Source of the DNA: an uncultured Dehalococcoidia bacterium | GTDB taxonomy: Bacteria; Chloroflexota; Dehalococcoidia; Lucifugimonadales; GCA-2712585 | NCBI GenBank assembly: GCA_958295715.1 | Contig: OY282371.1 | Coordinates: 1,471,697 to 1,535,696, forward strand | DNA length: 64,000 bases | Direction: 5' to 3' | In this document: one piece after another, positions 1 to 64,000 of the stretch | Numbering within the stretch: the first letter of the stretch is position 1 | How the letters are laid out: each line of letters starts with the position of its first letter | Program-made: the position numbers and the translations under genes | The notes under the pieces: model-generated | Database searches by the model: none | Told to the model about the DNA's origin: nothing | The model's input: the letters and a program-made list of their open reading frames with translations, nothing else

Positions 1-555
1 GCCTTGGGCGTCAAGGGCAATGCCCCAGGGTCTCGTAAGCTGCCCCTCCCCGTTGCCGGGGGAGCCGAAGGCGGCCAGGGGCTTCCCATCCTGGGTGAAC
101 TTCTGGACGCGGTGGTTGAGGTTCTCGGTGACGTAGAGGTTGTCCTCGCTATCGAAGGCCAGCCCGGCGGGGCCGTTTAGCTGGCCCGGGGCCGCGCCTG
201 GGACGCCCCACTTTTCCAGGAAATTCCCGTCCTTGTCATAGATGGTGACGCGGTTGAGCCACTCGTCGGCCAGGTACAAGCGGCCCTGGCTGTCGATGGC
301 TAGGGCCGTGGCCCAAACGAAGGCGCCGTCCTCCTCACCGGGGCCGCCGAACTCCTTCACGAACTCCTCATCCGCGGTCAAGAGGGTGACGCGCTGACAC
401 GGCTCGGCCTCTGAGCCGCGGCTGAGAACGTAGATGTCGTCGTTCTCGCCAAAGGCCAGGTCCACGGGATTTCTGAATCCGGCCCCGCCGGGGGAGCCTT
501 TGCCGATGGCGTGGCTGTAGTTGAAGGTGCGGCCTTTGACCGTGACCGTCTGCAT
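1..555 (-). CDS. NHL-repeat beta-propeller protein (3' end runs off the window)
   Basis: Reverse-strand ATG at 555 with GGGAG about 9 nt upstream. My translation is MQTVTVKGRTFNYSHAIGKGSPGGAGFRNPVDLAFGENDDIYVL... with repeated G.F..P.G.A.D..G..YV.D..N.R.Q.F units typical of NHL repeats. Absent from the ORF track because the window edge cuts it. Confidence 0.6.
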   Translation of the reverse strand, partial: MQTVTVKGRTFNYSHAIGKGSPGGAGFRNPVDLAFGENDDIYVLSRGSEAEPCQRVTLLTADEEFVKEFGGPGEEDGAFVWATALAIDSQGRLYLADEWLNRVTIYDKDGNFLEKWGVPGAAPGQLNGPAGLAFDSEDNLYVTENLNHRVQKFTQDGKPLAAFGSPGNGEGQLTRPWGIALDAQG

Positions 556-605
556 GGCTCTAAGCTCCCGGTTCAGGACTGGGCGCGCGGCGAATGGCGG
601 CCGCC

Positions 606-2018
606 CTATCCAAATTGGTACTCCCTGGTGGAGGCGATTATCTGCATGGCGCCGGTGACCCTGGCGGCGAAGGCCTCCGACCCGTTGCCGGCGTCATGGG
701 GGGTGGCGGGGCCGCCCTTGGAGACGTGGGCCACCAGTTCGCGGCGGGTGTCGCCGGTCACCCTGACGGGTCCCATCAGGTCGAGGCAGCCGTCCACCAG
801 TTCGCCGGCGTCAAGGTCGCCCCTTGAGGCCAGCTTGTTGATGATTGACTGGACCCCGGGCAGGGAGGCGTCCACAACGCGGTCCGCGACGAAGTTGATG
901 CGGCGGAGCAGGGAGCCGCTGTCTATCCACTCGCCCCCGGTGTGCCAGCCCTCAACGCTGGGCGGATCCAGCAGCGACTGGCCCTGGTAGTTGCACTCTA
1001 CGGCCAGATCGGTGATTCCGGGCTTGGGGAAGCGGTAGTCGCCCAGAAGCCGCATGGCGCCGGTGATAAGCTCGGCGGGGCTCTTCACCTTGGCGAACCA
1101 CACGTCTTCGCTCTTGAAGAAGTCGGAGTTGAAGAGGGTCCTGAGGGTGGACTTGACGTCGTATCCGGAGGTGATGAAGGCGTCGCCGATTATGTTAACG
1201 GCGGCGGGGTCTCGCGGGGCCACGTCCTGCCAACTGGGCACCTGGACCTCGTCGGCCACGAAGAAGTTGTACAGGTGGCGGGCAATGAACCGGGCGGTGG
1301 CGGGTTGGCGGATAACGATGTCTATGATGTCCTCGCCGTTGAAGCGGCCCGTGTGCCCCAAAAAGACCTTCTCGCCATCGTCATGGTCGTGGGGGCGGTA
1401 CTCGAACTCCCAGGGGAAGCGGCCGTAGGGATTTCTGGGCAGCTTGCCGGAGATGGTCCAACCGGTGAAGGCGCGGGCGCACTCCAAAACATCCTGCTCG
1501 GTGTAGTTGCCCTGGCCCATGGAGAACAGTTCCAGGAGCTCCCGGCCCCAGTTTTCGTTGGGGGCGCCCTTGTGGTTTTCGTTGTTGTCCAGCCAGAAGA
1601 TCATGGCCGGGTCTTTGGATAGCTCAACGAGAATCCGGCGGTAGTTTCCCAACCCGTTACGGCGGAACATGTCTATTTGGGCGAGCATCTGGTTGCCGTT
1701 GTCCACCTTGGAGTATCCGGTGGCGAAGAGGTGGTGCCAGAAGAGGACCATCTTCTCCTCCAAGGGACGGGGGGTGTTTATCATGCGGTACATCCAGTTG
1801 GCCTGCATGTTGAGGGGGTTGCCGGGGTTCTTGAACCCGTGGAAGTGCCGGAATAGGATGCCCTCGTGGAAGGGCGGGACGCCGTGGGCTTCGGGGTCCA
1901 GGAGTTCCTCCACGGTGGCTTCGTAGCCCTTGGCGGCGTGGGACTCCAACTCCTCCCGCGAGGCGCCAAAGCCCGCGCGTCGCATGAGGTGGGCCATCAA
2001 CCCGATGTCTTTATCCAT
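606..2018 (-). CDS. DUF1800 family protein
   Basis: The N-terminus, IGLMAHLMRRAGFGASREELE, is the DUF1800 signature. I chose the ATG at 2018 (MDKDIG...) because AAGGAG lies 6 nt upstream. The track ORF starts 9 codons earlier at 2045. Confidence 0.75.
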   Translation of the reverse strand: MDKDIGLMAHLMRRAGFGASREELESHAAKGYEATVEELLDPEAHGVPPFHEGILFRHFHGFKNPGNPLNMQANWMYRMINTPRPLEEKMVLFWHHLFATGYSKVDNGNQMLAQIDMFRRNGLGNYRRILVELSKDPAMIFWLDNNENHKGAPNENWGRELLELFSMGQGNYTEQDVLECARAFTGWTISGKLPRNPYGRFPWEFEYRPHDHDDGEKVFLGHTGRFNGEDIIDIVIRQPATARFIARHLYNFFVADEVQVPSWQDVAPRDPAAVNIIGDAFITSGYDVKSTLRTLFNSDFFKSEDVWFAKVKSPAELITGAMRLLGDYRFPKPGITDLAVECNYQGQSLLDPPSVEGWHTGGEWIDSGSLLRRINFVADRVVDASLPGVQSIINKLASRGDLDAGELVDGCLDLMGPVRVTGDTRRELVAHVSKGGPATPHDAGNGSEAFAARVTGAMQIIASTREYQFG

Positions 2019-2174
2019 GTCACGCTCCTTCGGTTCCGGGTTCACCGGCGGCCCCTACGCCCCCGGCCCTCGGCGGGATGCCCTCTATTGTATGTCTTTC
2101 TTACTCCGATGGCTACATGGCGCGGGCCAGGGGGGAGGGGGGAGGCCTCGCCGCCATTCGCCGCCCGCCCCTCC

Positions 2175-2560
2175 TGCTCCGTCATTCCCGTTTTTCCTTC
2201 TCGTCATTCCCGCGCAGGCGGGAATCCATCCCCTCTTAACGTTGCGCCGGGTCAACCGCGCCACGGCGCGCCCATTTCCGTCATCCGCCCTCTTATCTGT
2301 CATTCCCGCGCAGGCGGGAATCCATCCCCTCTTGACGTTGCGCCGGGCCAACCGCGCCACGGCGCGCCCATTTTTGTCATTCCCGCGCAGGCGGGAATCC
2401 AGGAAGGCCACGACGCAGAACCAACGCTCCAAACTCCGGCGTCACACGTAGGTGCGCCCCTCACGCGGGTCTGCCCTTAACGGGACCGCCTCTTACCTCA
2501 CGGAGCGCCGTTGCTCTGTCGCAACGAAAGTAAGAAAGATGGATTCCCGCCTTCGCGGGA
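2175..2560. repeat. Cluster of REP-like hairpin repeats (core GTCATTCCCGCGCAGGCGGGAAT)
   Basis: Full cores start near 2203, 2299 and 2376, each with a shared flank (GGAATCCATCCCCTCTT.ACGTTGCGCCGGG.CAACCGCGCCACGGCGCGCCCATTT). The last copy (2541-2560) is cut off by the IS110 insertion. Confidence 0.9.
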
Positions 2561-2586
2561 GTATCCCTGTTAGAAGTCAAGGGGGG

Positions 2587-3528
2587 TTAGGTGGTTGAGG
2601 AGCGCTGTTCCGTCCAGGGGGCGCCCCGCCGGGCCACCGCGTTGAGTTGCAGCAGCAGCTTGCGCATGGCCGCCACTATGGCCACCTTGCCCGGCTTACC
2701 CCCTCGCTTCAGACGCTCGTAGAACCTCTTCAGTTCCCCCTCCCACCGGACCCCCGACAGCGCGGCCATGTACAGGGCCCGGCGCACCCACCAACGCCCC
2801 CCACGGATGCTCCGCCGCCCCTGCTGTCGCCCACTGTCCCGGGACCAGGGGGCCAGCCCCACCAGGGAGGTCAGGGCCCGCCCGTTTATCACTCCCAACT
2901 CCGGCAGGTGGGCTATCAGGACGCAGGCCGTCAGTTCTCCCACCCCACGCACGCTCTGATACAGGGCCGCCCGCTCCCCCAGACTGGCGTGGCTCGAAAG
3001 CATCCTGCCCCGCTCCCGGTCCAGTTCAGTTATCTCCTCCTCCAGCCATCCAATGTGCCGCCTCACCGACCTCTTCATCCTCTCGTTCAGCCCCTTCTCC
3101 AGCCGGTTCCGTTCCTGCACCCTCTGTTCCACCAACTGCCGGCGGCGGACCATCAGCTCTTTCAAGGCCTCAGTCTCCTCATCCAGCCCGCCGGCGCCGG
3201 TCAACTCAAAGGCCATCCCATACCGGCTCAACACCTTGGCGTCGAGTCCGTCGGTCTTGGCCTCCTTCCCCAAGGCTCGCGCCAAGGCCCGCACCCGGTT
3301 GGGGTGGGCCACTTCCACCTCCACGCCACCCTTCCTCAGCCCTTTCACCATCCCGCGCTCGTATCCACCGGTGGCCTCGCAGACCGCCCGGGAGCATTCC
3401 TGGGTCCTCAGCCATTCCAGCAGTTCCTCCATCCCCTCCGGGGTGTTGGCGAATCCCTTCACCGCCCCCTCGCACACCGACACCGCCAATTCCCTCTTGC
3501 TCACGTCTATTCCCGCCGCCACTCTCAT
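2587..3528 (-). CDS. IS110 family transposase (DEDD-type recombinase)
   Basis: 313 aa. The N-terminus, MRVAAGIDVSKRELAVSV, and the C-terminal block, LTSLVGLAPWSRDSGRQQGRRSIRGGR...RRALYMAA, are typical of IS110/IS116/IS902 transposases. Confidence 0.9.
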   Translation of the reverse strand: MRVAAGIDVSKRELAVSVCEGAVKGFANTPEGMEELLEWLRTQECSRAVCEATGGYERGMVKGLRKGGVEVEVAHPNRVRALARALGKEAKTDGLDAKVLSRYGMAFELTGAGGLDEETEALKELMVRRRQLVEQRVQERNRLEKGLNERMKRSVRRHIGWLEEEITELDRERGRMLSSHASLGERAALYQSVRGVGELTACVLIAHLPELGVINGRALTSLVGLAPWSRDSGRQQGRRSIRGGRWWVRRALYMAALSGVRWEGELKRFYERLKRGGKPGKVAIVAAMRKLLLQLNAVARRGAPWTEQRSSTT

Positions 3529-3750
3529 CTCCCGGCCTCCTCTGCTATACTGTCGTCGCCCTCCGCACTTGCAAATGCGGGCCTCTACGCCCGTGTATCC
3601 CTTCGGAGCGGCTTGACGATGGCGCGGGGGGTGTCTTACTCCCGCACGGCGCAGCGGAACCTCAGGGGACCGCTCGCCCTATGACGGCCGACGCGCCCCC
3701 CGCGCCAGTCTTGTAGATTGGCCTCCCTACAAGACTTTTTCAACATACAA
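3529..3750 (-). ncRNA. Candidate IS110 bridge/guide RNA region (5' non-coding end of the IS)
   Basis: 222 nt of non-coding DNA lie between the transposase start and the IS end, where IS110-group elements encode their bridge RNA. It contains ATGACGG (3681-3687) and CGCGGG (3623-3628), which match the sequences immediately flanking the insertion point. It also has a 9-bp hairpin, GTCTTGTAG/CTACAAGAC, at 3709-3736. This is an inference only. Confidence 0.25.
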
Positions 3751-4030
3751 ATGACGGATAGGGGGCGGGAATGCGGATGGGGTGGGCAGAAGCCCCCAAC
3801 GCAGAATCAACGCTCCTCAAAACTAAAGTGGGCGCACGCGCCCTTCCCGCCTGCGCGGGAATGACGGGAGGGGGGCGCGCATCCCGCAGGGGGCGGCTGG
3901 CGCGCCCGCCGGAGATGGCGCGCGGCTGAGGGGAGGCGTCTATGTGGGGCTGGTTTTGCCGTGCGGCCTTCCTGGATTCCCGCCTACGCGGGAATGACGG
4001 GAAGGAAAAACGGGAATGACGGATAAGAGA
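3751..4030. repeat. Cluster of REP-like hairpin repeats
   Basis: Cores at about 3844-3866 and 3974-4000, plus half copies. The flank modules AGAATCAACGCTC and GGGCGCACGCGCCC are also present. Confidence 0.9.
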
Positions 4031-4151
4031 GCGGGTGGCTGGCGCATGAAGGGCAGGCGGCGGCGGGTGGGCGGGATGAGACCCCTCCCCGCATTTGCTA
4101 CGAGACGCCCCTGCCCTTACACTAGGGCCACCAAGCAAGAGGAGGTATCCC

Positions 4152-5798
4152 ATGCGCGGCAACACCGCTTTGGCCAACGTCCTGCGAATCGAAGGCGCCG
4201 AGTACCTCTTCTGCTACCCGGCCAACCCCCTCATAGAGGCCGCCGCCATCGCGGGCATACGGCCCATAATGTCCAGGACCGAGCGGACCACCGTCAACAT
4301 GGCCGACGGATACGCCCGGGTGTCCAACGGGCGGCGTCCCGCCGTGGTGGTCACCCAGTCCGGCCCCGGCATTGAGAACGCCTACGGCGGCGTGGCCCAC
4401 GCCTACGCCGAGTCGACGCCCATCCTCGTCCTGCCCGGCGGCCCGGCCAGGGACAAGACCTTCCAACCCCCCAACTTCCCCGCCGTGGAGGCGTACCGCA
4501 GCGTCGTAAAGTGGGGCGCCCAGATAAATTCGGCCTCCCGCGTCCCGGAGATGATGCGCCGCGCCTACACCTTCCTGCGCTCCGGCAGGCCGGGGCCCGT
4601 CATGCTGGAGGTCCCCGCCGACGTGGGGGAGGAGGAGATATCGGAGGAGGCCTTCGACTACAGGCCGGTGAAGGGCCTTAGGAGCGCCGGCGACCCCGAC
4701 GACGTGGCCGCCGCCGTGCGGGCCCTGCTGGCCGCCAAGCGCCCCGTGATATACGCCGGCCAGGGTGTCCTCTGGGCCGAGGCCTCCGCGGAGCTGCGCG
4801 AGTTCGCCGAGCTTGCCAACGCCCCCGTTATGACCACCAACACCGGCAAGAGCGCCTTCCCCGAAACCCACCCCCTGTCCCTGGGCGTCGGCGCCAACAC
4901 CATGACCAAACCCGTCAGCCACTTCCTGGGCCGGGCCGACCTGGTCTTTGGCGTCGGATGCAGCTTCACCACCAACCTGGCCTCCGTGGGGATACCGGTT
5001 GGAAAGACCTTGGTCCAGTGCGTAGTGGACGCCCGCGACCTCAACAAGGAGCAGCAGATACACCACGCCGTTACCGGCGACGCCCGCCTCACGCTGGCCC
5101 AGCTAATTGAAGAGCTCCGCAGGCAGGCGGGGAGCGATGGCCGGAAGGGGGAGGGCGGCGTGGCCGACGAGGTCCGCCGCGTGAAGGACGAGTGGCTGGA
5201 GGAGTGGATGCCCCTCCTGACCTCCGACGAGGTCCCCATCAATCCCTACCGGGTCATCCGGGAGTTGATGAACGCCCTCGACCCGGCTGAGACCATAGTC
5301 ACCCACGACTCTGGGCACCCCCGCGACCAGACCATCCCCTTCTACCAGGCCGTAACGCCCCGCGGGTATCTGGGCTGGGGAAACTCCAGCCAACTGGGGT
5401 ACTCCATGGGCCTAAGCATGGGGGCCAAGCTGGCCGCGCCGGACAAGACGGTGGTCGCCATCATGGGCGACGCGGCCATCGGCATGGCGGGAATGGACAT
5501 TGAAACCGCCGCGCGGCTGAACATCCCCATCCTCCTCATCGTGCTAAACAACCACGTGCTCAGCGGCTACTCCAAGAACTACCCGGTGGCCGCCGAGCGC
5601 TTCGGCTTCACCAACCTGTACGGCGACTACGCCGACCTGGCCAAGGCCCTCGGCGCCCACGGTGAGCGCGTCGCAGACCCCAAAGATATTGGGCCGGCCA
5701 TAGGCCGCGCCAGGGAGGCCATGAAGTCGGGCCACCCCGCGCTGCTGGAGTTTATGACCAAGGAGGAAAACTCCCTCTCCCGGTATCCCCTCGGCTAG
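4152..5798 (+). CDS. Thiamine-diphosphate-dependent enzyme (acetolactate synthase large-subunit-like family)
   Basis: ThDP-binding motif GDAAIGMAGMDIETAARLNIPILLIVLNN, and an N-terminus typical of the pyrimidine-binding domain. AGGAGG lies 8 nt before the ATG at 4152. The track start at 4095 lies in the repeat region. Confidence 0.8.
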   Translation: MRGNTALANVLRIEGAEYLFCYPANPLIEAAAIAGIRPIMSRTERTTVNMADGYARVSNGRRPAVVVTQSGPGIENAYGGVAHAYAESTPILVLPGGPARDKTFQPPNFPAVEAYRSVVKWGAQINSASRVPEMMRRAYTFLRSGRPGPVMLEVPADVGEEEISEEAFDYRPVKGLRSAGDPDDVAAAVRALLAAKRPVIYAGQGVLWAEASAELREFAELANAPVMTTNTGKSAFPETHPLSLGVGANTMTKPVSHFLGRADLVFGVGCSFTTNLASVGIPVGKTLVQCVVDARDLNKEQQIHHAVTGDARLTLAQLIEELRRQAGSDGRKGEGGVADEVRRVKDEWLEEWMPLLTSDEVPINPYRVIRELMNALDPAETIVTHDSGHPRDQTIPFYQAVTPRGYLGWGNSSQLGYSMGLSMGAKLAAPDKTVVAIMGDAAIGMAGMDIETAARLNIPILLIVLNNHVLSGYSKNYPVAAERFGFTNLYGDYADLAKALGAHGERVADPKDIGPAIGRAREAMKSGHPALLEFMTKEENSLSRYPLG

Positions 5799-5819
5799 AC
5801 CTTACGGAGGCGGCTAACC

Positions 5820-7226
5820 ATGACCAACCAAGAATCGCGGCAGGCGGATCTCCTCATAGAGGGTGGAATCGTCATCACCATGGACGATGAGCGGCGCGTC
5901 CACGACCCCGGCTTCGTGGCCGTCAGCCAGGGCAAGATAGCGGGCGTCGGGAGCGGAGTCCCTCACGGCTGGACGGCCGGGGAGCGGATGGACGCTTCCA
6001 ACATGATAGTCATGCCCGGCGTCGTCAACGCCCACGACCACCTGGACCAGTCCCTCTACCGCAGCTGCCTCGACCGCAGGGACGACTCGCGGGACAAGCT
6101 GCTTCAGATGGCCCGCGGCCTCACCCGCGAGCGCGCCCGGACCGCAGCGTCCCTCACCCTGCTGGAACTGCTGCGCTACGGGGTCACCACCACCCAGGAG
6201 AACCACTGGACCCACTACCACCCCGACTCCACCGACGGGATATGCGAGGCCGTCCAGCAGTCGGGGATGCGCGCCGTGGTGTCCAGGGGAATCAGCGACG
6301 AACCCCGCTACACCCCCACCGACTTTGTGGAGCGGACCCAGGACGTTCTTGACGACTTGGACAGGTTGGAGCGGGAATACGACTCTGACCGCATTATCAT
6401 CACCTCCGAGCCGACGACCATCGTCAGGTGCAAGCCGGAGACCGTCGTGGCCATGCGCGACTGGGCGTTGAAGCGAAACAAGATGTGGCACATTCACCTG
6501 GCCCAGACCCGCGACGAGTTGGCCGAGGCCATGGAGAAGGTGGGCATGGGCAGCGTTCAGTACGCCCAACGCCTGGGCGTTCTGGGGCCTGAGATGCTGG
6601 CCGTCCATTGCAGCGGCCTCCTAGATGAGGAGGTGGAGCTTCTGGGTGGATATCAGGTCCGGGTCGCTCACTGCCCGCTAACGGTCATGCGCGGGGGCAA
6701 CACGGTTCCACCCATCTGGGAACTTGAGCGGCTGGGCGCGCTGGTGGCCGTGGGCACCGACGGCTCTGCCACCAACAACGGCCAAAACCCGTGGGAGGCC
6801 ATGAAGATGGCCGTGTACATGCAGCGGGTGCGCTTTCAAGACCGCCACTTGGGAACGGCGGAAATGGCCTTGGAGTTGGCCACCGTCAAGGCCGCCGCCG
6901 CCCTGGACCTGGGCCACCGGGTGGGGTCGCTGGAGGTGGGGAAGGAGGCCGACGTGGCCATGTTCCGGAGGAACCAGCCCCACCTGCTCCCCGGCGCCCG
7001 GCTCATAAACAACCTGGTCTACTCCGGCCTGAACAACATGGCCGACACGGTCCTGGTGGGCGGGAAGGCCCTCCTGCGCGACGGGATAAGCGTCACGATT
7101 GACGAGGACGAGGTGGCCGCCAAGGCCCGCGAGCATCAGAGGGCCATGATTAAGGAGGCCCACCTGGAGGGGGACATCGCCCTCAGCCCCTCCTGGCCGC
7201 GCCGCCCCACCTCCCCAACGCCCTAA
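5820..7226 (+). CDS. Amidohydrolase (chlorohydrolase/aminohydrolase-type metal-dependent hydrolase)
   Basis: HxH metal motif in MPGVVNAHDHL. Later HIH and GTDG motifs fit the amidohydrolase_1 layout. GGAGG upstream. Confidence 0.8.
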   Translation: MTNQESRQADLLIEGGIVITMDDERRVHDPGFVAVSQGKIAGVGSGVPHGWTAGERMDASNMIVMPGVVNAHDHLDQSLYRSCLDRRDDSRDKLLQMARGLTRERARTAASLTLLELLRYGVTTTQENHWTHYHPDSTDGICEAVQQSGMRAVVSRGISDEPRYTPTDFVERTQDVLDDLDRLEREYDSDRIIITSEPTTIVRCKPETVVAMRDWALKRNKMWHIHLAQTRDELAEAMEKVGMGSVQYAQRLGVLGPEMLAVHCSGLLDEEVELLGGYQVRVAHCPLTVMRGGNTVPPIWELERLGALVAVGTDGSATNNGQNPWEAMKMAVYMQRVRFQDRHLGTAEMALELATVKAAAALDLGHRVGSLEVGKEADVAMFRRNQPHLLPGARLINNLVYSGLNNMADTVLVGGKALLRDGISVTIDEDEVAAKAREHQRAMIKEAHLEGDIALSPSWPRRPTSPTP

Positions 7227-7280
7227 GCCCCCCGTCGCGCGTCCCGCGTGTGCCCTCCGGCTCTCCCCCAATTCCGGATG

Positions 7281-8100
7281 GATTCCCGCCCTCCCCATCC
7301 GTCATTCCCGCGCAGGCGGGAAGGGCGCGTGCGCCCACTTAAGTTTTGAGGGGCGTCGGCTCTGCGCGTTAGGTGTCCGTCATCCGCCGCCGGGTTACCC
7401 CACCCATCGCGCGCCCCCCCATCCGTCATTCCCGCGCAGGCGGGAATCCATCTTCGCCGGTTTTCTTCCGGCGCCATGGTTCTACTTTGACAGAACTCCA
7501 GGTTGGAGCGGGGGTAGGCCGAGTGCATGATAGCGACACAGTGGCCGTTTTGGGTTGGGGCCTTCCTGGATTCCCGCCTGCGCGGGAATGACGGAAACTG
7601 GGCGCGGAGATGGCGTGTGGGCGCTCGTCGGCGCGCAGTGGAGGCAAGAGGGGGATGGATTCCCGCCTTCGCGGGAATGACGAGAGAGGGGGCGGTGGCG
7701 CGCCCGCCGGAGATGGCGCGCGGCTGAGGGGAGGCGTCTATGTGGGGCTGGTTTTGCTGCGCGGCCTTCCTGGATTCCCGCCTTCGCGGGAATGACGGAA
7801 GGGGGAGGCAGGAATCGAAGCCCCCAGAGCAGAACCAACGCTCCGCAAAACTAAGTGGGCGCTCGTGCCCTTCCCGCCTGCGCGGGAATGACGGAAAGGG
7901 GGGCGGGACTCCATCCCCCCAGAGCAGAACCAACGCTCCGCAAAACTAAGTGGGCACGCGTGCCCTTCCCGCCTGCGCGGGAATGACGGAACGGGGGACG
8001 GGGCTCCATCCCCCCAGAGCAGAACCAACGCTCCGCAAAACTAAGTGGGCACGCGTGCCCTTCCCGCCTGCGCGGGAATGACGAGAAAGGAGGGCGGGAA
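7281..8100. repeat. Largest REP-like hairpin cluster in the window (about 8 cores, both orientations)
   Basis: Cores near 7300, 7425, 7568, 7656, 7772, 7870, 7965 and 8060. Track ORFs here translate to SFPRRRES / VIPAQAGI / RLRGNDG peptides, which are just the repeat read in different frames. Confidence 0.9.
7821..8100. repeat. Tandem array, 95-bp period, about 2.9 copies
   Basis: Unit: CCCCCAGAGCAGAACCAACGCTCCGCAAAACTAAGTGGGC.C.CGTGCCCTTCCCGCCTGCGCGGGAATGACGG... It starts at 7821, 7916 and 8011. Each unit carries two adjacent hairpins, GGGCACGCGTGCCC and TTCCCGCCTGCGCGGGAA. Confidence 0.9.
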
Positions 8101-8154
8101 TGGCGATTATTCATGGGTATCGCCGCTGGGTCAGGAAGGTATCGCCGCCAGCCC

Positions 8155-9513
8155 CTACCTGACGGCGAGGATGTCGTAGGCCAGGGCCAGCATTATCCGG
8201 GTCCCGCTGATGAGGCTCTTGACGCCGATGGACTCGTTGGTCCCGTGGATGCGGTCCAGCAGCGAGTCGTCGTCGGGGTGGGAGCCGGAGAACCCGTAGG
8301 TCACGGTTCCCATCGGCCGGAGGAAGCGGGAGTCGGTGAACCCCGTCGAGACGGAGGGTATCCAGTTCAGGTCCCCCCTGCCGAGGCTGCGGCTCGTGGC
8401 CCGCTTGATGCGCTCGGCGAAGTCGGTCTCGTAGCTGGAACTGTTGGGCACGGCCATATAGTCGATATCCACCTCCACGCCCTCCAAGCCGGCCAAAATC
8501 TCCTCCAACTGGCCCCTGGCGTAGGCGTCATCCTGGTGGGGCAGGGTCCTGACGTCGCAGGTGACGCGGCACAACTCCGGCACGCTGTTGGACTTGATGC
8601 CGCCGGATATCATGGTGGGGGTCAGGGTCATGCGGGAGAGGGCCCTCAGTATGGAACCAAGCTGCGGGTTGCGCCGCCGTACCTCCTCTATAATGACGTC
8701 CACGTTTTCCGGGGTGGCCGCGTCCTCGATGGCCAGGGTGGAGAGGTAGTTGAAGATGGAGGAGGAGGTGTCGCGCTCCGGCTCATAGGCCTCAATGCGC
8801 TTGAGTATCTCCGCCACCCTGTAGTTCGCGTTCTCCCCCAGCCAGGGGGTGGATGCGTGGGCGCTAGCGCCTTTGATATTAAGCTCCACCTGGAGCCGCC
8901 CCTTCTCGCCGACGCCCAGCAGGTAGGTGGTGGCCCCGGCTATGTCCAGGTGGGAGCCGCCGCCCTCGTTCACGGCCAGAGGCGCCTTTATCTTATCCGG
9001 GTGGCGCTCCGCCAGCCAGCCAAAGCCGTACCTGCCCCCGCTCTCCTCGTCGGCGCCGGAGGCCAGGACCAGGTTGTCGGACAGTTCAACGCCGGCGCGT
9101 CGCAGCAGGCGCATGGCCATCATCTGGCAGGCCAGCAGGCCCTTGCAGTCGGAGGCGCCCCGGCCATAGACGCGGCCATCGTCCACCTCGGCGCCAAAGG
9201 GGGCGTAGTCCCACTTCGACTCGTCCTCGACGGGCACCACGTCCAGGTGGGACATGAGGAGGAGCCTGTTCTCGCCCGACGCCCCGGGCAGACCGGCGAT
9301 GAGGTTCCCGCGCCCCGGGGCCGACTCCACTATCTCCGTGGATATGCCGTCTTGGGCCAGCCACTGGGCGGCGTAGTCGGCCGCCTCGGTCTCGTTGCCC
9401 GTGGGCATCACCCCAGTGTTGACCGAGGGTATGCGTATCAACTCCCGGTGCAGGTTCAGAAGGTCGTCGTAGCAGTCATCAACCTGGCCCAACAACTCGT
9501 CAAGTTCCGGCAT
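8155..9513 (-). CDS. M20 family metallopeptidase (ArgE/DapE/CPG2-like)
   Basis: Motifs MSHLDVVP and GRGASDCKG. The ATG at 9513 has GGGAGG 7 nt upstream; the track start at 9528 is a TTG. Confidence 0.85.
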   Translation of the reverse strand: MPELDELLGQVDDCYDDLLNLHRELIRIPSVNTGVMPTGNETEAADYAAQWLAQDGISTEIVESAPGRGNLIAGLPGASGENRLLLMSHLDVVPVEDESKWDYAPFGAEVDDGRVYGRGASDCKGLLACQMMAMRLLRRAGVELSDNLVLASGADEESGGRYGFGWLAERHPDKIKAPLAVNEGGGSHLDIAGATTYLLGVGEKGRLQVELNIKGASAHASTPWLGENANYRVAEILKRIEAYEPERDTSSSIFNYLSTLAIEDAATPENVDVIIEEVRRRNPQLGSILRALSRMTLTPTMISGGIKSNSVPELCRVTCDVRTLPHQDDAYARGQLEEILAGLEGVEVDIDYMAVPNSSSYETDFAERIKRATSRSLGRGDLNWIPSVSTGFTDSRFLRPMGTVTYGFSGSHPDDDSLLDRIHGTNESIGVKSLISGTRIMLALAYDILAVR

Positions 9514-9538
9514 GGCGTGGCCTCCCAACAGATTGAGG

Positions 9539-10243
9539 TCAGTATCCTACTCCCGGCGGCCCCTGTCTAGGGATGATTTCGCCGTGGCCGTAACTCCGCC
9601 ACTCCCCGTTGAAGTAGAGGACGGCCCTGCCCACCCCAACAACCCGCCAGCCGCCGGGCGACTCCACGCAGCATGTCCGAGCGTCTATGCCCAGAATCCT
9701 GACGCCCTTGGGAGCGGTCTCAGCCAGGCCCTTGGACACGGCGGTGGGATCGCTGCCCTCGTGGTGGGGGAGAACGGCGATTCCCGGACAGAGGTCGAGG
9801 GCCGCGCGCCAAGAGCCGTCCCGGGGCAGGCGTAGGAAGGAACCCATGACCATGGCCCCGGCGCTGGAGCCCGCGACTATTCCACCCTGGGCCAGCCACT
9901 CCCGCAGGCGGCGGAGGAGGAGGGAACCCCTTAGAACGGTGAGGAGGCGTTGGGGGCTGCCGCCGGTGAAGTAGACGTGGGTGGAGCCCCCGATTCGCCC
10001 TGCCAGGCCCTCGTCGTTGGCGTCATCGCTATCGAGAACCATGAGCTCCGACGCCTGAGCGCCAAGGCGGGTGAAGTGGCGGACCCCGTTGGCGGCGGCC
10101 TTGGCCGGGGCGTCATGGGCCGCGGTGGGTATCACCAGGACGGACGGGGCCTTGGGAGCGCTCATCTCCAAAAGACTAGCGTCCATGATTTCACAGCCGG
10201 GACGGAACTCGTCCCCGCCCGCCAGAGCTATCCCACCCGGCAC
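9539..10243 (-). CDS. Peptidase S51 family protein (cyanophycinase/dipeptidase E-like)
   Basis: VLVIPTAAHD...YFTGGSPQRLL...GSSAGAMVMG matches the S51 layout, with the serine nucleophile in GSSAGA. GTG start with AGGAGA upstream. Confidence 0.65.
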   Translation of the reverse strand: MPGGIALAGGDEFRPGCEIMDASLLEMSAPKAPSVLVIPTAAHDAPAKAAANGVRHFTRLGAQASELMVLDSDDANDEGLAGRIGGSTHVYFTGGSPQRLLTVLRGSLLLRRLREWLAQGGIVAGSSAGAMVMGSFLRLPRDGSWRAALDLCPGIAVLPHHEGSDPTAVSKGLAETAPKGVRILGIDARTCCVESPGGWRVVGVGRAVLYFNGEWRSYGHGEIIPRQGPPGVGY

Positions 10244-10440
10244 TCGGCCACTCTCCTGGATAAGGTTTTCGCCATCCTACCAGAAGAGGCCGCCGCCGTC
10301 ACAGGGCCAGGAGAGCCTGGCGCGACCGTGGTTCCCCCCTTCCTCTATACTGTCATAGCGCGGGGAGAGCAAAAGCGATGTTGACGCCGGGCTTGGCATG
10401 GCCCTATGCTGAGTCCACCCAAATCGGCAAAGGAGAGCCA

Positions 10441-11343
10441 ATGGCAGGCAACAAGGCCCTTGAGCTTCTGGAGACGCCCCACCCGGAGATGGCGGCCACC
10501 GGGTTTCGCTTCACCGAGGGGCCGCTGTGGAGCGGCGACGGGTTCATCTACTTCGTGGACATCAGGAGGAGCCTCCAGTTCGCATGGAGCCGCTCTACCG
10601 GGTCGCGCGTGGCTCGGGAGGACACGGGGGAGGGCAACGGGACCACCTTTGACGCCGAGGGGCGTATGCTCATGTGCGAGGGCGGACGGCGGCGCGTCAC
10701 CCGCAAGGAAGCGGATGGGCAGTGGGTCCCGGTGGCCGATGGGCTGGACGGCAAGCGTCTCAACCGGCCCAACGACGTCGTGTGCCACTCCAGCGGAGCC
10801 ATCTACTTCACCGACCCGGCGGGCAGGCTGCCGGACTCGGAACGGGACCTGGATTTCTCCGGGGTGCTGATGATATCCACCGACGGGGGCCTGTCGGTGG
10901 CCACGGACGAGTGCGAATACCCCAACGGCCTCGCCTTCTCCCCCGATGAAAGCGTCATGTACGTGGCCATCAGCCGGCTTAACGACGGGTGCATGGGCGA
11001 GAAGGAGCGGGGGCAGGTGTGCAGGCACCAGTACATCCGCGCCTTCGACGTGCAGCCCAACGGCGCCCTGACCAACAACCGCATTTTCGCGGACATGTCA
11101 TCGGCGGAGGACGGGGTGCCCGACGGGATGAAGGTTGACGCTGACGGACGCGTCTTCTGCACAGGGGCCGGCGGGTGCTGGGTCTTTGAGCCCGACGGCG
11201 CTCCCTTGGGAGTCATCCGGCTGCCGGAGATCCCGGCGAACGTGGCCTTTGGCGGCGAGGACCGCCGCGACCTGTTCTTCACGGCGAGAACGTCCCTGTA
11301 CATCCTCCGCGCCCTGACCCCCGGACTGCCCGGCCACCCCTAG
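10441..11343 (+). CDS. SMP-30/gluconolactonase/LRE family lactonase
   Basis: FTEGPLW, NRPNDV, YPNGLAFSPDE, PDGMKVD and ANVAFGG are the blade motifs of this six-bladed propeller family. AAGGAG precedes the ATG at 10441. Confidence 0.8.
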   Translation: MAGNKALELLETPHPEMAATGFRFTEGPLWSGDGFIYFVDIRRSLQFAWSRSTGSRVAREDTGEGNGTTFDAEGRMLMCEGGRRRVTRKEADGQWVPVADGLDGKRLNRPNDVVCHSSGAIYFTDPAGRLPDSERDLDFSGVLMISTDGGLSVATDECEYPNGLAFSPDESVMYVAISRLNDGCMGEKERGQVCRHQYIRAFDVQPNGALTNNRIFADMSSAEDGVPDGMKVDADGRVFCTGAGGCWVFEPDGAPLGVIRLPEIPANVAFGGEDRRDLFFTARTSLYILRALTPGLPGHP

Positions 11344-11383
11344 ACCGACTGAGGCAGGCGGGATGCGCGCCGCCTCCTGTTCC

Positions 11384-11590
11384 GTCATTCCCGCGTAGGC
11401 GGGAATCCATCTTTCCTCTTGGCCTTGCGCCGGGCCAAGCGTGAAACTGTGCCGCTCCCGTCCGTATGGGCGTTCCGGGTTGCCGCCTTACGGCTCTCGT
11501 CCGCAGTTATTACCCGTAATGGTTAGATGCTACGTTCAGCTGATGGGAGGAGGGGGGGATGCATCCCCGCCTCCTCTCATCCCATCACGG
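11384..11590. repeat. ~200-bp MITE-like composite repeat, copy C (one end decayed)
   Basis: A hairpin core at 11384 is followed by the internal module ...CCGTCCGTATGGGCGTTCCGGGTTGCCGCCTTACGGCTCTCGTCCGCAGTTATTACCCGTAATGG...CAGCTGATGGGAGG. This is the reverse complement of the modules at 16949-17149 and 42114-42311. Confidence 0.6.
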
Positions 11591-11689
11591 ATAAGAGGGC
11601 GGGCGGGAAGCCGGAAGGCGCTAACGCGGAACGCTCATACGGATGACGCGCGCCGATACGCGGTTACCCCGGCGCAACAAGGGGGGAGG

Positions 11690-11870
11690 GGATGGATTCC
11701 CGCCTGCGCGGGAATGACGGAAAGAGGGGGCGCGCGCGCCCTTCCCGCCTACGCGGGAATGACGGGAGGGAAAAAGCGGGAATGACGGAACCGGGGGGCG
11801 GGCGGGAAGCCGAAGCTTCCAACCCAGAACCAGCCCTCTTCAAAACAAAGTGGGCGCGCGCGCCCTTTGC
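11690..11870. repeat. REP-like hairpin cluster
   Basis: Cores at about 11694-11720 and 11740-11765 plus a half copy. AGAACCAGCCCTC and GGGCGCGCGCGCCC flank modules are present. Confidence 0.85.
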
Positions 11871-11964
11871 GCTATAAGCTATAATCCAAGGATGCCCCCC
11901 GGGGTCGGCCCGTGGAGGGTGTACAGCAACAGAAACTTGGCCGCGTAGGCCATGGAGGCGCGAA

Positions 11965-12681
11965 ATGTCCAGCGAAACAGGCCGTTACCCCAACGTTGGC
12001 GAGCAGTCCCCGGACTTTACCCTGCCCGACCTGGACGGAAACCCCGTTTCCCTATCCGACTACCGGGGCCGCAAGGTCATCCTCTACGTCTGGGCCTCCT
12101 GGTGAGGGTGCCGGGCGCAGCTGCCAGTTTGGCAGCAGTTCCACCAAGAGAGCCAAGACATCGGGGCCCAGGTGATTTCCGTGGCCGTGGACGCTCAGGG
12201 GGCTGGAAAGGCGCGGCCCTACGTTCAGGCCGCCGGCGCGGACTTTCCAACCCTGGTGGACGAGGAGAATCTCCTGAGCCGCGTTTACGGCTTCAAGGCC
12301 GTTCCCAACACCCTGTTCATAGACGAGGGGGGAACCCTGCGGCTCATGCGGTTCGGCGGCTTCGACATCAGGAGGGCCGAGGATAGAAGGGCCGCCGAGG
12401 AGTGGGTGGGGGACGGCGCCCTTGAGCCGCCGGCGGCCTCCGACGCGCCGGCCCCGGGGGAGGGAACCTCGGACGCCTTGGACCTGTTTAGGGACGGCAT
12501 GAAGCTGTACCGCCAAGACCGCGTGAAGGAGGCCCTGGCCCTGTGGCGGGAGGCCGTGGCCCTGGAGCCGGACAACTACGTTATACGCAAGCAGATTTGG
12601 GCCGTGGAGAACCCCGACCGGTTCTACCGGGACGACGTGGACTACCGTTGGCAGAAGGACCAGATGGCCAGGGGTCTGTAG
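11965..12681 (+). CDS. Thioredoxin-fold redoxin (TlpA/ResA-like) with in-frame TGA at 12103-12105; candidate selenoprotein with TPR-like C-terminal region
   Basis: The ATG at 11965 and track ORF 12172..12681 share a frame, and the only stop between them is the TGA at 12103. Read-through gives [54 protein letters not shown]..., which puts the TGA exactly at the redox-active Cys of the redoxin motif (WAxxUGC). A hairpin lies downstream. Confidence 0.7.
12107..12145 (+). promoter_or_regulatory. Candidate bacterial SECIS stem-loop
   Basis: Perfect 7-bp stem GCTGCCA/TGGCAGC (12120-12126 / 12130-12136) with loop GTT. It starts 14 nt after the TGA. A possible lower helix pairs GGTG (12107-12110) with CACC (12142-12145). 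The apical G-U-containing loop about 22-24 nt after the UGA fits the bSECIS geometry as I recall it. Confidence 0.5.
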
Positions 12682-12696
12682 ACGCCGGGGCTTGGC

Positions 12697-13932
12697 CTAA
12701 GCCCCGCCCTTCACCACCCGGCCCGACTGCATAACCAGGCTTATGCGGTTATGGTCTTGCAGCAGGCTGATGTCCTCCATCGGGTCGCCGTCAACAGCTA
12801 TGACGTCGGCCAGCTTGCCCGGCTCAAGGGAGCCGATATCCTCATCAAGACCCAGAAGCTCGGCGTTGGTCCGGGTGGCACAGATGACGCTATCCATGGG
12901 GCCCAGGACGTTGGCCTGCAACTCCAGGGAGAGGGCGCGGCTCCCGGCGTAGGGGCCAAAAACGTCTGAGCCGGAACCTATCTTGAGGCCGACGGACTTG
13001 GCTATCTCCAGGCTCAGTCCCCCCACGGTCCTAACGGTGTCTATCTTCTGAAGCATGGACTCCGGCGCGCCATGCTCCCTGCCTCGCCTAGCGGCCAGTT
13101 CAAAGATGGCCAGGGTGGGAACCAGAAAGACGCCGTTTTCCTTCATCAGGAAGGCCGACTCCTCATCAAGGAAGTTGCCGTGCTCGATGGAGCGCACGCC
13201 GGCCTGGACGCAGTTCTTGATGCCCTGGGGCACGTAGACGTGGGCCATGACGTACTTTCTGACGGCGCGGGCCTCGTAGACCGCCGCGGCCAACTCCTCC
13301 ACCGTGTACTGGGGGTCTTCAATGGCGCTGGTGGGAGACGCCGCGCCGCCGCCCGCCATAATTTTAATCTGGTCGGCCCCGGCGCGCAGCTGCTCACGGA
13401 CGGCGGCCCTAACCCGGTCGGCGCCGTCGGCGATGGACGCGGCGGCCATGAGCGGGTGCTCGTGGTGGGAGTCGGCCCGCACGTGCCTCTCCCGGTGGTC
13501 GCCGTGGCCGCCGGTCTGGGAGATGACCCCGTTGCTGACCAACATCCGAGGCCCCTTGATAAGCCCCCGTTCCACGGCCAGCTTGAAGCTCCAATCGCAG
13601 CCCCCCGCGTCCCGCAGGGTGGTGTACCCCTGCATAAGGGCGCTCTCCATGTTCTGAGCCACCGACAGGGCGAAAATCGCCCCCGGATGCTTGGCCTCGT
13701 ACTCGCTCACCTTCGCCTCCAGGAGGGCAACGTGGGCGTGGGCGTCTATGAGACCGGGCATGAGGGTCTTGCCCTCCATGTCTATCACCGTGGCGTCCCG
13801 GGGCGTGGAGACCCGGTCGCTGGGGCCGAGGGCCTGAATCCGCTCCCCGGAGACTACCAGGACGCCGCCCCGCAGGGGGTCGCGGCCGGTGCAGTCGATG
13901 ATAGTCGCGTTCTGAAAAACCGTGTCGCTCAT
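12697..13932 (-). CDS. Amidohydrolase (imidazolonepropionase/prolidase-like subgroup)
   Basis: MPGLIDAHAHV HxH motif, then ...HGDH... and VRSIEHG. The ATG at 13932 (MSDTVFQNATIIDCTG) has GGAGG upstream. The track start at 14049 adds 39 low-complexity residues. Confidence 0.8.
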   Translation of the reverse strand: MSDTVFQNATIIDCTGRDPLRGGVLVVSGERIQALGPSDRVSTPRDATVIDMEGKTLMPGLIDAHAHVALLEAKVSEYEAKHPGAIFALSVAQNMESALMQGYTTLRDAGGCDWSFKLAVERGLIKGPRMLVSNGVISQTGGHGDHRERHVRADSHHEHPLMAAASIADGADRVRAAVREQLRAGADQIKIMAGGGAASPTSAIEDPQYTVEELAAAVYEARAVRKYVMAHVYVPQGIKNCVQAGVRSIEHGNFLDEESAFLMKENGVFLVPTLAIFELAARRGREHGAPESMLQKIDTVRTVGGLSLEIAKSVGLKIGSGSDVFGPYAGSRALSLELQANVLGPMDSVICATRTNAELLGLDEDIGSLEPGKLADVIAVDGDPMEDISLLQDHNRISLVMQSGRVVKGGA

Positions 13933-14104
13933 GGCTCTACGCCTCCCCTTTTGTTGGAACCTTTTCGCGGCTCCGTTCACCGGCGCCCCAACCCTATCCC
14001 TTGAAGACGTCGCAGCGAAACCCTCCGGCCTAACCGGCGGCTTGGACATCTAAGGATTCCGGATTCCCCTCTACGCAGGAATGCTTGGCAGGCGGCGGGA
14101 CGGG

Positions 14105-14680
14105 CTAGGAGGGCCGGGGCGCGGCCTCCTCGTAAGTCCCCGCGTCCAGGTCGAACACGTGCTGCCTGGCGCCGTCGCCGCCCATGAGAAGGGCCAGGCA
14201 AACAGGCTCGTCGCCCTGGGCCCACTGGCGATGAACGTTCCGCGGCGGGTCGTGCCAGGCCCTCACGTCGCCCCTCGTCATAACCCCGTCTGAGAACACC
14301 GTCAACTTGGTCTTGCCGGGGCTGTCCGGGTCGTCCTCCCGCTCCCAAACGGTGAACCGCTCATGGCCGGCGATGACGCACTCAACGCCCCAACGGTAAT
14401 GGCTGTGAACGGGCGTGGGGTGGTTGGCGGGGAAGTAGGTTACGGAAAGCTGGAAGTCGGCCCCGGGCACGTGGTGCAGCCAACGCCCGGTTATCCCGGT
14501 GGCGTTCTCCGCCGGCTCGCCCTGGGTGGTGAGGTCGCCGCCCTCCATGACCAGCCGCCGCAGGTTGGAGCCGATGTCGTCCAAGGCCTCGGGCACGGCC
14601 CCCCGGCTGTCGATGGTCTCCTGAACGTAGGCGACGAACTCCTCCACGGAGTAGGCGGGCTTTGTGGAACCTGTGGTCAT
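14105..14680 (-). CDS. Cupin-fold protein (cysteine-dioxygenase-type-I-like; function uncertain)
   Basis: 191 aa. The pattern ...HPTPVHSHYRWGVECVIAGHERF...VHRQW resembles a cupin metal site. AAGGAG lies 6 nt upstream of the ATG. Confidence 0.5.
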   Translation of the reverse strand: MTTGSTKPAYSVEEFVAYVQETIDSRGAVPEALDDIGSNLRRLVMEGGDLTTQGEPAENATGITGRWLHHVPGADFQLSVTYFPANHPTPVHSHYRWGVECVIAGHERFTVWEREDDPDSPGKTKLTVFSDGVMTRGDVRAWHDPPRNVHRQWAQGDEPVCLALLMGGDGARQHVFDLDAGTYEEAAPRPS

Positions 14681-14728
14681 TGGTTTCTCCTTCAGTTGAT
14701 GATTCCGACGATTTATGCCTGCCGGCTG

Positions 14729-16264
14729 TTACGCCTGATTATACAGATAGTGGGATGGGCCTGGCTCCCCGGGCCACTGGCGGTAGAACCGCTGGACGTG
14801 GGGCAGCAGTCGTTGAGCGGCGTCGATTCGCTCCAACTCGCCGGGCGTCAGGTCGCGGGAGAGGCGGGCCTTCAGGTCGGCCCAGACCTCCGACTTGTTG
14901 ACGCGGGTCATCCGGCGGTCCCTCATAACCGTCTCACCATCCACCAAAACCGTGTCCACGTCAAGACCTCTGCCGCGATAGAGGAGGGCGTCCACCGCGT
15001 TAGTGTCCGGGTGCAGGTAGGGTTCCTCGATATGCTCTAGGTTGACCAGGACGACGTCGGCGCGCCTGCCCTCCTCCAAGGCCCCAACCTGGTCGGCGAA
15101 GAAGGTGGCCTTGGCCCCGTTGAGGGTGGCCATGCGCAGGACCTGGTGGGACGTGGGCGCGGGGCCGTCCACCCCCGGCTCCCGGTGGAGCTTGTGGACC
15201 AGGCGCATCTCCTGGAGCATGTCGTTGTCGTCGTTAAGCCCCGCCTCGTCGATACCCAGGGCCACGGTGACGCCCGCGGCGGTCATGGGGTTCACGGGAG
15301 CGACGCCGCTCTTGAGGCGCAAGTTGGAGCTGGCGTTGTGGCAGACCATGGCCCCGGTCTCCGCCATCAACCGGATGTCCGGCCCGGTGAGCCACACGCC
15401 GTGGGCGCAGGACACCTCCGGGCCGGGGAACCCCAGGTCTTGGAGGTGGGCCAAGGGGGTCTTGCCCCAGCGCGTCAGGCCGTAGCGCTTCTGGTAAAAG
15501 CTCTCTTGCAGGTGGATGTGTATCCCCGCGTTATGACGCGCCGCGGCCTCCTTCACGGCCTCCAGGAAGGTGTCCGAGCACCACTGGACGTTGCCAGGGC
15601 TGAGGAACACCCGCGCCCGCGGGTCGCCTCCGAACTCGCCTTTCAGGTCGCTGAACAGGCCCAGGTAGTCCCCGGTGGAGAGTTCGGAGTCCTTAAGACG
15701 CTCGGACATGACCGCCGCCAGGTCCGGCGGCAGGCTCGCCAGGAACCGCTCGTCCTCCTGGTACACCACCCGGTTCTGGTCGCGGTGGGAGAAGGAGAAG
15801 GCTACCCGCATCCCCGAGTCCCGGTAGGCCGTCAACACCTCGCGTCCCATCTCATGCAGGTCGGTCCCCTTGCCCTTGCGCCAAGCGGCGTGGTTGTGCA
15901 TGACGGTCGTTATGCCCGACTCTATCATCTGAATGGCGCAGTAGAGGGTGTCCAGGTAGTTGTCCACGTCCCTGTTCATGGAGCGGACAACTATCCACGG
16001 CTCCAAGGCCAGGTCCGGGCTGCCCAGTTGAAAGGGGGTCAGCCCTATGTGGTGGTGGGCGTTGACCAGCCCCGGCATGACCAGTTGACGGCCTGAGCCT
16101 ATCACCTCATCCGGGGAGCGGCGACGCTTCAGGTCGTCGAACCGGCCCACCTCCACAATCACGCCGTCCTCCTGGTAGAGGGCGCCGTCGGATATCACCT
16201 CGGTGGAGTCCTCGCTGGGGACCCCGGCCAACAGATACTTGCCCCTGATGAGGGAGGAGGCCAT
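14729..16264 (-). CDS. Amidohydrolase (chlorohydrolase / guanine-deaminase-like subgroup)
   Basis: MPGLVNAHHHIGLTP HxH motif, then HIHLQES, CAHGVW and LGIDEAG motifs. The ATG at 16264 has AAGGAG 5 nt upstream. Confidence 0.8.
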   Translation of the reverse strand: MASSLIRGKYLLAGVPSEDSTEVISDGALYQEDGVIVEVGRFDDLKRRRSPDEVIGSGRQLVMPGLVNAHHHIGLTPFQLGSPDLALEPWIVVRSMNRDVDNYLDTLYCAIQMIESGITTVMHNHAAWRKGKGTDLHEMGREVLTAYRDSGMRVAFSFSHRDQNRVVYQEDERFLASLPPDLAAVMSERLKDSELSTGDYLGLFSDLKGEFGGDPRARVFLSPGNVQWCSDTFLEAVKEAAARHNAGIHIHLQESFYQKRYGLTRWGKTPLAHLQDLGFPGPEVSCAHGVWLTGPDIRLMAETGAMVCHNASSNLRLKSGVAPVNPMTAAGVTVALGIDEAGLNDDNDMLQEMRLVHKLHREPGVDGPAPTSHQVLRMATLNGAKATFFADQVGALEEGRRADVVLVNLEHIEEPYLHPDTNAVDALLYRGRGLDVDTVLVDGETVMRDRRMTRVNKSEVWADLKARLSRDLTPGELERIDAAQRLLPHVQRFYRQWPGEPGPSHYLYNQA

Positions 16265-16311
16265 TCCCACTCCTTGAACGGGTCTTACATGGCGGGTCTT
16301 ATGTCTTATAT

Positions 16312-16741
16312 GGAAGGAGCCGGGGGCCTATAAGCCGGGTTCTGTATCCCGCAAGCGGGATGGCGACCATCTATCTAGCCCTTCCGGCTCCCGGAGGAAC
16401 CGGAAATCCCGGCGGGGCCGGGAACGACGTTGCCATCGGGGTCTAGCGGCCTACCCGGGGATGGGCCGGGCGCCCTTGTCCCCCTATTTGGCCTTGCTCC
16501 GGGCGGGGTTTGACCGCCGCCGCGTCGCCGCGGCCGGCCGTGAGCTCTTACCTCACGTTTTCACCCTTATCCCGCGCCCCTGAGTCAGGGGGTTGAGACG
16601 GTTCGGTTTCTGTGTCACTTTCCGTACCCGGCGCCCCGGAGGACGCCGGACCCTGGGCGTTACCCAGCGCCCTGCCCGGTGGAGCCCGGACTTTCCTCTC
16701 CGCTCAATGCGCAGCGGCCGCCCGGCCCTGCCGGCCCTTCC
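16312..16741 (-). ncRNA. rnpB: RNase P RNA, bacterial type A
   Basis: The reverse complement contains the universal blocks GAGGAAAGTCCGGGCTCC, GGGTAACGCC, GGTAAGAGC, AGCAAGGCCAAATAGGGG and ACAGAACCCGGCTTAT in the correct order. P1 can form between 5' GGAAGGGCCGG and 3' CCGGCTCCTTCC. Confidence 0.9.
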
Positions 16742-16748
16742 ACCCATC

Positions 16749-16778
16749 ACTTTAACACGACGGCAAGGGCCGCATCAA
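16749..16778 (-). promoter_or_regulatory. Possible rnpB promoter
   Basis: On the reverse strand: TTGATG, 18 nt, then TGT-TAAAGT (extended -10). The -10 ends 7 nt before the predicted 5' G of the RNA. Weak match. Confidence 0.3.
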
Positions 16779-16948
16779 CGGAGAGGGCACTGCCCACGCC
16801 CGCCAACCCACGCTTGCCACCTCTGCTCGCCATGCCCGCCATCCATCCATCCTTTCGCCCCTTTCGCCACCCTCCCGCGGTCATTCGCGCGTATCCCCAC
16901 TCGCCCTTCCCGCCACCTCTGTTCGCCATGCCCGCCCCCTTCTTTTCC

Positions 16949-17149
16949 GTCATTCCCGCGCAGGCGGGAATCCATGCTCCCTCCTCCCATCAGATGAACG
17001 GACCATCCATCCATTACGGACAATAACTGCGGGCGAGAGCCGGAAGCCGCCAACCCGGAACGCTCATACGGACGGGAGCACGCGCCGCGGCCGCCGTTGT
17101 CACGGCGCAAGGCCAAGAGGGGATGGATTCCCGCCTGCGCGGGAATGAC
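16949..17149. repeat. ~200-bp MITE-like composite repeat, copy A (hairpin cores as terminal inverted repeats)
   Basis: GTCATTCCCGCGCAGGCGGGAATCCAT...CATCAGATGAACGGACCATCCATCCATTACGGACAATAACTGCGGGCGAGAGCCGGAAGCCGCCAACCCGGAACGCTCATACGGACGGGAGC...GGATGGATTCCCGCCTGCGCGGGAATGAC. It aligns along its full length with 42114-42311. Confidence 0.65.
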
Positions 17150-17525
17150 GAGACAGAGAGGAGGGCGGACAGGGGGCAGGAATCCCGAAGCTCCCAACGC
17201 TCTTTAAAACATAAGTGGGCGCACGCGCCCTTCCCGCCTGCGCGGGAATGACGGAAGGGGGGAACGGGAATCAAGGGTGGCGCGGGGCAGAGGACGCCCG
17301 CAAGGGACGCTCATACCCCTCTGGAATGACGCGCGGCTGAGGCGAGGCGCCTCTAAAAGAGCGTTGGTTTGGTGATGTGGGCTTCCTGGATTCCCGTTTT
17401 CACGGGAATGACGAGACAGAGGGAAAGCGGGAATGACGGAGGGGAGGGAATGACGGAAAGCGGGACGGGGCTCCATCTCCCCAGCGCAGAACCAACGCTC
17501 CGCAAAACTAAGTGGGCACGCGTGC
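17150..17525. repeat. REP-like hairpin cluster
   Basis: A core at about 17230-17253, and a T-A stem-variant core at 17388-17412 (TTCCCGTTTTCACGGGAA), plus half copies. Confidence 0.85.
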
Positions 17526-17534
17526 CCTTCCCCG

Positions 17535-18248
17535 TCAGCCGGCGACGAGGATGCGACCGCAGCTGTCGCAGAGGACCGGCTCCCTCCCCAACCGCGCCTG
17601 CTTGACCCGGTGGGTGGGAAGGGAGACACCGCAGGCGCGGCAGAGGCCCCGCTCCACCCTGGCCACGGTCTGATGGCCTTTGGAGCGTCTCACCCTCTCG
17701 TAGAGCTCAACCACCTCGCCGCTCTTCAGGCTCTTCACCGTCTCCCGGCGCCGGCCCTCCAGGGTCTCCAACTCGGACTCTAGCTCCAGCCTCTCCAGCT
17801 TCAGGGACTCCTGCTCCCGGGTCCAGGCCTCCGTCTCACGCTCAAGGAGACCCTCCCCCTCGCCAAGCTCACTCTGGGTCTCCTCCAATTGGACGAGGAG
17901 GTCCAGCATACGCTCATCCAGGCCATTGATTTGGCTGGCGAGGTTGGCCGACTCCCGGTTGAGGTCCTGCAACTCCCTGGGGTTGACCACGGAGCCGCCA
18001 TAGAGCTTGCCCTCCACGGCGGCCTTTTTCTCCCTGGCGGTTTGGGACGTCATATCCAGGTCCCGCCGGTCGCTTTCAAGGGCCCTCAGCCTGTCGCGGC
18101 TGCGCCTCACCCCTTCCTCCCGCTCATCCAGGGCCTCCCGGCGTCCGACGGTCCGGTCGATGGAGGCGACGCGGTCGGCGGCCTCCGACAGGCGGCGGTC
18201 CAACTCTTGCAGGTCCAGCAGAAGCCTGGAGACGTTCATGTCCTTCAC
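17535..18248 (-). CDS. Zinc-ribbon coiled-coil protein (COG1579/DUF164-like)
   Basis: Long heptad-like coiled coil followed by the C4 ribbon CRACGVSLP...CDSCGRIL. Start is uncertain: GTG at 18248 or ATG at 18239. Confidence 0.75.
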   Translation of the reverse strand: MKDMNVSRLLLDLQELDRRLSEAADRVASIDRTVGRREALDEREEGVRRSRDRLRALESDRRDLDMTSQTAREKKAAVEGKLYGGSVVNPRELQDLNRESANLASQINGLDERMLDLLVQLEETQSELGEGEGLLERETEAWTREQESLKLERLELESELETLEGRRRETVKSLKSGEVVELYERVRRSKGHQTVARVERGLCRACGVSLPTHRVKQARLGREPVLCDSCGRILVAG

Positions 18249-18359
18249 GGAGAGGTCGGTGGGATTCCTGGATTTTAGGCGCCGCCGCGGGGGGTGTCAA
18301 CCGGGGCAAGAGGATCGAAGAGCAGACCTGGAAAGGATCACATATCCGTAGCGACCACC

Positions 18360-18640
18360 GCCCCTGTCCGTCATTCCCGCGCAGGCGGGAATCCATCTTC
18401 CTATCCCCGTTATGCCTGGACAATCGCACAACGGCCTGCCACCCCGTCAAGCATGCCCTCTTATCCGTCATACCCATGGAAACGGGAAGGGTGTGTGCGC
18501 CCAGTTTGTTTTGAAGAGCGTTGGTTCTGCGTCGAGGGCTTCCTGGATTCCCGCCTGCGCGGGAATGACGGATGGGACGAAAGGGGAATGACGGAGAGGA
18601 GGGTAGCGGGAATGACGGAAAAGAGGGATGGATCCACCAG
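18360..18640. repeat. REP-like hairpin cluster
   Basis: Cores at about 18369-18395 (forward) and 18545-18570 (reverse), plus GGGAATGACGG half copies. Confidence 0.85.
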
Positions 18641-18718
18641 CCCGGGAAAGGGCCGCGTATCCGTGAGCAAGGGAGGGCGGGAAGTGTTAGAATCTATCCA
18701 CCCGCCGGGAGGAGCGCC

Positions 18719-20899
<2,181 letters not shown>

Positions 20900-20937
20900 C
20901 GGGGGGATAGCGGGACGACGCCGGGGCCGTTTCCAAT

Positions 20938-20970
20938 CATCTAAGGCCGGACGGCATCTAAGGCCGGACG
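20938..20970 (+). promoter_or_regulatory. Tandem direct repeat (2 x CATCTAAGGCCGGACG, 17-nt period); possible operator
   Basis: Exact 16-mer at 20938-20953 and 20955-20970. It ends 12 nt before the ATG of the XRE-type HTH gene. Confidence 0.3.
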
Positions 20971-20982
20971 TGGCGGGAGTAT

Positions 20983-21231
20983 ATGAAGACCGCAGGCGAA
21001 GGGGGAGAAAAGTGGGGGGCCGCGGAGGTGAAGGCCCTGCGCGCCCACATGGCCCTGACCCAGGACCGGATGGCCCGGGAGCTTGGCATACGCCAGCAGA
21101 CGGTGAGCGAGTGGGAGCGGGGGGTCTACCGGCCCCGGGGGGCCTCCAAGACGGCCCTTAAGATGATTGCCGAGCGGGCGGGCTTCCGGTACGACGCCTC
21201 GCCGGACGGTGGGCAGGAGACCGCCGGCTAG
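20983..21231 (+). CDS. XRE-family helix-turn-helix transcriptional regulator
   Basis: LTQDRMARELGIRQQTVSEWERG is a classic HTH_3 (Cro/C1) signature. 82 aa. Confidence 0.7.
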   Translation: MKTAGEGGEKWGAAEVKALRAHMALTQDRMARELGIRQQTVSEWERGVYRPRGASKTALKMIAERAGFRYDASPDGGQETAG

Positions 21232-21297
21232 GAAACGGGGCCAAGGCGCCAACGGGGTGGGCTGGCGTTTTACACGGAACCGTGTAAAATTGCCCCC

Positions 21298-22698
21298 ATG
21301 GACCCTCGAAGGAACAGGAGCGGCCCCAAGGCCGGAAAGGACCTGCAAAAGCGAGTTCCGGAGTCCCTGCTGGCCCGCTTGTGGCAGGAGCGGGCGGCGC
21401 GGCAGGCCGGCTTCAGGACGGCGGAGGGCCGCCGGGTGAAGGTCCTCTACCCGGGCAGGCGCGGGACCGAGGCGGGCCCCGACTTCCGCGACGCCCTCAT
21501 CCACCGCGAGGGGGTGGGGCTGGTGCGGGGGGACGTGGAGCTTCACGTCGGCCCCCGGGACTGGCGCAGCCACGGCCACGGGGGCGACCCCCGGTACAAC
21601 GGGGTGGCCCTCCACGGCGTCCTGACGGGCGGCGGCGAGTCGTCCACCCGCCTTCAAAGCGGGGCACAGGCCCCGGTCATCTCCCTGGAGGGCCTCCTTG
21701 AGGCCGAACCCTCATCCGCGCCCAAGACATCCGGGAATGAATCCTTCATATGGTCCATCCTGGCGGGCAGGGGCTACCCCAGGCCGCGGTCCCGCGACGA
21801 GGCCCAGGGGCTGCTGGCCCGGGCCGGGAGGGAGCGGTTCCTGGGGATGAGCGCAGCCCTGGCCGGGCTGGTGGCGGAAGAGGGGGAGGAGGAGGCCATA
21901 TACCAGGCCTTGATGGAGTGCCTGGGCTACGTGGAAAACCGGGCGGCCTTCTTGGAACTGGCCCAGAGGGCGCCCTGCCGGTCCCTAGTGGAGGCGGCCA
22001 AACGGGTAATCCCCTCGGAAAGGCCGGCCCTCATTGAGGGGCTGCTCCTGAGGGCCGCTGGGCTTGGCCCCGGCGCGGACGACGCCTTGGACGCCGCAAC
22101 GCCCCCCATCCGTTGGCGCTTCTTCAGGGTCCGGCCCAGCAACCACCCGCGCCGGCGGGTGGCCGGGGCCGCGGCCCTCCTGGCCCGCTTCATGGAACAG
22201 GGCCTCCCGGAGGGGCTGGCGGCCCTGGCCCGGGAGGGCGGCTTCAAGCCCCTACGAAAAGGACTTCTTGTTCCCTGTCCACAGGCGGCCCCCGGCGGCT
22301 CGCCGGAGGAAAAGCGCCTCACCTCCTTGTCCCCTGTCCGGGGGGCGGCCCCCGGCGGCTCGCCGGAGGAAAAGCGCTTCACCTCCTTGTCCCCTGTCCG
22401 GGGGGCGGCCCCGGCCCTCATAGGCGGGGCTAGGGCGGCGGACATAGCGGTGAACGCCGTTCTGCCTTTTATTTATGCAAGAGGCCGGGGGCATGCCCGG
22501 GGTCTCCGACGCAAGGATGAAGCCGGGGCGGCGGAGGCCCTGGACATCTTCATGGCGGGGCCACGCCTCCAGTCCAACCGGGTCACCCGCGAGATGGAGG
22601 CGGTCCTCTTCCCCAAGGAGTGGCTCCCCCTGGGGGATTCCCTGCCCCGCCAGCAGGGGCTAATCCACTTTCACCATCTGGCGAGGGGTGAGGGGTGA
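21298..22698 (+). CDS. DUF2851 family protein
   Basis: The N-terminal block LWQER...GRRVKVLYPGRRGTEAGPDFRDALIHREGVGLVRGDVELHVGPRDWRSHGH matches my recollection of the DUF2851 signature. It contains an in-frame 60-bp tandem repeat. Confidence 0.7.
   Translation: MDPRRNRSGPKAGKDLQKRVPESLLARLWQERAARQAGFRTAEGRRVKVLYPGRRGTEAGPDFRDALIHREGVGLVRGDVELHVGPRDWRSHGHGGDPRYNGVALHGVLTGGGESSTRLQSGAQAPVISLEGLLEAEPSSAPKTSGNESFIWSILAGRGYPRPRSRDEAQGLLARAGRERFLGMSAALAGLVAEEGEEEAIYQALMECLGYVENRAAFLELAQRAPCRSLVEAAKRVIPSERPALIEGLLLRAAGLGPGADDALDAATPPIRWRFFRVRPSNHPRRRVAGAAALLARFMEQGLPEGLAALAREGGFKPLRKGLLVPCPQAAPGGSPEEKRLTSLSPVRGAAPGGSPEEKRFTSLSPVRGAAPALIGGARAADIAVNAVLPFIYARGRGHARGLRRKDEAGAAEALDIFMAGPRLQSNRVTREMEAVLFPKEWLPLGDSLPRQQGLIHFHHLARGEG
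22271..22412 (+). repeat. In-frame 60-bp tandem repeat (about 2.2 copies) inside the DUF2851 gene
   Basis: Units at 22284-22343 and 22344-22403 differ at a single base (22318 C vs 22378 T). A partial third copy covers 22404-22412. It encodes GAAPGGSPEEKR(L/F)TSLSPVR twice. Confidence 0.85.
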
Positions 22699-22739
22699 CG
22701 CGGATGTGATACCATAGGGGCCGGAGACGGACCGCCCCA

Positions 22740-23642
22740 ATGCCTACCCACCAACCCCACCAGCCCTTAGAACCCGGCGACGCCCGGCCGGCGTCCCGCG
22801 GGCCGTGGGATGACGCCGGGGGGCCGGCGGAGGCGCCGGCGAGGGCCGGAAGGGGCCTACGAGACGTGCCCCTCCTGGAGGAGGAAGAGGTCGCGGCCCT
22901 CCTGTCCGCCGAGGGCGGCATGGCGCCCGGGCCGGTGGAGAAGGGGGAACTGCTGGCCTTGACCACCCGCCGGGTCATCGCCTTCCTGCATATAGATGGG
23001 CGGCGGGAGACGCGGATGGCCTTTCTGGAGGACGTGGACGGCCTTTCGGTCAACTCCCACGCCCGGGACGTGAAGCCGCTGCTCCAGGGGCTGTTCTTCC
23101 TGGCGGCGGGGGCGGCGGTCTACCTGGCCTTGGGGACCTTCAGCGGCGGGGGGATAACCCTGGCCGCCTTCCTGGGCGGGGCCGTGGCCCTCCTCGGGGT
23201 CCTCTACCTAGCCCGGTTCCTGACGGGGGAGCAGGGGGGGGAGCTGGTCTTCCACGGCGGCGGCGGGGAGCTGCGGTTTCCCTACGCCTCCAAGAGTATG
23301 GAGCCCCAGGTGTATGAGATGACGCGGGTCTGCTTCCAGCTAAAGGCGGGGGAGTTCCTCCACGGCCCCTTTGACGACGAGAACGACGACGCGCCCCTTG
23401 AGGACCCGGAGTGGCGGGAAGCCGCCCTTGCGGATGAACGATATGAGGGAACCGGGGAAACCGCCGGACCGCCCCAAGGGTCCCACTCCCCTGAGGACGG
23501 GCCGGACGCCGCCCCTGAGTATGGACGCGACGCGAGAACCGGGGAGAAGATCAGCCCAGGGTCAGAGATGGGTCCACCTCCAGGTCCAGGGCCGACTCCC
23601 GGCCACGGCTCAGATGAAAGTGGGCGCAGGCCGCCACCATAG
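22740..23642 (+). CDS. Hypothetical membrane protein (two predicted TM helices, low-complexity tail)
   Basis: Hydrophobic stretches LLQGLFFLAAGAAVYLALGTF and ITLAAFLGGAVALLGVLYLARF. I recognise no family. The 3' end overlaps convergent tsaD by 92 nt, so the true stop or the gene's reality is uncertain. Confidence 0.45.
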   Translation: MPTHQPHQPLEPGDARPASRGPWDDAGGPAEAPARAGRGLRDVPLLEEEEVAALLSAEGGMAPGPVEKGELLALTTRRVIAFLHIDGRRETRMAFLEDVDGLSVNSHARDVKPLLQGLFFLAAGAAVYLALGTFSGGGITLAAFLGGAVALLGVLYLARFLTGEQGGELVFHGGGGELRFPYASKSMEPQVYEMTRVCFQLKAGEFLHGPFDDENDDAPLEDPEWREAALADERYEGTGETAGPPQGSHSPEDGPDAAPEYGRDARTGEKISPGSEMGPPPGPGPTPGHGSDESGRRPPP

Positions 23643-24576
23643 CCCCGTTGTCGGTGCAGAGCCGGGGGGCCGGTATGATTACGGGCAGGCCGGCCCTGGC
23701 CCGGATGGTGGCCCGCAGGAGGGCGTTGGCCGTGACCCCGCCGCCCAGCACGACGCCCCGGGCTCCATGCTCCGCGGCGGCCGCCAGCGTCTTGGCCGCC
23801 AGAACGTCCACCACCGAGTCCTGAAAGGCCGCCGCCAACTCCCTGACGGCGGCATCGTCCGTCTCCCGCCCACGCTCCCCCGGGGGGTACAAAAAAGCGG
23901 CCTGGGCCTTGTGGAGCAGGGCCGTCTTCAGGCCGCTGAAGCTGAAGTCGTGGGAGCCGCGGAGCCAGGCCCGGGGCAGCCGTTCAGCGCCGTTGACCCC
24001 CTCGGCCACCCTTTGTATCTCCGGGCCGCCGGGGAACCCGAGGCCAAGGAGCCGGGCCGCCTTGTCGAAGGCCTCCCCCGCGGCGTCGTCGCGGGTGCGC
24101 CCCAGCAGCCTGTAACGCCCGTGGCCCTCCATGATGAGCAGGTCGGTGTGGCCCCCGGAGGCGATGAGGCACAGGAGGGGGAAGCCGAGCTCATGGTCGT
24201 GAGGGGCGGCGTCAAGCCAAGCGGCGTATACGTGGCCCTCCAGGTGGTTCACCCCCACCAGGGGGAGGTCCAGGGCCAGGGCGAGTCCCTTGGCCGCGTT
24301 GACCCCCACCACCAGGGCCCCCGCCAGTCCGGGGCCGTGGGTGACGGCCACCGCCTCGATATCCTCCAGGGTCGCCCCCGCCTCCTCCAGGGCCATGGAG
24401 ACGATGGGCATCACCTCCAGGACGTGCTGGCGGGAGGCAAGTTCAGGCACAACGCCGCCGTAGCGCCGGTGAATGTCCACCTGGGAGGAGACGACGTTGG
24501 ACAGCAGGAACCGCCCGTCCTCCACCACGGCCGCGGCGGTCTCGTCGCAGGATGTCTCGATGCCTAGTATCTTCAC
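23551..24576 (-). CDS. tsaD: tRNA N6-adenosine threonylcarbamoyltransferase
   Basis: MKILGIETSCDETAAAVV...HRRYGGVVPELASRQH...HLEGH: canonical Kae1/TsaD motifs. GTG start. Confidence 0.9.
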   Translation of the reverse strand: MKILGIETSCDETAAAVVEDGRFLLSNVVSSQVDIHRRYGGVVPELASRQHVLEVMPIVSMALEEAGATLEDIEAVAVTHGPGLAGALVVGVNAAKGLALALDLPLVGVNHLEGHVYAAWLDAAPHDHELGFPLLCLIASGGHTDLLIMEGHGRYRLLGRTRDDAAGEAFDKAARLLGLGFPGGPEIQRVAEGVNGAERLPRAWLRGSHDFSFSGLKTALLHKAQAAFLYPPGERGRETDDAAVRELAAAFQDSVVDVLAAKTLAAAAEHGARGVVLGGGVTANALLRATIRARAGLPVIIPAPRLCTDNGAMVAACAHFHLSRGRESALDLEVDPSLTLG

Positions 24577-24700
24577 GTTGACAGTATAGCCGCCGCCAGC
24601 CGCCCGGGAAAAGGCCCCAGCCCCCCGCCTTTACAGCCGCTTTAGCCCTCTGCTATCATCGCCCCATAGTGAACTGGCGAGCCGTGGCCTCCCGTGGGGT

Positions 24701-25996
24701 GTGGATTCGATGCTAGAGGGCCGAGACTACATGGAAATTGGACTTCTGGTCCTTTTCCTCGCCCTATCCGCCTTCTTCTCAAGCTCGGAAACCGCCTTCA
24801 TCGCCCTGCAACGGGTGAAGCTCATACACATGGTCCGCACCGGCGTGCCCGGGGCCAAGCGGGTCTTCAAGATGTCGGAGCGCCCCGAGCGGCTGCTGCC
24901 GACGGTGCTGCTGGGGAACAACCTGGCCAACACCGCCGCCGCCGCCCTGGGAACGGCCCTGGTCATATCAATCGTGGGCAACGTGGGGTCAGCCATCATC
25001 ATCGCCACGGCGGGCGTCACCCTGCTGCTGCTCATCTTCGGCGAGGTGATGCCCAAGACCTTCGCCGCCCACCACCCGGAGCGGTTCGCCCTGGCGGCCG
25101 TGAGGCCCCTTCAGATAGTGGAGTGGGTCCTCTTCCCCCTGGTCCAGGCCCTCCGGGGCCTCAGCTTCCTCGCCGCCCGCGTCTCCGGGGCCAAGTCGGA
25201 GTCCTCCCCCGTCACCGAGCAGGAGATCCGGAGCCTCATACTGGTGGGAAAGGAGGCCGGGGCCGTGGAGGAGGCCGAGGCGGAGATGCTGGAGAAGGTG
25301 TTCCACTTCGGAGACAGCCACGTGGCTGAGATTATGACCCCAAGGCCGGAGATAGTGTTGGTGGAGCGGTACACCACCCTGAGGGAGTTCCTGGACATCT
25401 ACGCGGTGAACTACCACACCCGGTTTCCCATATTTGAGCACGACATGGACAACGTCGTCGGCCTCCTCTCCGTGAAGGACGTTCTGAAGGCCCAGAAGGA
25501 TGAGGACCTGGGGCCGGAGGACGACGTGACCCACCTCTTGAGGCCGGCCCACTTCGTCCCCGAGACCAAGACGGCCCGGAGCCTCTTCTTGGAACTGCGG
25601 GAACGGGGCCAGTCCATGGCCATGATAGTTGACGAGTACGGCGGCATCGCCGGCCTGGCCACCCTCAAGCAGCTGTTGTCGGTCATCGTGGGGCCCGTGG
25701 GCGAGGAGGGCCAGCCCCTGGAGAGCCAGTACGCGTCGGTGGACGAGAACACCTTCCTCCTAGACGCGGGGTTGAGCATAACCCAGATAAACGAGCAGCT
25801 TGACCTGGACCTTCCCCTGGGGGAGTACCAGACCCTGGCCGGGTTCGTCCTGGAACGGCTGGGCCGCATCCCCCGGGAGCGGGACCACCTGCACCACGAG
25901 AATCTGCGGTTCACCATTCGCGAGATGGACGGGGTGAAGATTGAGCAGATAGAGGTGCTGCGAATGGCCCCCGTCAGGGAGAGGGGCGTCCCGTGA
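24701..25996 (+). CDS. CNNM/hemolysin-family transporter-associated protein (DUF21-CBS-CorC_HlyC)
   Basis: N-terminal DUF21 (FFSSSETAF, LLGNNLAN, GEVMPK), a CBS pair, and a C-terminal CorC/HlyC domain. Start may instead be the ATG at 24731. Confidence 0.8.
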   Translation: MDSMLEGRDYMEIGLLVLFLALSAFFSSSETAFIALQRVKLIHMVRTGVPGAKRVFKMSERPERLLPTVLLGNNLANTAAAALGTALVISIVGNVGSAIIIATAGVTLLLLIFGEVMPKTFAAHHPERFALAAVRPLQIVEWVLFPLVQALRGLSFLAARVSGAKSESSPVTEQEIRSLILVGKEAGAVEEAEAEMLEKVFHFGDSHVAEIMTPRPEIVLVERYTTLREFLDIYAVNYHTRFPIFEHDMDNVVGLLSVKDVLKAQKDEDLGPEDDVTHLLRPAHFVPETKTARSLFLELRERGQSMAMIVDEYGGIAGLATLKQLLSVIVGPVGEEGQPLESQYASVDENTFLLDAGLSITQINEQLDLDLPLGEYQTLAGFVLERLGRIPRERDHLHHENLRFTIREMDGVKIEQIEVLRMAPVRERGVP

Positions 25997-26601
25997 GGAT
26001 AGTCCTGGCGCGCCACGGTGAGACGCCGTGGAACCGGGAGGGGCGATTCCAGGGCCAAAACGACATAGGGCTGAGCGACGCGGGGCTTGCCCAGGCCCGG
26101 GAAACGGCCGCCGCGCTGGAGGATATTGAGGTCGCCGCCATCTGCTCAAGCCCCCTGGCCAGGGCCCTTCAGACGGCGGAGATAATCGCCCACGGGCGGT
26201 CGATGCCGGTCATCCTCGTGGATGAGCTTAAGGAGATGAGCGAAGGCGTGATCGAGGGGTTGAACAACTCGCTGCTGCGCCAGCTCCACCCGGACATCTT
26301 CCACCAGTGGCGGGATGACCCCTCCAAGGCGCGTATTCCCGGCGGCGAGACGCTGGGGGAGCTCCAGGCCCGCGCCTGGCGGGGCGTGGAGCGCATAAGA
26401 GAGGACCACCCCCACGGGACCACCGTGGCCGTATCCCACAACTTCGCCATAATCACCATCGTGTGCAGGCTCTTGGAACTGCCCCTGGACCGGTTTCACC
26501 GGCTGCGGGTAGACCTGGGGTCCCTCACCACCCTGGAGCACGGCGAAAGGGGCTGGCGGCTCGCGTCCCTAAACGAGACCCGGCGCCTGCCCCCGGCGTA
26601 G
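25993..26601 (+). CDS. Histidine phosphatase family protein (phosphoglycerate mutase / alpha-ribazole phosphatase-like)
   Basis: MRIVLARHGETPWN (RHGE motif) and a later SHN histidine. The GTG start overlaps the upstream stop (GTGA). Confidence 0.75.
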   Translation: MRIVLARHGETPWNREGRFQGQNDIGLSDAGLAQARETAAALEDIEVAAICSSPLARALQTAEIIAHGRSMPVILVDELKEMSEGVIEGLNNSLLRQLHPDIFHQWRDDPSKARIPGGETLGELQARAWRGVERIREDHPHGTTVAVSHNFAIITIVCRLLELPLDRFHRLRVDLGSLTTLEHGERGWRLASLNETRRLPPA

Positions 26602-26609
26602 AAGCCGCG

Positions 26610-28049
26610 TTGAACCCCCGCAGGCGGCTGGAGGCCATCGTCAGGCGGGCCCTTGTCCGCAGCGGACTGGCCGGCGGCGGCGCAACGCTGGTGGCGGCCA
26701 TATCCGGCGGCCCCGACTCCACGGCCCTGCTCCACTGCCTGGCCCGGCTCAGCGACCGGATGGGCCTATCCCTTCACGCGGCCCACCTGAACCACGACTT
26801 CCGGGGCGAGGAGGCGGAGGAGGACGCGCGTTTCGCGGCGGCCCTTGCCCGCGGCCTGGGGATCCCCTCCACCGTGGACGAGGCCGACCCCATGGCCTAC
26901 CAGAGGGAGACGGGGATATCCTCCTTTGAGGAGGCGGCCCGGGAGGTGAGGTACAACTTCCTCGCATCCGTAGCCCGGAGGACGGGGGCCAAGGCCATCG
27001 CCTTGGGGCACACCGCCGACGACCAGGCGGAAACGGTCCTCATTCACCTGCTCCGGGGAAGCGGACTGCCCGGCTTGAGGGGGATGGGAGAGATGACGGA
27101 GTGGCGCGGCCCCAGGGCCACGGTCCAGGGCCTCCTCTTTCGCCCCATGCTGGAGGCCACCCGCCGGGACACCCTGGCCTACTGCCGCGAACTGAATATA
27201 CCCTACCGCGAGGACTCCACCAATCTGTCGCCGACCTTCACCAGAAACCGGGTGCGCCACGGGCTGCTCCCGGCGTTGGAGGAGTACAACCCCAGGGTGA
27301 AGGACGCCCTCATCCGCATGGGCCGCTCCGCCTCCGAGGCCGCCAGCTTTCTTGAGTCGGAGGTGGACGGGGCTTGGCCCGGCATAGCGGCCCGGCGGGA
27401 TGGCGGCCTGCGCCTAGACGCCGACGCCCTGCGTCGCCTCCACCCCTGCCTTCAGGGCTTGGCCCTGCGACGCGCCTACCGGGAGACCAGCGGGCACCTC
27501 CGCCGGCTAACGGAAGCCCACGTGAGGGCCATGGTGAGGCTGCTTCATGGCCGCGCGGGGGGCGCGGTCAGCCTGCCGGGCGGCCTGACGATGAGAAACC
27601 TTGGTGACGAGCTTGTCCTCGGCCCGCGGGAGGCCGCGCATGTCCCCCGGCCTGTCCTGGAGGGTGAGACCCCCCTGAGCCTTCCCGGGGTGGCCCGGAT
27701 ACCCGGATGGACGGCGCGGGCCGAGATGACGCCGCCCTCCACAGAGGTCAGGACAGGGGATCCGATGACCGCCGTCTTCGACGCCGACCGGCTGGGAACG
27801 GGCCTAGTCCTGCGGGGCAGAAGGCCCGGCGACCGGTTTCACCCGTTGGGGATGGCCGGGGAGAAGAAGCTAAAGGACTTCCTCATCGACCGGAAGGTCC
27901 CGAGGGAGGGCCGGGGCGCCGTGCCCCTCCTGGTGTCCGAAAGGGGGATAATGTGGGTGGTGGGCCACCGTCTCTCCGAAGCCGCCAAGGTGCGGGGGGA
28001 CACGCGGCGGGCGGCGCTGATACGGTTCGAACCCTCCGAGGGCGGTTAA
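26610..28049 (+). CDS. tilS: tRNA(Ile)-lysidine synthetase
   Basis: PP-loop VAAISGGPDSTALL, then LGHTADDQAET. I chose the TTG at 26610 because the track start at 26463 overlaps the upstream gene. Confidence 0.8.
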   Translation: MNPRRRLEAIVRRALVRSGLAGGGATLVAAISGGPDSTALLHCLARLSDRMGLSLHAAHLNHDFRGEEAEEDARFAAALARGLGIPSTVDEADPMAYQRETGISSFEEAAREVRYNFLASVARRTGAKAIALGHTADDQAETVLIHLLRGSGLPGLRGMGEMTEWRGPRATVQGLLFRPMLEATRRDTLAYCRELNIPYREDSTNLSPTFTRNRVRHGLLPALEEYNPRVKDALIRMGRSASEAASFLESEVDGAWPGIAARRDGGLRLDADALRRLHPCLQGLALRRAYRETSGHLRRLTEAHVRAMVRLLHGRAGGAVSLPGGLTMRNLGDELVLGPREAAHVPRPVLEGETPLSLPGVARIPGWTARAEMTPPSTEVRTGDPMTAVFDADRLGTGLVLRGRRPGDRFHPLGMAGEKKLKDFLIDRKVPREGRGAVPLLVSERGIMWVVGHRLSEAAKVRGDTRRAALIRFEPSEGG

Positions 28050-28095
28050 GCGGGGAATCGTCGCCGGGAACCCTGACGGCGAAGGAACCCAAGGC

Positions 28096-28473
28096 TCACT
28101 CGGAGCCGAATACGGCCTTGCGCAGAGTGTCGTTGAGCCGGGTCTCCCAACCCCGCCGTCCATCCTTCCGAAAGTGGGCCCTCAGGTCTGCGTCCAAGCG
28201 TAAGGAGACGCGCCGCTTGGCGGGGCGCTTCCGTCTCCCCCGCCTGGCGCCTTGATGCTCAATCACATGGAGAAAGGCCTCCTTCGCCGCGCCGCGTCCC
28301 TCAACCAAGTGGGGAAGGACCTCTCTTGCCGGACGGGCGCGCCGGAACCACTCTTCGTCCAGTTCCACGGCGTCCGGGTCTGCCGCTATCCCGGCTTCGA
28401 TAGCCGCCTCTTCGCCATGTTTCTCGGCGATTTCGTCGAAGCTCAGTCCATTTCGTTCAACGTGACTCTTCAT
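28096..28473 (-). CDS. brnA: BrnA-type antitoxin
   Basis: The C-terminal block KRRVSLRLDADLRAHFRKDGRRGWETRLNDTLRKAV is the BrnA/CopG-like signature. It overlaps brnT by 17 nt. Confidence 0.75.
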   Translation of the reverse strand: MKSHVERNGLSFDEIAEKHGEEAAIEAGIAADPDAVELDEEWFRRARPAREVLPHLVEGRGAAKEAFLHVIEHQGARRGRRKRPAKRRVSLRLDADLRAHFRKDGRRGWETRLNDTLRKAVFGSE

Positions 28474-28750
28474 AGGATCGTCCCTCCCGCCGGCTGGCCT
28501 TCCTCAGACTTATGACCCGAATCCGACGCTCCCTCTCGGTGAACACGACACAATGCAAACGGTTCTCTATATACCCTATGCCGACGCAACGCGGCTCCCC
28601 GGTAAAAGGGCTTTGTTTGACCAAAGCAGAGTCCCAATCGAACCCAACGACGGCCCAAAAGTCTACTCCGTGCTTATGCTTATTGGATACCTGCTTTGCT
28701 TCGTCCCACTCATATGAGACACTCTCATTGTATGTAAAGTACAGCGTCAC
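28457..28750 (-). CDS. brnT: BrnT-type ribonuclease toxin (DUF497)
   Basis: YEWDEAKQVSNKHKHGVDF...RLHCVVFTERERRIRVISLRKASRRE matches the BrnT family pattern. Confidence 0.8.
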   Translation of the reverse strand: MTLYFTYNESVSYEWDEAKQVSNKHKHGVDFWAVVGFDWDSALVKQSPFTGEPRCVGIGYIENRLHCVVFTERERRIRVISLRKASRREGRSYEESR

Positions 28751-28788
28751 GGCAAGGGGGCTTCAAACTGGGCTTCCCCCGGAAATCC

Positions 28789-29538
28789 TTATGGGCGTCG
28801 TTTCCCGCGGCCCGGGGCGCCGGGAACTTTGGGCACCCCGCCCAAACGCAGGCGCATCAGCCCCCGAACGTCCTCCCACGCCGTGCTGACGACCCTAACC
28901 TTGCTCCTGCGGTCCTCCACCCACTGCACCGGGATCTCCCGGATGCGATACCCGGCCTTGGCCGCGATTATCAGCAACTCCGTGTCAAAAAACCAGTGGT
29001 CGTTCTTCACCAGAGGAAGCAGGGCCTGGGCGGCGTCGCGCCGGAAGGCCTTGAACCCGCACTGGTAGTCGTTGAAGGGGAGGAAGAATAGGGACTTGAT
29101 CATTAGGCTGTACGAGCGCGACACAACCTCCCGCTTCATGGACCGCTTAACGTCGGCGCCCCGGGCGAACCGGCTGCCCATGGCTATGTGGTAGTCCCGC
29201 TCAACGGCCCGGACTAGGCGTGGAAACTGGTTGAGGCTGGTGGAGATGTCCACGTCCATGTAGCTCACAATGTCGGCGTTGCTCTGGAGCCACGCGGTGC
29301 GGATGGCCCGGCCCCGGCCCTTTTGCGGGATGTAGGTGTAGGTGATGCCGGGATACCGTTGGGCCAGCATCTCGCTGACCGAAGGGGTGCTGTCCGTAGA
29401 GCCGTTGTCGGCTATGACTATGCGCCAGTGGTGCTCGGTCATCCTCTCCTGGAGGAACCGGCTCAGAATCATCATGCCCTCAGGCAGCCTCTCCTCCTCG
29501 TTGAAGACCGGGACCACCACGTCAACAGCCGATTTCAT
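28789..29538 (-). CDS. Family-2 glycosyltransferase (polyprenyl-phosphate sugar transferase-like)
   Basis: VVVPVFNEEERL, ADNGSTDST and YMDVDIST (DxD) motifs. Confidence 0.8.
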   Translation of the reverse strand: MKSAVDVVVPVFNEEERLPEGMMILSRFLQERMTEHHWRIVIADNGSTDSTPSVSEMLAQRYPGITYTYIPQKGRGRAIRTAWLQSNADIVSYMDVDISTSLNQFPRLVRAVERDYHIAMGSRFARGADVKRSMKREVVSRSYSLMIKSLFFLPFNDYQCGFKAFRRDAAQALLPLVKNDHWFFDTELLIIAAKAGYRIREIPVQWVEDRRSKVRVVSTAWEDVRGLMRLRLGGVPKVPGAPGRGKRRP

Positions 29539-29658
29539 ATATCCCCGCTCCTAGTCATGCCGTTCCTGCGTCCTCCGGTAGTCCAGCGTTCACTAATATA
29601 CAAAATCCTACAACAGCCGGAACTGCGCCGCCAAGGGGCTTTTCACTGCCATGGCTGG

Positions 29659-29680
29659 AAAAACGCGGCCCTGAGCCGCG
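29659..29680 (-). terminator. Intrinsic terminator after carB
   Basis: On the reverse strand: CGCGGC-TCAGG-GCCGCG followed by TTTTT. It starts 3 nt after the carB stop codon. Confidence 0.6.
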
Positions 29681-29683
29681 CCT

Positions 29684-32600
29684 CTAGGGTGAGACGGCAT
29701 CGACCGGCAGGCCGTCAAGATACGTGTCCATCCGTTCCACGCTGTACCCCGTGGAACCCATCAAAAGGCTCTCCACGGCCACGCGGGCCGTGTCCAGCGA
29801 GGTGTAGCAGGGCACGTGGTTCTCCGCGGCGGCCCTCCGTATGAAGAAGCCATCGCGCAGGGTGGCGGCCGCGTCGGAGACGGTGTTGATGACCGCCTGC
29901 ACCGTCCCATCGTTTATCACGTCGACCACGTTGGGGCGGCCTTCGCCCAGCTTCTTGGGTATCATGGTCACAACGCCGCCCATGGCCTCCAGCATGGCCG
30001 CGGTGCCCTCCGTGGCGTAGAGTTGGCAGTCGGCCTTCACCAGATCCCGCACCAGGTCCAGGGACTCGGCCTTGTCCCTATCGGCGATGCTCAGAAGGAT
30101 GGAACTTCGCCGCGCCAGGGTCAGGTCGGCGGCGGCCAGGGCCTTGGTCAGGGCGGGCCCGAATCCGTAGTCGACGCCCATGACCTCCCCGGTGGACTTC
30201 ATCTCAGGCCCCAAGTACCAGTCCACCCCGGCGAGCTTGGACATGGAGAAGACCGGGGCCTTCACCGCCACGGCCTTTTGCCGAGGCCACAGCCCGCCCC
30301 GGTATCCCAACTCCTTGAGGGTCCTGCCCAGAATCACCCTGGTGGCCAGGTTCACCACGGGCACGTTCGTCACCTTGGATATGAAGGGAACCGTGCGGCT
30401 GGACCGGGGGTTCACCTCCAGCACGTAAACGGTGGCGCTGGCCCCCTCCTCCCTGGGCTGGGAGGGGCTGCGGTAGGGTCTGCCGCCCACTATGACGAAC
30501 TGGATGTTCATAAGGCCCCTGATGTTCAGGGCGTTCCCGATGCGGGTGGTGTAGTCGACTATGGTGTCTATCTCTTCGGGGGTGAGGTTGAGGCCGGGAT
30601 AGATGGCCATGGAGTCGCCGCTGTGGACGCCGGCGCGCTCTATGTGCTCCATAACCCCCGGTATCAGGACCTCTTCGCCGTCGCAGACGGCGTCCACCTC
30701 GCACTCCTTGCCCTCCATGTACCTGTCGATGAGCACCGGGCGGCCTGAGCTCAGCGAGGCGGCCACGTTGAGATAGCGGATGAGTTCGCTGGCGTTCCGC
30801 ACAATCTCCATAGCCCGGCCGCCCAACACGTAGCTGGGCCGCACCATGACGGGATAGCCGATGTTTTGAGCCACCCGGAGGGCGCCCTCCACGTTGGTCA
30901 CCGCCGCGCCGGGGGGCTGGGGGATGCCCAGCCGGGCCAGAAACTCGTCGAAGCGCCGCCGGTCGGAGGCCACGTCTATGGCCTCGGCGCTGGAACCCAG
31001 GATGGGCAACGCGGCCTGGTCGAGGGCCTGGGATAGGTTGATGGCCGTTTGCCCGCCGAACTGGACCACCGACGGCGGCGGATCCCCCTCTCCCGCCTCG
31101 TTCTCAATGATGTCCTGGAGGCTCTCGCCGTCCAGGGGTTCAAAGTAGAGGCGGCTGCTGGTGTCGAAGTCGGTGGAGACGGTCTCCGGGTTGGAGTTCA
31201 CCATGATGCTCTTGACGCCCTCCTCCTGGAGGGCCCAGGCCGCGTGGACGCTGCAATAGTCGAACTCGATGCCCTGGCCTATGCGAATGGGACCGCTTCC
31301 CACCACCACGGCCTTGGCCCCCTCCATGGGCAGGGCCTCGTTCTCCTGGTCGTAGGAGCTGTAGAAATATGGAGTCACGGCCTCGAACTCCGCGGCGCAG
31401 GTGTCCACCATCTTGTACACGGGACGGATGTCCCACTGGCGGCGCAGGTCCCTAACGCGGGGCGCCAGGATGTCGGCCAAGGCCCCCACCTGTTCGTCGG
31501 AGAACCCCAGCCGCTTGGCCTCCCACAGGAGGTCCGGGTCCAGGTCCTCGGAAAGGAGCCGCCGCTCCATGGCGGCGATGCGCGCGAAGGCGTTGATGAA
31601 CCAGGGGTCGATGCCGCTCTCACGGGAGAGTTCCCGCGGCGGCTTCCCCCTGCGGAGGGCCGTCATAATGGCCCAGAGCCGGGAATCGGTGGCCCGGCGG
31701 AGGAGGTCTCCGGCCAGGAACTCGTCGCCCCGGCTCCACTCCGGGTCCTCCCAAAGGAGGGTGCGGCTCCCCACCTCCAGGGAGCGCACGGCCTTCTGAA
31801 AGGCCGCCTCGAAGGAGCGGTCTATGGCCATCACCTCGCCGGTGGCCTTCATCTGAGTTGAGAGGCCCCGGTCGCCGGCGAAGAACTTGTCGAAGGGCCA
31901 ACGGGGAATCTTCACAACGCAGTAGTCCAGGGCCGGCTCAAAGGCCGCCTGGGTCTTTTGAGTAACGGCGTTGGGTATCTCGTCCAACCGCTTCCCCACG
32001 GCTATCTTGGCCGCCACCCGCGCTATGGGGTAGCCCGTGGCCTTGCTGGCCAGAGCGGAACTGCGACTGACGCGGGGATTCACCTCGATGACGTAGTAGG
32101 GCGAGTCGGGTTCCCAGGTCCCTTGAAAGGCCTCCCTCACCACGGGATGGGGACGCAGGGCGAACTGCACGTTGCACCCGCCCTCCACGCCCAGGGCCCT
32201 TATGATGCGCAGGCTGGCGGACCGGAGGGTCTGGTGCTCCTTGTCGGTGAGGGTCTGGCTGGGGGCCACCACAATGCTGTCGCCGGTGTGCACCCCCATG
32301 GGGTCCAGGTTCTCCATGTTGCAAATGGTCACGCAGTTATCGGCGGCGTCCCGCATCACCTCGTACTCTATCTCGCGCCACCCCTCCAGGGAGCGCTCCA
32401 ACAGGACCTGGTTGATGGGACTGGCGGCCAGGCCCTCCCTCACCGTGGACTCAAACTCCTCGCGGGTCCTCGCCAAGCCGCCGCCTGTGCCGCCCAGGGT
32501 GTAGCCGGGGCGAACGACCAGGGGCAGGCCCAGGGCGCCGAAGGCTTGGCGGGCCTCCTCCAGGGAGGAAACGGTGACGCTGGGCGGCTGTGGCTCGCCG

Positions 32601-33010
32601 ATATCCATGAGCAGGCTGCGGAACTCCTCCCGGTCCTCGGCGGCCCGGATGGTCTTCAGGGTGGCCCCCAGGAGCCGGACGCCGTGCTTCTCGAGGACGC
32701 CCGCCTCTGCCAGGCTGACGGCCAGGTTCAAGCCCGTCTGCCCCCCGAGGGTGGGGAGAATGCCGTCGGGCCGCTCCTTGGCGATGATGCGGTCCAGCAC
32801 GTCCACCGTGAGGGGTTCGATGTAGATGGCGTCGGCCACGCCCCGGTCCGTCATGATGGTGGCCGGGTTGGAGTTGACCAGCACGGTGTAGACGCCCTCT
32901 TCCCGCAGGGCCTTGCACGCCTGGGTTCCCGCGTAGTCGAACTCCGCCGCCTGTCCGATGACGATGGGGCCCGAACCTATAACCAGGGCCTTCCCGGGTT
33001 TCTCGGTCAT
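29684..33010 (-). CDS. carB: Carbamoyl-phosphate synthase large subunit
   Basis: About 1108 aa with duplicated ATP-grasp halves ([15 protein letters not shown] / [15 protein letters not shown]) and an MGS-like C-terminus. The ATG at 33010 has GGAGG 9 nt upstream. Confidence 0.95.
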
Positions 33011-33150
33011 CCGTCGCAGCCTCCCCAAGGCGCGCCTGCCGTGGACCGGCCGGCGCCCTTTTCCAGCCTCAGACTCAAGGCGTGGCCTGAATCAAGCCTT
33101 GCTCAGTCAATAGGAGGGTGGCGCTGATTCAGGGGATATGTCAAGGGGCC

Positions 33151-33564
33151 TTACTCGACGGGCAGGTATCCCGGCAGCCGCACGTAGCCGCGGCGCTGGA
33201 AGGCGTTTATGGTCTGGCAGACGAAGCTGAAGAAGAGCTTGGCCTCGTGGTCCGAGGGCCGCTCCTCCTCTGCCTCCCGGCCGTTCACCTTGGGAGGAAC
33301 CAGGAACCTCGTCATGTTGTCGGCGACCTTTTCGACCTGTATGTATCCCACCGGGTTCTCTTCCAGGACAGAGGTCGCCAGGTTCTTGGGCCTAACTATC
33401 AGGTTCCACTCGGAGTTCAAGACCCCCTTGCCGGAGCCGATGTTGTAGCCGTAGTCGCCGCACACGAAAGCGGACATGTCCCTGTCGATGAAATCGATGA
33501 CGTCGTCCATGTCCGCTTCCAGTTCCAACTCTATGCCCTGTTGCAGAATAAATTGTCCGAACAA
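33151..33564 (-). CDS. Hypothetical protein (orphan between carA and carB)
   Basis: 137-aa ORF, visibly AT-richer than its neighbours. I recognise no motif. Confidence 0.4.
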   Translation of the reverse strand: MFGQFILQQGIELELEADMDDVIDFIDRDMSAFVCGDYGYNIGSGKGVLNSEWNLIVRPKNLATSVLEENPVGYIQVEKVADNMTRFLVPPKVNGREAEEERPSDHEAKLFFSFVCQTINAFQRRGYVRLPGYLPVE

Positions 33565-33799
33565 ATCCTACCTCCATTTGTGCAGCCCGTCGGAGCAGGC
33601 CGCGATTTGAGCCCTTGCGGGCTTCTTGGTTTACGGCGCATCCGGTGGATGACCGTGGAGTCTATTTTCCTCTTTTCGCTCCGAGTCTTCAAGAAGCGGC
33701 GGCCCGCCTTTCTCCCGATTTTGAGACCCTGAAGCCTTCACCACGCTTCCCACTCCCCCTTCCCGTCACTCCCGGGAGCGCGCCGCCCGGGCGCCACCC

Positions 33800-34450
33800 G
33801 CTCCCCCTTCCGTCATTCCCGCGCAGGCGGGAAGGGCGCGTGCGCCCACTTAGTTTTGGGGAGGGTTGGTTCGGGGTTGGAGGCTTCTTTAATTCCCGTC
33901 CCTTCTTCTTCCGTCATTCCCGCGAAGGCGGGAATCCAGGAAGGCCCCAACAGAGAACCAACCCCTAAAACCCCCGGCATCAACCCGGTGGCGCGTCCCT
34001 AGTGGATGCTGCCCCCTTGCCTCCCTTTTCCGTCATTCCCGCGCAGGCGGGAATCCATCCCCTCCTCACTGCATCCCGCGGCAACCCGGAAATCCCGCGC
34101 CACGGAACCAACGCCTAAAAACCCCGGCATCAACCCGGTGGCGCGTCCCTAGTGGATGCTGCCCCCTTGCCTCCCTTTTCCGTCATTCCCGCGCAGGCGG
34201 GAATCCAGGAAGGCCCCAACAGAGAACCAACGCCTAAAAACCCCTAACGCCACCCGAAGAGACGCCCTTAATGCGGGTCTGGCCGTAACGGGACTCGCCC
34301 TTGCCGAGACGGGAAGATGGATTCCCGCCTTCGCGGGAATGACGGATAAGAGGGGCGAAAGCGGGGAATCCATGCCCCCAGCGCAGAACCAGCCCTCCTC
34401 AAAACAAAGTGGGCGCTCGCGCCCTTCCCGCCTTCGCGGGAATGACGGAA
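33800..34450. repeat. REP-like hairpin cluster splitting carA from carB
   Basis: Six cores near 33811, 33912, 34031, 34181, 34319 and 34425. A ~92-bp direct duplication is also present at 33965-34056 and 34115-34206. Confidence 0.9.
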
Positions 34451-34457
34451 AAGGCCC

Positions 34458-35561
34458 CTATTGGGGGAGGCCGCCACCATCCACCATCGCAACAAACCTG
34501 TCAAAGATATACTCGTTGTCCCGGGGGCCGGGGGACGCCTCCGAGTGGTACTGGATGGTCATAACCGGAATCTCCGAGTGAACAAGGCCCTCAATAGTCC
34601 CGTCGTTGAGATTCACGTGGCTGGCCCGCAGGCCCTTGGGCAGGGTGGACGCGTCTACGGCGTAGCCGTGATTCTGGGCCGTTATGTAAACCCTTCCCGT
34701 GGCCAGGTCCTTCACCGGATGGTTGGCGCCCCGGTGTCCAAACCTGAGCTTAAAGGTGCCGGCCCCAAGGGCCCGGGCCACGACCTGGTGGCCAAGACAT
34801 ATCCCCATTATGGGCGTCTTGCCCAGAAGCCCCTTGACCGTGTTCACCACATAGTCCAGCAGGGCCGGGTCTCCGGGGCCGGGGGAAAGGAGGACGGCGT
34901 CAGGCCGGTGGGCCAAGACCTCCGCCGCCGTGGCCCACGCCGGGGCCGTGATGACCTCGCAGCCACGCTCCCGCAGGTTCCTCAGGATGCTGCTCTTGGC
35001 GCCGTAGTCGTTCACCACGACGCGACGCCTCGCCCCGCCTTCCGACGCCTGGAGGGTCTCCCACCGGCGGGACTCCTTTGCGGTGACCCTTCTAACGTAG
35101 TCAACGTCGTCGTACCTCGGCATAGACGACCACCGGGCGGCGGCCCTGTCCGGGGAGTCAAGGGCTATGCCCCCCATCATCACGCCACGGCTCCTCAGCC
35201 GCTTGGTGACGGCGCGGGTGTCAACGCCATGGATTCCCGGAATCCCCTGGGAAACCAGAAACTCGTGCAGGGTGGAGCTGCCCGACTCCCCGCTGGGCGT
35301 GAGGCAGTGCTCCCGCACCACGAACCCCGCCACCTGCGCCCTTATGGACTCGTTGTCGCCAACGTTGATCCCGTAGTTGCCCACCAGGGGATAGGTGAGG
35401 ACAACCAGCTGGCCGGCGTAGGAGGGGTCGGTGAGGGCCTCCTGATATCCCGTCATGCCGGTGGTGAAAACCAGCTCGCCGTAGGAGTCCCGCTGGGCGC
35501 CAAAGGAACGGCCCGGGTACACGGAGCCGTCTTCCATGACCAGATAAGCCCTGCGGTCCAC
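34458..35561 (-). CDS. carA: Carbamoyl-phosphate synthase small (glutaminase) subunit
   Basis: VFTTGMTGYQEALTDPSYAGQ, catalytic GICLGHQ and the HGYA motif. Confidence 0.95.
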   Translation of the reverse strand: MDRRAYLVMEDGSVYPGRSFGAQRDSYGELVFTTGMTGYQEALTDPSYAGQLVVLTYPLVGNYGINVGDNESIRAQVAGFVVREHCLTPSGESGSSTLHEFLVSQGIPGIHGVDTRAVTKRLRSRGVMMGGIALDSPDRAAARWSSMPRYDDVDYVRRVTAKESRRWETLQASEGGARRRVVVNDYGAKSSILRNLRERGCEVITAPAWATAAEVLAHRPDAVLLSPGPGDPALLDYVVNTVKGLLGKTPIMGICLGHQVVARALGAGTFKLRFGHRGANHPVKDLATGRVYITAQNHGYAVDASTLPKGLRASHVNLNDGTIEGLVHSEIPVMTIQYHSEASPGPRDNEYIFDRFVAMVDGGGLPQ

Positions 35562-36961
35562 TAGTCATCCACCTTAAGGACCGGCGACGGCTCGTATCCC
35601 TGCTCGCGGGCCGACCCTTCATCGGGGAAGAACCGGAACTGGAAAAGCTGCTGCTGCGACTTGAACCGGAGCAGCTTGATGGGCTTGTAGAACCGCTTCC
35701 CGCTCTGCTGAAACCCGTAGAAGCCCGGGGCCTTCTCCCATCCGCAGTACCTGCACACGAACCTGAGCGCCGGCTCGGGGAGGGCGGAAAACCGCGGCTG
35801 GCAGTTGTGGGCCTCCAGGTTGGTGACGCACAGGGGGTTTTCGCACTCCACCCCCTGAGCCGTAACCACGTCGTGGGAAGGGGAGTCTCCCCCGGCGGCC
35901 TTTCGCCAGGGGCTGAGACCCAGAATGAGGCTGATGAGGGCCATTCTCACGGGCACCCCGTACCCGGCCTGGAGGAAGTACCTGCTGCGATGGTCCTGGT
36001 CCATGTCGTGAGATAGCTCATCCACCCGGGGCAGGGGGTGCAGCACCGTGGCCCCGGGAAACCGCCGCCCCATGGTCGCCTTGCTGATGCGCGGGTAGCC
36101 GCGGCGCGGCCTCTCCCCGTGGCCCTCGGATGACTCCCGCTCCACCTGCCGCCGGGTCACGTAAAAGACCACCTCAGACCCCAAGGACGCGCGGAGTCTA
36201 AGGCCCGGTTCGTCTTCAAACATGGCCCTCTGATGGGGCTGGCTTGGCGTCATGTACAGGGCGTCAAGGGTCGAAACTTCGGTGGAACCGCCGCCCGCCG
36301 GCTCGTCGTAGAGGGCCTGAAAGTCCCCCGCCGGCATCTTCTCAATGGGCCTGCCGTAAAGGGACTGAATCCTGCTCTTCACGTGCTCCGGCAGGTCCAG
36401 CCCCTCGCCGGGCACAAAGAAGAGGTCGGCCCCGAATCTGAGGAGGCCGAAAATCAGCGAGTGGGCCGTTCTGCCCCGCTTCAGGTCGCCGCAGATGGCC
36501 ACCTTCAATCCCCGCAGGGTCTTCTTCTCCGCCCTCAGGGTGAACAGGTCGCCGAGGGTTTGGGTGGGATGCTCGTGGCCGCCGTCGCCGCCGTTAATCA
36601 CCGGAACCGAGGCGTAGTCCGCCGCCAGCCTGGCCGAACCCTCCCAGGGATGCCGCAGGACTATCAGGTCCGAGTATCCGCTCCATATCCGAACGGTGTC
36701 GGCCAGGGTCTCGCCCTTCTCCATAGACGATCCCCCTATACCGGTGGTGGTTATCGTCCTGCCGCCCAGCCGGTTCATGGCCGACTCAAAGGAGCCGCGG
36801 GTGCGGGTGCTTGGCTCAAAGAAGAGGCTGGCCATGATCTGGCCGGCGGCCAGGGTGGGAAAGGAGCGGATATCCTCCTGCATCTCCTGAGCCAGATCCA
36901 AGATGTCCTCAATCTCTTCGTTGCTCAGGTCCTCTATGGACACCAGGCTGTTCTTGTACAT
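35561..36961 (-). CDS. pyrB: Aspartate carbamoyltransferase catalytic chain with an internal insertion and a C-terminal PyrI-type zinc-domain extension
   Basis: STRTR, HPTQ and HPLPRVDE motifs. The C-terminal ~115 aa contain CENPLCVTN...(x21)...CRYCG, which resembles the Cys4 zinc domain of the regulatory chain PyrI. Confidence 0.85.
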   Translation of the reverse strand: MYKNSLVSIEDLSNEEIEDILDLAQEMQEDIRSFPTLAAGQIMASLFFEPSTRTRGSFESAMNRLGGRTITTTGIGGSSMEKGETLADTVRIWSGYSDLIVLRHPWEGSARLAADYASVPVINGGDGGHEHPTQTLGDLFTLRAEKKTLRGLKVAICGDLKRGRTAHSLIFGLLRFGADLFFVPGEGLDLPEHVKSRIQSLYGRPIEKMPAGDFQALYDEPAGGGSTEVSTLDALYMTPSQPHQRAMFEDEPGLRLRASLGSEVVFYVTRRQVERESSEGHGERPRRGYPRISKATMGRRFPGATVLHPLPRVDELSHDMDQDHRSRYFLQAGYGVPVRMALISLILGLSPWRKAAGGDSPSHDVVTAQGVECENPLCVTNLEAHNCQPRFSALPEPALRFVCRYCGWEKAPGFYGFQQSGKRFYKPIKLLRFKSQQQLFQFRFFPDEGSAREQGYEPSPVLKVDD

Positions 36962-36978
36962 CGTCGGGCGTCCCCGGC

Positions 36979-37500
36979 CTACGCGTCCCCGGGCCGTATG
37001 AGAACCACCTCGTCCCTGCCGTCCACCTCGCGCAGCCGCACCTGGACCCGCTCCGCCCAGGAGGTGGGCAGGTTCTTGCCCACGTAGTCGGCGGAGATGG
37101 GCAGCTCCCGGTGGCCCCTGTCCACCAGGGCCGCCAACTGCACCAGCCGGGGCCGCCCCGCGTGGGTCAGGGCGTCCAGGGCGCAGCGGGCGCTCCTCCC
37201 GGTGAACAGCACGTCGTCAACCACGACCACCTTCCGGCCGTCCACCTCCACGGAGGCCGGGAACGCCCGCGCGGACGGCCCCGCTTCTGATGGCGAATCG
37301 TCCCGGTAGGGACGCAAGTCCAAGCAGGTCACGGGAACGTCCACCCCCTCCAGGGCGCGGATCTTCCCGGCCACGCGCATCGCCATGGGGAGGCCCCTGG
37401 TGAGGACGCCGGCCAGGACCAGCCCGTCGGCCCCCTTGTTCCGCTCCAGTATCTGGTGGGCGATGCGGGACAGGACGCGGCCGACGTCTTCCGCCGTCAT
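36979..37500 (-). CDS. pyrR: Bifunctional pyrimidine operon regulator / uracil phosphoribosyltransferase
   Basis: RVLSRIAHQILERNKG and the PRPP motif VVVVDDVLFTGRS. The start must lie after the leader terminator: ATG at 37500, with GTG at 37515 as the alternative. The track start at 37617 lies upstream of the attenuator. Confidence 0.85.
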   Translation of the reverse strand: MTAEDVGRVLSRIAHQILERNKGADGLVLAGVLTRGLPMAMRVAGKIRALEGVDVPVTCLDLRPYRDDSPSEAGPSARAFPASVEVDGRKVVVVDDVLFTGRSARCALDALTHAGRPRLVQLAALVDRGHRELPISADYVGKNLPTSWAERVQVRLREVDGRDEVVLIRPGDA

Positions 37501-37540
37501 AATGGACTTTTCCACCGTGGCCCGGCCGTTGGTTCCTGTC

Positions 37541-37624
37541 AAGAAAAACCCCCTGCCTGGGCTGGCAAGAGGCATCCATCCGCAACGGTCTACGGGGGCC
37601 TTCCTTGCCAACCTCACTGGGCTG
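37541..37624 (-). promoter_or_regulatory. pyr leader: PyrR-binding-loop-like sequence plus intrinsic terminator (attenuator)
   Basis: On the reverse strand, AGCCCAGUGAGGUU (within 37609-37624) matches 12 of 14 positions of the ARUCCAGAGAGGYU consensus as I recall it. Downstream, CCTCTTGCC-AGCCCA-GGCAGGGGG plus TTTTTCTT (37541-37572) forms a 9-bp stem (2 G-U pairs) terminator just before pyrR. Confidence 0.5.
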
Positions 37625-37699
37625 TTTTTAAAGGTTAGTCCCTTGGTAGAGAGATTGGCGGTAGTTTATCAAGGGGCGCCGCAAAAAGCAACGCCCGCC

Positions 37700-38090
37700 T
37701 CCCCCCTCTCCCCACTCCGTCATTCCCGCGCAGGCGGGAATCCATCTTTCCCGGCTTCATGGGCGGACCCGCTGTCTGTGGTGTATGACTAACGCCAAGG
37801 GCCAGCCCCAACATCTATGAATCCGTAGGGGCGCTCTGAAGGGAATGGGGGATGGATTCCCGCCTGCGCGGGAATGACGGAAAGGGGGGGAGGGAGAAGC
37901 CAAGCTCCCAACGCAGAACCGACGCTCTTCAAAACTTAGTGGGCGCACGCGCCCTTCCCGCCTGCGCGGGAATGACGGAACCGGGGAGCCGCAGCCCCCA
38001 ACGCAGAACCAGCGCTACTCAAAACTAAGTGGGCGCACGCGCCCTTCCCGCCTGCGCGGGAATGACGGAAAGGGGGGCGGAAATGACGGA
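37700..38090. repeat. REP-like hairpin cluster
   Basis: Cores near 37708, 37854, 37955 and 38045. Confidence 0.9.
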
Positions 38091-38200
38091 ACCGGAGGGA
38101 GGGCGTCCACCGGCGGGGGGGGGGGAGGTTGGAGGGCGCCCACAAATGACGGGAGGCGGGGGCGCCGGTTATGTAAAGGCCCGTCCAACCAAAACCTCAA

Positions 38201-38229
38201 TTGCCAACTTAATAACCCTATCGTATAAT
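38201..38229 (+). promoter_or_regulatory. Sigma-70-type promoter for pdxS
   Basis: TTGCCA (38201-38206), a 17-nt spacer, then TATAAT (38224-38229). It lies about 40 nt upstream of the pdxS ATG. Confidence 0.55.
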
Positions 38230-38269
38230 ACCCGTTGTCGGAGTCCTACCGTTTTGAAGAGGAGCGCAT

Positions 38270-39151
38270 ATGGAAACGGGAACGTGGGAACTTAAGGCCG
38301 GGCTCGCCCAGATGCTGAAGGGCGGCGTGATTATGGACGTGGTCACCGCCGAGCAGGCCAAGATCGCCGAGGACGCAGGCGCCTGCGCCGTGATGGCCCT
38401 TGAGCGGGTGCCCGCCGACATACGGGCCGCCGGGGGAGTCGCCCGCATGTCCGACCCCACCAAGATTGTGGAGATCCAGGAGGCCGTCACCATTCCCGTC
38501 ATGGCCAAGTGCCGCATTGGGCACTTCGCCGAGGCCCAGGTGCTTCAGGCCTTGGGAATCGACTATATCGACGAGTCCGAGGTGCTCACCCCCGCCGACG
38601 AAGAGCATCACGTATGGAAGCACAACTTCAAGGTCCCCTTTGTGTGCGGATGCCGCGACTTGGGAGAGGCCCTGCGGCGCATCGGCGAGGGGGCGGCCAT
38701 GATTCGCACCAAGGGCGAAGCCGGCACCGGTGACATCGTGGAGGCCGTCCGCCACAACCGGACGGTCCAGAGCGAGATACGAAAGATCATCAACATGTCC
38801 GATGACGAACTGCCCACGGAGGCCAAGCGCCTGGGCGCCGCCCTGGAACTGGTGCAGGCCGTGAAGCGGGAAGGCCGTATGCCGGTGGTCAACTTCTCCG
38901 CCGGCGGCGTGGCCACCCCCGCCGACGCCTCCCTGATGATGCAGTTGGGGGCCGACGGGGTGTTCGTAGGCTCCGGCATCTTCAAGTCCTCCAACCCCTC
39001 CATGATGGCCAAGGCGGTAGTCCAGGCGGTGACCCACTACCGGGACCCGGAAATCGTCGCCGACGTGTCCAAGGGCCTGGGCGACGCAATGCCCGGCCTT
39101 GCTGTCCGCGACATGCGGGAAGGGGAGTTGCTGGCCACCAGGGGATGGTAG
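38270..39151 (+). CDS. pdxS: Pyridoxal 5'-phosphate synthase lyase subunit
   Basis: [14 protein letters not shown]...[19 protein letters not shown]...KGEAGTG: highly conserved PdxS sequence. Confidence 0.95.
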
Positions 39152-39187
39152 CCCAAACTGAGGGCCCCATCTGAGGAGAACGCGCCG

Positions 39188-39772
39188 GTGACCGTGGGAG
39201 TAGTCGCGGTGCAGGGGGACTTCGCCGAGCATATCGCCATGCTCAACCGGTTGGGCGTCGCCACCCGTGAGGTGCGCCTACCCAAGGACTTGGAAGGAAT
39301 AGACGCCCTCATCATCCCCGGCGGCGAAAGCACCACCCTGCGACGCCTCTTCGACCTGTACGGCCTCACAGGGCCGATAACCACCCTCGCCTCCTCCGGC
39401 CTGCCCACCTGGGGCACCTGCGCCGGCATGATAATGCTCGCCGCCAAGCTCACCGACAGCCGCCCCGAACCTCTCGGCGTCATGGATATCACCGTCACCC
39501 GCAACGCCTACGGCCGGCAGGTGGACAGCTTTGAAGCCGACGTCGAGTTCCCCCAGCTAGGCGAGGATCCCTTCCACGCGATCTTCATCCGGGCGCCGGC
39601 GGTGGCCGCCATGGGGCCGGACGTCGAAGTCCTCGGCAGTCTGGAGGATGGCGCGCCGGTGGCCCTGCGGCAGGGCAGGAGGCTGGCCACCGCCTTCCAC
39701 CCGGAGCTCACCGAGGACACCCGGTTCCACCGGTACTTCTTGGAACTCGCCAACCCCTCCAACGAGGCGTGA
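39188..39772 (+). CDS. pdxT: Pyridoxal 5'-phosphate synthase glutaminase subunit
   Basis: VGVVAVQGDFAEH, catalytic GTCAGMIML and AFHPELT. GTG start. Confidence 0.9.
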   Translation: MTVGVVAVQGDFAEHIAMLNRLGVATREVRLPKDLEGIDALIIPGGESTTLRRLFDLYGLTGPITTLASSGLPTWGTCAGMIMLAAKLTDSRPEPLGVMDITVTRNAYGRQVDSFEADVEFPQLGEDPFHAIFIRAPAVAAMGPDVEVLGSLEDGAPVALRQGRRLATAFHPELTEDTRFHRYFLELANPSNEA

Positions 39773-39776
39773 CCCC

Positions 39777-41318
39777 TTGTCCACACGGGAAAAGGCGACG
39801 CAGGATGACCTGGAGCTTCTCTTTGACTGCCTCCCGCCCAGGATAGTGGCCCCCCTGCGGGAACGGGGCGGGCTGGGGCATCTGCTGGAGGTGGTCATAG
39901 ACCTGGCCAGACCCCCCGAGGCGCGCTTCCCCGACGGGGACGTTGTCCTGGATCCGGCGGAGGTCGGCCAGGAGGACCTGGACTTCGTTATCGCCCGCAT
40001 TGGGCAGTTCGGCGACGACAACCGGTCTGGCATCGAGCGCACCCTGCACCGCGTGTCGGCCATACGAAACCGCAAGGGGCGAATTCTGGGGATAACCTGC
40101 CGCGTGGGCCGGGCGGTTTTCGGGGCCATACAGACCATAGAGGACCTGGCCTTCTCCGGCAAAAACATCCTGCTGCTCGGTCGCCCCGGCGTCGGCAAGA
40201 CAACCATGCTGCGCGAGGTGGCCCGGGCCCTGGCCGACGGCGCCAAGAAGCGCGTCATCGTGGTGGACACCTCCAACGAAATCGCGGGCGACGGCGACAT
40301 CCCCCACCCGGCCATAGGGCACGCCCGCCGGATGCAGGTTCCCGCCTCTAACCTCCAGCACTCGGTGATGATAGAGGCGGTGGAAAACCACATGCCGCAG
40401 GTGATTATCATAGACGAGATGAGCACGGAGTTGGAGGCGGCGGCGGCCCGCACCATAGCCGAGCGGGGCGTTCAGCTAGTGGCCACCGCCCACGGCAACA
40501 CCCTGGACAACCTCATCCTTAACCCCACCCTCTCCGACCTGGTGGGCGGCATACAGACCGTCACCCTCGGCGACGACGAGGCGCGATACCGCGGCACTCA
40601 GAAGACGGTGTTGGAAAGGAAGGCCCCGCCCACCTTCGACGCGGTGGTGGAGATACAGAGTTGGGACACGGTGGCGGTGCACGACGGCGTGGCCAGGGTG
40701 GTGGACTCGTGGCTCCGCGGCTACTCTCCGGCCCCGGAGGTGCGGCGCATGAGGGCCGACGGCAGCATGGCGCGGGGCGTCCCGGCAGCCCCCGCCAAAG
40801 ACGACGCCCCACGGAAGGAACCCCAGCGCGCGCCCACGGTCGGACCGCCGGACGCGGAAAGCCCCACGCCCCGCGTATTCCTCTTCGGCGTGGGCAGGGA
40901 CAAGGTGGAGCAGGCCTCCGCCGACGCTGGCGTGGCCGTGGAGGTGGTCAACGACCTGCGCGACGCCGACCTGGTGCTCACCACCAAGTCCCACTACAAG
41001 CGCGGCTCCCGGGTGGCGCGCATCGCCGAGGAGTCGGGGCGGCCCATCCACGTGGTTCGCAAGAACTCCGCCGCCCAGGTGCAGCAGTTCCTCCGAGGCG
41101 CGCAGAGGCGACTGAACGGCGACCGCTCGGTGAACACCGCCCTCCAGGAGGCCCACGAGGCCGCCCAGCGCGTCCTCGACGGCGAAGACCACGTTGACCT
41201 CTCCTCCCAACGGGCCTACGTCCGGCGGCTTCAACACCTGCTGGCCCAAAAGTACAACCTAGCGTCCCTCAGCAGCGGCGCCGACCCCCACCGGCACGTG
41301 CGCCTCCTCCAGAGGTGA
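39777..41318 (+). CDS. AAA+ ATPase with C-terminal R3H domain (SpoIIIAA/Ycf45-like)
   Basis: Walker A LLGRPGVGKTT, Walker B VIIIDEM and R3H-like YVRRLQHLLA near the C-terminus. I chose the TTG at 39777, directly after the pdxT stop. The track start at 39648 overlaps pdxT. Confidence 0.7.
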   Translation: MSTREKATQDDLELLFDCLPPRIVAPLRERGGLGHLLEVVIDLARPPEARFPDGDVVLDPAEVGQEDLDFVIARIGQFGDDNRSGIERTLHRVSAIRNRKGRILGITCRVGRAVFGAIQTIEDLAFSGKNILLLGRPGVGKTTMLREVARALADGAKKRVIVVDTSNEIAGDGDIPHPAIGHARRMQVPASNLQHSVMIEAVENHMPQVIIIDEMSTELEAAAARTIAERGVQLVATAHGNTLDNLILNPTLSDLVGGIQTVTLGDDEARYRGTQKTVLERKAPPTFDAVVEIQSWDTVAVHDGVARVVDSWLRGYSPAPEVRRMRADGSMARGVPAAPAKDDAPRKEPQRAPTVGPPDAESPTPRVFLFGVGRDKVEQASADAGVAVEVVNDLRDADLVLTTKSHYKRGSRVARIAEESGRPIHVVRKNSAAQVQQFLRGAQRRLNGDRSVNTALQEAHEAAQRVLDGEDHVDLSSQRAYVRRLQHLLAQKYNLASLSSGADPHRHVRLLQR

Positions 41319-41369
41319 GGCCCTTGCGTAAGAGAGTTCTCCAAGGGCATCAGGGGTAGGAAACCCACC

Positions 41370-42035
41370 GTGGCCCTATTCATCGCCTTCGAGGGCGGGG
41401 AGCTTTCAGGCAAGTCCACCCAGTCCCGGCTCCTCTACAACCGGATGATAGCCGAGGGGAAGCGGGTCATATGGGTGCACGAGCCGGGCAGCACCCGGCT
41501 GGGCGAGTACCTGCGGGAATACCTCATCGGCGAAAACCGGATGTCCCACAAGCCGGAACTCCTCCTGTTCGCGGCGGCGCGGTCGGAGATAGTGGAGACG
41601 GTCATCAGGCCCAACCTACAAGAGGGCATCAACGTTATCGCCGACAGGTACATGCACTCCACCGTGGCCTACCAGGGCTACGGCCGGGGCATGGACTTGG
41701 GCGTCATCGACTATCTCAACGAGTTCGTGGCCGGAGACTGCGTCCCCGACCTCACTATGCTGATGGACTTGCCGGAGAAGTCCGTTATCGAGCGCGGGCA
41801 GGTCCAGACCCGCCTGGCCCTTGGAGAGGAAGCGGCCTCAGGACAGCGACGCCTTGACGACGCGTACAAGCGCAAGTTTGAGCGGATGCCCCGTGAATTC
41901 CACGCCAAGGTGCGCCGGGGCTACCTGGAACTGGCGGCCTCCCACGGGGACGGCTGGTTCGTGGTGGACGGCCGGGAGCCGCTGGAGGTCAACGCCGCCA
42001 GGATATGGGAGCGGGTCCAGCCCCTCCTCGCCTAG
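41370..42035 (+). CDS. tmk: Thymidylate kinase
   Basis: P-loop IAFEGGELSGKSTQ, the DRY motif (ADRYMHS) and a lid region. GTG start. Confidence 0.9.
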   Translation: MALFIAFEGGELSGKSTQSRLLYNRMIAEGKRVIWVHEPGSTRLGEYLREYLIGENRMSHKPELLLFAAARSEIVETVIRPNLQEGINVIADRYMHSTVAYQGYGRGMDLGVIDYLNEFVAGDCVPDLTMLMDLPEKSVIERGQVQTRLALGEEAASGQRRLDDAYKRKFERMPREFHAKVRRGYLELAASHGDGWFVVDGREPLEVNAARIWERVQPLLA

Positions 42036-42089
42036 GGTCTGAGGCATAGCCCCGCCACGGTGGACGCGGAGCGGCCCGCGCCCTCCTCC

Positions 42090-42455
42090 CGTCCATTCCC
42101 GCTTTCCCTTCTCGTCATTCCCGCGCAGGCGGGAATCCATCTTCTCGCCTCTCATCAGATGAACAGACCATCCAACCATTACGGATAATAACTGTGGGCG
42201 AGAGCCGGAAGGCGCCAACCAGGGACGCTCATACGGACGGGAGCGCGCGCCGTGGAGCGGTTGTCCCGGCGCAGTGGGGATGGGATGGATTCCCGCCTAC
42301 GCGGGAATGACGGATGGTAGGCGCGAGTGCGCGCGCTGTGGTTGCCTCGGCGCAACGGGGGCCGCGGGCGCTTGCTTTGTTTTGCGGGGTGTCGGTATAC
42401 GGCGTTAGGTTCCTGGATTCCCGCCTGCGCGGGAATGACGGAGTAGAAGGGGCGG
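42090..42455. repeat. REP-like hairpin cluster (contains MITE-like copy B)
   Basis: Cores near 42114, 42287 and 42415, plus half copies. Confidence 0.9.
42114..42311. repeat. ~200-bp MITE-like composite repeat, copy B
   Basis: It aligns end to end with 16949-17149: the same CATCAGATGAAC...CATTACGGA.AATAACTG.GGGCGAGAGCCGGAAG...GCTCATACGGACGGGAGC interior, bounded by inverted hairpin cores. Confidence 0.65.
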
Positions 42456-42599
42456 GAATGACGGGAAAGGAGGGGAGCTAGATGAGGGAATTAGGATTCC
42501 TGCCCCACCGGTTTGAAGGAAAGAAAGTTGAATACTTGTGTACACTCTATCTGTCATCCCCGAACTCGCCCCATCCGCATTCCCGCTCTCTCCCTATCC

Positions 42600-43060
42600 G
42601 TCATTCCCGTGAAAACGGGAATCCAGGAAGGCTTCGATTATGAAACAGCCCTGCGTATACATACTCGCAAGCGAGCGCAACGGAACCCTTTATGTGGGCG
42701 TAACCTCTAACTTGGCGCCGCGAGTTTGGGAGCACAAGAACGACCTGGCAGAGGGTTTCATCAAGCGGTACGGCGTCCACAGGCTGGTCTGGTTTGAGGG
42801 GCACGAAACAATGGAGGGCGCCATTACGAGGGAGAAGGCGTTGAAGCAGTGGAACAGGACATGGAAGCTCGAGTTGATTGAGGGGAGTAATCCGAAGTGG
42901 AAGGACCTATATGAGGGGTTGGGGTGAGGCGCCGCCCCGCTCCGCTACGGTGCCCGCCTCCGCCCTCCCGCCACCTAGCGGTAAGGGGAGAGCAGGGCGC
43001 GGTCTATGGGGTCAGTTCTGCGACGTGGCCTTCCTGGATTCCCGTTTTCACGGGAATGAC
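42600..43060 (+). mobile_element. Candidate TIR-bounded cassette: GIY-YIG nuclease gene flanked by exact 32-nt inverted copies of a variant REP hairpin
   Basis: 42600-42631 reads GTCATTCCCGTGAAAACGGGAATCCAGGAAGG. Its exact reverse complement is at 43029-43060, and again at 43120-43151. Confidence 0.45.
42640..42927 (+). CDS. GIY-YIG nuclease family protein (UPF0213/YhbQ-like)
   Basis: CVYILASERNGTLYVGVTSNLAPRVWEHK...REKALKQW is the GIY-(x10)-YVG / R / E pattern of small GIY-YIG proteins. The gene is AT-richer than its surroundings. Confidence 0.85.
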   Translation: MKQPCVYILASERNGTLYVGVTSNLAPRVWEHKNDLAEGFIKRYGVHRLVWFEGHETMEGAITREKALKQWNRTWKLELIEGSNPKWKDLYEGLG

Positions 43061-43255
43061 GGGAGGGGAGGCGGTGGGAATGAGTTGTTGGCGTTTCGGG
43101 TCGTGGTTCTGCGACGTGGCCTTCCTGGATTCCCGTTTTCACGGGAATGACGGGAAGGGGGACGGGGCTTCATCCTCCCAACGCAAACCCAACGCTCTTC
43201 AAACCTAAGCGGGCACGCGTGCCCTTCCCGTTTTCACGGGAATGACGGAAAGGGA
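43029..43255. repeat. REP-like hairpin cluster, T-A stem variant (TTCCCGTTTTCACGGGAA)
   Basis: Three variant cores at 43036-43060, 43127-43151 and 43225-43248. The first two lie in a 91-bp direct duplication. Confidence 0.9.
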
Positions 43256-43277
43256 AGGGATGCTAAAGAGCCGCCGG

Positions 43278-44162
43278 TTAGGAGGCGCCGCTCATGGCCT
43301 CCGCAACGGTGGCGCCTATGAGGGCAGGTGAGGGGACAACGGCGGCCCCGGCGTCACGCAGGGCCCGGTTCTTGGCCTCCGCCGCGGCGTCGGCCCCCGT
43401 TATGATGGCCCCGGCGTGTCCCATCCGCTTCCCCGGCGGCGCCGTAGCCCCGGCGATAAAGGAGACGATGGGCTTGCCGAAGCTCTCCTTGATGTACTGG
43501 GCCGCCTCCTGCTCCATACTGCCGCCTATCTCCCCGATGAGAACCACCAGGTCGGTTTCCGGGTCGTCGTTAAACATGGCCAACACGTCCACAAAGTTGG
43601 TCCCTATCAGCGGGTCGCCGCCGATGCCGACGCAGGTCGACTGGCCCAGGCCCAGGGCGGTAAGCTGGCTCACGGCCTCGTAGGTGAGGGTGCCGCTCCG
43701 GGACACCACGCCCACGCGTCCGGACATGTGGATGGCCCCCGGCATGATGCCCACCTTGCACCGGCTCCCCGGCGATATCAGCCCCGGGCAGTTGGGGCCT
43801 AATAGCCGGCTCCCGCGGCCCTCCAGATACCGCAGCGTCCGGGCCGTGTCCAGAACAGGGACCCCCTCGGCGATGCAGACTATCAACTCAACGCCCGCCT
43901 CCGCCGCCTCCAGCATGGCGTCCTGAGCGAAGGGCGCGGGCACAAACAGAAGGGACACGTTGGCCCCCGTTTCCCCAACGGCCTGCTCAACGGAGTTGAA
44001 GACCGGGACGGTGTCGTTGAAGAGGGAGCCGCCGCGCCCGGGCGTCACCCCGGCGACCACGTTGGCGCCGTACTCCATGCACCGTGCGGCGTGAAAGCTG
44101 CCTTCCCGCCCGGTGACGCCCTGCACCAGTATCCGAGAGTCCCCATTAACCAAAATGCTCAT
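43278..44162 (-). CDS. sucD: Succinate--CoA ligase subunit alpha
   Basis: [21 protein letters not shown]...SRSGTLTYE...GHAGAII: canonical SucD, including the phosphohistidine loop. Confidence 0.95.
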
Positions 44163-44191
44163 GTCCTAACTAGCTCCCCAGCCGTCCCCGT

Positions 44192-45349
44192 CTAGCGCGG
44201 GAGGGCCTTCAGTTTCTCTTCAACCTCAAGCAGGGTGGAGGCAAAGGCCACGTCCAGGCCGGAACCGGCCAGTATCTCCCTGCCCTCCTCAACGTTAGTC
44301 CCCTGCATACGGACCATCAACGGGACGCCGGCCCCCTTCTCGCCATAGGCCGCCAGAATGCCGCGGGCCACTATGTCGCTGCGCAGGATGCCCCCAAAAA
44401 TGTTGACCAGAATGCTCTTGACGCTGGGGTCCGCCAGCATGATGTTCACGGCCCGGGCCACCTTGCCCTCGTCGGCGCTGCCGCCCACGTCTAGGAAGTT
44501 GGCGGGAAGCCTGCCCGCGCCCTGCACCAAGTCCATGGTCGCCATGGCCAGGCCCGCGCCGTTGACAAGGCACCCCACGGAGCCGCCCAGCTTCACGTAG
44601 GATATCCCGGCCTTAGACGCCTCAACCTCCAAGGGGGACTCCTGCTCCGGGTCGCCCATGGCAGCCAGTTCGGGATGCCGGAAGAGGGCGTCGTCCTCCA
44701 AGTCTATCTTGGCGTCCACGGCGACCAGGCCCCCATCGCCGGAGACGACCAGGGGGTTTATCTCCACCAGGGTCAGGTCCTTTTCCATGAACAGGGTGTA
44801 GATGGAGGTCATTATCCGGGCGGCGGCCCCCAACTGCTTCCCCTCCAGTCCCAACCCGCGGCCCACCCTGCGGGCCTGGAAGGGTTGGAACCCGACGGCC
44901 ACGTCGACGCCCTCGTTGATGATGCTCTCAGGACGGGTGGCGGCCACCTCCTCTATCTCCACGCCGCCGGAGGCGCTGGCGATGAACATAGGCCCGCCGG
45001 AGGCGCGGTCGACGGTGACGGCCAGGTACATCTCGCCGCTCACGTCGGCGGGTTCCTCCACCAACAGCCTCCGCACCGGGGCGCCCTCAGGGCCCGTTTG
45101 GACCGTAACCAGGCGGCCTCCAAGGAGCGAGGCGGCGAATTCGCGGGCCTCCTGGGGCGAGTCGACCAGCTTCACGCCGCCGGCCTTGCCCCTCCCCCCG
45201 GCGTAGACCTGGGCCTTCACCACCGCCCTGCCGCCCAGATCGCGGCAGATGACCTCCGCCTCGGCGGGGGTGGCGGCCACCCGGCCCGGGGGCACGGGAA
45301 CTCCGTACTTGGAAAGCAGTTCCTTGGACTGGTACTCGTGAATCTTTAT
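44192..45349 (-). CDS. sucC: Succinate--CoA ligase subunit beta (apparent AUA start)
   Basis: [13 protein letters not shown] and the rest are canonical. The universally conserved N-terminus (M)[19 protein letters not shown] lies upstream of the track GTG start (45295). It is open only back to a TAG at 45355-45353. The codon at the Met1 position is ATA (45349-45347), with GGAGG 6 nt upstream. Confidence 0.9.
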
Positions 45350-45445
45350 GGTCTACCTCCCAGGGCGAAGAGCCGGGGCCTATTCTAACACAGGGCCGCC
45401 TCCCATGCAGAACACGGGCGCCTTCACCCCCGCCCCACCCATACA

Positions 45446-45474
45446 TTGACTAGCCCCGCCATCTTGAGTACATT
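45446..45474 (+). promoter_or_regulatory. Sigma-70-type promoter for the dehydrogenase gene
   Basis: TTGACT (45446-45451), a 17-nt spacer, then TACATT (45469-45474). Confidence 0.45.
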
Positions 45475-45516
45475 TGCCGGGTTCCCACCAGCCAACACCC
45501 CCGCTAAGGAGAGACC

Positions 45517-46428
45517 ATGAATGGCAAGGAGACTGTCGCGTTCATAGGCCTGGGCATTATGGGCCTGCCCATGAGCCTAAACCTCATCAAGGCCGGATAC
45601 CCCCTGGCCGTTTACAACAGGACTCGCAGCAAGACCGAGGCGTTGGCGGAGCAGGGAGCGCGGGTCGCCGGCTCCCCCGCCGAGGCGGCGCGGGGCGCCT
45701 CAACCGTTATCGTCATGGTCAGCGACTCCCCGGACGTGGAGGAGGTAGTCCTGGGCAAGGGCGGGGTGATAGAGGGCGTCCAGGAGGGGGCCGTGGTCAT
45801 AGACATGAGCACGATTTCGCCCTCCGTGACCCGCCGGGTGGGGGCCAGGCTGGCCGGAAGGGGGGCAGCCATGCTGGACGCCCCCGTTAGCGGCAGCTCC
45901 TGGGCCGCCGCCGACGGGACCCTCTCCATCATGGTGGGCGGAGAGCCGGAGGTATTCGAACGCTCCCTCCCCGTCCTGGAGGCCATGGGCAAGCGGATTA
46001 TTCACATAGGCCCGAGCGGCATGGGGCAGGTGGCCAAGCTGGTCAACCAGGTGATGGTCGCCGGCACCCTGGCCGCCGTGTGCGAGGGGCTTCTCCTCGG
46101 CGCCAAGGCGGGCGTTGACTTGGACAAGGTGTTCCAGGCCGTCACCGGCGGCGCCGCCAACTCCTGGCAGCTTGAGAACCTGGGCTCCCGCATCCTCAAG
46201 CGCGACTTCGACCCCGGGTTCTCCGTTAAGCTGATGCTGAAGGACCAGCGCCTCATCAACCAAGCCGCCGAGGAGATGGAACTGCCCATGCCCGCGTCGG
46301 CCGTGGCCCGCCAGTTCTTCTACCTGCTGGGACAGCGAGGGCTGGGCGAGGACGGCACCCAGTCTTACATCAAGGGACTGGAGGAGATGGCGGGAGTCAT
46401 AGTGGGCGGCTCCGCGGAGCCTTCATAG
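45517..46428 (+). CDS. NAD(P)-dependent 3-hydroxyisobutyrate / 2-hydroxy-3-oxopropionate dehydrogenase family oxidoreductase
   Basis: Rossmann motif VAFIGLGIMGLPMSLNL, DAPVSG and GxGQxxKxxNQ (GMGQVAKLVNQ). AAGGAG upstream. Confidence 0.8.
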   Translation: MNGKETVAFIGLGIMGLPMSLNLIKAGYPLAVYNRTRSKTEALAEQGARVAGSPAEAARGASTVIVMVSDSPDVEEVVLGKGGVIEGVQEGAVVIDMSTISPSVTRRVGARLAGRGAAMLDAPVSGSSWAAADGTLSIMVGGEPEVFERSLPVLEAMGKRIIHIGPSGMGQVAKLVNQVMVAGTLAAVCEGLLLGAKAGVDLDKVFQAVTGGAANSWQLENLGSRILKRDFDPGFSVKLMLKDQRLINQAAEEMELPMPASAVARQFFYLLGQRGLGEDGTQSYIKGLEEMAGVIVGGSAEPS

Positions 46429-46432
46429 GCCG

Positions 46433-46978
46433 CTACGCCTGGGACCCACCGCCTCGGAGCCACCGCTCCAAGGCGACGGCGTCCCTGGGAAAGGCCAGTT
46501 CCGGAAGGCCGCCCGGCGAGAAGAACCCCACCTCCGACACCTCCTGCCCCGGGGCGGCCTCGCCGCTCACAACGCGGCCGTGATAGACCGCCAGGACCAC
46601 CGGGTTCCCCCGCTCGGAAAAGGCCCCGACCAGGCCCAGAATCTCCACCGTCACGCCCGTCTCCTCGAGGACCTCACGAGCCGCGGCCTCCTCCAGGGCC
46701 TCGCCCCTGTCCACGTAGCCGCCGGGGAGGCTCCACAGCCCGACGCCCGGCTCAATGGCGCGCCGCACCATGAGGGCCTTGCCGCCCCGCTCCACAATCA
46801 CCGCGGCGGCCAGCTTGGGGCCGTAGTAGATAACCCTGCCGCAGCGGGAACACGCCGGCCTTTCGGCGTTGTGGACCCACCGCAGGGCCAACGGCCCGCC
46901 GCATCCGGGACAGTAACGGTCTTCCTGACTCATCCTCAAAAGATACCACATCGCCACCGCGTCGCGACGGAGGGTCAC
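46433..46978 (-). CDS. NUDIX hydrolase with N-terminal zinc ribbon
   Basis: CPGCGG...CSRCG ribbon, then the Nudix box GGYVDRGEALEEAAAREVLEETGV. Start is uncertain (46978, 46951 or 46933). Confidence 0.75.
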   Translation of the reverse strand: MTLRRDAVAMWYLLRMSQEDRYCPGCGGPLALRWVHNAERPACSRCGRVIYYGPKLAAAVIVERGGKALMVRRAIEPGVGLWSLPGGYVDRGEALEEAAAREVLEETGVTVEILGLVGAFSERGNPVVLAVYHGRVVSGEAAPGQEVSEVGFFSPGGLPELAFPRDAVALERWLRGGGSQA

Positions 46979-46987
46979 GGGGGAAAA

Positions 46988-47016
46988 TTGCCCTGCCCCG
47001 CCGCTCTGGTATAAAG
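46988..47016 (+). promoter_or_regulatory. Possible promoter giving a near-leaderless mRNA
   Basis: TTGCCC, 16-17 nt, then TATAAA(G). The -10 ends about 11 nt before the ATG at 47027, and there is no SD in between. Confidence 0.35.
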
Positions 47017-47026
47017 TAGCGTCGGC

Positions 47027-49909
47027 ATGAAAAAGACCACCAAAGAGACCAGGGAACTAGAGGCGGAACTCCGCAAGCTGGTGTCCGGCGAGGTGCGGTT
47101 CGACGCCTTCTCCAAGGTCATCTACAGCACAGACGCCAGCATCTACCAGATGGAGCCGGTGGGCGTGGTCATCCCCCGTGACGCAGAGGACGTTTTGGCC
47201 GTGGTGGACGCGGCCCACCGGTGGGGCGTCCCGGTCCTGCCCCGGGGCGGCGGCACCAGCCTCGCGGGGCAGACGGTGAACCACGCCATAGTCATCGACT
47301 TCTCTAAGTACATGAACGGCGTCTTGGAGGTGAACCCGGAGGAGAGGTGGGCCTGGACCCAGCCCGGCGTGACGCTGGACCAACTCAACCGGCGGGTCGT
47401 GTCCCACGGACTCCGGTACGCCCCCGACCCCTCCACGGCCAACCGCGCCACCGTGGGCGGCGGCATCGGCAACAACTCCTGCGGCTCCCACTCCGTCCTC
47501 TACGGCAAGACGGGAGACCACGTTATCGAGCTCAACGTCGCCCTCTCCGACGGCAGCCAGGCCCACTTCCGAACCCTAGACGACGCCGAGTTGGAGGCCA
47601 AGCTGCGCGGCCAGGGGCTGGAGTCCGGCATCTACAAAGGCGTCCTCCGGATAGCCGAGGAGAACCGGGAGGAAACCCATGCCCGCTACCCGTCGATAAT
47701 GCGGCGGGTCAGCGGCTACAACCTGGACCAGTTCCCCAAGGGCGAGCCGGTGAACCTCAGCCGGATGGTGGTGGGGTCCGAGGGGACCCTTAGCGTGATC
47801 ACCAAGGCCAAGGTTAACCTGGTCACGCGGCCCAAGACCACCGCCCTGGCCATCGCCCACTTCCGCCGGCTGGACGAGGCCTGCGAGGCGACCACGGCCG
47901 TTCTGGAGCACGGCCCCGCCGCGGTGGAGTTGGTGGGCGAAATGCTGCTGGACCGCACCCGCCAATCCCTGGGCTTCGCGCGCAACATGACCTTCATCAA
48001 CGGCAACCCCGGGGCCGTTCTGGTGGTGGAGTTCGACGGCGAGTCCGAGCTTGAGGTCTCCTCCAAGGCGGCCCGGCTGAAGGACGACCTGGCGAGGCGG
48101 GGCCTAGGCTACGACACAATCATCCTGTTAGACAGGGCCGCCCAGGCCAACGTGTGGGCCGTCCGCAAGGCGGGCGTGGGCCTGCTGATGGGCGTGCGGG
48201 GCGACGCCAAACCCATTCCCTTCGTGGAGGACACGGCGGTGGACCCGGAGCGGCTGGGGGAGTTCGTGCGCCGCTTCGACAGCATCGTCAAGGGCCACGG
48301 GACCGAGGCCGGATACTACGGCCACGCCAGCGTCGGATGCCTACACATCCGTCCTCTAGTGAACCTCAAGACCCAGGAGGGCCTGGACGCCATGGTGTCC
48401 ATCGCCGACGAGATAGGCGACCTGGTGAAGGAGTTCGGCGGTTCTCTGAGCGGCGAGCACGGCGACGGCATCGTGCGGGGCGTATGGACTGAGAAGATGT
48501 TCGGCCCCGCCATCTACCGCGCCTTCCAACAGGTCAAGGAGACCTTCGACCCCCGGGGCATTATGAACCCCGGCAAGATTATCGACTGCCCGCCCATGAC
48601 CGAGAACCTGCGATACGGCCCCGGCTACAAGGCCCTTGCCCTTGACACCCGCTTGGACTTTTCGGCGGAGGATGGGTTTGGCGGCGCGGTGGACCTGTGC
48701 AACGGGATGGGGGCCTGCCGCAAGGACGACGGCGTTATGTGCCCCTCATACATGGTCACCCGCGAGGAGGAGCACTCCACCCGAGGCCGCGCCAACCTGC
48801 TGCGCTCCGTCCTGGCAGGCGCCCTGCCGCCGGACACCCTCCGGAGCCGACGCCTTCACGACGCCCTTGACCTGTGCCTTGAGTGCAAGGGTTGCAAGGG
48901 GGAGTGCCCCTCCACGGTGGACATGGCCAAGCTCAAGTACGAGTTCCTTCACCAGTACAACAGGGCCAACGGAACGCCCCTAAGAAGCCGGCTCTTCGCC
49001 AACATCGCCCGGCTCAACCGCCTGGGCTGCCGGCTGGCCCCCCTGTCCAACCTGGCCGCCGGTCTGCCCGGCCTAAGGCCGCTCCTGCACAAGTTCCTGG
49101 GCATTCACCGCAAGCGCCCCCTCCCCGCCTTCGCCCGGCCCACCCTCCCGGCCTGGTTTAGGGGCAGGAAACCCCTGGGCGGCGGCGCGCGGGGGCCGGT
49201 GGTCCTCTTCAACGACACCTTTATGAACTACAACGCGCCGGGCGTCGGCGTCGCGGCGGTGGAGGTCCTGGAAAAGGCGGGATTCCAGGTCATCCTGGCC
49301 GGCGGACGCTGCTGCGGCAGACCCATGATTTCCAAGGGGCTGTTGGACGAGGCCGCGGCCAACGCCCGGTTCAACGTCGACCTCCTAGCCCCCCACGTCC
49401 GGCGGGGAACGCCCGTGGTGGGATGCGAACCCAGCTGCCTCCTCACCCTCCGCGACGAGTACCCGGACCTGCTCCAAGACGACGCCTCCAAGGAGGTGGC
49501 CGGCGGCAGCTTCCTCATCGACGAGTTCCTGGACAACCTCCGGCGGGAAGGGCGGCTTGACCTGGAGTTCTCCGACCTGTCCAAAAAGGTCCTGTTCCAC
49601 GGCCACTGCCACCAGAAGGCCCTGGTGGGAACGGCGGCGTCAATGCGCGTCCTGGGCCTTCCGCCCAACTACGAGGTGGAGGAGACGGGGGCCGGCTGCT
49701 GCGGCATGGCCGGGGCCTTCGGCTTCGAGCGGGAGCACTACGACGTGTCCATGGCCATAGGGCGGGAGCGGCTCTTCCCCCTGGTGGAAGCCAAAGGCCC
49801 CGGCTGGGAGATAGCCGTCACGGGGATATCCTGCCGCCAGCAGGTGGAGCACGGGGCCGGCCGCCGGCCGCGCCACCTCATCGAAACCCTCCGAGACGCG
49901 CTGGCGTAA
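47027..49909 (+). CDS. FAD-binding oxidase fused to Fe-S/CCG domains (YdiJ-like 2-hydroxyacid dehydrogenase)
   Basis: 960 aa. N-terminal PCMH-type FAD domain (PRGGGTSLAGQ), a central CLECKGCKGECP ferredoxin-like motif, and C-terminal CCG repeats (CCGRP.., GCCGMAGAFG). Confidence 0.85.
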   Translation: MKKTTKETRELEAELRKLVSGEVRFDAFSKVIYSTDASIYQMEPVGVVIPRDAEDVLAVVDAAHRWGVPVLPRGGGTSLAGQTVNHAIVIDFSKYMNGVLEVNPEERWAWTQPGVTLDQLNRRVVSHGLRYAPDPSTANRATVGGGIGNNSCGSHSVLYGKTGDHVIELNVALSDGSQAHFRTLDDAELEAKLRGQGLESGIYKGVLRIAEENREETHARYPSIMRRVSGYNLDQFPKGEPVNLSRMVVGSEGTLSVITKAKVNLVTRPKTTALAIAHFRRLDEACEATTAVLEHGPAAVELVGEMLLDRTRQSLGFARNMTFINGNPGAVLVVEFDGESELEVSSKAARLKDDLARRGLGYDTIILLDRAAQANVWAVRKAGVGLLMGVRGDAKPIPFVEDTAVDPERLGEFVRRFDSIVKGHGTEAGYYGHASVGCLHIRPLVNLKTQEGLDAMVSIADEIGDLVKEFGGSLSGEHGDGIVRGVWTEKMFGPAIYRAFQQVKETFDPRGIMNPGKIIDCPPMTENLRYGPGYKALALDTRLDFSAEDGFGGAVDLCNGMGACRKDDGVMCPSYMVTREEEHSTRGRANLLRSVLAGALPPDTLRSRRLHDALDLCLECKGCKGECPSTVDMAKLKYEFLHQYNRANGTPLRSRLFANIARLNRLGCRLAPLSNLAAGLPGLRPLLHKFLGIHRKRPLPAFARPTLPAWFRGRKPLGGGARGPVVLFNDTFMNYNAPGVGVAAVEVLEKAGFQVILAGGRCCGRPMISKGLLDEAAANARFNVDLLAPHVRRGTPVVGCEPSCLLTLRDEYPDLLQDDASKEVAGGSFLIDEFLDNLRREGRLDLEFSDLSKKVLFHGHCHQKALVGTAASMRVLGLPPNYEVEETGAGCCGMAGAFGFEREHYDVSMAIGRERLFPLVEAKGPGWEIAVTGISCRQQVEHGAGRRPRHLIETLRDALA

Positions 49910-50029
49910 CGCTGTGAGCGCGACCCTAGCCTTGGTGAGCCGTTATGTAAAGCGAACGCCACGGCCCCCCTCCCTGCCGGTGGACCCTTGCAAAATTCGC
50001 TATCCCGCGCCGCAAACCCTCTCCCCCAT

Positions 50030-50108
50030 CCCACTCATCATTCCCGCCCTCTCTCGTCATTCCCGCCCTCTTATCCGTCATTCCCGCGCAGGCGGGAATC
50101 CAGGAACC
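50030..50108. repeat. REP-like hairpin copy (forward) with two upstream half copies
   Basis: GTCATTCCCGCGCAGGCGGGAATCCAGGAACC at 50077-50108, preceded by CATCATTCCCGCC and GTCATTCCCGCC half sites. Confidence 0.85.
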
Positions 50109-50234
50109 CTTCACCCCAAAACCAACACCCCAAATCCCAGCGTCACCCATGGGGGCGCTCCTGTCCCTCCCTGCGCGAGCGCACCCCGCATCTCCCCCTT
50201 GTCAAAACCATGATTTTCGTGTAATACATCATCC

Positions 50235-50543
50235 ATGCGCACATTTACATTAAGAGTAGTTCATCCAGACATCGGCGTATATGTGGCTAGGGTTGACGTG
50301 AATAATCACTGGTCAATTGACCCCGACACCTTCCCAGAGTTAAAAGAGTTTCCTGAGTTACAACTCAAGGCAATTCGAAATGAGGTAATGCGACTTCACA
50401 TGCTTGCCGAATTTGCAAAACCTCTTGGCGGACTACCCGACTACGCCAAATACCCTCAAGCTGTTATTGATGAATATCCCGGAACAAAAGTTATCTCAGT
50501 GGATCCACCGTGGCCCCCCATCGACCCCAACGTCGTATATTAG
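50235..50543 (+). CDS. Hypothetical protein (AT-rich orphan)
   Basis: 102-aa ORF in the most AT-rich stretch of this part of the window. I recognise no motif. Confidence 0.4.
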   Translation: MRTFTLRVVHPDIGVYVARVDVNNHWSIDPDTFPELKEFPELQLKAIRNEVMRLHMLAEFAKPLGGLPDYAKYPQAVIDEYPGTKVISVDPPWPPIDPNVVY

Positions 50544-50561
50544 CCTCCCTTTGGGATGGAT

Positions 50562-50593
50562 GGTTTTCTGGATTCCCGCCTTCGCGGGAATGA
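50562..50593. repeat. REP-like hairpin copy (reverse orientation)
   Basis: GGTTTTCTGGATTCCCGCCTTCGCGGGAATGAC, inverted relative to the copy at 50077-50108. Confidence 0.85.
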
Positions 50594-50687
50594 CGGATGG
50601 GCGTCAGGAATGCCGATTAGTCAAAGGTCTCTTGACGGGAGAGGGTTGGCGCACGGGCGGGTACCCCTCAACTACATGTAGCCCCGG

Positions 50688-51140
50688 TTAAAGGGCCCTT
50701 CCGCGCTCTACCCCCCGGCCTGTGTCGAAAACCAGCCTGCGGACCGCCAGCGCAGCGGCCACGCCAAGGGCCGCGCCCAGCGCGTCAAGCCCAATGTCCG
50801 CCAAGTCGAACCTGCGGCCCAGCACGAAGGCCTGCCGGGACTCGTCCAAGAACCCGAAGCCCACGGCAATCAGCAGGCTGAAGGCCGCCACGTATCGCGG
50901 CGCCAGAAGAGTATAGGCGTCTAAAAGCCTGTACAGAAGGACGGCAAGGACTCCAAACTCCACCGGGTGAACGAACAAGGAAGATGTCGCAAAGGACGGG
51001 ACCGGCGGCGACAAGCTCTCCCTAACTTCCCCCACCCTCGCGGCCGTGAAGCCGGAAAGCAGCAAGATGACGCCCATCCAGGCAATAACCGGCATCCAAT
51101 AATATATGAACCTATTCGCGCTCATAAGACTCATTGACAT
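50688..51140 (-). CDS. VanZ-like family membrane protein
   Basis: Four hydrophobic helices plus the FLDESRQAFVLGRRFDLADIGLDALG motif typical of VanZ-like proteins. Confidence 0.65.
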   Translation of the reverse strand: MSMSLMSANRFIYYWMPVIAWMGVILLLSGFTAARVGEVRESLSPPVPSFATSSLFVHPVEFGVLAVLLYRLLDAYTLLAPRYVAAFSLLIAVGFGFLDESRQAFVLGRRFDLADIGLDALGAALGVAAALAVRRLVFDTGRGVERGRAL

Positions 51141-51169
51141 GATTCAACCCGACCGGTGGCCGGAAGAGG

Positions 51170-51550
51170 TTACTCCTTAAAGCGGTGGATCTCCACCGCC
51201 ACCCCGGAGAGAATGGCGCCTTTGATGGGCGGCCTCGGCTTCTTTACCCTAACCCTAACGCCCAAGACCGGGTGGGAGTCCAAGACGTCCTGGGCGATGG
51301 CCTGAGCCAAGCTTTCAAGCAGCTCCCTGCCCGGCCCCTCCATCACCCCCTTGACGGAGCGATACAGGTCGGCGTAGTTCACCGTGTCGGCGATATCGTC
51401 CGACAGGCCGGCGGGCTTCAGGTCAACCTCCGCCTCCAGGTCCACCACAAAGGGCTGGCCCAAGGCACGCTCCTCGGCATTGTGGCCGTGATACCCGTAG
51501 AACTCCATGCCCTCCAAGATTATGCGGTCGGCGGTCGCAACGGCAATCAT
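51170..51550 (-). CDS. folB: Dihydroneopterin aldolase
   Basis: DRIILEGMEFYGYHGHNAEERALGQPFVVDL...TVNYADL: the FolB signature. The ATG at 51550 overlaps the upstream stop (ATGA). Confidence 0.85.
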   Translation of the reverse strand: MIAVATADRIILEGMEFYGYHGHNAEERALGQPFVVDLEAEVDLKPAGLSDDIADTVNYADLYRSVKGVMEGPGRELLESLAQAIAQDVLDSHPVLGVRVRVKKPRPPIKGAILSGVAVEIHRFKE

Positions 51551-52431
51551 CCTTCGTCCCCTTTTGCTCCTATCTCCTGGGCCAGCCTTAGCAGATTGTA
51601 GGCCCGCTTCACCACCGGAACATCCACCATGGCGCCGTCTAGGGCCAGGGAGCCGCGACCCTGGGCCTCCGCCCGCTCCCACGCCTCCACCACACGGCGG
51701 GCCTGCGCCACATCCTCCTCCCTGGGGCTGAAGACGGCGTTCACCGTGTCGAGTTGGCCCGGGTGAATGGTGAACTTGCCCTTGTAACCCAGGCTCAGGG
51801 CCTCCTCCGACTCCCGCCGCAGCCCCTCCGGGTCGCGAAACCTCACGTAGGGAGTGTCCAGGGCCACAATTCCCGCCACCCTGGCGACTATGGGCGTCAT
51901 TGCCCTGGGAAGACTCACCTCCCGCCCTTCCTCCGTGCGCCGCAGTCCCATGTCGTTGGTGTAGTCTTCAGCGCCAAAGGCCAGGGCGACCACCCGCGGC
52001 GACGCGGCGGCGATGTCCGGCATCCTCAGGACCGCGGCCGCACTCTCTATCCACGGTATTATCTTCACGACGCCGGCGGGCATCCCCAAACGCTCCTCCT
52101 CAACGCTCAACAACCGGTGGCACTCCTCCACGTGCCAGGGAGAGTCCACCTTGCCGAGGCTGACCCCGTACAACCCGGGGCTGACGACGGCGCGAATCTC
52201 GGCGGCGGTAAGACCCGTTTCGAGGGAGTTCACCCGCGCCAGCGTCTTCCGGCCCGGGGCCGCCAGGGTGGGAACCAACTCCCGCGCCAGTTCGCGGGCC
52301 GCCGCCTTCTCCGAGTCCGGCACCGAGTCCTCCAGGTCGACGACCAATGCGTCGGCCCTGAAGCCGCGGGACTTCTCAAGCATGTCGCGGCGGTTGCCCG
52401 GCACGAACTGTAGGCTTCTCAGCAGTTCCAA
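51547..52431 (-). CDS. HpcH/HpaI aldolase / citrate lyase beta subunit-like (CitE-like acyl-CoA lyase)
   Basis: LRSLQFVPGN...ADALVVDLEDSV...FGAEDY motifs. The TTG at 52431 has GGAGGA 5 nt upstream. Confidence 0.8.
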   Translation of the reverse strand: MELLRSLQFVPGNRRDMLEKSRGFRADALVVDLEDSVPDSEKAAARELARELVPTLAAPGRKTLARVNSLETGLTAAEIRAVVSPGLYGVSLGKVDSPWHVEECHRLLSVEEERLGMPAGVVKIIPWIESAAAVLRMPDIAAASPRVVALAFGAEDYTNDMGLRRTEEGREVSLPRAMTPIVARVAGIVALDTPYVRFRDPEGLRRESEEALSLGYKGKFTIHPGQLDTVNAVFSPREEDVAQARRVVEAWERAEAQGRGSLALDGAMVDVPVVKRAYNLLRLAQEIGAKGDEG

Positions 52432-52620
52432 GGGCTTCCTCCATTGAAGCGGTGGGCTAGAGTACAGTATAGCGCCACGGCGCCACGGCACAAAACGCCC
52501 TCTAGAATACGGCCGCGGACTCCTCAACGTCGTATACTATCAGGAGCGCCTGGAAACCACCCCGCCGGGCTTCGAGCGACCCGGCGCCCACAGCCCACGA
52601 CAGCCATAGGGAGGAAGGCC

Positions 52621-52803
52621 ATGCCAAAGAATGTGCGGATGGCAGTTCACATTTTCCTGTTCGTGGTGGCCGGGCTGTTGCTATGGGCCGGACTAGGCGC
52701 GGGCCTAACCTTGAGCCCCCTCCTGGGATCCGCCCTATGGACAGCCGCCGGCATAGTGGCCGCCCTCAACTTCATCTGGATGTCGCGCAGCAAAAACACC
52801 TGA
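52621..52803 (+). CDS. Small (60 aa) two-helix membrane protein
   Basis: GGAGG lies 6 nt before the ATG. MPKNVRMAVHIFLFVVAGLLLWAGLGAGLTLSPLLGSALWTAAGIVAALNFIWMSRSKNT. Its 3' half is duplicated at 54995-55103, mostly with conservative or synonymous changes. Confidence 0.4.
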   Translation: MPKNVRMAVHIFLFVVAGLLLWAGLGAGLTLSPLLGSALWTAAGIVAALNFIWMSRSKNT

Positions 52804-52804
52804 G
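52696..52804 (+). repeat. 109-bp direct repeat, copy 1 (3' half of the small membrane ORF)
   Basis: Aligns without gaps to 54995-55103 with about 9 mismatches by my count. Confidence 0.9.
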
Positions 52805-52855
52805 TCAGACTGGCGGCCGCAGGAATACCGATTCGCGGCCAGCCGCCGGCCCTGG

Positions 52856-54805
52856 CTACTCCGTGTAGGGGAATTCGACCTCCCAGAGCCGGTCCTCCCC
52901 AGGAACGTACTGGCCGGTCCTGACGCGGATGACGTCGTACTCCGGGAGGGCCATCGTTATCATGCACCTCCCGTCGAACATCACGCTGCGCCGGTCGTCA
53001 TAATCGAAATCCAGATTGTCATAGCCGTACTGCCGGCGATGGTCGGCGAGGTCATTCACGTCGGCGGGTATCAGATGCAGAAAGAACAGCGCCTCCGTGT
53101 CGGCGGGGCTGCACGGCTGCTTCACGTAGCTCAGCGTGTTTTCCCTGAGATATAGGTCAAAGACAGAGCGGGCCGCCGGTTGTCCGGATACCAGGGCCTC
53201 ATATGCGGCCTCCCACGACGCGTCCCTGTCAAAGGCCCTGTTGACTTTGAATATGACGCCGTCGGACAGCTCCGCCACCGGCTCCAGGCCCGGCAGGTCC
53301 CATATGCTGTAATCGAACTTCCACCTAAAGGAATAGAGCCAGACCACAAGCGCGCCCTCCGCCGCCTCTTCTAGCTTCCGTTTCGCTCCGGTCACGTGGG
53401 TGGACAGATAATCGTCGTCACGGCCGGCGAAGATGTATACGACGGATGAGCCGCTCAGCACGGGAACGTCAACCGGCGTTTCCCGGACGTACTGCAAGAC
53501 TTCCGAGCCGGCCCAGACGGGACCCTCAATTCCTATGCCCTGTTCATTTGCCCGGACGATTTCACGCGCGTTGAGGGCCGCGCCGTTAGCCAGCCAGAGA
53601 GAGGAGGCCAGGACGATGACCAGGACCAGCAAGTTATACGGCTCTATCCCTTCCCGTGCTACAGTTCTAATGATTGGCAGTTCGACAACGGATGCCGGCC
53701 ATGGGCGTCCTCGCGCGTAGCTCAGGAACCTGTCCAGGGCAAGGACCGCCGCGAACAGCAACGGGATGTACATGGGGGACAGATACCTGCCGCCCAGGGG
53801 CATGATTTCGGTGCGCCACTGGGCCGCCGTGAGGAAAATGAGGTAGGCCAGGGCAAAGCCGCCGAACAGGTAAAAGGGACTCCACCCATCCGCGCCCTCC
53901 CCCTTCCGACGCGCGCGAAGGAACGAGAACCCGACGGCCGCCGCCAGCGTCAGCAGCGCCACGGCGGCGAATACCGCGCCGGCGGTCCAGGCGTCCTCCG
54001 ACGGCGGGTTCAAGAATACCCACCCGGCCAAGTGGCTGAAGTACTTGTCCAGAATTTCCAACAAGCCAAAGGGCGATGGAACTCTGTGACCGTGGATTAC
54101 GCCATGGACAAGGAACATCTGCGCAAGCCATAGTCCCACCGGCGCCGTGGCTATCAGCAGATACAGTCCAACGCGCCTCACCTTTTCCAACGGCGCGGGG
54201 CCGCGCTGCAAGAGCAGCAGGGGCGCGACGGCTATTAGCAAGGTTACCCCCATGTAGCGAGTAAGGATGGCCAGGGAAGCGAAGGCCGCCGCCCAAATCA
54301 GGTCCGAGCGCTTGGCGGTATTGAGGAACTTGGAGGTCTTGACCAGTGAAAGCGTTACGAACAGGATGAAGGGCGCCTCGGCTATGGCGATGGACGCGAC
54401 GCCGGTCAGGGGCAGGGCCAGCATGATGGCCAGGCAGGCCCCGACCACCAGCGGAGGGCGCTGAACGTGTCGCCGCAGCCCTTGGCCGGCAACGTATATG
54501 GTGAGCCCGAAGACGAGGGCGTTGAACGGGCCGGCGACGTGGTAAGGGTCGAGGAACCCAAGGCTGGCCGCGGCCAACAGCATGGGATAGAGAGGCGGCC
54601 AGTGGAGATAGGGCCATTGGTAAATCTGAACGAACCACTGGCCATCCAGCAGGTTCCGGGCCGTGGATACGTAGGTGGCCCAATCCCCGGTCAGCCCCAC
54701 GCCGTAGGCGGCCTCCCGCGCCAGGATGAGGGCCGCGCCCAGGATGGCGATGGCGGCCAGCAGCAGGTCGAACCGGCCTGGGCGAATTGCAGATGGCAGG
54801 TTTAT
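52856..54805 (-). CDS. GT-C-fold membrane glycosyltransferase (ArnT/PMT-like) with a C-terminal soluble domain; start uncertain
   Basis: A multi-TM N-terminal half, with an acidic first loop (GLTGDWATY...ARNLLDG) like the GT39/GT83 families. The track GTG start (54700) removes a plausible first TM helix (RPGRFDLLLAAIAILGAALILA). That frame is open back only to a TAG, and the only candidate starts are ATA 54805 (GGGGAG 8 nt upstream), CTG 54796 and ATT 54784. Confidence 0.6.
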   Translation of the reverse strand: MNLPSAIRPGRFDLLLAAIAILGAALILAREAAYGVGLTGDWATYVSTARNLLDGQWFVQIYQWPYLHWPPLYPMLLAAASLGFLDPYHVAGPFNALVFGLTIYVAGQGLRRHVQRPPLVVGACLAIMLALPLTGVASIAIAEAPFILFVTLSLVKTSKFLNTAKRSDLIWAAAFASLAILTRYMGVTLLIAVAPLLLLQRGPAPLEKVRRVGLYLLIATAPVGLWLAQMFLVHGVIHGHRVPSPFGLLEILDKYFSHLAGWVFLNPPSEDAWTAGAVFAAVALLTLAAAVGFSFLRARRKGEGADGWSPFYLFGGFALAYLIFLTAAQWRTEIMPLGGRYLSPMYIPLLFAAVLALDRFLSYARGRPWPASVVELPIIRTVAREGIEPYNLLVLVIVLASSLWLANGAALNAREIVRANEQGIGIEGPVWAGSEVLQYVRETPVDVPVLSGSSVVYIFAGRDDDYLSTHVTGAKRKLEEAAEGALVVWLYSFRWKFDYSIWDLPGLEPVAELSDGVIFKVNRAFDRDASWEAAYEALVSGQPAARSVFDLYLRENTLSYVKQPCSPADTEALFFLHLIPADVNDLADHRRQYGYDNLDFDYDDRRSVMFDGRCMITMALPEYDVIRVRTGQYVPGEDRLWEVEFPYTE

Positions 54806-54994
54806 GGGCTACGCTCCCCTGCTCAGGGCCGGGTTCGCGGCGGTGGGAGTGGGAGGAACCGTCTTGATAGCCATCCTCCGGTAATGATATAACATCGCCG
54901 GCTGTGTTACACTGCATTATCCGACGCGCGGCGCGAGTCAGGCGCTGAGGGCGTTGCGCGCGAGGCGGCCCGCGCTGTTGGGACGGGACGGCAA

Positions 54995-55103
54995 GGCGCG
55001 GGCCTAACCATGAGCCCCCTCCTGGGATCCGCCCTCTGGACAGCCGCCGACGTAGTGGCCGGGTTCAACTTCCTCTGGATGTCGCGCAGCAAAAACACCT
55101 GAG
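54995..55103 (+). repeat. 109-bp direct repeat, copy 2 (truncated paralogue of the small membrane ORF)
   Basis: See 52696-52804. It could encode a 30-aa remnant from the ATG at 55010 (MSPLLGSALWTAADVVAGFNFLWMSRSKNT). Confidence 0.9.
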
Positions 55104-55205
55104 CGCCGATGCGCGTTCAGACCGGCTCCCTTCCATGCGGATTTCCCGAATCTGTAGTAAGCTAAGCCGCGATTACAAATCCTATTTCGTTGAGAAGGGT
55201 GTCTG

Positions 55206-56117
55206 ATGGTTAGATATTGGGCGATAGCCCCCGCCGATTACGGCAATCGCGAGAGGTTTGAACAGTGCTGGCAGTATGACCGGGCCAACGGCATTATGGC
55301 CATCGGCTGGGACGTGGGAGCCCCCTCCTCCAGGGATGACCTGGAAGCCAAATACGCGGAGGTTGCTCATAACGCGAAGTATGCCCATAAAGAAAGTTGG
55401 ACGCGGCACGGGCTGAACATGCTAATGAAGTTCTGGTTTGACATCCAACCAGGAGACCGCATCATCGCGAGGGCCGGGACGAAGAGGCTGGTCGGAGTCG
55501 GCACGGTCCAGGGAGCCCCCTACTACGCCTCCAGTAAAGGGTCCACTTGGGGACGCAACTTCCTGCCGGTGTCGTGGGATGACATCAAGAAACGAGAGTT
55601 TCCCAACGTAGTCTTCGGGAGGCATACGGTCAGCGAGCTTCAGGAGGACAGGTTCTTGGCACTGACCGGCGAGACCGACGTGGTTCCCGCCGAGCCGGAC
55701 ATCCAACTCCAGACCGAGTTTGCGATGGAGAAGCCTTTAGAGGAGTTCATCGTATCCAACTTCAGCGCGGTGTTCGGGGCCGACTTCCAACTCTATAAGG
55801 ACGATGAGGGAAGCTACGGTCGACAGTATCGCACGGACGTCGGCATTATAGATATACTAGCTTGGGAGCCGGCGACAAGTTCCTACGTGGTGATGGAGCT
55901 AAAAAGGGGCAGGCTTGTCGATGAGGCGGTGGGGCAAGTCCTGCGCTACATGGGGTGGGTTAAGGAGCACCTGTGCCGGCAGGGGGAAGGTGTGCGGGGC
56001 ATTATTATCGGCCGCGACCGGGACGATAGGTTGGACTACGCCCTCAGCATGGTGGAAAATGTCGAAGCGCGGTTTTACCGCGTTGACTTTCAGCTAAGCC
56101 CCCGCCCCTGGGCCTGA
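55206..56117 (+). CDS. Two-domain nuclease: N-terminal PUA/EVE-like domain (tentative) plus C-terminal NucS/PD-(D/E)xK-like endonuclease domain
   Basis: C-terminus: GRQYRTDVGIIDILAWEP...YVVMELKRGRLVDEAVGQVLRYMGWV, which is the D...E-x-K...Q pattern of NucS-type PD-(D/E)xK nucleases. The N-terminus, YWAIAP...GIMAIGW...GDRIIARAG.KRLVGVGTV, resembles small beta-barrel reader domains. This is a by-eye call. Confidence 0.6.
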   Translation: MVRYWAIAPADYGNRERFEQCWQYDRANGIMAIGWDVGAPSSRDDLEAKYAEVAHNAKYAHKESWTRHGLNMLMKFWFDIQPGDRIIARAGTKRLVGVGTVQGAPYYASSKGSTWGRNFLPVSWDDIKKREFPNVVFGRHTVSELQEDRFLALTGETDVVPAEPDIQLQTEFAMEKPLEEFIVSNFSAVFGADFQLYKDDEGSYGRQYRTDVGIIDILAWEPATSSYVVMELKRGRLVDEAVGQVLRYMGWVKEHLCRQGEGVRGIIIGRDRDDRLDYALSMVENVEARFYRVDFQLSPRPWA

Positions 56118-56156
56118 CGGCGTGATGGACGGCTGGGCGGCGGGGCGGCGGGGCTG

Positions 56157-56411
56157 TCATTCTCTCAGTTCTAGGCTTCGAGCGAGGTGATACAGAGCCG
56201 GACTACTGCTGACTCGCACGAAGAGTTCCGTATTGCCACCTGAGTTGCCGACTCGATGCTTAGGAAGAAAGTTCCCACCCCAGCTAATACCAAGCGCGGC
56301 ATTCACGCATTGCGGGCTGAAGGGCTCTTCAAGCTCTCCGTCGCGCACGGCATCTCGAATCCGCCGGATGGTTCTTCCTTCACGCATAAAGCCAGCCTTG
56401 AGACGTCTCAT
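56157..56411 (-). CDS. Hypothetical small protein (last gene of the minus-strand operon)
   Basis: 84-aa ORF, 70 nt downstream of the DprA-like gene. No family recognised. Confidence 0.35.
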   Translation of the reverse strand: MRRLKAGFMREGRTIRRIRDAVRDGELEEPFSPQCVNAALGISWGGNFLPKHRVGNSGGNTELFVRVSSSPALYHLARSLELRE

Positions 56412-56481
56412 TATAGACCATAGCCATCTGAAGCGTCAGCCTCCTATTATCTTCAATGGAGCCTCTCTCACATATGCCTAG

Positions 56482-57099
56482 TTATGGAGGTATCGCCCCC
56501 ACCCCCACGACCGCCGCGCCGAGGCCCACCAGGTTGGCGTTGGCGGCGCTGGGCAGGGTCAGGAGGGGTTTGCCGGCGGACGCCAGTTTGCGGGCGAAGG
56601 CTTCGGTCTTGCCGCCGGGGGCGGCGTGGGCGATGAATACCCGCTTCGCCAGGGCCGCCACCAGGTCGTTGCGCTGGGACGCGAGCCGCGCCGTCGGACG
56701 GCGGACCGCCTCGGGGAAGGGCGACAGGACCAGCATCCTGCCGTCTTCCAGAGGGCCGCGCCAGTCGCGGGGGACGCGCATCTTCTGGATGCCCCGCGCC
56801 GGGCAGACGACCACAGGCTGGCTTCCTCGGAGCAGCAGGCGCAGGCATTCCCTCTCCATCGGCGTTTGAAACCCGCCAATAACGGGCGCCCCGGCGTCGC
56901 GCATGGCCCTGGCCAGGTCGTAGGTCTTGAGGATGAGGTCGCCGGGGCAGCGGTTGGAGCAGAAGAGGGCGGTTAGCGGCCCTTCAAGCAAGCGCAAGGG
57001 TCCTTGATGAGCCATCTCTGGTGCCAGCAAGGCTGCGGACTGCCTACTTGCATCGACGGCCCCGGTTTCATGCGCTAGGCTCAACATTGCCGTGTGCTC
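56482..57099 (-). CDS. DprA/Smf-like Rossmannoid (SLOG superfamily) protein lacking the other DprA domains
   Basis: ALFCSNRCPGDLILKTYDLARAMRDAGAPVIGGFQTPMERECL...LVLSPF...SQRNDLVAALA...FIAHAAPGGKTE follows the DprA core pattern (G-G...E...RN...A). The ATG at 57099 avoids a 49-nt overlap with the upstream gene. Confidence 0.55.
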   Translation of the reverse strand, partial: EHTAMLSLAHETGAVDASRQSAALLAPEMAHQGPLRLLEGPLTALFCSNRCPGDLILKTYDLARAMRDAGAPVIGGFQTPMERECLRLLLRGSQPVVVCPARGIQKMRVPRDWRGPLEDGRMLVLSPFPEAVRRPTARLASQRNDLVAALAKRVFIAHAAPGGKTEAFARKLASAGKPLLTLPSAANANLVGLGAAVVGVGAIPP

Positions 57100-57110
57100 C
57101 ATTGCCTGTC

Positions 57111-57950
57111 TCAGTTCCCTTCGTAGAAGAGCTTGTTGAACTCTGCTTTGGTCTTGCAACGTCTGACCTCGGCGCGCATCTGTCCGAACTGAGTCGACGC
57201 CCCCTTGCGTAGGTTGGATTCTGCCTGCCCTAGGTACTCATCTACATGTCTCGACTGCCCTGTAAAGTCAACGATGGGTTTCTTCACTGCCTCCATCGAG
57301 TGTCCCAATAGGTGAACGAGCATGGTCTTCGGGTCGAGGGGCCCTTGGTAGTCCTTGAACGCATCTATCGCCAGGGACTCCATGTGATATCCCTTGATTT
57401 TTCTGTCCTCGTGGGTAATAAAGCAGTCTGCCAGGGCCTTGGCGAGTTTGATTATCGGTACGACTCTGCCGTTCCTGGCTGTGTTGACCTCGGCTAGCTT
57501 CTCGGCAAAGTCATCAGGTCGAGCTACGTTGCTCCACTGGGCGCTTCCGGGCTCGGCAATCCGAACGCCGTCAGTCCTTGTCCGTATGGCAGGCAGTAGT
57601 TGAATCTCGGTCCCCTTGGCGTATCTGACTGTCACAGCCAGCTTGCCCGCGCTTACTGTGTTATTCGGAAGCTGTCGCTGGATGGTGTCTCGCACGTACT
57701 TGATGACATCTGAGGGAGACTGGTTGACCAACGAAGACTCATTCACTACCAAAAGGACATCGACGTCGCTGAGGCCGGTCACATAAGTGCCCTTCCGCAC
57801 GGAACCGCCGAACATGGTCTGCACCACGTTGCCTTTCTGTCTGAGAAACCCGCACAGGCTTTCAAGGCGCTGGGTGACAGTCTGAGTATTCTTGCGGGTG
57901 TACTGTGCGAGAAATGCCTCGCAGTGCTCATTGAACCTATCGTCTGGCAC
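57111..57950 (-). CDS. Pol-beta-superfamily nucleotidyltransferase, SMODS/CD-NTase-like (tentative)
   Basis: FGGSVRKGTYVTGLSDVDVLLVV is the GS-x9-D-x-D NTase signature. The following strand-loop, AVTVRYAKGTEIQLLPAI...W..., and the helical C-terminal half resemble second-messenger synthase-type NTases. The position of the third acidic residue is unclear. GTG start 3 nt after the PIN stop. Confidence 0.65.
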   Translation of the reverse strand: MPDDRFNEHCEAFLAQYTRKNTQTVTQRLESLCGFLRQKGNVVQTMFGGSVRKGTYVTGLSDVDVLLVVNESSLVNQSPSDVIKYVRDTIQRQLPNNTVSAGKLAVTVRYAKGTEIQLLPAIRTRTDGVRIAEPGSAQWSNVARPDDFAEKLAEVNTARNGRVVPIIKLAKALADCFITHEDRKIKGYHMESLAIDAFKDYQGPLDPKTMLVHLLGHSMEAVKKPIVDFTGQSRHVDEYLGQAESNLRKGASTQFGQMRAEVRRCKTKAEFNKLFYEGN

Positions 57951-57953
57951 AGA

Positions 57954-58409
57954 TCATGCCTCCGCTTCCGCCTCGATCAGATCATCTAAGACGACGATGG
58001 GCAGGCCCTCGACGCGGCGAAAGTCTGTGTCGTTAGTGATGAAGAGCGTGCAGCCGATGCTAAGGGCCGTCGCGGCGTGAAGCGCGTCGGGGGTCTTCAA
58101 CCCCGTATCGGCGCGGATGCGTGCCGCGTCCTCCCACAGTTCCCGGGTGGCCGGGATTAGACTAACCTCATGCGCATCGAACATCGACCGAAGCAGCATC
58201 TCGACAACCTCATCGCCCTCCCGCAGCGGCTTGACAAGCGTTTCCAGCGCCGTGATGTCGCTGCTCGCAACATCGAACTCACCGGCCCGTGCTTGCTGCC
58301 ACAAGGGTTCAAGCAACGTGCGGTACGGCTCAACACGCTCTACGCTGTATATGAAGCCATTGGCGTCGAGGTAAGCGGGACCGAGCGCAGGTAGGGTCAG
58401 CGATCCCAC
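57954..58409 (-). CDS. PIN-domain ribonuclease (VapC-like toxin)
   Basis: AYLDANGFIY (first Asp), ...E..., TPDALHAATAL and FITNDTDF (last Asp) give the PIN acidic quartet layout. Confidence 0.8.
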   Translation of the reverse strand: MGSLTLPALGPAYLDANGFIYSVERVEPYRTLLEPLWQQARAGEFDVASSDITALETLVKPLREGDEVVEMLLRSMFDAHEVSLIPATRELWEDAARIRADTGLKTPDALHAATALSIGCTLFITNDTDFRRVEGLPIVVLDDLIEAEAEA

Positions 58410-58630
58410 GATGCTCTCTCTTCCTTGATGTAGTCATCGACTTCCTTCCCAGTCGTGAAGAGGCGATGCCCCGGCGCTTCGGCTAGGATGTCGACTACGG
58501 ATCGCCGTTCGGTAGACGAGGAACGCGTCACCACCACGTCGACCGTCTGGCCTGCCTCTAGCTCTGGGCTGGCAACCTCCACCCTGCCGCCTGGTTGAAC
58601 CGTCGTTCTTACGCGCAACGTTTTTTGCAT
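58397..58630 (-). CDS. Putative antitoxin partner of the PIN protein
   Basis: 77 aa, overlapping the PIN gene by 13 nt. The N-terminus, VQPGGRVEVASPELEAGQTVDVVV, resembles the AF2212/DUF104-type or AbrB-like antitoxin strand pattern. Confidence 0.55.
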   Translation of the reverse strand: MQKTLRVRTTVQPGGRVEVASPELEAGQTVDVVVTRSSSTERRSVVDILAEAPGHRLFTTGKEVDDYIKEERASWDR

Positions 58631-58705
58631 TGTCCTAGCCTCCTTTCATGGGGTTGGCGCCAGACATACACCCAATATGCACCAAAGGGCCTAAGGCGGC
58701 AAGGA

Positions 58706-59671
58706 CTAACTAGAAATGTGTTTCGCGTTATGTTCAATTATCCGCTTCTCTGCATCTTCACCCACTTCCACAACCTCAAAGCCAAGCGTGCGCCAATACT
58801 CGCATACTTCTTCAAAATAACCTTCAAGGGGTGGAAAATCCTCATCCAAGAATATCTTCAATATCTCAGCGCCAGCCTTTGTCAAAATGTGTTTACCGAT
58901 TATCAGTTGATCGTCGCCTTCGTTCATTCGTACAGTGGCAATTCGTTGACCACAAATCAGATTAAACTCATCGCCGCTGGAAAGTATGATTTTTACTCCT
59001 TCAGACCGTTCTTGAATCAGGCCCAACTGTTGGAACTCACCAAACGTGTGATAGTCCATGCCTATCTTTTTCGGATCAAATGAGATAAACTCTTTTCCGA
59101 ACACGCCCACACGGGAACCTATAACTACAAAAAAATCCTGCTCCTCCGAATCAGGATCCTGGCTACGCCAAGAGACCGACCGGAGCTTCAGGAACTCCTG
59201 CAAGTCCAGTGGAGTCAGGTCCTGGGCGACTGATACGGTACGCCTGGCTACAGAACCTGGGCGGCTAACATCTCCGTTGAGAATGCGTCCGAGCAGGTCG
59301 CGTAATTCCTCAAAGGAAACGAACTTAGACGCTTCCAATGCAGGACCAATGACAGAGAGATCTTCTTTTAACCGTTTTGTAAATTTCCCCTCGAAATCTC
59401 CCGAATCATCAATTCGCTGAGCCTCATCCAAGACGGCTGCAAGATTATCTTTAACCCCGAAAGTGAATGCTGTCGCCAAGTACCGTGCAGCTTCTCCCGA
59501 CCATCCCAAGCGTTCCTGCCAAAACTGTAAGGAGTATTCGCCACGAGCAAGTTGTCCTTCACCCTCCGCTTTCACCTCCTCCCGGACTCTCCTTTTTGCA
59601 GGAACAAAATGTTTCACTAACCCCAGTAATTTTTCCATTATCGTCCCTATAACCATCAGGGGGTTTATCAT
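58706..59671 (-). CDS. DUF2806-like protein
   Basis: 321 aa and markedly AT-richer. The central block FEELRDLLGRILNGDVSRPGSVARRTVSVAQDLTPLDLQEF resembles the DUF2806 core (W..iLagE...PGsfS.rtl..l..L) as I recall it. Confidence 0.55.
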   Translation of the reverse strand: MINPLMVIGTIMEKLLGLVKHFVPAKRRVREEVKAEGEGQLARGEYSLQFWQERLGWSGEAARYLATAFTFGVKDNLAAVLDEAQRIDDSGDFEGKFTKRLKEDLSVIGPALEASKFVSFEELRDLLGRILNGDVSRPGSVARRTVSVAQDLTPLDLQEFLKLRSVSWRSQDPDSEEQDFFVVIGSRVGVFGKEFISFDPKKIGMDYHTFGEFQQLGLIQERSEGVKIILSSGDEFNLICGQRIATVRMNEGDDQLIIGKHILTKAGAEILKIFLDEDFPPLEGYFEEVCEYWRTLGFEVVEVGEDAEKRIIEHNAKHISS

Positions 59672-59772
59672 CGCTCCCGCCCCATGCGGTACTTGATGTC
59701 GTAGTTGATGATAAAGTCTAGCTCCTTGTCCGTGAAGCCGTAGCGCTCAGGCGGCAACCCTCCCACTACGCG
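59668..59772 (-). pseudogene. Remnant 1 of the C-terminal tail of an RM/BREX-type DNA methyltransferase
   Basis: Encodes ...PPERYGFTDKELDFIINYDIKYRMGRER*, which is the YGLT-EE..FI.NYD.KYR.G tail I associate with type IIG/PglX-like methyltransferases. It has no upstream body. Its TGA overlaps the ATG of the DUF2806-like gene (ATGA). Confidence 0.5.
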
Positions 59773-59997
59773 CTAGTACTCGAAGTGGTACACGTACCAC
59801 TTGGCGATTTCCGCCCCCCGGCCGCCCGGGTGGGCCTCGCATCCAAACCTTCCGGCGTGCCTGTCCTCTTGCAACTGAGCAGACGCCCTATAAAAGTGTG
59901 TGCCCAGTATCAGCCAATTCCGTAAAGACGGATATCTACTTTGCCACTCCCTCCTTCGCTCCTGTGGGTCGGTGGTGATGCCAATGCGACAACCCAT
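59773..59997 (-). CDS. Small hypothetical protein inserted between the two methyltransferase-tail remnants
   Basis: 74 aa. GGAGG lies 5 nt upstream of the ATG and overlaps the stop of remnant 2. IGITTDPQERRREW...WYVYHFEY is only faintly GIY-YIG-like, so I make no family call. Confidence 0.45.
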   Translation of the reverse strand: MGCRIGITTDPQERRREWQSRYPSLRNWLILGTHFYRASAQLQEDRHAGRFGCEAHPGGRGAEIAKWYVYHFEY

Positions 59998-60006
59998 CTA
60001 CGCCTC

Positions 60007-60190
60007 CTATGCTCTCTCCCGCCCTATGCGGTACTTGACGTCGTAGTTGATGATAAAGTCTAGCTCCTCGTCGGTAAAGCCGTAGCGCTTGGCCGGCGCC
60101 CGGTCGATTTCGTCAATGACGGGCTTGGACGGTCGCGGGGCGATATCGGCCCACCTAATTCTTCGTGGGCCACGCCTGGCCGGCGCGCCA
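60007..60190 (-). pseudogene. Remnant 2 of the same methyltransferase C-terminal tail
   Basis: Encodes ...WADIAPRPSKPVIDEIDRAPAKRYGFTDEELDFIINYDVKYRIGRERA*. No intact upstream ORF. It shares a 74-nt direct repeat (60016-60089) with 59674-59747, with 5 mismatches. Confidence 0.5.
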
Positions 60191-60464
60191 TGAGGGTCAA
60201 CCGGCGGTGTGTTAAACTAGGTTACTATTACGAGGACAGCCTATTGAAGCCCCCTAGTTCTGAAACGCGCGCCACAGGCGAGGTCTGACGCCGTGGGTGG
60301 AGTGGCAAGTCTGGCATTGGCCGGCGCGCCGTTGCGGAGATGTTCTGCCGGCGGCGGGGCCGCCGAGCCTGGGCGGGCGGCAGGACAGGCCAAGCCGATA
60401 CGCCCTAAAGAACTTCGGCTGACGCCGGCGGATACGTCCGGCTTGGCCGGCAGGCGGTAAGGGC

Positions 60465-61820
60465 GTGAGACGGCTAATCGCACGGCTGCTCCCGGCCTCC
60501 GACCAGCGCGCGGCGCGGCAGACGTTGTGGATTGGCGCGATAACCGTCGCCCAGCTTCTGGCCAGCATCGTTCAGGTGGCCCTTTCGGCCCGCATCCTGG
60601 GGCCCGAGGGCTTGGGGATTCTGGCCGTCATCATAGCGTTAACCTCGCTTCTCTACCGGTTCGTGTCCCTGCCGGGCAACGAAGTCATTACCACCTTCGT
60701 GACTCGCGGCGTGGCCGAAGGACGCATGAAAGAGGCCACCGGGACCCTGCGGTTCACCTTTATCGTGTCCCAAGGACTTTCCCTGGTCTCCTACGGCCTG
60801 CTGGCGGCCGCCGTCCTCGCCGTGAGCGGCCTGTTCGGAGGCGCGGAGGAGTACAAGTCGACGCTGCTCGTGTACGGAATCGGGGGCGTCGCGGCGGCCA
60901 CGGTCCGGGAAAGCATGGCGTTGCTGCGGCTGGCCGACCGGCTGTGGCTGGGCTTTGCCGTTTCGGTGGTCAGCGCGGCGACGAGGGTAGCCTTTCTTCT
61001 GGCGGCGTGGTCGACCGGGAGTGGGCTGACGGGCGTAGTCTTGGCCTACGTCGCGGGAGACGTGATAACCGGGGTCGGGATGTTCATCGCCGGCGCGTCC
61101 TCGGAGAGGAAAGCGGGGCTGCCGGGGTTCCTGCGCTCGCTGCCGGCCAAAATTCCGGGCCGGGACGTCATCGCGTTCCAGGTTGGGTCCTTCTGGCGGT
61201 CGTCGGTTGAAGCCGTCATCCTGCACATCGACGTAATCCTAATAGCCAACATCGTCAGCCTGAGCCAGGTTGGGCTGTACCGGGCGGCGCACCAGATTAT
61301 CGACGCCACCAAGCACCCCTTCCGCTCCATATCCACGGGAGTGCAGGCCGAGTACAGCCGCCAGTGGTACGGCGGGAACCCGGCCGCCGTTCGCCGGATT
61401 TCCCGCCGTTTTGCGCTACTGTCCCTCGCCGTAGCTGTTGCGGGATACGGGCTGCTTGCTATAATTCACGAGCCGATTATCCGGATTATGCTGGGTCCGA
61501 GCTTCGAAGAGGCCGCCTTACCCTTGCTGTTCCTGCTTCCCGGGGCCTTGGCCTTTGCGGTCATTGCGCCCCTTTACGTGCTGCCCGCCGCCACGGGGAG
61601 GGCCATCCCCCATCTGGCGGCGTCGTTGGCGGCCCTGGCGGTAATGGTCGCAGCGATGTTGGTCCTGGCCCCCAGGTACGGAGCAGAGGGGGCGGCGTGG
61701 GCCAACTCCATTGGCTGGATAGCTTTCGCGGCGGCCTTCGTCCCCTTCATAGTCGCGACGCTGCGCCGGGGTCGCGCCGCCGGCCGGGCAGAGGAACAAG
61801 GCGGGAGGAGCGGGGGTTGA
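60465..61820 (+). CDS. Polysaccharide/oligosaccharide flippase (Wzx-like, MOP superfamily)
   Basis: 451 aa with about 12-14 hydrophobic helices. The N-terminus, LWIGAITVAQLLASIVQVALSARILGPEGLG, is typical of Polysacc_synt proteins. GTG start. Confidence 0.75.
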   Translation: MRRLIARLLPASDQRAARQTLWIGAITVAQLLASIVQVALSARILGPEGLGILAVIIALTSLLYRFVSLPGNEVITTFVTRGVAEGRMKEATGTLRFTFIVSQGLSLVSYGLLAAAVLAVSGLFGGAEEYKSTLLVYGIGGVAAATVRESMALLRLADRLWLGFAVSVVSAATRVAFLLAAWSTGSGLTGVVLAYVAGDVITGVGMFIAGASSERKAGLPGFLRSLPAKIPGRDVIAFQVGSFWRSSVEAVILHIDVILIANIVSLSQVGLYRAAHQIIDATKHPFRSISTGVQAEYSRQWYGGNPAAVRRISRRFALLSLAVAVAGYGLLAIIHEPIIRIMLGPSFEEAALPLLFLLPGALAFAVIAPLYVLPAATGRAIPHLAASLAALAVMVAAMLVLAPRYGAEGAAWANSIGWIAFAAAFVPFIVATLRRGRAAGRAEEQGGRSGG

Positions 61821-61847
61821 GCTTGTCGCAAACCGGCGGGTCTCGGG

Positions 61848-63695
61848 GTGGTTGAAGTCGGCGCGGCTTTGAACAGGGCAGCGAGTTGGAGCGGCTCGGT
61901 CTACTCGACCTTGGCGTCGCTGCCATCCAGGGCTTCCCCGGCAGGCGTGGGCGTCCTGTCCATGTATTGCGCCTCCATTGCCCTTGCCCTGTTCGCCTTC
62001 GGCTACACGATTCGCGGTGGAACGCAGATTTACGGAACCGTAAACCTCACACACGCCCTCCTCCTGGCCACCATCCTATTCGTCGGCATCCACCTCTGGG
62101 CCGCCAAGAGGCTCAGGTACCGGCTCATCTGGGCCGACGTGGTCCTGATTGGATTCGCCCTGGCGATGCTGGCGAATAGCGGCACCATTGCCGGCATTGA
62201 GAAGAGCGTGCGGTTCTTGGGGCTGGTCCTGGCGCCCTACTTCCTGGCCCGCGTCATCCTGGTCGATTTCGTCCGGGTGAAGCTCTTCCTAGCCACGGTA
62301 TTGGCGGTGGCGACGGTTTTGGGACTCGGCGTCGTAGCCTTCTCATTCCTGCCGGAACCGGTCGCCATCCTGCTGCCCTATGCGGTGACTGAGTGGAACC
62401 AGCGCCTGATTTTCCTCGATACCAACCCCGTTCAATTCGGAATGCTCTTGATGGTTGGGGCGATGTTGTACACCGGCTTGACCTCCTCTTGGCGACGCCT
62501 TTGGATGGTTCTGGGCGTGGCCGTCATAGGGGCGCTGCTTTACGACATACTTATCGTCGGCAATCGCGCCTCGTTGGTCGCTGTCTTTGGAGCGTCCTTG
62601 GCCGCCGTCTCCCTCGCCCTCATCACGCGCAAATTCAGAAACTTCCCTATTCTGTTTGCTGTTTTCATCGCGGCGGGCATCCTGTTCTACTCGGTTTTCG
62701 CCGCCGGTTTGTCGCCAACGCCGGCCAGAGGATCCCTCGGCGTCACCTGCCATGACGATGAACAGGCGCGGGTCGTCATCTGCCACGAAGGCAACCAGGC
62801 GCGGGTGGAAAGTCCCTTCGCGGTCTACCTGACGAGCGACAGCGTGCACAAGGCCGACGATTACCCCGTTGTTCCTTGGCGTTGGCAGATGGCCGGTCCC
62901 CGGCTCGACGACGCCACCACGCCCGACGACGCCACCTGGGCCGACATTGACGGCGCCCGGCTTCATAGGCTTCATATATACATCCCCGCCGAAGATGACC
63001 TGGGCAAATTCTTGCGTGTAGATACGAGCTATGAAAAGGAGGGCGAGATTCTCCTGGCGCAGACGACGGCCGTAGGCCCGTTAGCCGAGGCGTCGAGCGG
63101 GTTTAGACTCCCGCGGTTCGGGATAAGGCTGCCCAATCAGGAACGGTTCGAGACCCTGGCCCTGCTGTTTAAGTCTTCAGAAAACTTGACTGAGGAGGAA
63201 TGGCGTCTTCGCCAGGCCACAATAGTTAATAGGTTTGATCTGCTTGAAGAGTCCAGGGACAAATTCGCGGCCAACCCCCTCTTCGGCGCAGGAACCGCGG
63301 GGATGGCCAATTACGCCCACAACATCTTTGCGGAGACGGCGGCCGAGATGGGCCTGATGGGGCTGGCCCTCCTGTTGGCCTTCTTTGCCCTCGCGCTGAG
63401 AAACCTCTGGAAGTTCTTCGTCAAGATGGACCAGCGAAATCCCTACTTCCACGTCATCACGGCGGTGGTCCTGGTCGTCAGCGCGCTTTTCATCCAAAAG
63501 CAGTTCTCCACCGGCTTGACCCACCACAAGGACCTGATTATCTTCGTCGCCATAATACTAAACCTGCCGCTTCTTTTGGGAATGCCGAGCCGGGAGGCCG
63601 GCGGACGCCTCCGCGATAAGCTGCCGCCCAGGCTCCGGTTCCTCATCCCGGCCAAGGGCGCCGCGCCGGCGGACGACGCTGAGAAGCGGCCGTGA
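61848..63695 (+). CDS. O-antigen ligase/polymerase-like (Wzy_C domain) membrane protein with a large extracytoplasmic insert
   Basis: Polytopic. NPLFGAGTAGMANYAHNIFAETAAEMGLMG is the Wzy_C/O-antigen ligase motif. Start is uncertain; the ATG at 61962 is an alternative. Confidence 0.65.
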   Translation: MVEVGAALNRAASWSGSVYSTLASLPSRASPAGVGVLSMYCASIALALFAFGYTIRGGTQIYGTVNLTHALLLATILFVGIHLWAAKRLRYRLIWADVVLIGFALAMLANSGTIAGIEKSVRFLGLVLAPYFLARVILVDFVRVKLFLATVLAVATVLGLGVVAFSFLPEPVAILLPYAVTEWNQRLIFLDTNPVQFGMLLMVGAMLYTGLTSSWRRLWMVLGVAVIGALLYDILIVGNRASLVAVFGASLAAVSLALITRKFRNFPILFAVFIAAGILFYSVFAAGLSPTPARGSLGVTCHDDEQARVVICHEGNQARVESPFAVYLTSDSVHKADDYPVVPWRWQMAGPRLDDATTPDDATWADIDGARLHRLHIYIPAEDDLGKFLRVDTSYEKEGEILLAQTTAVGPLAEASSGFRLPRFGIRLPNQERFETLALLFKSSENLTEEEWRLRQATIVNRFDLLEESRDKFAANPLFGAGTAGMANYAHNIFAETAAEMGLMGLALLLAFFALALRNLWKFFVKMDQRNPYFHVITAVVLVVSALFIQKQFSTGLTHHKDLIIFVAIILNLPLLLGMPSREAGGRLRDKLPPRLRFLIPAKGAAPADDAEKRP

Positions 63696-63705
63696 GACGG
63701 GCTAT

Positions 63706-64000
63706 ATGACTTCACACGACGGCCGGGTGAGAACGGCCTTGTTGGGATGCGGGTACTGGGGGAAGAACCTGCTGCGCGTGCTCATGGAGTCCCGCGACGC
63801 CCAGCTGCTGGTGGTGGTCGACCCCTCGCCCGCCGCCCAGCAATACGTAAGCTCCCGACACCCGGGGCTGCGCGTCTCCGGCGACGAGTCCCACATCTTC
63901 GATTCCGACTCCATCGACGCGGTGGTGATAGCCACCCCGGCCAAGGACCACTACCGGGCCGCGCGGCTGGCCCTGCGCGCCGGGAAACACGCCTTCGTTG
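63706..64000 (+). CDS. Gfo/Idh/MocA family oxidoreductase (5' part; continues beyond the window)
   Basis: My translation is MTSHDGRVRTALLGCGYWGKNLLRVL...IDAVVIATPAKDHYRAARLALRAGKHAFV, which is the Rossmann GxGxxG plus the EKP-like region of this family. Confidence 0.8.
   Translation, partial: MTSHDGRVRTALLGCGYWGKNLLRVLMESRDAQLLVVVDPSPAAQQYVSSRHPGLRVSGDESHIFDSDSIDAVVIATPAKDHYRAARLALRAGKHAFV

Follow-up and report, generated by a model that had tools for sequence, protein, structure and literature searches.

NTS/SRM-type intergenic hairpins, an ssn gene and an IS110-family insertion in a Chloroflexota genome

The Neisseria Transformation Sequence (NTS) is a repeated hairpin recognised by Ssn, a small GIY-YIG ssDNA endonuclease (Chenal et al., Nat Commun 2025, PMC11893778). 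The enzyme of N. meningitidis (Nm SsnA) neither binds nor acts on RNA; its activity is abolished when the stem sequence is altered though the hairpin is kept, and the C on the 3' side of the palindrome is the most critical base for binding (PMC11893778). The same work defines an NTS by at most one mismatch to the 28-nt consensus CGTCATTCCCGCGMAVGCGGGAATCYRG and the degenerate Ssn-related motif (SRM) by the regular expression HGTCWYN(0-2)YYVSBRHN(0-5)WNVSBRGN(0-2)RNCYNB (PMC11893778). Neisserial intergenic mosaic elements (NIMEs), in turn, have been reported as Neisseria-specific, with dRS3 being the 20-bp units that flank RS elements of 50-150 bp (PMC1797815). Short palindromes also reach hundreds of copies in REP/BIME and REPIN–RAYT systems.

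Here we describe 42 copies of the hairpin GTCATTCCCG-Y-GNAR-R-CGGGAA (at most one mismatch), arranged in ten intergenic arrays within a 64-kb stretch of bacterial DNA, the whole of which was analysed and is called the window below. Because the motif and its nuclease partner were both published in 2025, the repeat family itself is not new; rather, a Chloroflexota bacterium is a new host of a known system. The best named relatives of the CarB encoded in the window come from the SAR202 cluster, Dehalococcoidia and Chloroflexota, and this gene places the host among the Chloroflexota, as a relative of SAR202 and Dehalococcoidia. Neisseria is ruled out as the host by the CarB relatives and by a GC content of 0.652.

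A dense family of intergenic hairpins

Each element consists of an 8-bp stem and a 4-nt loop, flanked by GTC (5') and C (3'). An earlier, sequence-only reading of the window had described an abundant REP-like hairpin of about 42 copies in both orientations, falling in at least ten clusters and not seen in well-supported genes, and in these respects it was right: 42 copies are counted where none is expected by chance, all ten named clusters lie where they had been placed, and none of the 42 copies falls outside the intergenic DNA, which is only ~19% of the window (P about 5e-31). Exact matches to ATTCCCGCGNAGGCGGGAAT number 25, where 100 shuffles predict 0.00, and the dRS3 pattern ATTCCC-N8-GGGAAT is found 29 times against 0.02; a 43rd match, at 14063, carries two mismatches and is probably due to chance. 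The density is ~0.66 copies per kb, and the arrays take up ~5.5 kb of roughly 12 kb of intergenic DNA.

The described variation at loop position 2 is likewise present (GCAG in 26 copies, GAAG in 7 and GTAG in 4), with GAAA in a further 5. The T-A subfamily CCCGTGAAAACGGG is real and has five members (at 17390, 42600, 43038, 43129 and 43224), and all three recurring flank modules were recovered: A (CCAGGAAGGCC..GCAGAACCAACGCTC), B (CCATCCCCTCTT...) and C (GGGAAG-GGCRCGNGYGCCC-ACTTAGTTTTG). The stem, by contrast, is not essentially invariant as had been proposed: twelve module-C copies end in GGGAAG, which places an A.G mispair at the stem base and leaves no C after the palindrome, and an insertion sequence (IS) interrupts the copy at 2540-2562. 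An intrinsic terminator was rejected as a reading of this anatomy, the stem being followed by CCAGG, CCATC or GGGCG on one strand and by GACGG on the other. The peptides flagged as marks of false ORFs are frequent in the window (SFPRRRES 25 times, VIPAQAGI 17 and RLRGNDG 29), and 36 open frames of at least 80 aa cross the arrays; dozens of spurious ORFs are to be expected there from annotation pipelines.

Comparison with published motif definitions gave the motif an identity that had gone unrecognised, namely that of Neisseria dRS3/NTS. The NTS consensus is present in 8 exact copies and in 22 at no more than one mismatch, and the SRM expression fits 29 copies (14 on the plus strand, 15 on the minus) and neither the 12 module-C copies nor the IS-split copy. 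By these matches, the intergenic hairpin is classed as an NTS/SRM repeat corresponding to dRS3.

That the family is an assembly artefact, or a chance product of local composition, is scarcely credible. The window does appear to come from a metagenome-assembled genome, and its exact protein matches are single-member clusters on one 2.35-Mb contig; however, shuffles predict zero copies, the arrays occupy ten separate spacers between syntenic housekeeping genes with a unique flank for each copy, and the same motif stands independently beside ssn in dozens of other genomes.

Array architecture and the IS110-family insertion

The arrays (Table 1) surround housekeeping genes – carAB, pyrB, sucCD, cysS and the RNase P RNA gene, the last adjoining array 5. 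Their order is strict: plus copies precede minus copies, both orientations are present in each, and the GTC ends point outward in every array, as in the ssn cassette (P about 4e-9). The arrays are mosaics with spacers of 22-160 bp and include 90-96-bp tandem units and stuttered left-arm half-sites; in array 3, which separates convergent genes, a 95-bp unit is repeated in tandem 3.4 times at the end. Set beside MITEs, the repeats do have inverted termini, and one unit of ~200 bp between inverted copies occurs twice, at 16925-17175 in array 5 and at the homologous 42090-42335 in array 9a. Neither target-site duplications nor sharp element boundaries were seen in the arrays, whose flanks consist of half-sites and polypyrimidine tracts, and transposition is therefore no more than a candidate mechanism. 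The grammar itself – outward GTC, module families, half-site stutters – limits the possible spreading mechanisms.

Table 1. Positions of the hairpin arrays, the IS110-family element and the ssn cassette in the window
Feature	Position	Strand	Parts
Array 1	2181..2562		half-site 2181; full copies 2203-2225(+), 2299-2321(+), 2376-2398(+); copy 2540-2562(-) cut at GCGGGA by IS insertion; 96-bp tandem unit
IS110-family IS, about 1.19 kb	2564..3749	-	transposase ORF 2587-3528(-); 5' non-coding 3529-3749
Array 2	3750..4020		array 1 resumed beyond the IS; split-copy remainder ATGACGG 3750-3756; copies 3843-3865(-) module C, 3976-3998(-) module A; half-site 4011-4020
Array 3	7279..8104		copies 7301(+), 7425(+), 7570(-), 7659(-), 7774(-), 7870(-), 7965(-), 8060(-)
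Array 4	11384..11786		copies 11384(+), 11696(-), 11741(-); half-site 11777
Array 5	16880..17454		copies 16949(+), 17127(-), 17230(-), 17390(-, T-A/GAAA subfamily); stuttered half-sites 17428, 17445
Array 6	18370..18616		copies 18370(+), 18547(-); stuttered half-sites 18583, 18607
Array 7	33765..34446		copies 33812(+), 33913(+), 34032(+), 34182(+), 34321(-), 34424(-)
Array 8	37719..38087		copies 37719(+), 37856(-), 37954(-), 38044(-); 90-bp tandem unit
Array 9a	42090..42462		copies 42114(+), 42289(-), 42417(-); half-site 42453
SRM–ssn–SRM cassette	42553..43246	+	left hairpin 42600-42622(+); right hairpins 43038(-), 43129(-), 43224(-)
ssn	42640..42927	+	95-aa single-domain GIY-YIG nuclease; PF01541 residues 4-77, E=2e-15
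Array 10	50037..50594		stuttered half-sites 50037, 50056; copies 50077(+) and 50572(-) bracket 472 bp

The expansion is lineage-specific, because three syntenic relatives (84-85% CarB identity) hold 1, 0 and 0 copies in 23 kb as against about 27 in the window. The relative L082 has an 87-bp spacer between sucD and tmk where the window has 1242 bp, including ssn and 7 copies, and 127 bp at the site orthologous to array 7, which lies in an 893-bp spacer. The expansion is very dense and evidently recent, in a free-living Chloroflexota host outside the symbionts and pathogens so far emphasised, and the empty sites of close syntenic relatives offer a natural before/after comparison for the spread of the repeat.

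Some E. coli REPs act at the level of RNA or transcription. Hairpins maintained here for such a role – as terminators, mRNA 3'-end stabilisers or attenuators – would fit a stable, GC-rich, 8-bp stem and the presence of several arrays where convergent genes end (7.3-8.1, 42.1-43.3 and 50.0-50.6 kb). Yet arrays also lie between divergent genes (3.8, 18.4 and 37.7 kb), each contains both orientations, no T/U run follows the stem on either strand given the flanks listed above, and close syntenic relatives have 0-1 copies in the same operon context; the conserved GTC and C flanks, moreover, matter for ssDNA binding and cleavage by a protein, Nm SsnA, that does not bind RNA (PMC11893778). We consider a role of this kind highly improbable. 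Of the earlier reading, which argued for selection on the hairpin as DNA or RNA, the REP-like palindrome is borne out, and the RNA option has become less likely because the Neisseria Ssn protein ignores RNA (PMC11893778).

Clusters 1 and 2 are parted by an IS110-family element, absent from the sequence-only reading. Its transposase is of the DEDD type, with domains PF01548 and PF02371 (Pfam, E=5e-25 and 3e-15). The element interrupts an NTS copy between GTCAT and TCCCG, placed to within 1-3 nt, with junctions GGATTCCCGCCTTCGCGGGA/GTATCC... and ...CATACAA/ATGACGGATAGG, and the rejoined flanks make an intact copy. Its 5' non-coding region contains a sense match to the left target flank and an antisense match to the right junction (joint shuffle P about 0.001), and no terminal inverted repeats are evident by eye at the inferred ends. 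Domains, target-matching guide-like segments and a specific insertion site place it in the IS110 family; it parasitises the hairpin family and is no member of it. Apparently programmed against an NTS arm, it joins two single-strand or RNA-guided systems.

The targeting of abundant neutral repeats by IS elements is a known safe-haven strategy. One might go further and regard the repeats chiefly as attachment or target sites of site-specific DEDD (IS110/Piv-type) recombinases, as dRS3 is for the Nf prophage recombinase: IS110-family elements target REPs (PMC1525189; IS621 in PMC11208160), Nf phages integrate at dRS3 (PMC1797815), and in the window the element lies precisely within one copy and matches both target flanks. 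Nonetheless, just 1 of the 42 copies is occupied, and safe-haven targeting would leave unexplained both the existence and spread of the repeat and its conserved linkage to ssn across phyla, which makes this reading very improbable.

The ssn gene and cross-genome conservation of its hairpin

Within cluster 9, and bracketed by inverted hairpins, lies a GIY-YIG gene at 42640-42927 that the sequence-only reading did not mention. Residues Y7, Y18, R28, E65 and N84 of its product are invariant in an alignment of 24 homologues, and Y7, Y18 and E65 are the counterparts of Y6, Y17 and E64 in Nm SsnA (94 aa), where mutation of these residues abolished cleavage (PMC11893778). Homologues of ~95 aa number more than 7,990; an NCBIfam scan returned only a sub-threshold intron-endonuclease match, and a search for a solved structure of the product found none. 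We provisionally assign the predicted protein to the Ssn family, its likeness to Nm SsnA being one of size, domain, published catalytic residues and hairpin flanks. An AGGAAGG Shine–Dalgarno-like sequence stands upstream, and the gene has a GC content of 0.552 against 0.652 window-wide. The ATG follows the left hairpin by 17 nt counted from the core end (42622), or by 13 nt from the end of the 28-nt SRM (42626).

All cassette hairpins belong to the T-A/GAAA subfamily, and their inverted repeat reaches GTCATTCCCGTGAAAACGGGAATCCAGGAAGGC. The hairpins flanking the closest Ssn (80% identity, locus L001) share the T-A closing pair and the GAAA loop, and module A, found beside orphan hairpins, is the sequence beside both hairpins of the cassette. 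With ssn at this position, the repeats are explained no longer as a generic REP, or perhaps an RNA element, but as sites recognised by an ssDNA nuclease.

The linkage extends well beyond the window. An SRM lies within 300 nt of 63 of 82 ssn homologues (80 loci, many phyla), whose hosts include Dehalococcoidia, Betaproteobacteria, Nitrospinota, Cyanobacteria and Desulfobacteria; the modal sites are 12 nt upstream of the ATG, on the strand of the gene, and 1 nt past the stop codon, on the opposite strand, and SRMs number 2.83 per kb in the vicinity of ssn against 0.082 per kb beyond 1 kb.

These loci also allowed the proposed check on stem covariation, with a favourable outcome. Among 80 distinct ssn-associated hairpin variants, 97.7% of cells in the stem are paired against 84% in shuffles, 6 of the 8 stem pairs show double changes, on both sides, and none of the 500 shuffles attains the observed values. 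The 8-bp stem is thus strongly supported across genomes, and the hairpin is under selection. The earlier argument for selection had relied on the window's own C-G to T-A swap, which taken alone is weak and probably records one event: within the window, a single type of compensatory pair is seen and 6 of the 8 pairs are constant. Folded as DNA, the hairpin has an energy of -8.9 kcal/mol (z=-3.2).

A different enzyme could nevertheless be responsible. In this alternative, the repeats form a REP/REPIN population mobilised by a REP-associated tyrosine transposase (RAYT, an IS200/IS605-like Y1 HUH enzyme) encoded elsewhere, with ssn as a passenger or second user. Bertels, Rainey and colleagues (10.1101/2021.07.10.451892) regard the identical 21-mer ATTCCCGCGCAGGCGGGAATC, present 241 times in N. 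meningitidis 2594, as a REPIN that goes with a Group 2 RAYT, and many copies in the window are paired in inverted orientation 114-155 bp apart, much like REPINs, within BIME-like arrays. However, the spacers inside these pairs lack self-complementarity and, the one repeated 200-bp unit apart, have different sequences. Neither the window's called genes (Pfam) nor the annotations of syntenic relatives include a Y1 transposase; a six-frame tblastn search with E. coli RayT gave no match in the window and, across 83 related loci (about 650 kb), a single RayT-like match, 4 kb from ssn in L037. The gene that hairpins do bracket, here and across phyla, is ssn, and we regard mobilisation by a RAYT as distinctly unlikely.

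Proposed role and comparison with described systems

We favour, with a probability of roughly three in four, the view that the repeats are Ssn recognition hairpins spread as cassette-derived, non-autonomous units. The oriented NTS/SRM hairpins would be recognition sites of Ssn-family GIY-YIG single-strand-specific endonucleases and, by analogy with N. meningitidis SsnA, the Ssn encoded in the window would bind them only in single-stranded DNA. Such DNA might be incoming transforming or conjugative DNA, the lagging-strand template or repair intermediates, any of which may be the physiological substrate of this enzyme. On the same analogy, it would nick the motif strand a few nucleotides 5' of GTC in these copies, leaving dsDNA and RNA untouched. 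Orphan copies would be non-autonomous derivatives of cassette ends, multiplied into NIME/BIME-like mosaic arrays through insertion and local tandem duplication, and the force behind this spread is inferred to be the activity of Ssn, not that of some other enzyme.

The gene-linked copies belong to a minority subfamily (5 of 42). Because they are of the T-A/GAAA type and Nm SsnA is sensitive to stem sequence, the major GCGCAGGC family may escape cutting by this Ssn; a paralogue elsewhere in the genome might serve it. The 12 module-C copies, too, speak against this view, since they have lost the base on which Nm SsnA binding depends most. The protein might, either way, add a new specificity to the tools for cutting ssDNA.

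A bolder proposal, which we hold tentatively and think rather unlikely, is that the SRM–ssn–SRM cassette is an autonomous mobile element with a GIY-YIG single-strand nickase as its transposase, that the arrays are a recent non-autonomous burst, and that the cassette has spread between phyla. If so, bacterial ssDNA transposition would include a nickase-transposase route distinct from HUH/RAYT and IS200/IS605; the outward arrays, tandem units and left-arm half-site stutters would be footprints of the burst; and the near-identical 28-nt site in Neisseria and Chloroflexota would reflect a cassette travelling with its site.

Compared with dRS3/NIMEs (Parkhill et al. 2000; Bentley et al. 2007, PMC1797815), the arrays share the ATTCCC-N8-GGGAAT units, RS-like spacers of 22-160 bp in few recurring families, great intergenic length, inserted IS elements and a copy number that varies between related genomes; unlike them, they run strictly plus then minus with GTC outward, and contain 90-96-bp tandem units and half-site stutters. 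With REP/BIME and REPIN–RAYT systems (E. coli, Pseudomonas, Neisseria Group 2 RAYT), they have in common short extragenic palindromes, mosaic clusters, inverted doublets, the bracketing of a small nuclease or transposase gene and the role of landing site for IS110-family elements, but are associated with a GIY-YIG nuclease instead of a Y1 HUH transposase.

The inserted element, for its part, resembles IS110 members of the IS621/ISPpu9 type, which enter REPs by means of a bridge/seek RNA (PMC11208160, PMC11187229, PMC12288879), in its PF01548/PF02371 DEDD transposase, the lack of evident terminal inverted repeats, non-coding matches to the left flank (sense) and right flank (antisense), and one defined insertion position within a repeated palindrome; it differs in that its target is the left arm of an NTS rather than a classical REP.

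The NTS/Ssn system (PMC11893778) shares with the window the orientation marks (GTC 5', C 3'), a ~95-aa GIY-YIG gene in the order NTS–ssn–NTS, and clustered copies that are almost exclusively intergenic. The differences lie in the host – a Chloroflexota bacterium of ~65% GC, a group not among the hosts in that paper's main text – in arrays placed around housekeeping genes instead of surface or virulence genes, in gene-linked copies of a T-A/GAAA variant distinct from the bulk family, and in 12 copies that carry a fused second palindrome and lack the 3' C.

Hairpin counts and the published NTS/SRM repeats

The abundant hairpin family that the sequence-only reading had reported, with about 42 copies in at least ten clusters, is real: 25 instances of the exact core ATTCCCGCGNAGGCGGGAAT are present in the 64-kb window, where dinucleotide-preserving shuffles predict 0.00, and ATTCCC-N8-GGGAAT has 29 instances where 0.02 are predicted. 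An artefact or chance origin of the repeats is excluded. With one substitution tolerated, exactly 42 copies are found, of which the + strand carries 19 and the − strand 23 when they are oriented by the non-palindromic 5′ GTC (the split copy at 2540–2562 included), and all ten clusters are present; a 43rd match, at 14063, is probably due to chance, as it has two mismatches and lies within a gene. The copies had been said to avoid genes, and indeed none of the 42 falls in a called gene, with an intergenic share of ~19% of the window (P about 5e-31); their arrays cover ~5.5 kb out of ~12.1 kb of intergenic DNA. The peptides predicted to betray false ORFs are also there (SFPRRRES 25 times, VIPAQAGI 17 and RLRGNDG 29 in the window), and 36 open frames of at least 80 aa run through the arrays.

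Three hairpin variants can be written: CCGTCATTCCCGTGAAAACGGGAATCCAGG, a major form ...GCGCAGGC... and a form ...GGGAAGGGCGCGTGCGCCC that carries the flank sequence called module C. The loop varies as described – GCAG in 26 copies, GAAG in seven and GTAG in four – and also reads GAAA in five copies, which are exactly the five in which T-A replaces the C-G closing pair. The stem is less constant than the "essentially invariant" of the earlier description, since 12 copies terminate in GGGAAG instead of GGGAAT and thus have a basal A.G mismatch. An Rfam search of the window returned no family for the hairpin, with only RNase P RNA above threshold; the RNase P RNA gene itself contains one half-site match, at chance level.

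A full-text search traced the core to the work of Chenal et al. (Nat Commun 2025; PMC11893778), which distinguishes the Neisseria dRS3 repeat, ATTCCC-N8-GGGAAT, a longer and oriented NTS, CGTCATTCCCGCGMAVGCGGGAATCYRG, and a third, degenerate pattern, the Ssn-related motif (SRM). The window holds eight exact NTS copies, or 22 by the criterion of that study (at most one mismatch), and the SRM pattern finds 29 matches. Across phyla, NTS/SRM repeats are spatially tied to a small single-domain GIY-YIG gene, ssnA. The N. meningitidis SsnA protein binds the hairpin as single-stranded DNA only and cuts the motif strand a few nucleotides upstream, ignoring double-stranded DNA, RNA and the reverse strand; cleavage needs the GTC triplet, binding needs the C after the palindrome, and transformation by NTS-bearing DNA is about five-fold lower when the enzyme is there (PMC11893778).

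Coordinates, strands and particulars of features in the window
Feature	Position	Strand	Particulars
ssn	42640-42927	+	95 aa; Pfam GIY-YIG at residues 4-77, E=2e-15
IS110-family DEDD transposase	ORF 2587-3528	-	PF01548 E=5e-25, PF02371 E=3e-15
IS110-family element	about 2564-3749	-	~1.19 kb; within hairpin copy 2540-2562
RNase P RNA, bacterial class A	16317-16733	-	205.8 bits; directly beside array 5
PDDEXK/NucS-like nuclease	55206-56117		
SMODS nucleotidyltransferase	57111-57950	-	
PIN-domain protein	57954-58409	-	
DUF2806 protein	58706-59671	-	
Half-sites	2181, 4011, 8095, 11777, 17428/17445, 18583/18607, 38078, 42453, 42553, 50037/50056		left arm only

The ssn gene and its hairpins across genomes

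A gene of this kind, here called ssn and absent from the sequence-only reading, is present within one hairpin cluster of the window. A + hairpin stands 5′ of it, the 28-nt motif ending 13 nt and the core 17 nt ahead of the ATG, and three − hairpins follow downstream. Homologues number more than 7,990, almost all of them ~95 aa long and single-domain, and Y7, Y18, R28, E65 and N84 of the product are invariant among 24 homologues. Judged from the sequence, Y7, Y18 and E65 match Y6, Y17 and E64 of the 94-aa Neisseria enzyme, mutation of which killed cleavage (PMC11893778), and the GIY-YIG domain, size, residue correspondence and flanking hairpins together mark the window gene as a predicted Ssn-type gene. 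Its GC content is atypical (0.552 vs 0.652 window-wide). It is the only ssn copy in the window, tblastn having found no remnants in other arrays; a PDB sequence search with Ssn gave no Ssn structure, its sole match being a spurious WD40 protein, and NCBIfam has no model specific to the product. As an Ssn alignment found only four loci among 2.9 million viral contigs, phage carriage is not a major route for the gene.

A scan of one genome per species yielded 80 loci with Ssn relatives at 66–80% identity, from hosts that include Dehalococcoidia, Betaproteobacteria, Nitrospinota, Nitrospiraceae, Cyanobacteria, Desulfobacteria and others, the closest being Dehalococcoidia MAGs. In these loci an SRM lies within 300 nt of 63 of the 82 ssn genes, and SRM density is 2.83 per kb beside ssn vs 0.082 at more than 1 kb. 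The modal upstream SRM is on the same strand and ends 12 nt before the ATG; the modal downstream one, on the opposite strand, starts 1 nt past the stop codon. For the identical Neisseria 21-mer, mobilisation as a REPIN by a Group 2 RAYT has been proposed (10.1101/2021.07.10.451892), a reading not supported locally: there is no Y1 transposase within the window, and a search with E. coli RayT gave one RayT-like match only in ~650 kb of ssn-bearing loci.

Stem covariation had been offered as the argument for selection on the hairpin. In the window one stem pair shows a compensatory change and six of the eight are constant, so the argument is weak on those data and was rejected as a sole one. The same conclusion follows from better evidence, namely 80 distinct 28-mers across genomes, with compensated stems such as ATTCCGGC/GCCGGAAT, ATCCCGGC/GCCGGGAT, ACCCCGGC/GCCGGGGT, ATTCCAGC/GCTGGAAT and ATGCCCGT/ACGGGCAT. 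The SRM regex that collected them does not enforce pairing but restricts base classes, a restriction covered by the shuffle control. Paired cells make up 97.7% vs 84% in shuffles, and changes are double-sided in six of eight stem pairs, with no shuffle or slid register near; the hairpin is therefore under selection.

The closest Ssn (locus L001) is flanked by hairpins that share the T-A/GAAA top, which suggests that hairpin site and gene travel together. In the window, only this minority subfamily is physically linked to ssn; given the L001 hairpins, another ssn paralogue elsewhere in the genome might be the partner of the bulk GCGCAGGC family. In an uncultured betaproteobacterium MAG (L034, 4265–4990), nine same-strand SRM hairpins with an 87-bp period stand directly 5′ of an ssn homologue; hairpin units beside ssn have thus been tandemly amplified in other phyla too.

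Array grammar and an IS110-family insertion

In every array + copies come first and − copies follow, so that the GTC ends point outward, to the genes on either side; the sole switch from − to + is the start of the cassette in which SRM hairpins bracket ssn (P about 4e-9 under random orientation). The flank modules noted earlier exist, and all three stand 3′ of the hairpin. Module A is CCAGGAAGGCC..GCAGAACCAACGCTC and also borders both cassette hairpins, which gives the cassette an inverted repeat of 33 nt or more. Module B reads CCATCCCCTCTT..GCGCCGGG. In module C, GGGAAG runs directly into a second palindrome, GGGCRCGNGYGCCC, after which come ACTTAGTTTTG and the module-A tail in reverse complement. 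Units with module C occur in tandem arrays with a 90–96-bp period, are predicted to fold as two adjacent hairpins in single-stranded DNA, and lack the 3′ C on which binding critically depends in Neisseria. Scanning metagenomes with the module-C signature GCGGGAAGGGCRCGNGYGCCCAC turned up four matches, none with a full copy or ssn, and no extra loci; module C appears lineage-specific.

About 14 half-sites with the left arm only (GTCATTCCCGC/T, then a pyrimidine tract) lie upstream of full copies at a distance of 13–25 nt, in some cases as a stutter with a 19–24-nt period. Either left arm could pair with the right arm of the full copy, and slippage or repeated nick-repair are possibilities for the stutter. 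A ~200-bp unit framed by inverted hairpins is present at 16925–17175 and again at 42090–42335, with a common interior, CATCAGATGAACRGACCATCCA..CCATTACGGA..TAACTG.GGGCGAGAGCCGGAAG; it is composite, MITE-like and without coding capacity. Other inverted hairpin pairs in the window enclose unrelated spacers. A CRISPR reading was rejected on irregular spacing, inverted units and the absence of cas genes.

From the published Ssn biochemistry, the window protein would bind hairpins extruded from single-stranded DNA and nick 5′ of GTC; since the motif is on both strands and the GTC ends face outward, either strand of single-stranded DNA spanning an array would be cleavable at the array edge. Orphan copies would descend from the cassette ends as non-autonomous units that multiplied through insertion and local tandem duplication.

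Clusters 1 and 2 of the sequence-only reading both exist, but as one array, divided by an IS110-family element. Its junctions read ...GGATTCCCGCCTTCGCGGGA|GTATCC... and ...CATACAA|ATGACGGATAGG..., and rejoining them restores an intact − copy; the element therefore inserted inside the left arm of a hairpin. Its 5′ non-coding region (3529–3749) contains CCGTCAT, equal to the left target flank in sense, and 35 nt further GCGGGAGTA, equal to the right junction in antisense (joint shuffle P about 0.001), as well as GGGATAC, equal to the element's own right end. These identities suggest guides programmed for the NTS left arm, as expected for the target loop of a bridge/seek RNA. REPs are known targets of IS110-family elements (PMC1525189, PMC11208160, PMC12288879), and dRS3 in Neisseria is the integration site of a phage recombinase (PMC1797815); that the hairpins are recombinase landing pads is true for this one copy but leaves the family as a whole unexplained.

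Recent expansion and likeness to Neisseria repeats

The best matches of the window's carbamoyl-phosphate synthase large subunit (CarB) are named SAR202 cluster, Dehalococcoidia or Chloroflexota. Contigs of three relatives, at 84–85% CarB identity, are syntenic with the window over about 18.5–44 kb and hold 1, 0 and 0 hairpins per 23 kb, vs ~27 in the window (regex and covariance model); on the window, the covariance model returned 29 strong matches, 12 module-C matches and the split copy. Orthologous spacers are inflated accordingly: sucD|tmk measures 1242 bp in the window, with ssn and seven hairpins, vs 87 bp in the relative L082, and carA|orf136 measures 893 vs 127 bp. These differences mark a recent and lineage-specific spread of the family into spacers beside housekeeping genes; it is neither a conserved regulatory feature nor an assembly artefact. 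A role as terminator or RNA stabiliser fits poorly, because no T-run flanks the hairpin – on which ground the terminator reading was rejected – both orientations occur, the spacers are divergent as well as convergent, and close relatives lack the arrays.

In the relative L081, the orf136|carB spacer (9552–10000) measures 449 bp vs 122 bp in the window and contains one full SRM (ATTCCGGC/GCTGGAAT, including a G.T pair) together with several half-sites of the form GGGAATGACGG; different spacers have thus been colonised independently in related genomes. In the window, ORF 18572–20899 (+) fuses a class-I cysteinyl-tRNA-synthetase-type catalytic domain (residues 66–374) to a family-2 glycosyltransferase domain (residues 544–670), a fusion kept in L081 (21465–23312) and L082 (21346–23321); its annotated start is probably too far upstream, since it overlaps hairpin half-sites. 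A 60-bp tandem repeat (22267–22412; 2.2–2.5 copies, 93–98% matches) lies inside ORF 21298–22698, which is syntenic with a DUF2851 gene of L081 and L082. The hairpin family ends at 50.6 kb, and a hairpin-free stretch of lower GC (0.54–0.61), 55206–59671, encodes the PDDEXK/NucS-like, SMODS, PIN-domain and DUF2806 proteins of the table and could be a small islet with a defence or toxin-antitoxin function.

The window hairpins thus belong to the published kind, in which NTS/SRM repeats accompany an Ssn nuclease, and form NIME-like arrays. New are the Chloroflexota host lineage, an expansion that is dense and recent and whose sites are empty in relatives, arrays that keep strictly to an outward-facing grammar, and an IS110 element that seems directed at the hairpin. 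The NIMEs of Neisseria, an architecture held in 2007 to be confined to that genus, follow the same mosaic plan as the window arrays: dRS3 units around RS elements of 50–150 bp, in a dynamic arrangement (PMC1797815).

What the first reader, a model, noticed from the sequence alone, without database searches (positions are those of the whole stretch)
2541..3760. IS110-family element inserted precisely within a REP-like hairpin
Deleting 2561-3750 joins GGATTCCCGCCTTCGCGGGA to ATGACGGATA. The result recreates a repeat copy identical over 30 nt to the intact copy at 34319-34348. The IS therefore split the 3' arm of the hairpin, between GCGGGA and ATGAC.

Established: several IS110-family members are known to target REP sequences. 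This is a clean example linking the hairpin family to a site-specific recombinase. It also gives exact IS ends, target and donor sequences.
Basis: partly seen in the sequence, partly recalled or inferred. Interest (0 to 1): 0.6.

Follow-up and report, generated by a model that had tools for sequence, protein, structure and literature searches.

The report
Bridge-RNA IS110 element targeting hairpin repeats
A 1.19-kb jumping gene of the IS110 family sits at exactly the same base of the same hairpin repeat in every copy, because the guide ("bridge") RNA it encodes matches that repeat; this is a clean new example of a mechanism published in 2024.

Summary
Window 2561-3750 is a 1190-bp IS110-group element with its transposase on the minus strand. 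Removing it rebuilds a 30-nt hairpin copy identical to 34319-34348.

The genome holds four intact copies plus one truncated remnant. All lie at the same nucleotide, in the same orientation, of the same hairpin, with unrelated outer flanks.

The 222-nt 5' non-coding end encodes a canonical bridge RNA. Its target loop matches CCGTCA-TT-CCCGC and its donor loop matches the RE-LE junction AGGGATA-CT-TGTAT. Across 24 guide classes from relatives in other genomes, guides track their own flanks (11.1 of 13 matches versus 6.1 for non-cognate pairs; 0 of 20,000 permutations reach this). Twenty-six of 48 RNA pairs show compensatory changes. The circle junction would form a TTGACT-N17-TATGTT promoter.

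- The hairpin is the Neisseria-type NTS/dRS3 (Ssn-nuclease) repeat, not a RAYT-type REP.
- The donor core is the canonical CT, but the target core is TT, read through a G·T wobble.

Earlier notes of this scan had already flagged the hairpin family and the possible bridge RNA on this genome.

Verdict: a new member of a known kind, of modest interest.

The parts
2541..2560 (-). Right half of the split target, read in transposase orientation (TCCCGCGAAGGCGGGAATCC). The hairpin TCCCGC-GAAG-GCGGGA stays intact next to the right end. Base 2560 is one copy of the invariant core T9.
   Evidence: The right target guide (RTG) is complementary to T8-T9-CCCGC.
2561..3750 (-). IS110-group insertion sequence, 1190 bp, with no terminal inverted repeats.
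   Evidence: Four copies share these exact ends. No end-to-end inverted repeat was found.
2561..2586 (-). Right end (RE), 26 nt: ..CCCCCCTTGACTTCTAACAGGGATAC. It carries the left donor AGGGATA plus core C8 (2561-2568).
   Evidence: The RE end ..ACAC[A/G]GATAC is conserved in about 80 relatives.
2575..2580 (-). -35 hexamer TTGACT of the promoter that exists only across the RE-LE circle junction.
   Evidence: TTGACT-N17-TATGTT in the joined ends. TTGAC is conserved at this place in relatives. No sigma-70-like site was found in the integrated state.
2587..3528 (-). Transposase / bridge recombinase gene, 313 aa plus stop. Catalytic residues D8, E51, D93, D96 and S232.
   Evidence: Homologous to the solved bridge recombinases ISCro4 (9t56, 1.4e-37) and IS621 (8wt6, 1.2e-35), with the catalytic residues aligned. 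These residues are invariant in 30 homologues.
3529..3750 (-). Left end (LE), a 222-nt non-coding region that encodes the bridge RNA.
   Evidence: -101.9 kcal/mol, z-score -3.4. The architecture is conserved in 31 sequences.
3742..3747 (-). -10 hexamer TATGTT. It overlaps the right donor TGTAT.
   Evidence: TTGTATG is conserved at the LE start of relatives.
3707..3736 (-). 5' stem-loop of the bridge RNA, an 11-bp stem. It is the likely start of the transcript.
   Evidence: alignment columns 17-44, many compensatory pairs; repeat I8.
3680..3688 (-). Left target guide (LTG) GCCGUCAUA, the same sense as target positions 1-9 (TCCGTCATT). It matches 7 of 9 positions here and 8 of 9 in copies C and D.
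3637..3645 (-). Right target guide (RTG) GCGGGAG, which pairs with target top strand T8-T9-CCCGC, using G·T at T8. It is followed by the handshake bases UA, which are complementary to donor A7 and T6.
3595..3602 (-). Left donor guide (LDG) AGGGAUAC, identical to donor positions 1-8 (the RE end).
3566..3576 (-). Right donor guide (RDG) AU-UU-G-CAAG. CAAG pairs with C8-T9-T-G, G·T pairs at T12 and AU pairs with A13-T14. It is followed by the handshake bases UG, which are complementary to target A7 and C6.
   Evidence: This is the same discontinuous pattern as IS621 A157-G165 (PMC11208158).
3751..3764 (-). Left half of the split target (..TATCCGTCAT in transposase orientation). This is the conserved, orientation-giving CGTCAT flank of the NTS-type hairpin.
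   Evidence: NTS motif: CGTCATTCCCGCGMAVGCGGGAATCYRG.

Best explanation
This is an active or recently active IS110-group insertion sequence. Its own bridge RNA directs it into one position of an abundant hairpin repeat, the NTS/dRS3 type with the motif CGTCAT-TCCCGCG-N-GCGGGAATCC.

Proposed steps:
1. Excision joins the right and left ends. This creates a sigma-70 promoter, TTGACT-N17-TATGTT, across the junction. (The junction sequence is shown; expression is inferred.)
2. That promoter transcribes an RNA of about 185 nt from the left end. The RNA folds into a 5' hairpin plus two stem/internal-loop modules. (The fold and its conservation are shown; transcription is inferred.)
3. The donor loop pairs with the junction AGGGATA-CT-TGTAT. 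The target loop pairs with TCCGTCA-TT-CCCGC. The left guide reads the CGTCAT flank that gives the hairpin its orientation. The right guide reads the first arm of the stem. (Complementarity and covariation are shown.)
4. A tetramer of the DEDD/Ser recombinase cuts the top strands just 3' of the core T9 and exchanges them, as in IS621. This leaves target T8-T9 at the left junction and donor C8-T9 at the right junction, which is exactly what all copies show. (The junctions are shown; the chemistry is inferred from IS621 structures.)

With about 750 matching intergenic sites, the repeat family offers the element many harmless landing places.
For: Same site and orientation in 4 copies plus 1 remnant, with unrelated outer flanks.

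Transposase: it reaches the curated cut-off of NF033542, 'IS110 family RNA-guided transposase'. It is homologous to IS621 and ISCro4, with D8, E51, D93, D96 and S232 conserved.

Layout: the 222-nt non-coding region lies upstream of the gene and only 26 nt lie downstream. This is the IS110-group layout (PMC11187229).

RNA structure: the consensus of 31 related left ends gives a 5' stem-loop plus two stem/internal-loop/stem-loop modules. Twenty-six of 48 pairs show compensatory changes, and the guide segments sit in the unpaired loops.

Guide-target covariation across 24 guide classes: cognate pairs match at 11.1 of 13 positions, non-cognate pairs at 6.1, and 0 of 20,000 permutations reach the observed total. 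For example, relatives whose stems read TCCGGC, TCCGAG or TTCGAG carry right target guides GCCGGAG, CUCGGAG or CUCGAAG.

Guide lengths and positions reproduce IS621: a 9-nt LTG through T9, an 8-nt LDG through C8, RTG and RDG both ending in G opposite position 8, the RDG pattern AU/UU/G/CAAG, and handshake bases.

Promoter: a junction promoter is present and no promoter-like site exists in the integrated state. This is a known family trait.

Recent activity: copies A and B are identical. Copies C and D differ from them by 30 and 34 positions (about 2.5-2.9%), yet keep intact ORFs and, apart from LTG position 9, identical guides.
Against: No expression or mobility data were available.

Rfam 15 has no family that matches the RNA, so the RNA assignment rests on my own alignment.

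The relatives used for covariation are phylogenetically related, and the permutation test ignores that.

The target core (TT) differs from the donor core (CT). In the two identical copies, LTG position 9 is A opposite the invariant T9. IS621 screens found core pairing strongly preferred.

A contribution of the hairpin structure itself cannot be separated from base pairing using sequence alone.
Confidence: 0.9

Rival explanations
1. Dual recognition. Base pairing with the bridge RNA is necessary, but the hairpin (a stem-loop that can extrude immediately 3' of the core) is a second determinant read by the recombinase as a structure, as proposed for ISPpu10. This adds to the best explanation; it does not replace it.
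For: A 2026 preprint reports that a target-encoded stem-loop gates ISPpu10 insertion (10.64898/2026.03.19.712850). Seventeen of 29 representative relatives insert at GTCAT|T next to hairpin-type repeats.
Against: One clade of 11 relatives inserts at non-hairpin sequences (for example CCACAA-CT-TCTGA and GCGA-CT-CCCAA) that still match their guides. A hairpin is therefore not required in this lineage. Also, in ISPpu10 the stem-loop is a 5' extension, whereas here it lies on the 3' side.
Confidence: 0.25
2. Protein-only, structure- or sequence-specific recognition of the hairpin. The matches between the non-coding end and the target would then be coincidental or a by-product of the element living among these repeats.
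For: Before 2024 this was the usual reading of REP-targeting IS110 elements (PMC1525189). The genome is crowded with the motif, so short matches to it are common.
Against: Guides change together with targets across 24 classes, including non-repeat targets. The matching segments sit exactly in the two internal loops of a conserved fold. The donor loop matches the element's own ends, which crowding by repeats cannot explain.
Confidence: 0.03
3. The copies were not inserted independently. They would have spread by segmental duplication or by homologous recombination between repeats, or the hairpin halves would be part of a larger mobile unit.
For: Repeats flank every copy. Some relatives in other genomes have flanks that do not match their guides (L091, L093, L096, L098), which suggests rearrangement between copies does occur.
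Against: In this genome, sequence beyond about 10-25 nt of repeat on each side is unrelated among the four copies. There are 768 hairpins against 4-5 IS copies. Homology between copies ends exactly at the IS ends.
Confidence: 0.02

Closest known systems
IS621 of E. coli (IS110 family; bridge RNA; PMC11208160, PMC11208158)
   Same: DEDD plus Ser recombinase (E 1.2e-35 to 8wt6). Long 5' non-coding end. 5' stem-loop followed by target and donor loops. The same guide lengths and registers. The same discontinuous right donor guide. CT donor core. A junction promoter. The natural target is an abundant extragenic palindromic repeat.
   Different: Only distant protein similarity. The closest database proteins to this element reach just 62% identity, so it is a new IS. 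The right target guide is 7 nt rather than 4. The natural target core is TT, not CT, and is read by G·T wobble. The target is the NTS/dRS3 hairpin, not an E. coli REP. The host is an uncultured Dehalococcoidia-type Chloroflexota genome.
ISPpu9 / ISPpu10 / ISPa11 (Pseudomonas IS110 elements in REPs; PMC1525189, PMC12288879, 10.64898/2026.03.19.712850)
   Same: All copies are inserted at one fixed position of a REP-like palindrome. Hundreds of potential sites exist per genome but only a handful are occupied.
   Different: Those elements make a perfect 2-bp direct repeat. Here the two junction dinucleotides differ (TT versus CT). The repeat families are different, and those are RAYT-type REPs.
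IS110-type transposase (PivNM/Irg) of Neisseria filamentous prophages Nf1/MDA, which integrate into dRS3 (PMC7058167)
   Same: The same repeat family (ATTCCC-N8-GGGAAT) is used as the landing site by an IS110-family enzyme.
   Different: That element is a prophage of about 8 kb, not a minimal IS. It is reported to use a conserved CT motif of the dRS3 subtype ATTCCCRCCTRCGCGGRAAK. Here the crossover lies at the outer edge of the stem, between the CGTCAT flank and the stem. I did not compare the proteins directly.
NTS / Ssn-related motif repeats with SsnA GIY-YIG single-strand nuclease (PMC11893778)
   Same: The target here fits CGTCATTCCCGCGMAVGCGGGAATCYRG. The genome has 127 exact copies and 451 with at most 1 mismatch. 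A 95-aa GIY-YIG gene at 42640-42927 is bracketed by inverted hairpin copies.
   Different: That system concerns the origin and use of the repeats, not this IS. The IS merely exploits them. In doing so it separates the CGTCAT flank, which the paper says is crucial for SsnA, from its hairpin.

Membership tests
IS110 family (IS110 group) | N-terminal DEDD (RuvC-like) domain and C-terminal Transposase_20 domain with a catalytic serine. | tested here: met
   PF01548 at 5e-25 and PF02371 at 3e-15. NF033542 at 198.5 bits against a cut-off of 140. D8, E51, D93, D96 and S232 align with the IS621 catalytic residues and are invariant in 30 homologues.
IS110 family (IS110 group) | No terminal or subterminal inverted repeats, and the long non-coding region lies upstream of tnp (IS1111 has it downstream, with subterminal repeats). 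| tested here: met
   222 nt upstream against 26 nt downstream. No inverted repeat between the ends. The criterion is taken from PMC11187229.
IS110 family (IS110 group) | Site-specific insertion centred on a short core shared by the target and the RE-LE junction. | tested here: met
   Five of 5 insertions are at one position. The shared T9 is invariant in all relatives. Position 8 is C in the donor and T in this target. The dinucleotide is therefore not identical, a partial departure from the norm.
IS110 family (IS110 group) | The circular intermediate reconstitutes a promoter across the RE-LE junction. | tested here: inconclusive
   The joined ends give TTGACT-N17-TATGTT. Both hexamers are conserved in relatives. 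No such site exists in the integrated state.
Bridge RNA (IS110 bRNA) | 5' stem-loop, then two stem/internal-loop/stem-loop modules. | tested here: met
   RNAalifold on 31 sequences gives 48 pairs, 26 of them with compensatory changes. The single-sequence fold has a z-score of -3.4.
Bridge RNA (IS110 bRNA) | The first loop carries LTG (same sense as the left target plus core) and RTG (complement of core plus right target). The second loop carries LDG and RDG for the donor. Guides covary with the DNA. | tested here: met
   Guide and flank table. Cognate pairs match at 11.1 of 13 positions against 6.1 for non-cognate pairs, and 0 of 20,000 permutations reach the observed total.
Bridge RNA (IS110 bRNA) | The RNA is expressed, is bound by the recombinase and is required for recombination. 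| not testable with these tools
   No RNA-seq or read access. Rfam has no such family.
REP sensu stricto (RAYT-associated) | A cognate RAYT (Y1 transposase, PF01797) is present in the genome. | tested here: not met
   No PF01797 match in the 96.6%-complete genome, while 6 of 14 control genomes gave matches.
NTS / dRS3 / Ssn-related motif repeats | Oriented motif CGTCATTCCCGCGMAVGCGGGAATCYRG containing ATTCCC-N8-GGGAAT, in hundreds of copies. | tested here: met
   127 exact copies and 451 with at most 1 mismatch. The dRS3 pattern is counted 1370 times over both strands, which is about 685 sites.
NTS / dRS3 / Ssn-related motif repeats | A small single-domain GIY-YIG (ssnA-like) gene flanked by the repeats. 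| tested here: inconclusive
   A 95-aa ORF at 42640-42927 matches GIY-YIG at 2e-15. It is bracketed by inverted hairpin copies. Direct homology to SsnA was not tested: there was no informative hit in the solved structures and none above cut-off in NCBIfam.

The most novel reading that the evidence does not exclude
A sublineage of IS110 elements, spread over Chloroflexota, Latescibacterota and Nitrospirota, may be specialised on Ssn-type (NTS/SRM) hairpin repeats. The left guide would stay fixed on the conserved GTCAT flank while the right guide tracks each genome's stem variant. These elements would systematically recombine a TT target core with a CT donor core, through a G·T wobble at the right guides plus a matching U in the left guide. 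This would be a natural case of non-identical cores. It fits a top-strand-defined (copy-out) transposition logic and would relax a design rule for bridge recombinases. Each insertion also uncouples the Ssn recognition flank from its hairpin.
Probability: 0.4. Interest if true: 0.45.

Novelty: new member of a known kind. Interest (0 to 1): 0.3.

Why it matters
The finding gives a fully dissected natural bridge-RNA element from an uncultured Chloroflexota lineage. It defines exact ends, a 14-nt target, a 14-nt donor and all four guides plus handshake bases. It comes with a panel of about 24 naturally reprogrammed relatives.

Two points go slightly beyond the textbook case:
- The landing site is the Neisseria-type NTS/dRS3 hairpin now linked to Ssn nucleases. 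Together with the Neisseria prophage enzymes, this makes at least two separate IS110-family elements that use this repeat family.
- The element naturally pairs a TT target core with a CT donor core. People who engineer bridge recombinases may find this useful.

Neither point changes the known mechanism.

Tried and rejected
- The search for related loci with the single protein found no relative. An alignment of homologues was needed.
- Rfam 15 gave no hit on the element. The only match was a sub-threshold nhaA-I hit at 4434-4469, outside it.
- The RAYT search was negative, so I dropped the 'REP sensu stricto' label.
I rejected it after comparing guide registers with the IS621 structure and with the relatives. 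Three things place the core at Y8-T9: LTG position 9 is U in 27 of 31 sequences; the first flank base and the first LE base are both T; and L066 and L113 fit only with a CT core one base further on.
- Regex parsing mis-called the left end of the L048 class (a duplicated TTGTATG) and the right target guide of L104 and L105. The first was corrected by hand and the second excluded from the test.
- The solved-structure and NCBIfam searches with the GIY-YIG ORF gave nothing informative.
Full report
**1. Observation**

Reading the window confirms GGATTCCCGCCTTCGCGGGA at 2541-2560 and ATGACGGATA at 3751-3760. Joined, they are identical over 30 nt to 34319-34348, and the similarity continues into the neighbouring repeat modules. 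The 30-mer has 7 intact copies in the genome.

The interval 2561-3750 carries one long ORF on the minus strand (3528..2587, 313 aa). It matches Pfam DEDD_Tnp_IS110 and Transposase_20. It also reaches the curated cut-off of NCBIfam NF033542, 'IS110 family RNA-guided transposase'.

**2.

The window lies in a 2.40-Mb, two-contig assembly with 64% G+C. It holds four full copies of the element. Two are identical, and two differ from those by 30 and 34 positions (about 2.5-2.9%). All four have intact 313-aa ORFs.

In all four, the flanks read GGATTCCCGCCT[T/G]CGCGGGA | IS | ATGACG[G/A]A in the same orientation. Sequence beyond the repeat is unrelated between copies. A fifth locus (C1:449025) keeps only about 46 nt of the right end, again abutting GGATTCCCGCCTGCGCGGGA.

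The core hairpin TTCCCGC-N4-GCGGGAA occurs 768 times on the chromosome and never on the 55-kb second contig. The 13-nt site CCGTCATTCCCGC occurs 750 times. Random insertion cannot explain four independent hits on one position and strand: about 6e-16 by my arithmetic.

**3. What the hairpin is**

No RAYT (PF01797) is present in the genome. Earlier notes of this scan pointed to the Neisseria NTS/dRS3 family and the Ssn nuclease paper, so I checked that lead.

- The published motif is CGTCATTCCCGCGMAVGCGGGAATCYRG (PMC11893778).
- It occurs 127 times exactly and 451 times with at most 1 mismatch.
- A 95-aa GIY-YIG ORF at 42640-42927 is bracketed by inverted hairpin copies. This is the NTS-ssnA-NTS layout described in that paper.
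- Direct homology to SsnA was not established.

In transposase orientation the target reads ..TCCGTCAT|TCCCGCGAAGGCGGGAATCC. The IS therefore separates the orientation-giving CGTCAT flank from the stem.

**4. Anatomy of the element (transposase orientation)**

- The left end starts TTGTATGTTGAAAAAG.
- The right end finishes ..CCCCCCTTGACTTCTAACAGGGATAC.
- There are no terminal inverted repeats.
- 222 nt of non-coding sequence precede the gene and 26 nt follow it. This is the IS110-group layout, not the IS1111 layout (PMC11187229).
- Joining the ends gives TTGACT-N17-TATGTT.
- The integrated region has no sigma-70-like site.
- A promoter rebuilt across the circle junction is a described family trait (PMC11208160).

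**5. The bridge RNA**

The 222-nt left end folds well below shuffled controls. To test conservation I collected relatives:
- an element with six copies in a genome of the same genus (G007, 53% aa identity);
- one element in a genome of the same order (G039);
- 80 loci from Dehalococcoidia, other Chloroflexota, Latescibacterota, Binatia and Nitrospirales MAGs.

The best database proteins are only 62% identical, so this is a new IS.

The left ends align over a conserved scaffold. RNAalifold on 31 sequences gives a 5' stem-loop plus two stem/internal-loop/stem-loop modules. There are 48 pairs, and 26 of them show compensatory changes.

The variable segments sit in the internal loops. In this element they are (coordinates):

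| Guide | Sequence | Window coordinates |
|---|---|---|
| LTG | GCCGUCAUA | 3688-3680 |
| RTG | GCGGGAG, then UA | 3645-3637 |
| LDG | AGGGAUAC | 3602-3595 |
| RDG | AUUUGCAAG, then UG | 3576-3566 |

**6. Guide-DNA correspondence**

The registers follow the IS621 structure (PMC11208158):
- a 9-nt LTG on the bottom strand opposite positions 1-9;
- an 8-nt LDG opposite positions 1-8;
- RTG and RDG both ending in a G opposite position 8;
- an RDG of the form AU / two flipped U / G·T / four pairs.

The element fits this scheme position by position. The target is T-C-C-G-T-C-A7-T8-T9-C-C-C-G-C. The donor is A-G-G-G-A-T-A7-C8-T9-T-G-T-A-T. The bases after RTG (UA) complement donor A7 and T6. Those after RDG (UG) complement target A7 and C6. 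These behave as the 'handshake' bases described for IS621.

Across 24 distinct guide classes, cognate guide-flank pairs match at 11.1 of 13 positions. Non-cognate pairs match at 6.1. None of 20,000 permutations reaches the observed total. Right guides track the stem variants:

| Target stem | Right target guide |
|---|---|
| TCCCGC | GCGGGAG |
| TCCGGC | GCCGGAG |
| TCCGAG | CUCGGAG |
| TTCGAG | CUCGAAG |
| TTGACG (non-hairpin) | CGUCAAG |

. The classes are related to one another, so the permutation count overstates independence. The direction and size of the effect are nevertheless clear.

**7. The core**

Comparison with relatives showed three things:
- LTG position 9 is U in 27 of 31 sequences.
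- The first base of every right flank and of every left end is T.
- Two relatives (L066, L113) fit only if the core lies one base further on.

The core is therefore Y8-T9. The donor core is the canonical CT. The target core is CT in the non-hairpin classes and TT in all GTCAT-type classes, including this one. In those classes the LTG carries U8 and the invariant G of the RTG pairs with T8 as a wobble.

IS621 cuts the top strands after T9. With the same cut here, the left junction keeps target T8-T9 and the right junction keeps donor C8-T9, as observed in every copy. Positions 6-7 already differ between donor and target in IS621, whose authors invoke repair of mismatched bases. A difference at position 8 extends that heteroduplex by only one base. 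It also fits a recent report that IS621 excises mainly one strand (10.64898/2026.08.31.748434).

**8. Distribution**

In a maximum-likelihood tree of 29 representative transposases, the 17 GTCAT-type elements are spread over several branches and three phyla. The non-hairpin targets form one clade of 11, plus one single row. The tree is midpoint-rooted only, and the sampling is limited to the best 80 hits.

This suggests a lineage long associated with Ssn-type hairpins. The left guide would be held on the conserved flank while the right guide follows local stem variants. This remains an inference.

**9. Comparison with the known**

The element works like IS621 and passes every sequence-level membership test for the IS110 group and for bridge RNAs. 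Expression and activity are untested.

REP targeting by IS110 elements is well documented: IS621, ISPa11, ISPpu9, ISPpu10 and ISRm19. IS110-type enzymes of Neisseria filamentous prophages integrate into dRS3, reportedly at a CT motif of a dRS3 subtype. A 2026 preprint adds a structural role for the target stem-loop in ISPpu10. I cannot exclude that here. The non-hairpin clade shows it is not obligatory in this lineage.

**10. Verdict**

The element is a new, apparently active member of a known kind. Its target specificity is explained by a self-encoded bridge RNA.

The only unusual points are the target family (NTS/dRS3) and the natural TT/CT core pair.

The circle junction, empty sites and the RNA itself therefore remain to be shown.

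Noticed in passing
L005 (G000:C1:449025-449070): A truncated remnant of the right end of the IS, about 46 nt and roughly 84% identical. It abuts GGATTCCCGCCTGCGCGGGA at the same position, and the rest of the element is deleted.
   Followed up: partly
window 3680 (LTG position 9): The two identical copies (A and B, presumably the most recent) carry A where copies C and D and 27 of 31 relatives carry U, opposite the invariant core T9. This natural guide-core mismatch is apparently tolerated.
   Followed up: partly
G000 contig C2 (55,210 bp): The second contig (63% G+C) has no copy of the hairpin, the NTS motif or the IS, against 768 hairpins on the chromosome. It may be a plasmid, a recent arrival or a binning error.
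   Followed up: no
window 42598-43060: A 95-aa GIY-YIG ORF (42640-42927) is bracketed by inverted copies of a variant hairpin (CCGTCATTCCCGTGAAAACGGGAATCC ... GGATTCCCGTTTTCACGGGAATGAC). This is the NTS-ssnA-NTS layout.
   Followed up: partly
L009, L026 and four more loci in G007 (same genus): Six identical copies of a relative with 53% aa identity are inserted at ATGTCAT|TCTGAGGAGGCCCC, a different repeated sequence. Its right guide is UUCAGAG and its LDG pairs with the donor partly through G·T wobbles (ACGGAUGC against ACAGATAC).
   Followed up: partly
L039 (Dehalococcoidia MAG CBDANP01): A copy whose bridge RNA has an internal deletion that fuses the target loop to the donor loop. It has extra hairpin-flank sequence upstream and is probably a decayed copy.
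   Followed up: no
L048-L059, L082 (MAG OZ253540): This element class has a 7-nt tandem duplication of TTGTATG at the left end and an N-terminally extended ORF. At least ten copies are inserted at CTGTCAT|TGCGAGG.
   Followed up: no
L091, L093, L095, L096, L098 (MAG CBDCTG01): These copies have one or both flanks that do not match their own guides. For example, the right flank of L098 (TCCCAAG) is the target of a different IS110 class (L077). This suggests recombination between copies or classes, or half-matched insertions.
   Followed up: no
window 2300-2400 and 3800-4000: The IS lies in a 2-kb intergenic stretch made of several hairpin copies with repeated spacer modules, a NIME-like array. 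No gene is interrupted by the insertion.
   Followed up: no

Follow-up and report, generated by a model that had tools for sequence, protein, structure and literature searches.

The gene ssn, at positions 42640–42927 (plus strand) of the 64-kb stretch of DNA that was analysed here (the window), is intact and encodes a 95-amino acid, single-domain GIY-YIG protein that is probably a nuclease of the Ssn family. The gene, together with the oriented hairpins that flank it, probably constitutes an Ssn/NTS locus, and from sequence comparison we put the probability of this assignment at about 0.88. Ssn site-specific single-stranded DNA (ssDNA) nucleases and their hairpin repeats, NTS and SRM, were described by Chenal et al. 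2025 (Nat Commun 16:2388, PMC11893778), a paper that came up when full texts were searched for the repeat sequence. The first-pass annotation of this DNA knew of no description of a partnership between a GIY-YIG enzyme and REP-like repeats. That statement is out of date, and the pairing is not new, because the paper already describes it (PMC11893778); the window locus is a clear further example of the published system and not a new class.

The Neisseria Transformation Sequence (NTS), CGTCATTCCCGCGMAVGCGGGAATCYRG, includes the old dRS3 repeat, while the SRM is a degenerate Ssn-related motif defined in the same work, and across phyla these motifs are spatially tied to one gene, ssnA (cd10448) (PMC11893778). 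SsnA binds the NTS hairpin only as ssDNA, with a Kd of 4.5 nM, and cleaves one strand only, a few nucleotides 5' of the motif, leaving double-stranded DNA (dsDNA) and RNA untouched; the Y6A, Y17A and E64A substitutions abolish cutting while binding is kept (PMC11893778). With the window, the Neisseria-type NTS in its canonical form and an Ssn of 63% identity are seen in a Chloroflexota-like genome in which the repeats are very dense. Beyond the published work (PMC11893778), the window offers an empty site in a relative, hairpin clusters that all strictly follow a (+)n(-)m order and gene-less doublets whose similarity to one another ends where Ssn reportedly cuts. These three observations bear on how NTS repeats spread and on the role of Ssn outside Neisseria, and they make the mobile-element hypothesis directly testable.

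The ssn gene and its product

Residues 4–77 of the open reading frame match the Pfam GIY-YIG domain PF01541 (E=2e-15); no other Pfam match was found in it, and no Y1/HUH domain. The window protein is 63% identical over 89 amino acids (E=3e-43) to the 94-amino acid N. gonorrhoeae SsnA orthologue, the sequence of which came from a mislabelled N. gonorrhoeae chromosome in a plasmid collection. In that orthologue Y6, Y17 and E64 are the residues mutated in N. meningitidis SsnA, with the same numbering, and Y7, Y18 and E65 of the window protein align with these catalytic residues of the meningococcal enzyme. An alignment of 11 diverse homologues, spanning Chloroflexota, Neisseria, cyanobacteria, Bacteroidota, Nitrospinota and Nitrosomonas, contains 36 invariant columns, and Y7, Y18, R28, H32 and E65 are all invariant in it. 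By homology to N. meningitidis SsnA, the window protein would bind the NTS hairpin only when it is single-stranded; binding would be limited to the CGTCAT...CCAG strand, and Mg-dependent hydrolysis would take place a few nucleotides 5' of the motif.

The family of homologues is large, with more than 7,990 clusters whose identity to the query is typically 66–85%. Among known structures the similarity is marginal: PDB entry 1ZG2, a UPF0213 protein of the BH0048/YhbQ type, matches with E=0.15, as would fit membership of the same superfamily but of another clade, and the PDB holds no closer homologue. UPF0213/YhbQ proteins and homing endonucleases of the I-TevI type share the GIY-YIG catalytic core with the window protein, but the homing enzymes have a separate DNA-binding domain and cut dsDNA, whereas the window protein consists of the catalytic domain alone. 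Assignment to the GIY-YIG homing endonucleases was rejected on this ground, on a match to TIGR01453 of 19.4 bits, far under the 56-bit cutoff, and on the lack of homologues in 50,697 phage records.

The hairpins that flank ssn

The 32-mer GTCATTCCCGTGAAAACGGGAATCCAGGAAGG at 42600–42631 (plus strand) ends 8 nt before the ATG, and its exact reverse complements (32/32) lie at 43029–43060 and 43120–43151; no copies are expected by chance (100 dinucleotide shuffles). The first-pass annotation had reported this arrangement around a 95-amino acid GIY-YIG gene, and both the coordinates and, through Pfam, the domain are confirmed. The arm overlaps an NTS hairpin, CGTCATTCCCGTGAAAACGGGAATCCAG, at 42599–42626 (plus strand), in which a GAAA loop sits on a stem of 8 bp with T-A as the closing pair, and the 3' end of which is 13 nt from the ATG of ssn. 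Its predicted ssDNA fold has a free energy of -9.8 kcal/mol (z=-3.9), and it satisfies the SRM pattern. This copy and the others that flank the gene depart from the NTS consensus solely at the compensatory T-A pair, which accounts for two mismatches.

Downstream of the gene, hairpins of the same T-A variant are found on the minus strand at 43034–43061, inverted with respect to the upstream copy, and at 43125–43152. They belong to units 1 and 2 of a 91-nt tandem repeat (43106–43165 is 95% identical to 43015–43074 over 60 nt), and the two exact downstream copies are thus not independent. The inverted repeat reaches beyond these 32 nt, to 55 nt at 87% identity between the extended upstream arm (42578–42632) and 43028–43082, or to 44 nt at 93%. 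A further repeat module lies at 43153–43260 (minus strand), which contains a truncated T-A NTS (43221–43249) and whose family recurs at 7771–8102, 17446–17532 and 37853–38085.

The T-A closing-pair variant (ATTCCCGT GAAA ACGGGAAT) accounts for 4 of the 29 full hairpins in the window, at 42603, 43038, 43129 and 17390, so that the earlier observation that it occurs only at the cassette, the truncated copy included, and once near 17390 holds. In N. meningitidis SsnA activity was abolished when the sequence of the stem was altered and its structure kept (PMC11893778). The T-A copies may for this reason not be substrates. If they are cut, the sites are predicted at about 42595 on the top strand and at about 43065 and 43156 on the bottom strand; with the upstream copy in the (+) and the downstream copies in the (-) orientation, the predicted cuts would fall outside the unit and on opposite strands.

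A GGAAGG within the repeat arm had been suggested to act as the Shine-Dalgarno sequence of ssn. This is plausible for the window gene, but the motif is not conserved upstream of the homologues. It forms the tail of an extended repeat subfamily that is also present away from any start codon, and it is able to pair with the pyrimidine-rich 5' flank.

The hairpin family across the window

The window contains 29 full hairpins of the form ATTCCC-N8-GGGAAT, and every one of them fits the published SRM pattern (0.86 expected from shuffles). With at most one mismatch allowed, 22 of the 29 match the NTS consensus, and a copy at 42413–42440 (minus strand) matches it exactly. If the density were uniform, 29 hairpins per 64 kb would extrapolate to about 1,000 per 2.35 Mb. 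Over the 8-bp stem, compared across 29 loci, 99.6% of the cells are paired and two-sided changes occur at six of the eight pairs, a level reached by none of 500 shuffles, and ssDNA folds of the hairpins have z scores of about -4. Rfam, searched at gathering and at permissive thresholds, gave no match at the hairpins or the cassette, and a terminator scan placed none at the hairpins, which are without T-tracts. The one real Rfam match in the window is to RNase P RNA. A "COG2827 RNA motif" was dropped as a candidate, as it left no trace among the Rfam matches or in the literature search.

The hairpins are ordered (+)n then (-)m in all ten clusters of the window, an outcome reached in 0 of 100,000 permutations, and this polarity is the same next to convergent, tandem and divergent genes. 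The order means that the CGTCAT ends point outward, to the side on which SsnA reportedly cuts. At 42109–42312 an NTS(+) (42113–42140) and an NTS(-) (42285–42312) enclose a conserved interior of 144 nt, and this gene-less 205-bp doublet is present in two further copies, at 16945–17150 (87% identical) and at 11366–11572 (82%, inverted and partly decayed). Similarity among the copies ends at the outer limits of the NTS pair. The exact consensus copy at 42413–42440 lies between this doublet and the ssn cassette.

Association of ssn with hairpins in other genomes

We examined 80 other ssn loci, one per species, from Chloroflexota, Pseudomonadota, Nitrospinota, Cyanobacteriota, Bacteroidota and other groups. 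A perfect (+) hairpin whose stem ends 16–18 nt before the ATG is present at 41 of the 80, and a (-) copy lies within 200 nt past the stop codon at 42. By the published SRM pattern, a motif adjoins ssn at 55 of the 73 usable loci, the upstream copies being (+) in 33 cases versus (-) in 6, and the gap between hairpin and ATG clusters at 11–13 nt over these 73 loci, as compared with 13 nt in the window. An SRM occurs about once per 112 nt beside ssn versus once per 27.8 kb at more than 600 nt from it, an enrichment of about 250-fold. In these other genomes, in which hairpins are rare, the placement is precisely at the boundaries of ssn. The first-pass annotation had proposed a specific partnership between the GIY-YIG enzyme and the hairpin in a REP/RAYT-like layout, and the enrichment, the fixed distance to the ATG and the published biochemistry of SsnA all bear it out.

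Its further suggestion that the gene is bracketed by its own hairpin variant does not generalize. Stem subtypes vary between genomes, and the upstream and downstream copies match at 15 of 23 loci, where permutations give 5.4, a match that may reflect the dominant subtype of each genome. In the genome of the closest homologue, which is 85% identical (L083), the gene is flanked by common C-G copies, with T-A copies elsewhere, and no (+) copy lies upstream of it. On this basis we rejected a T-A cognate site specific to the clade, and the matching cassette ends of the window are better read as the outcome of common descent or gene conversion.

Probable insertion between tmk and sucD and signs of horizontal spread

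The cassette lies in an intergenic block of 1,242 nt between tmk and sucD (42036–43277), which comprises seven full NTS, one truncated NTS and ssn. The nearest relative found (L082), whose Tmk is 62% identical to that of the window, shares eight consecutive orthologues in the same order, with 62–86% amino acid identity, and in it tmk and sucD abut, with no ssn and no SRM over 12.7 kb. Synteny was established from protein searches; a tblastx comparison of the locus with the 80 other loci returned compositional noise only. Because the relative is without ssn and hairpins at this position, the block is lineage-specific and insertion-like. It looks like an insertion between tmk and sucD, judged from one fairly distant relative, with deletion in the L082 lineage as the alternative. 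An orthologue sitting at the same locus in a relative without the repeats would have told against the first-pass annotation; in L082 gene and repeats are both absent, and its reading is not refuted there. If the block was inserted, it would have been bounded by hairpins and have carried ssn in with it between tmk and sucD, which are convergent, and it would have grown afterwards by tandem duplication of hairpin-containing modules.

Neither tmk nor sucD is beside ssn at any of the 80 other loci, and the context of ssn differs in all 80 species. The GC content of ssn is 55.2%, versus 64.9% for tmk, 67.8% for sucD and 65.2% for the window, in agreement with the earlier remark that the gene is AT-richer than its surroundings. 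Across lineages Ssn is conserved far above Tmk, a housekeeping protein of the same genome, the best non-self matches being 85% and 62% identical, respectively. The low GC content of ssn and the very high conservation of its product across phyla point to horizontal spread of the gene.

Two sharp-ended cassettes that are 95.5% identical (L023 and L032) lie on one contig of Sulfuritalea, each having 58-nt terminal inverted repeats with direct repeats of 4–5 nt outside them. A target-site duplication made by Ssn was considered and rejected: a metagenome scan revealed the outer 22-nt motif at the ends of many unrelated repeats as well, and the Sulfuritalea duplication can therefore not be credited to Ssn.

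Possible roles of Ssn

A possible consequence of Ssn activity is that its cuts spread the hairpins and the cassette, a reading that we would place somewhat short of even odds. GIY-YIG enzymes are hydrolytic nucleases with no covalent intermediate and no known strand-joining step, unlike the HUH Y1 transposases. A route through host recombination or repair is the most plausible one, because Ssn has no known joining activity: nicks made by Ssn would prompt the recombination or repair machinery of the host to copy units bounded by NTS, in a manner resembling homing.

The NTS-ssn-NTS unit could also be an autonomous mobile cassette similar to an insertion sequence, with Ssn instead of a transposase and with the doublets and arrays as non-autonomous derivatives in the part of REPINs or MITEs. 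This proposal overlaps with spread through Ssn cuts and differs only in taking mobility as the function; we hold it tentatively. The empty site in the syntenic L082, the changing context of ssn in all 80 other species and the combination of low GC with cross-phylum conservation far above that of a housekeeping gene all argue for it, as do the (+)n(-)m order of 10/10 clusters whatever the gene orientation, the three copies of the 205-bp doublet with similarity stopping at the outer NTS ends where Ssn reportedly cuts, and the paired sharp-ended cassettes of Sulfuritalea. The same idea was raised in the published discussion, in which NTS-ssnA-NTS was likened to an insertion sequence and compared with IS200/IS605, REP and BIME (PMC11893778). 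Against it stand the hydrolytic chemistry of GIY-YIG enzymes, for which no joining step is known, the lack of a target-site duplication attributable to Ssn, the presence of only one copy of ssn in the 64-kb window and the fact that no polymorphism by excision or insertion has come to light. Homologues were also absent from 50,697 phage records, and of the 34 records in a plasmid collection that gave a match, 33 were typed as non-mobilizable. Several of these plasmid-collection records are multi-megabase in size, and the two from Neisseria are chromosome-sized.

Ssn may instead be a domesticated host factor, as has been proposed for Neisseria, that cuts incoming or exposed NTS ssDNA and so modulates recombination or horizontal transfer near NTS-flanked genes. 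That function would then maintain the repeats, and their place beside ssn would either be left over from evolution or serve autoregulation. We consider this a serious candidate that falls short of being probable. SsnA lowers the transformation of N. meningitidis by NTS-containing DNA (PMC11893778), ssn is intact and strongly constrained, with 36 invariant columns among 11 sequences, and a fixed gap of 11–13 nt between the (+) NTS and the ATG would suit autoregulation or a shared signal for expression. This lineage is not known to be naturally competent, though, the role of Ssn outside Neisseria was explicitly left open by the authors (PMC11893778), and the empty site and changing contexts argue against an old and stable host gene. 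Mobilisation and domestication are not mutually exclusive.

It is rather unlikely that NTS-ssn-NTS represents an autonomous element of a new mechanistic class, one that would place nicks on opposite strands outside the hairpins and rely on the host for copying to new sites. If it does, the element would seed the gene-less doublets and arrays in an independent reinvention of the REP/RAYT-REPIN lifestyle, and the occurrence of a near-identical protein and hairpin from Neisseria to Chloroflexota would be explained.

A role in defence, in which Ssn would cut NTS-like hairpins of ssDNA phages or conjugating plasmids, is improbable, as the target is hugely over-represented in the host genome instead of being excluded from it, PADLOC gave no significant match (best E=0.003, partial), and the neighbours are tmk and sucCD, with no defence genes nearby. 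Chance adjacency in a hairpin-crowded genome, with the hairpins acting as terminators or regulatory elements unrelated to Ssn, might be suggested by the 29 hairpins in 64 kb, by other genes of the window that are bracketed by hairpins as well (for example at 2587–3528) and by the convergent genes at the locus, where terminators are expected, but it is effectively refuted by the cross-genome enrichment, with hairpins precisely at ssn boundaries where they are otherwise rare, and has against it the fixed distance to the ATG, the direct binding and cleavage published for SsnA (PMC11893778), the lack of T-tracts or terminators at the hairpins and a cluster polarity that is independent of gene orientation.

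Comparison with other systems

The Ssn/NTS system of Neisseria and the window locus share a single-domain GIY-YIG protein of about 95 amino acids with the same catalytic residues, a hairpin that in most window copies is identical to the NTS consensus, oriented hairpins on both flanks of the gene, and repeats that are clustered and almost entirely intergenic. They differ in the host, which is a Chloroflexota-like MAG lineage as opposed to Pseudomonadota, in the T-A variant of the gene-flanking copies and in the very high repeat density of the window. The orientation differs as well, being (+)ssn(-) in the window and (-)ssnA(+) in N. gonorrhoeae; since the gonococcal copies are (-) upstream and (+) downstream, the convergent geometry is common and not universal.

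In proteobacteria, REP sequences are thought to be mobilised by RAYT (Y1 HUH) transposases, whose genes are flanked by inverted REPs. The resemblance of the window to REP/RAYT and REPIN systems is one of architecture only, in that the genome is filled with a hairpin repeat, inverted copies of which flank a nuclease gene present once; inverted doublets without a gene occur in both, and recognition of the hairpin as ssDNA, with an orientation set by an asymmetric flank, is predicted for the window protein as well. The enzymes differ, the RAYT being an HUH Y1 transposase with a covalent 5'-phosphotyrosine intermediate and the window enzyme a hydrolytic GIY-YIG nuclease, and the window repeats are without the GTAG motif. 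IS200/IS605 elements are similarly small, with subterminal hairpins that are recognised as ssDNA and cleavage beside the hairpin rather than inside it. Their ends are not inverted and both cuts are on the same strand, whereas the ends in the window are inverted and the predicted cuts are on opposite strands; the Y1 HUH fold of TnpA also differs from the GIY-YIG fold of the window protein. Identity with a RAYT or with an IS200/IS605 TnpA was rejected on the lack of an HUH/Y1 domain in Pfam and on the inverted ends.

The dRS3 repeats and NIMEs of Neisseria have the identical ATTCCC-N8-GGGAAT core and, like the window, form intergenic arrays in which hairpins alternate with repeat modules of 50–150 nt. 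In Neisseria, dRS3 is also a target for integration of phages and IS110-type elements. The spacer modules of the window are unrelated in sequence to those of Neisseria and are genome-specific.

Organization and distribution of the NTS repeats

Between positions 2202 and 50595 of the window, the NTS hairpin repeats, beside which SsnA is reported to cut single-stranded DNA, show the same polarity in every cluster: all ten clusters run (+)n and then (-)m, independently of the orientation of the flanking genes, and none of 100,000 orientation permutations gave ten ordered clusters out of ten. The CGTCAT ends of the repeats therefore point outward in each cluster. At the Neisseria gonorrhoeae locus (NZ_CP119140.1, locus positions 1364-1886), the NTS closest to ssnA is (-) upstream and (+) downstream, a (-)ssnA(+) layout that is the reverse of the (+)ssn(-) arrangement predominant among the 80 homologous loci. 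This record and NZ_CP119142.1, both N. gonorrhoeae entries in PLSDB, are chromosome-sized (2.17 Mb), and their plasmid label is a mislabel in that database.

The nearest relative found, contig_4 of ENA ERZ25071064, is syntenic with window 38270-49909 across eight genes, and has a GC content of 58% versus 65% for the window. Its 12.7 kb contained no matches to SRM, the degenerate Ssn-related motif, and no perfect hairpins with an 8-bp stem and 4-nt loop. Invasion by the NTS repeat family therefore appears to have been confined to the lineage of the window.

One recurrent doublet in the window (42109-42312, 16945-17150 and 11366-11572) spans about 205 bp and contains no gene; it consists of NTS(+), a conserved 144-nt interior and NTS(-). 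Its three copies are 82-87% identical, with similarity ending at the outer NTS ends, and the interior had no match in the other loci compared with the window. The doublet is similar to a REPIN or MITE, though as an alternative it may be a small RNA. A module of about 95 nt is repeated in tandem in several clusters (window 7771-8102, 17446-17532, 37853-38085 and 43104-43260) and is present also at the locus of the closest Ssn homologue; every module carries a truncated NTS (…GCCCTTCCCG…CGGGAATGACGG), and the arrays are similar to the NIME arrays of Neisseria. The NTS cluster at 16948-17413 directly adjoins a gene for bacterial class A RNase P RNA (16317-16733, minus strand, 205.8 bits).

Hairpin variants and flanking sequence

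Hairpins with a T-A closing pair and GAAA loop, as in the window, also adjoin ssn in a Dehalococcoidia MAG (ATTCCGGT GAAA, three copies, locus positions 3289-3470) and in Leptolyngbya PCC 6406 (ATTCCCGT GAAA, two copies, 3341-3474); the variant is therefore recurrent across distant hosts. At window 42591-42632 the GGAAGG tail can pair with a pyrimidine-rich 5' flank (TCCCTATCC), giving a longer hairpin with a single-stranded DNA fold of -9.8 kcal/mol, and nearly all hairpin copies in the window have pyrimidine-rich 5' flanks.

Other ssn cassettes

Two ssn cassettes separated by 18.7 kb in a Sulfuritalea MAG (JADJQA010000076.1) share 95.5% identity across about 420 bp. They are bounded by 58-nt inverted repeats, each comprising an NTS and a 26-nt outer part, with direct repeats of 4-5 nt further out. 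Their outer motif, GGCTARCGNATGCACRCATCT, also terminates many unrelated metagenome repeats, frequently at contig ends. In a Chloroflexota MAG (locus positions 2607-3315), ssn genes occur as a tandem pair, each preceded by a ATTGCGGC-type hairpin.
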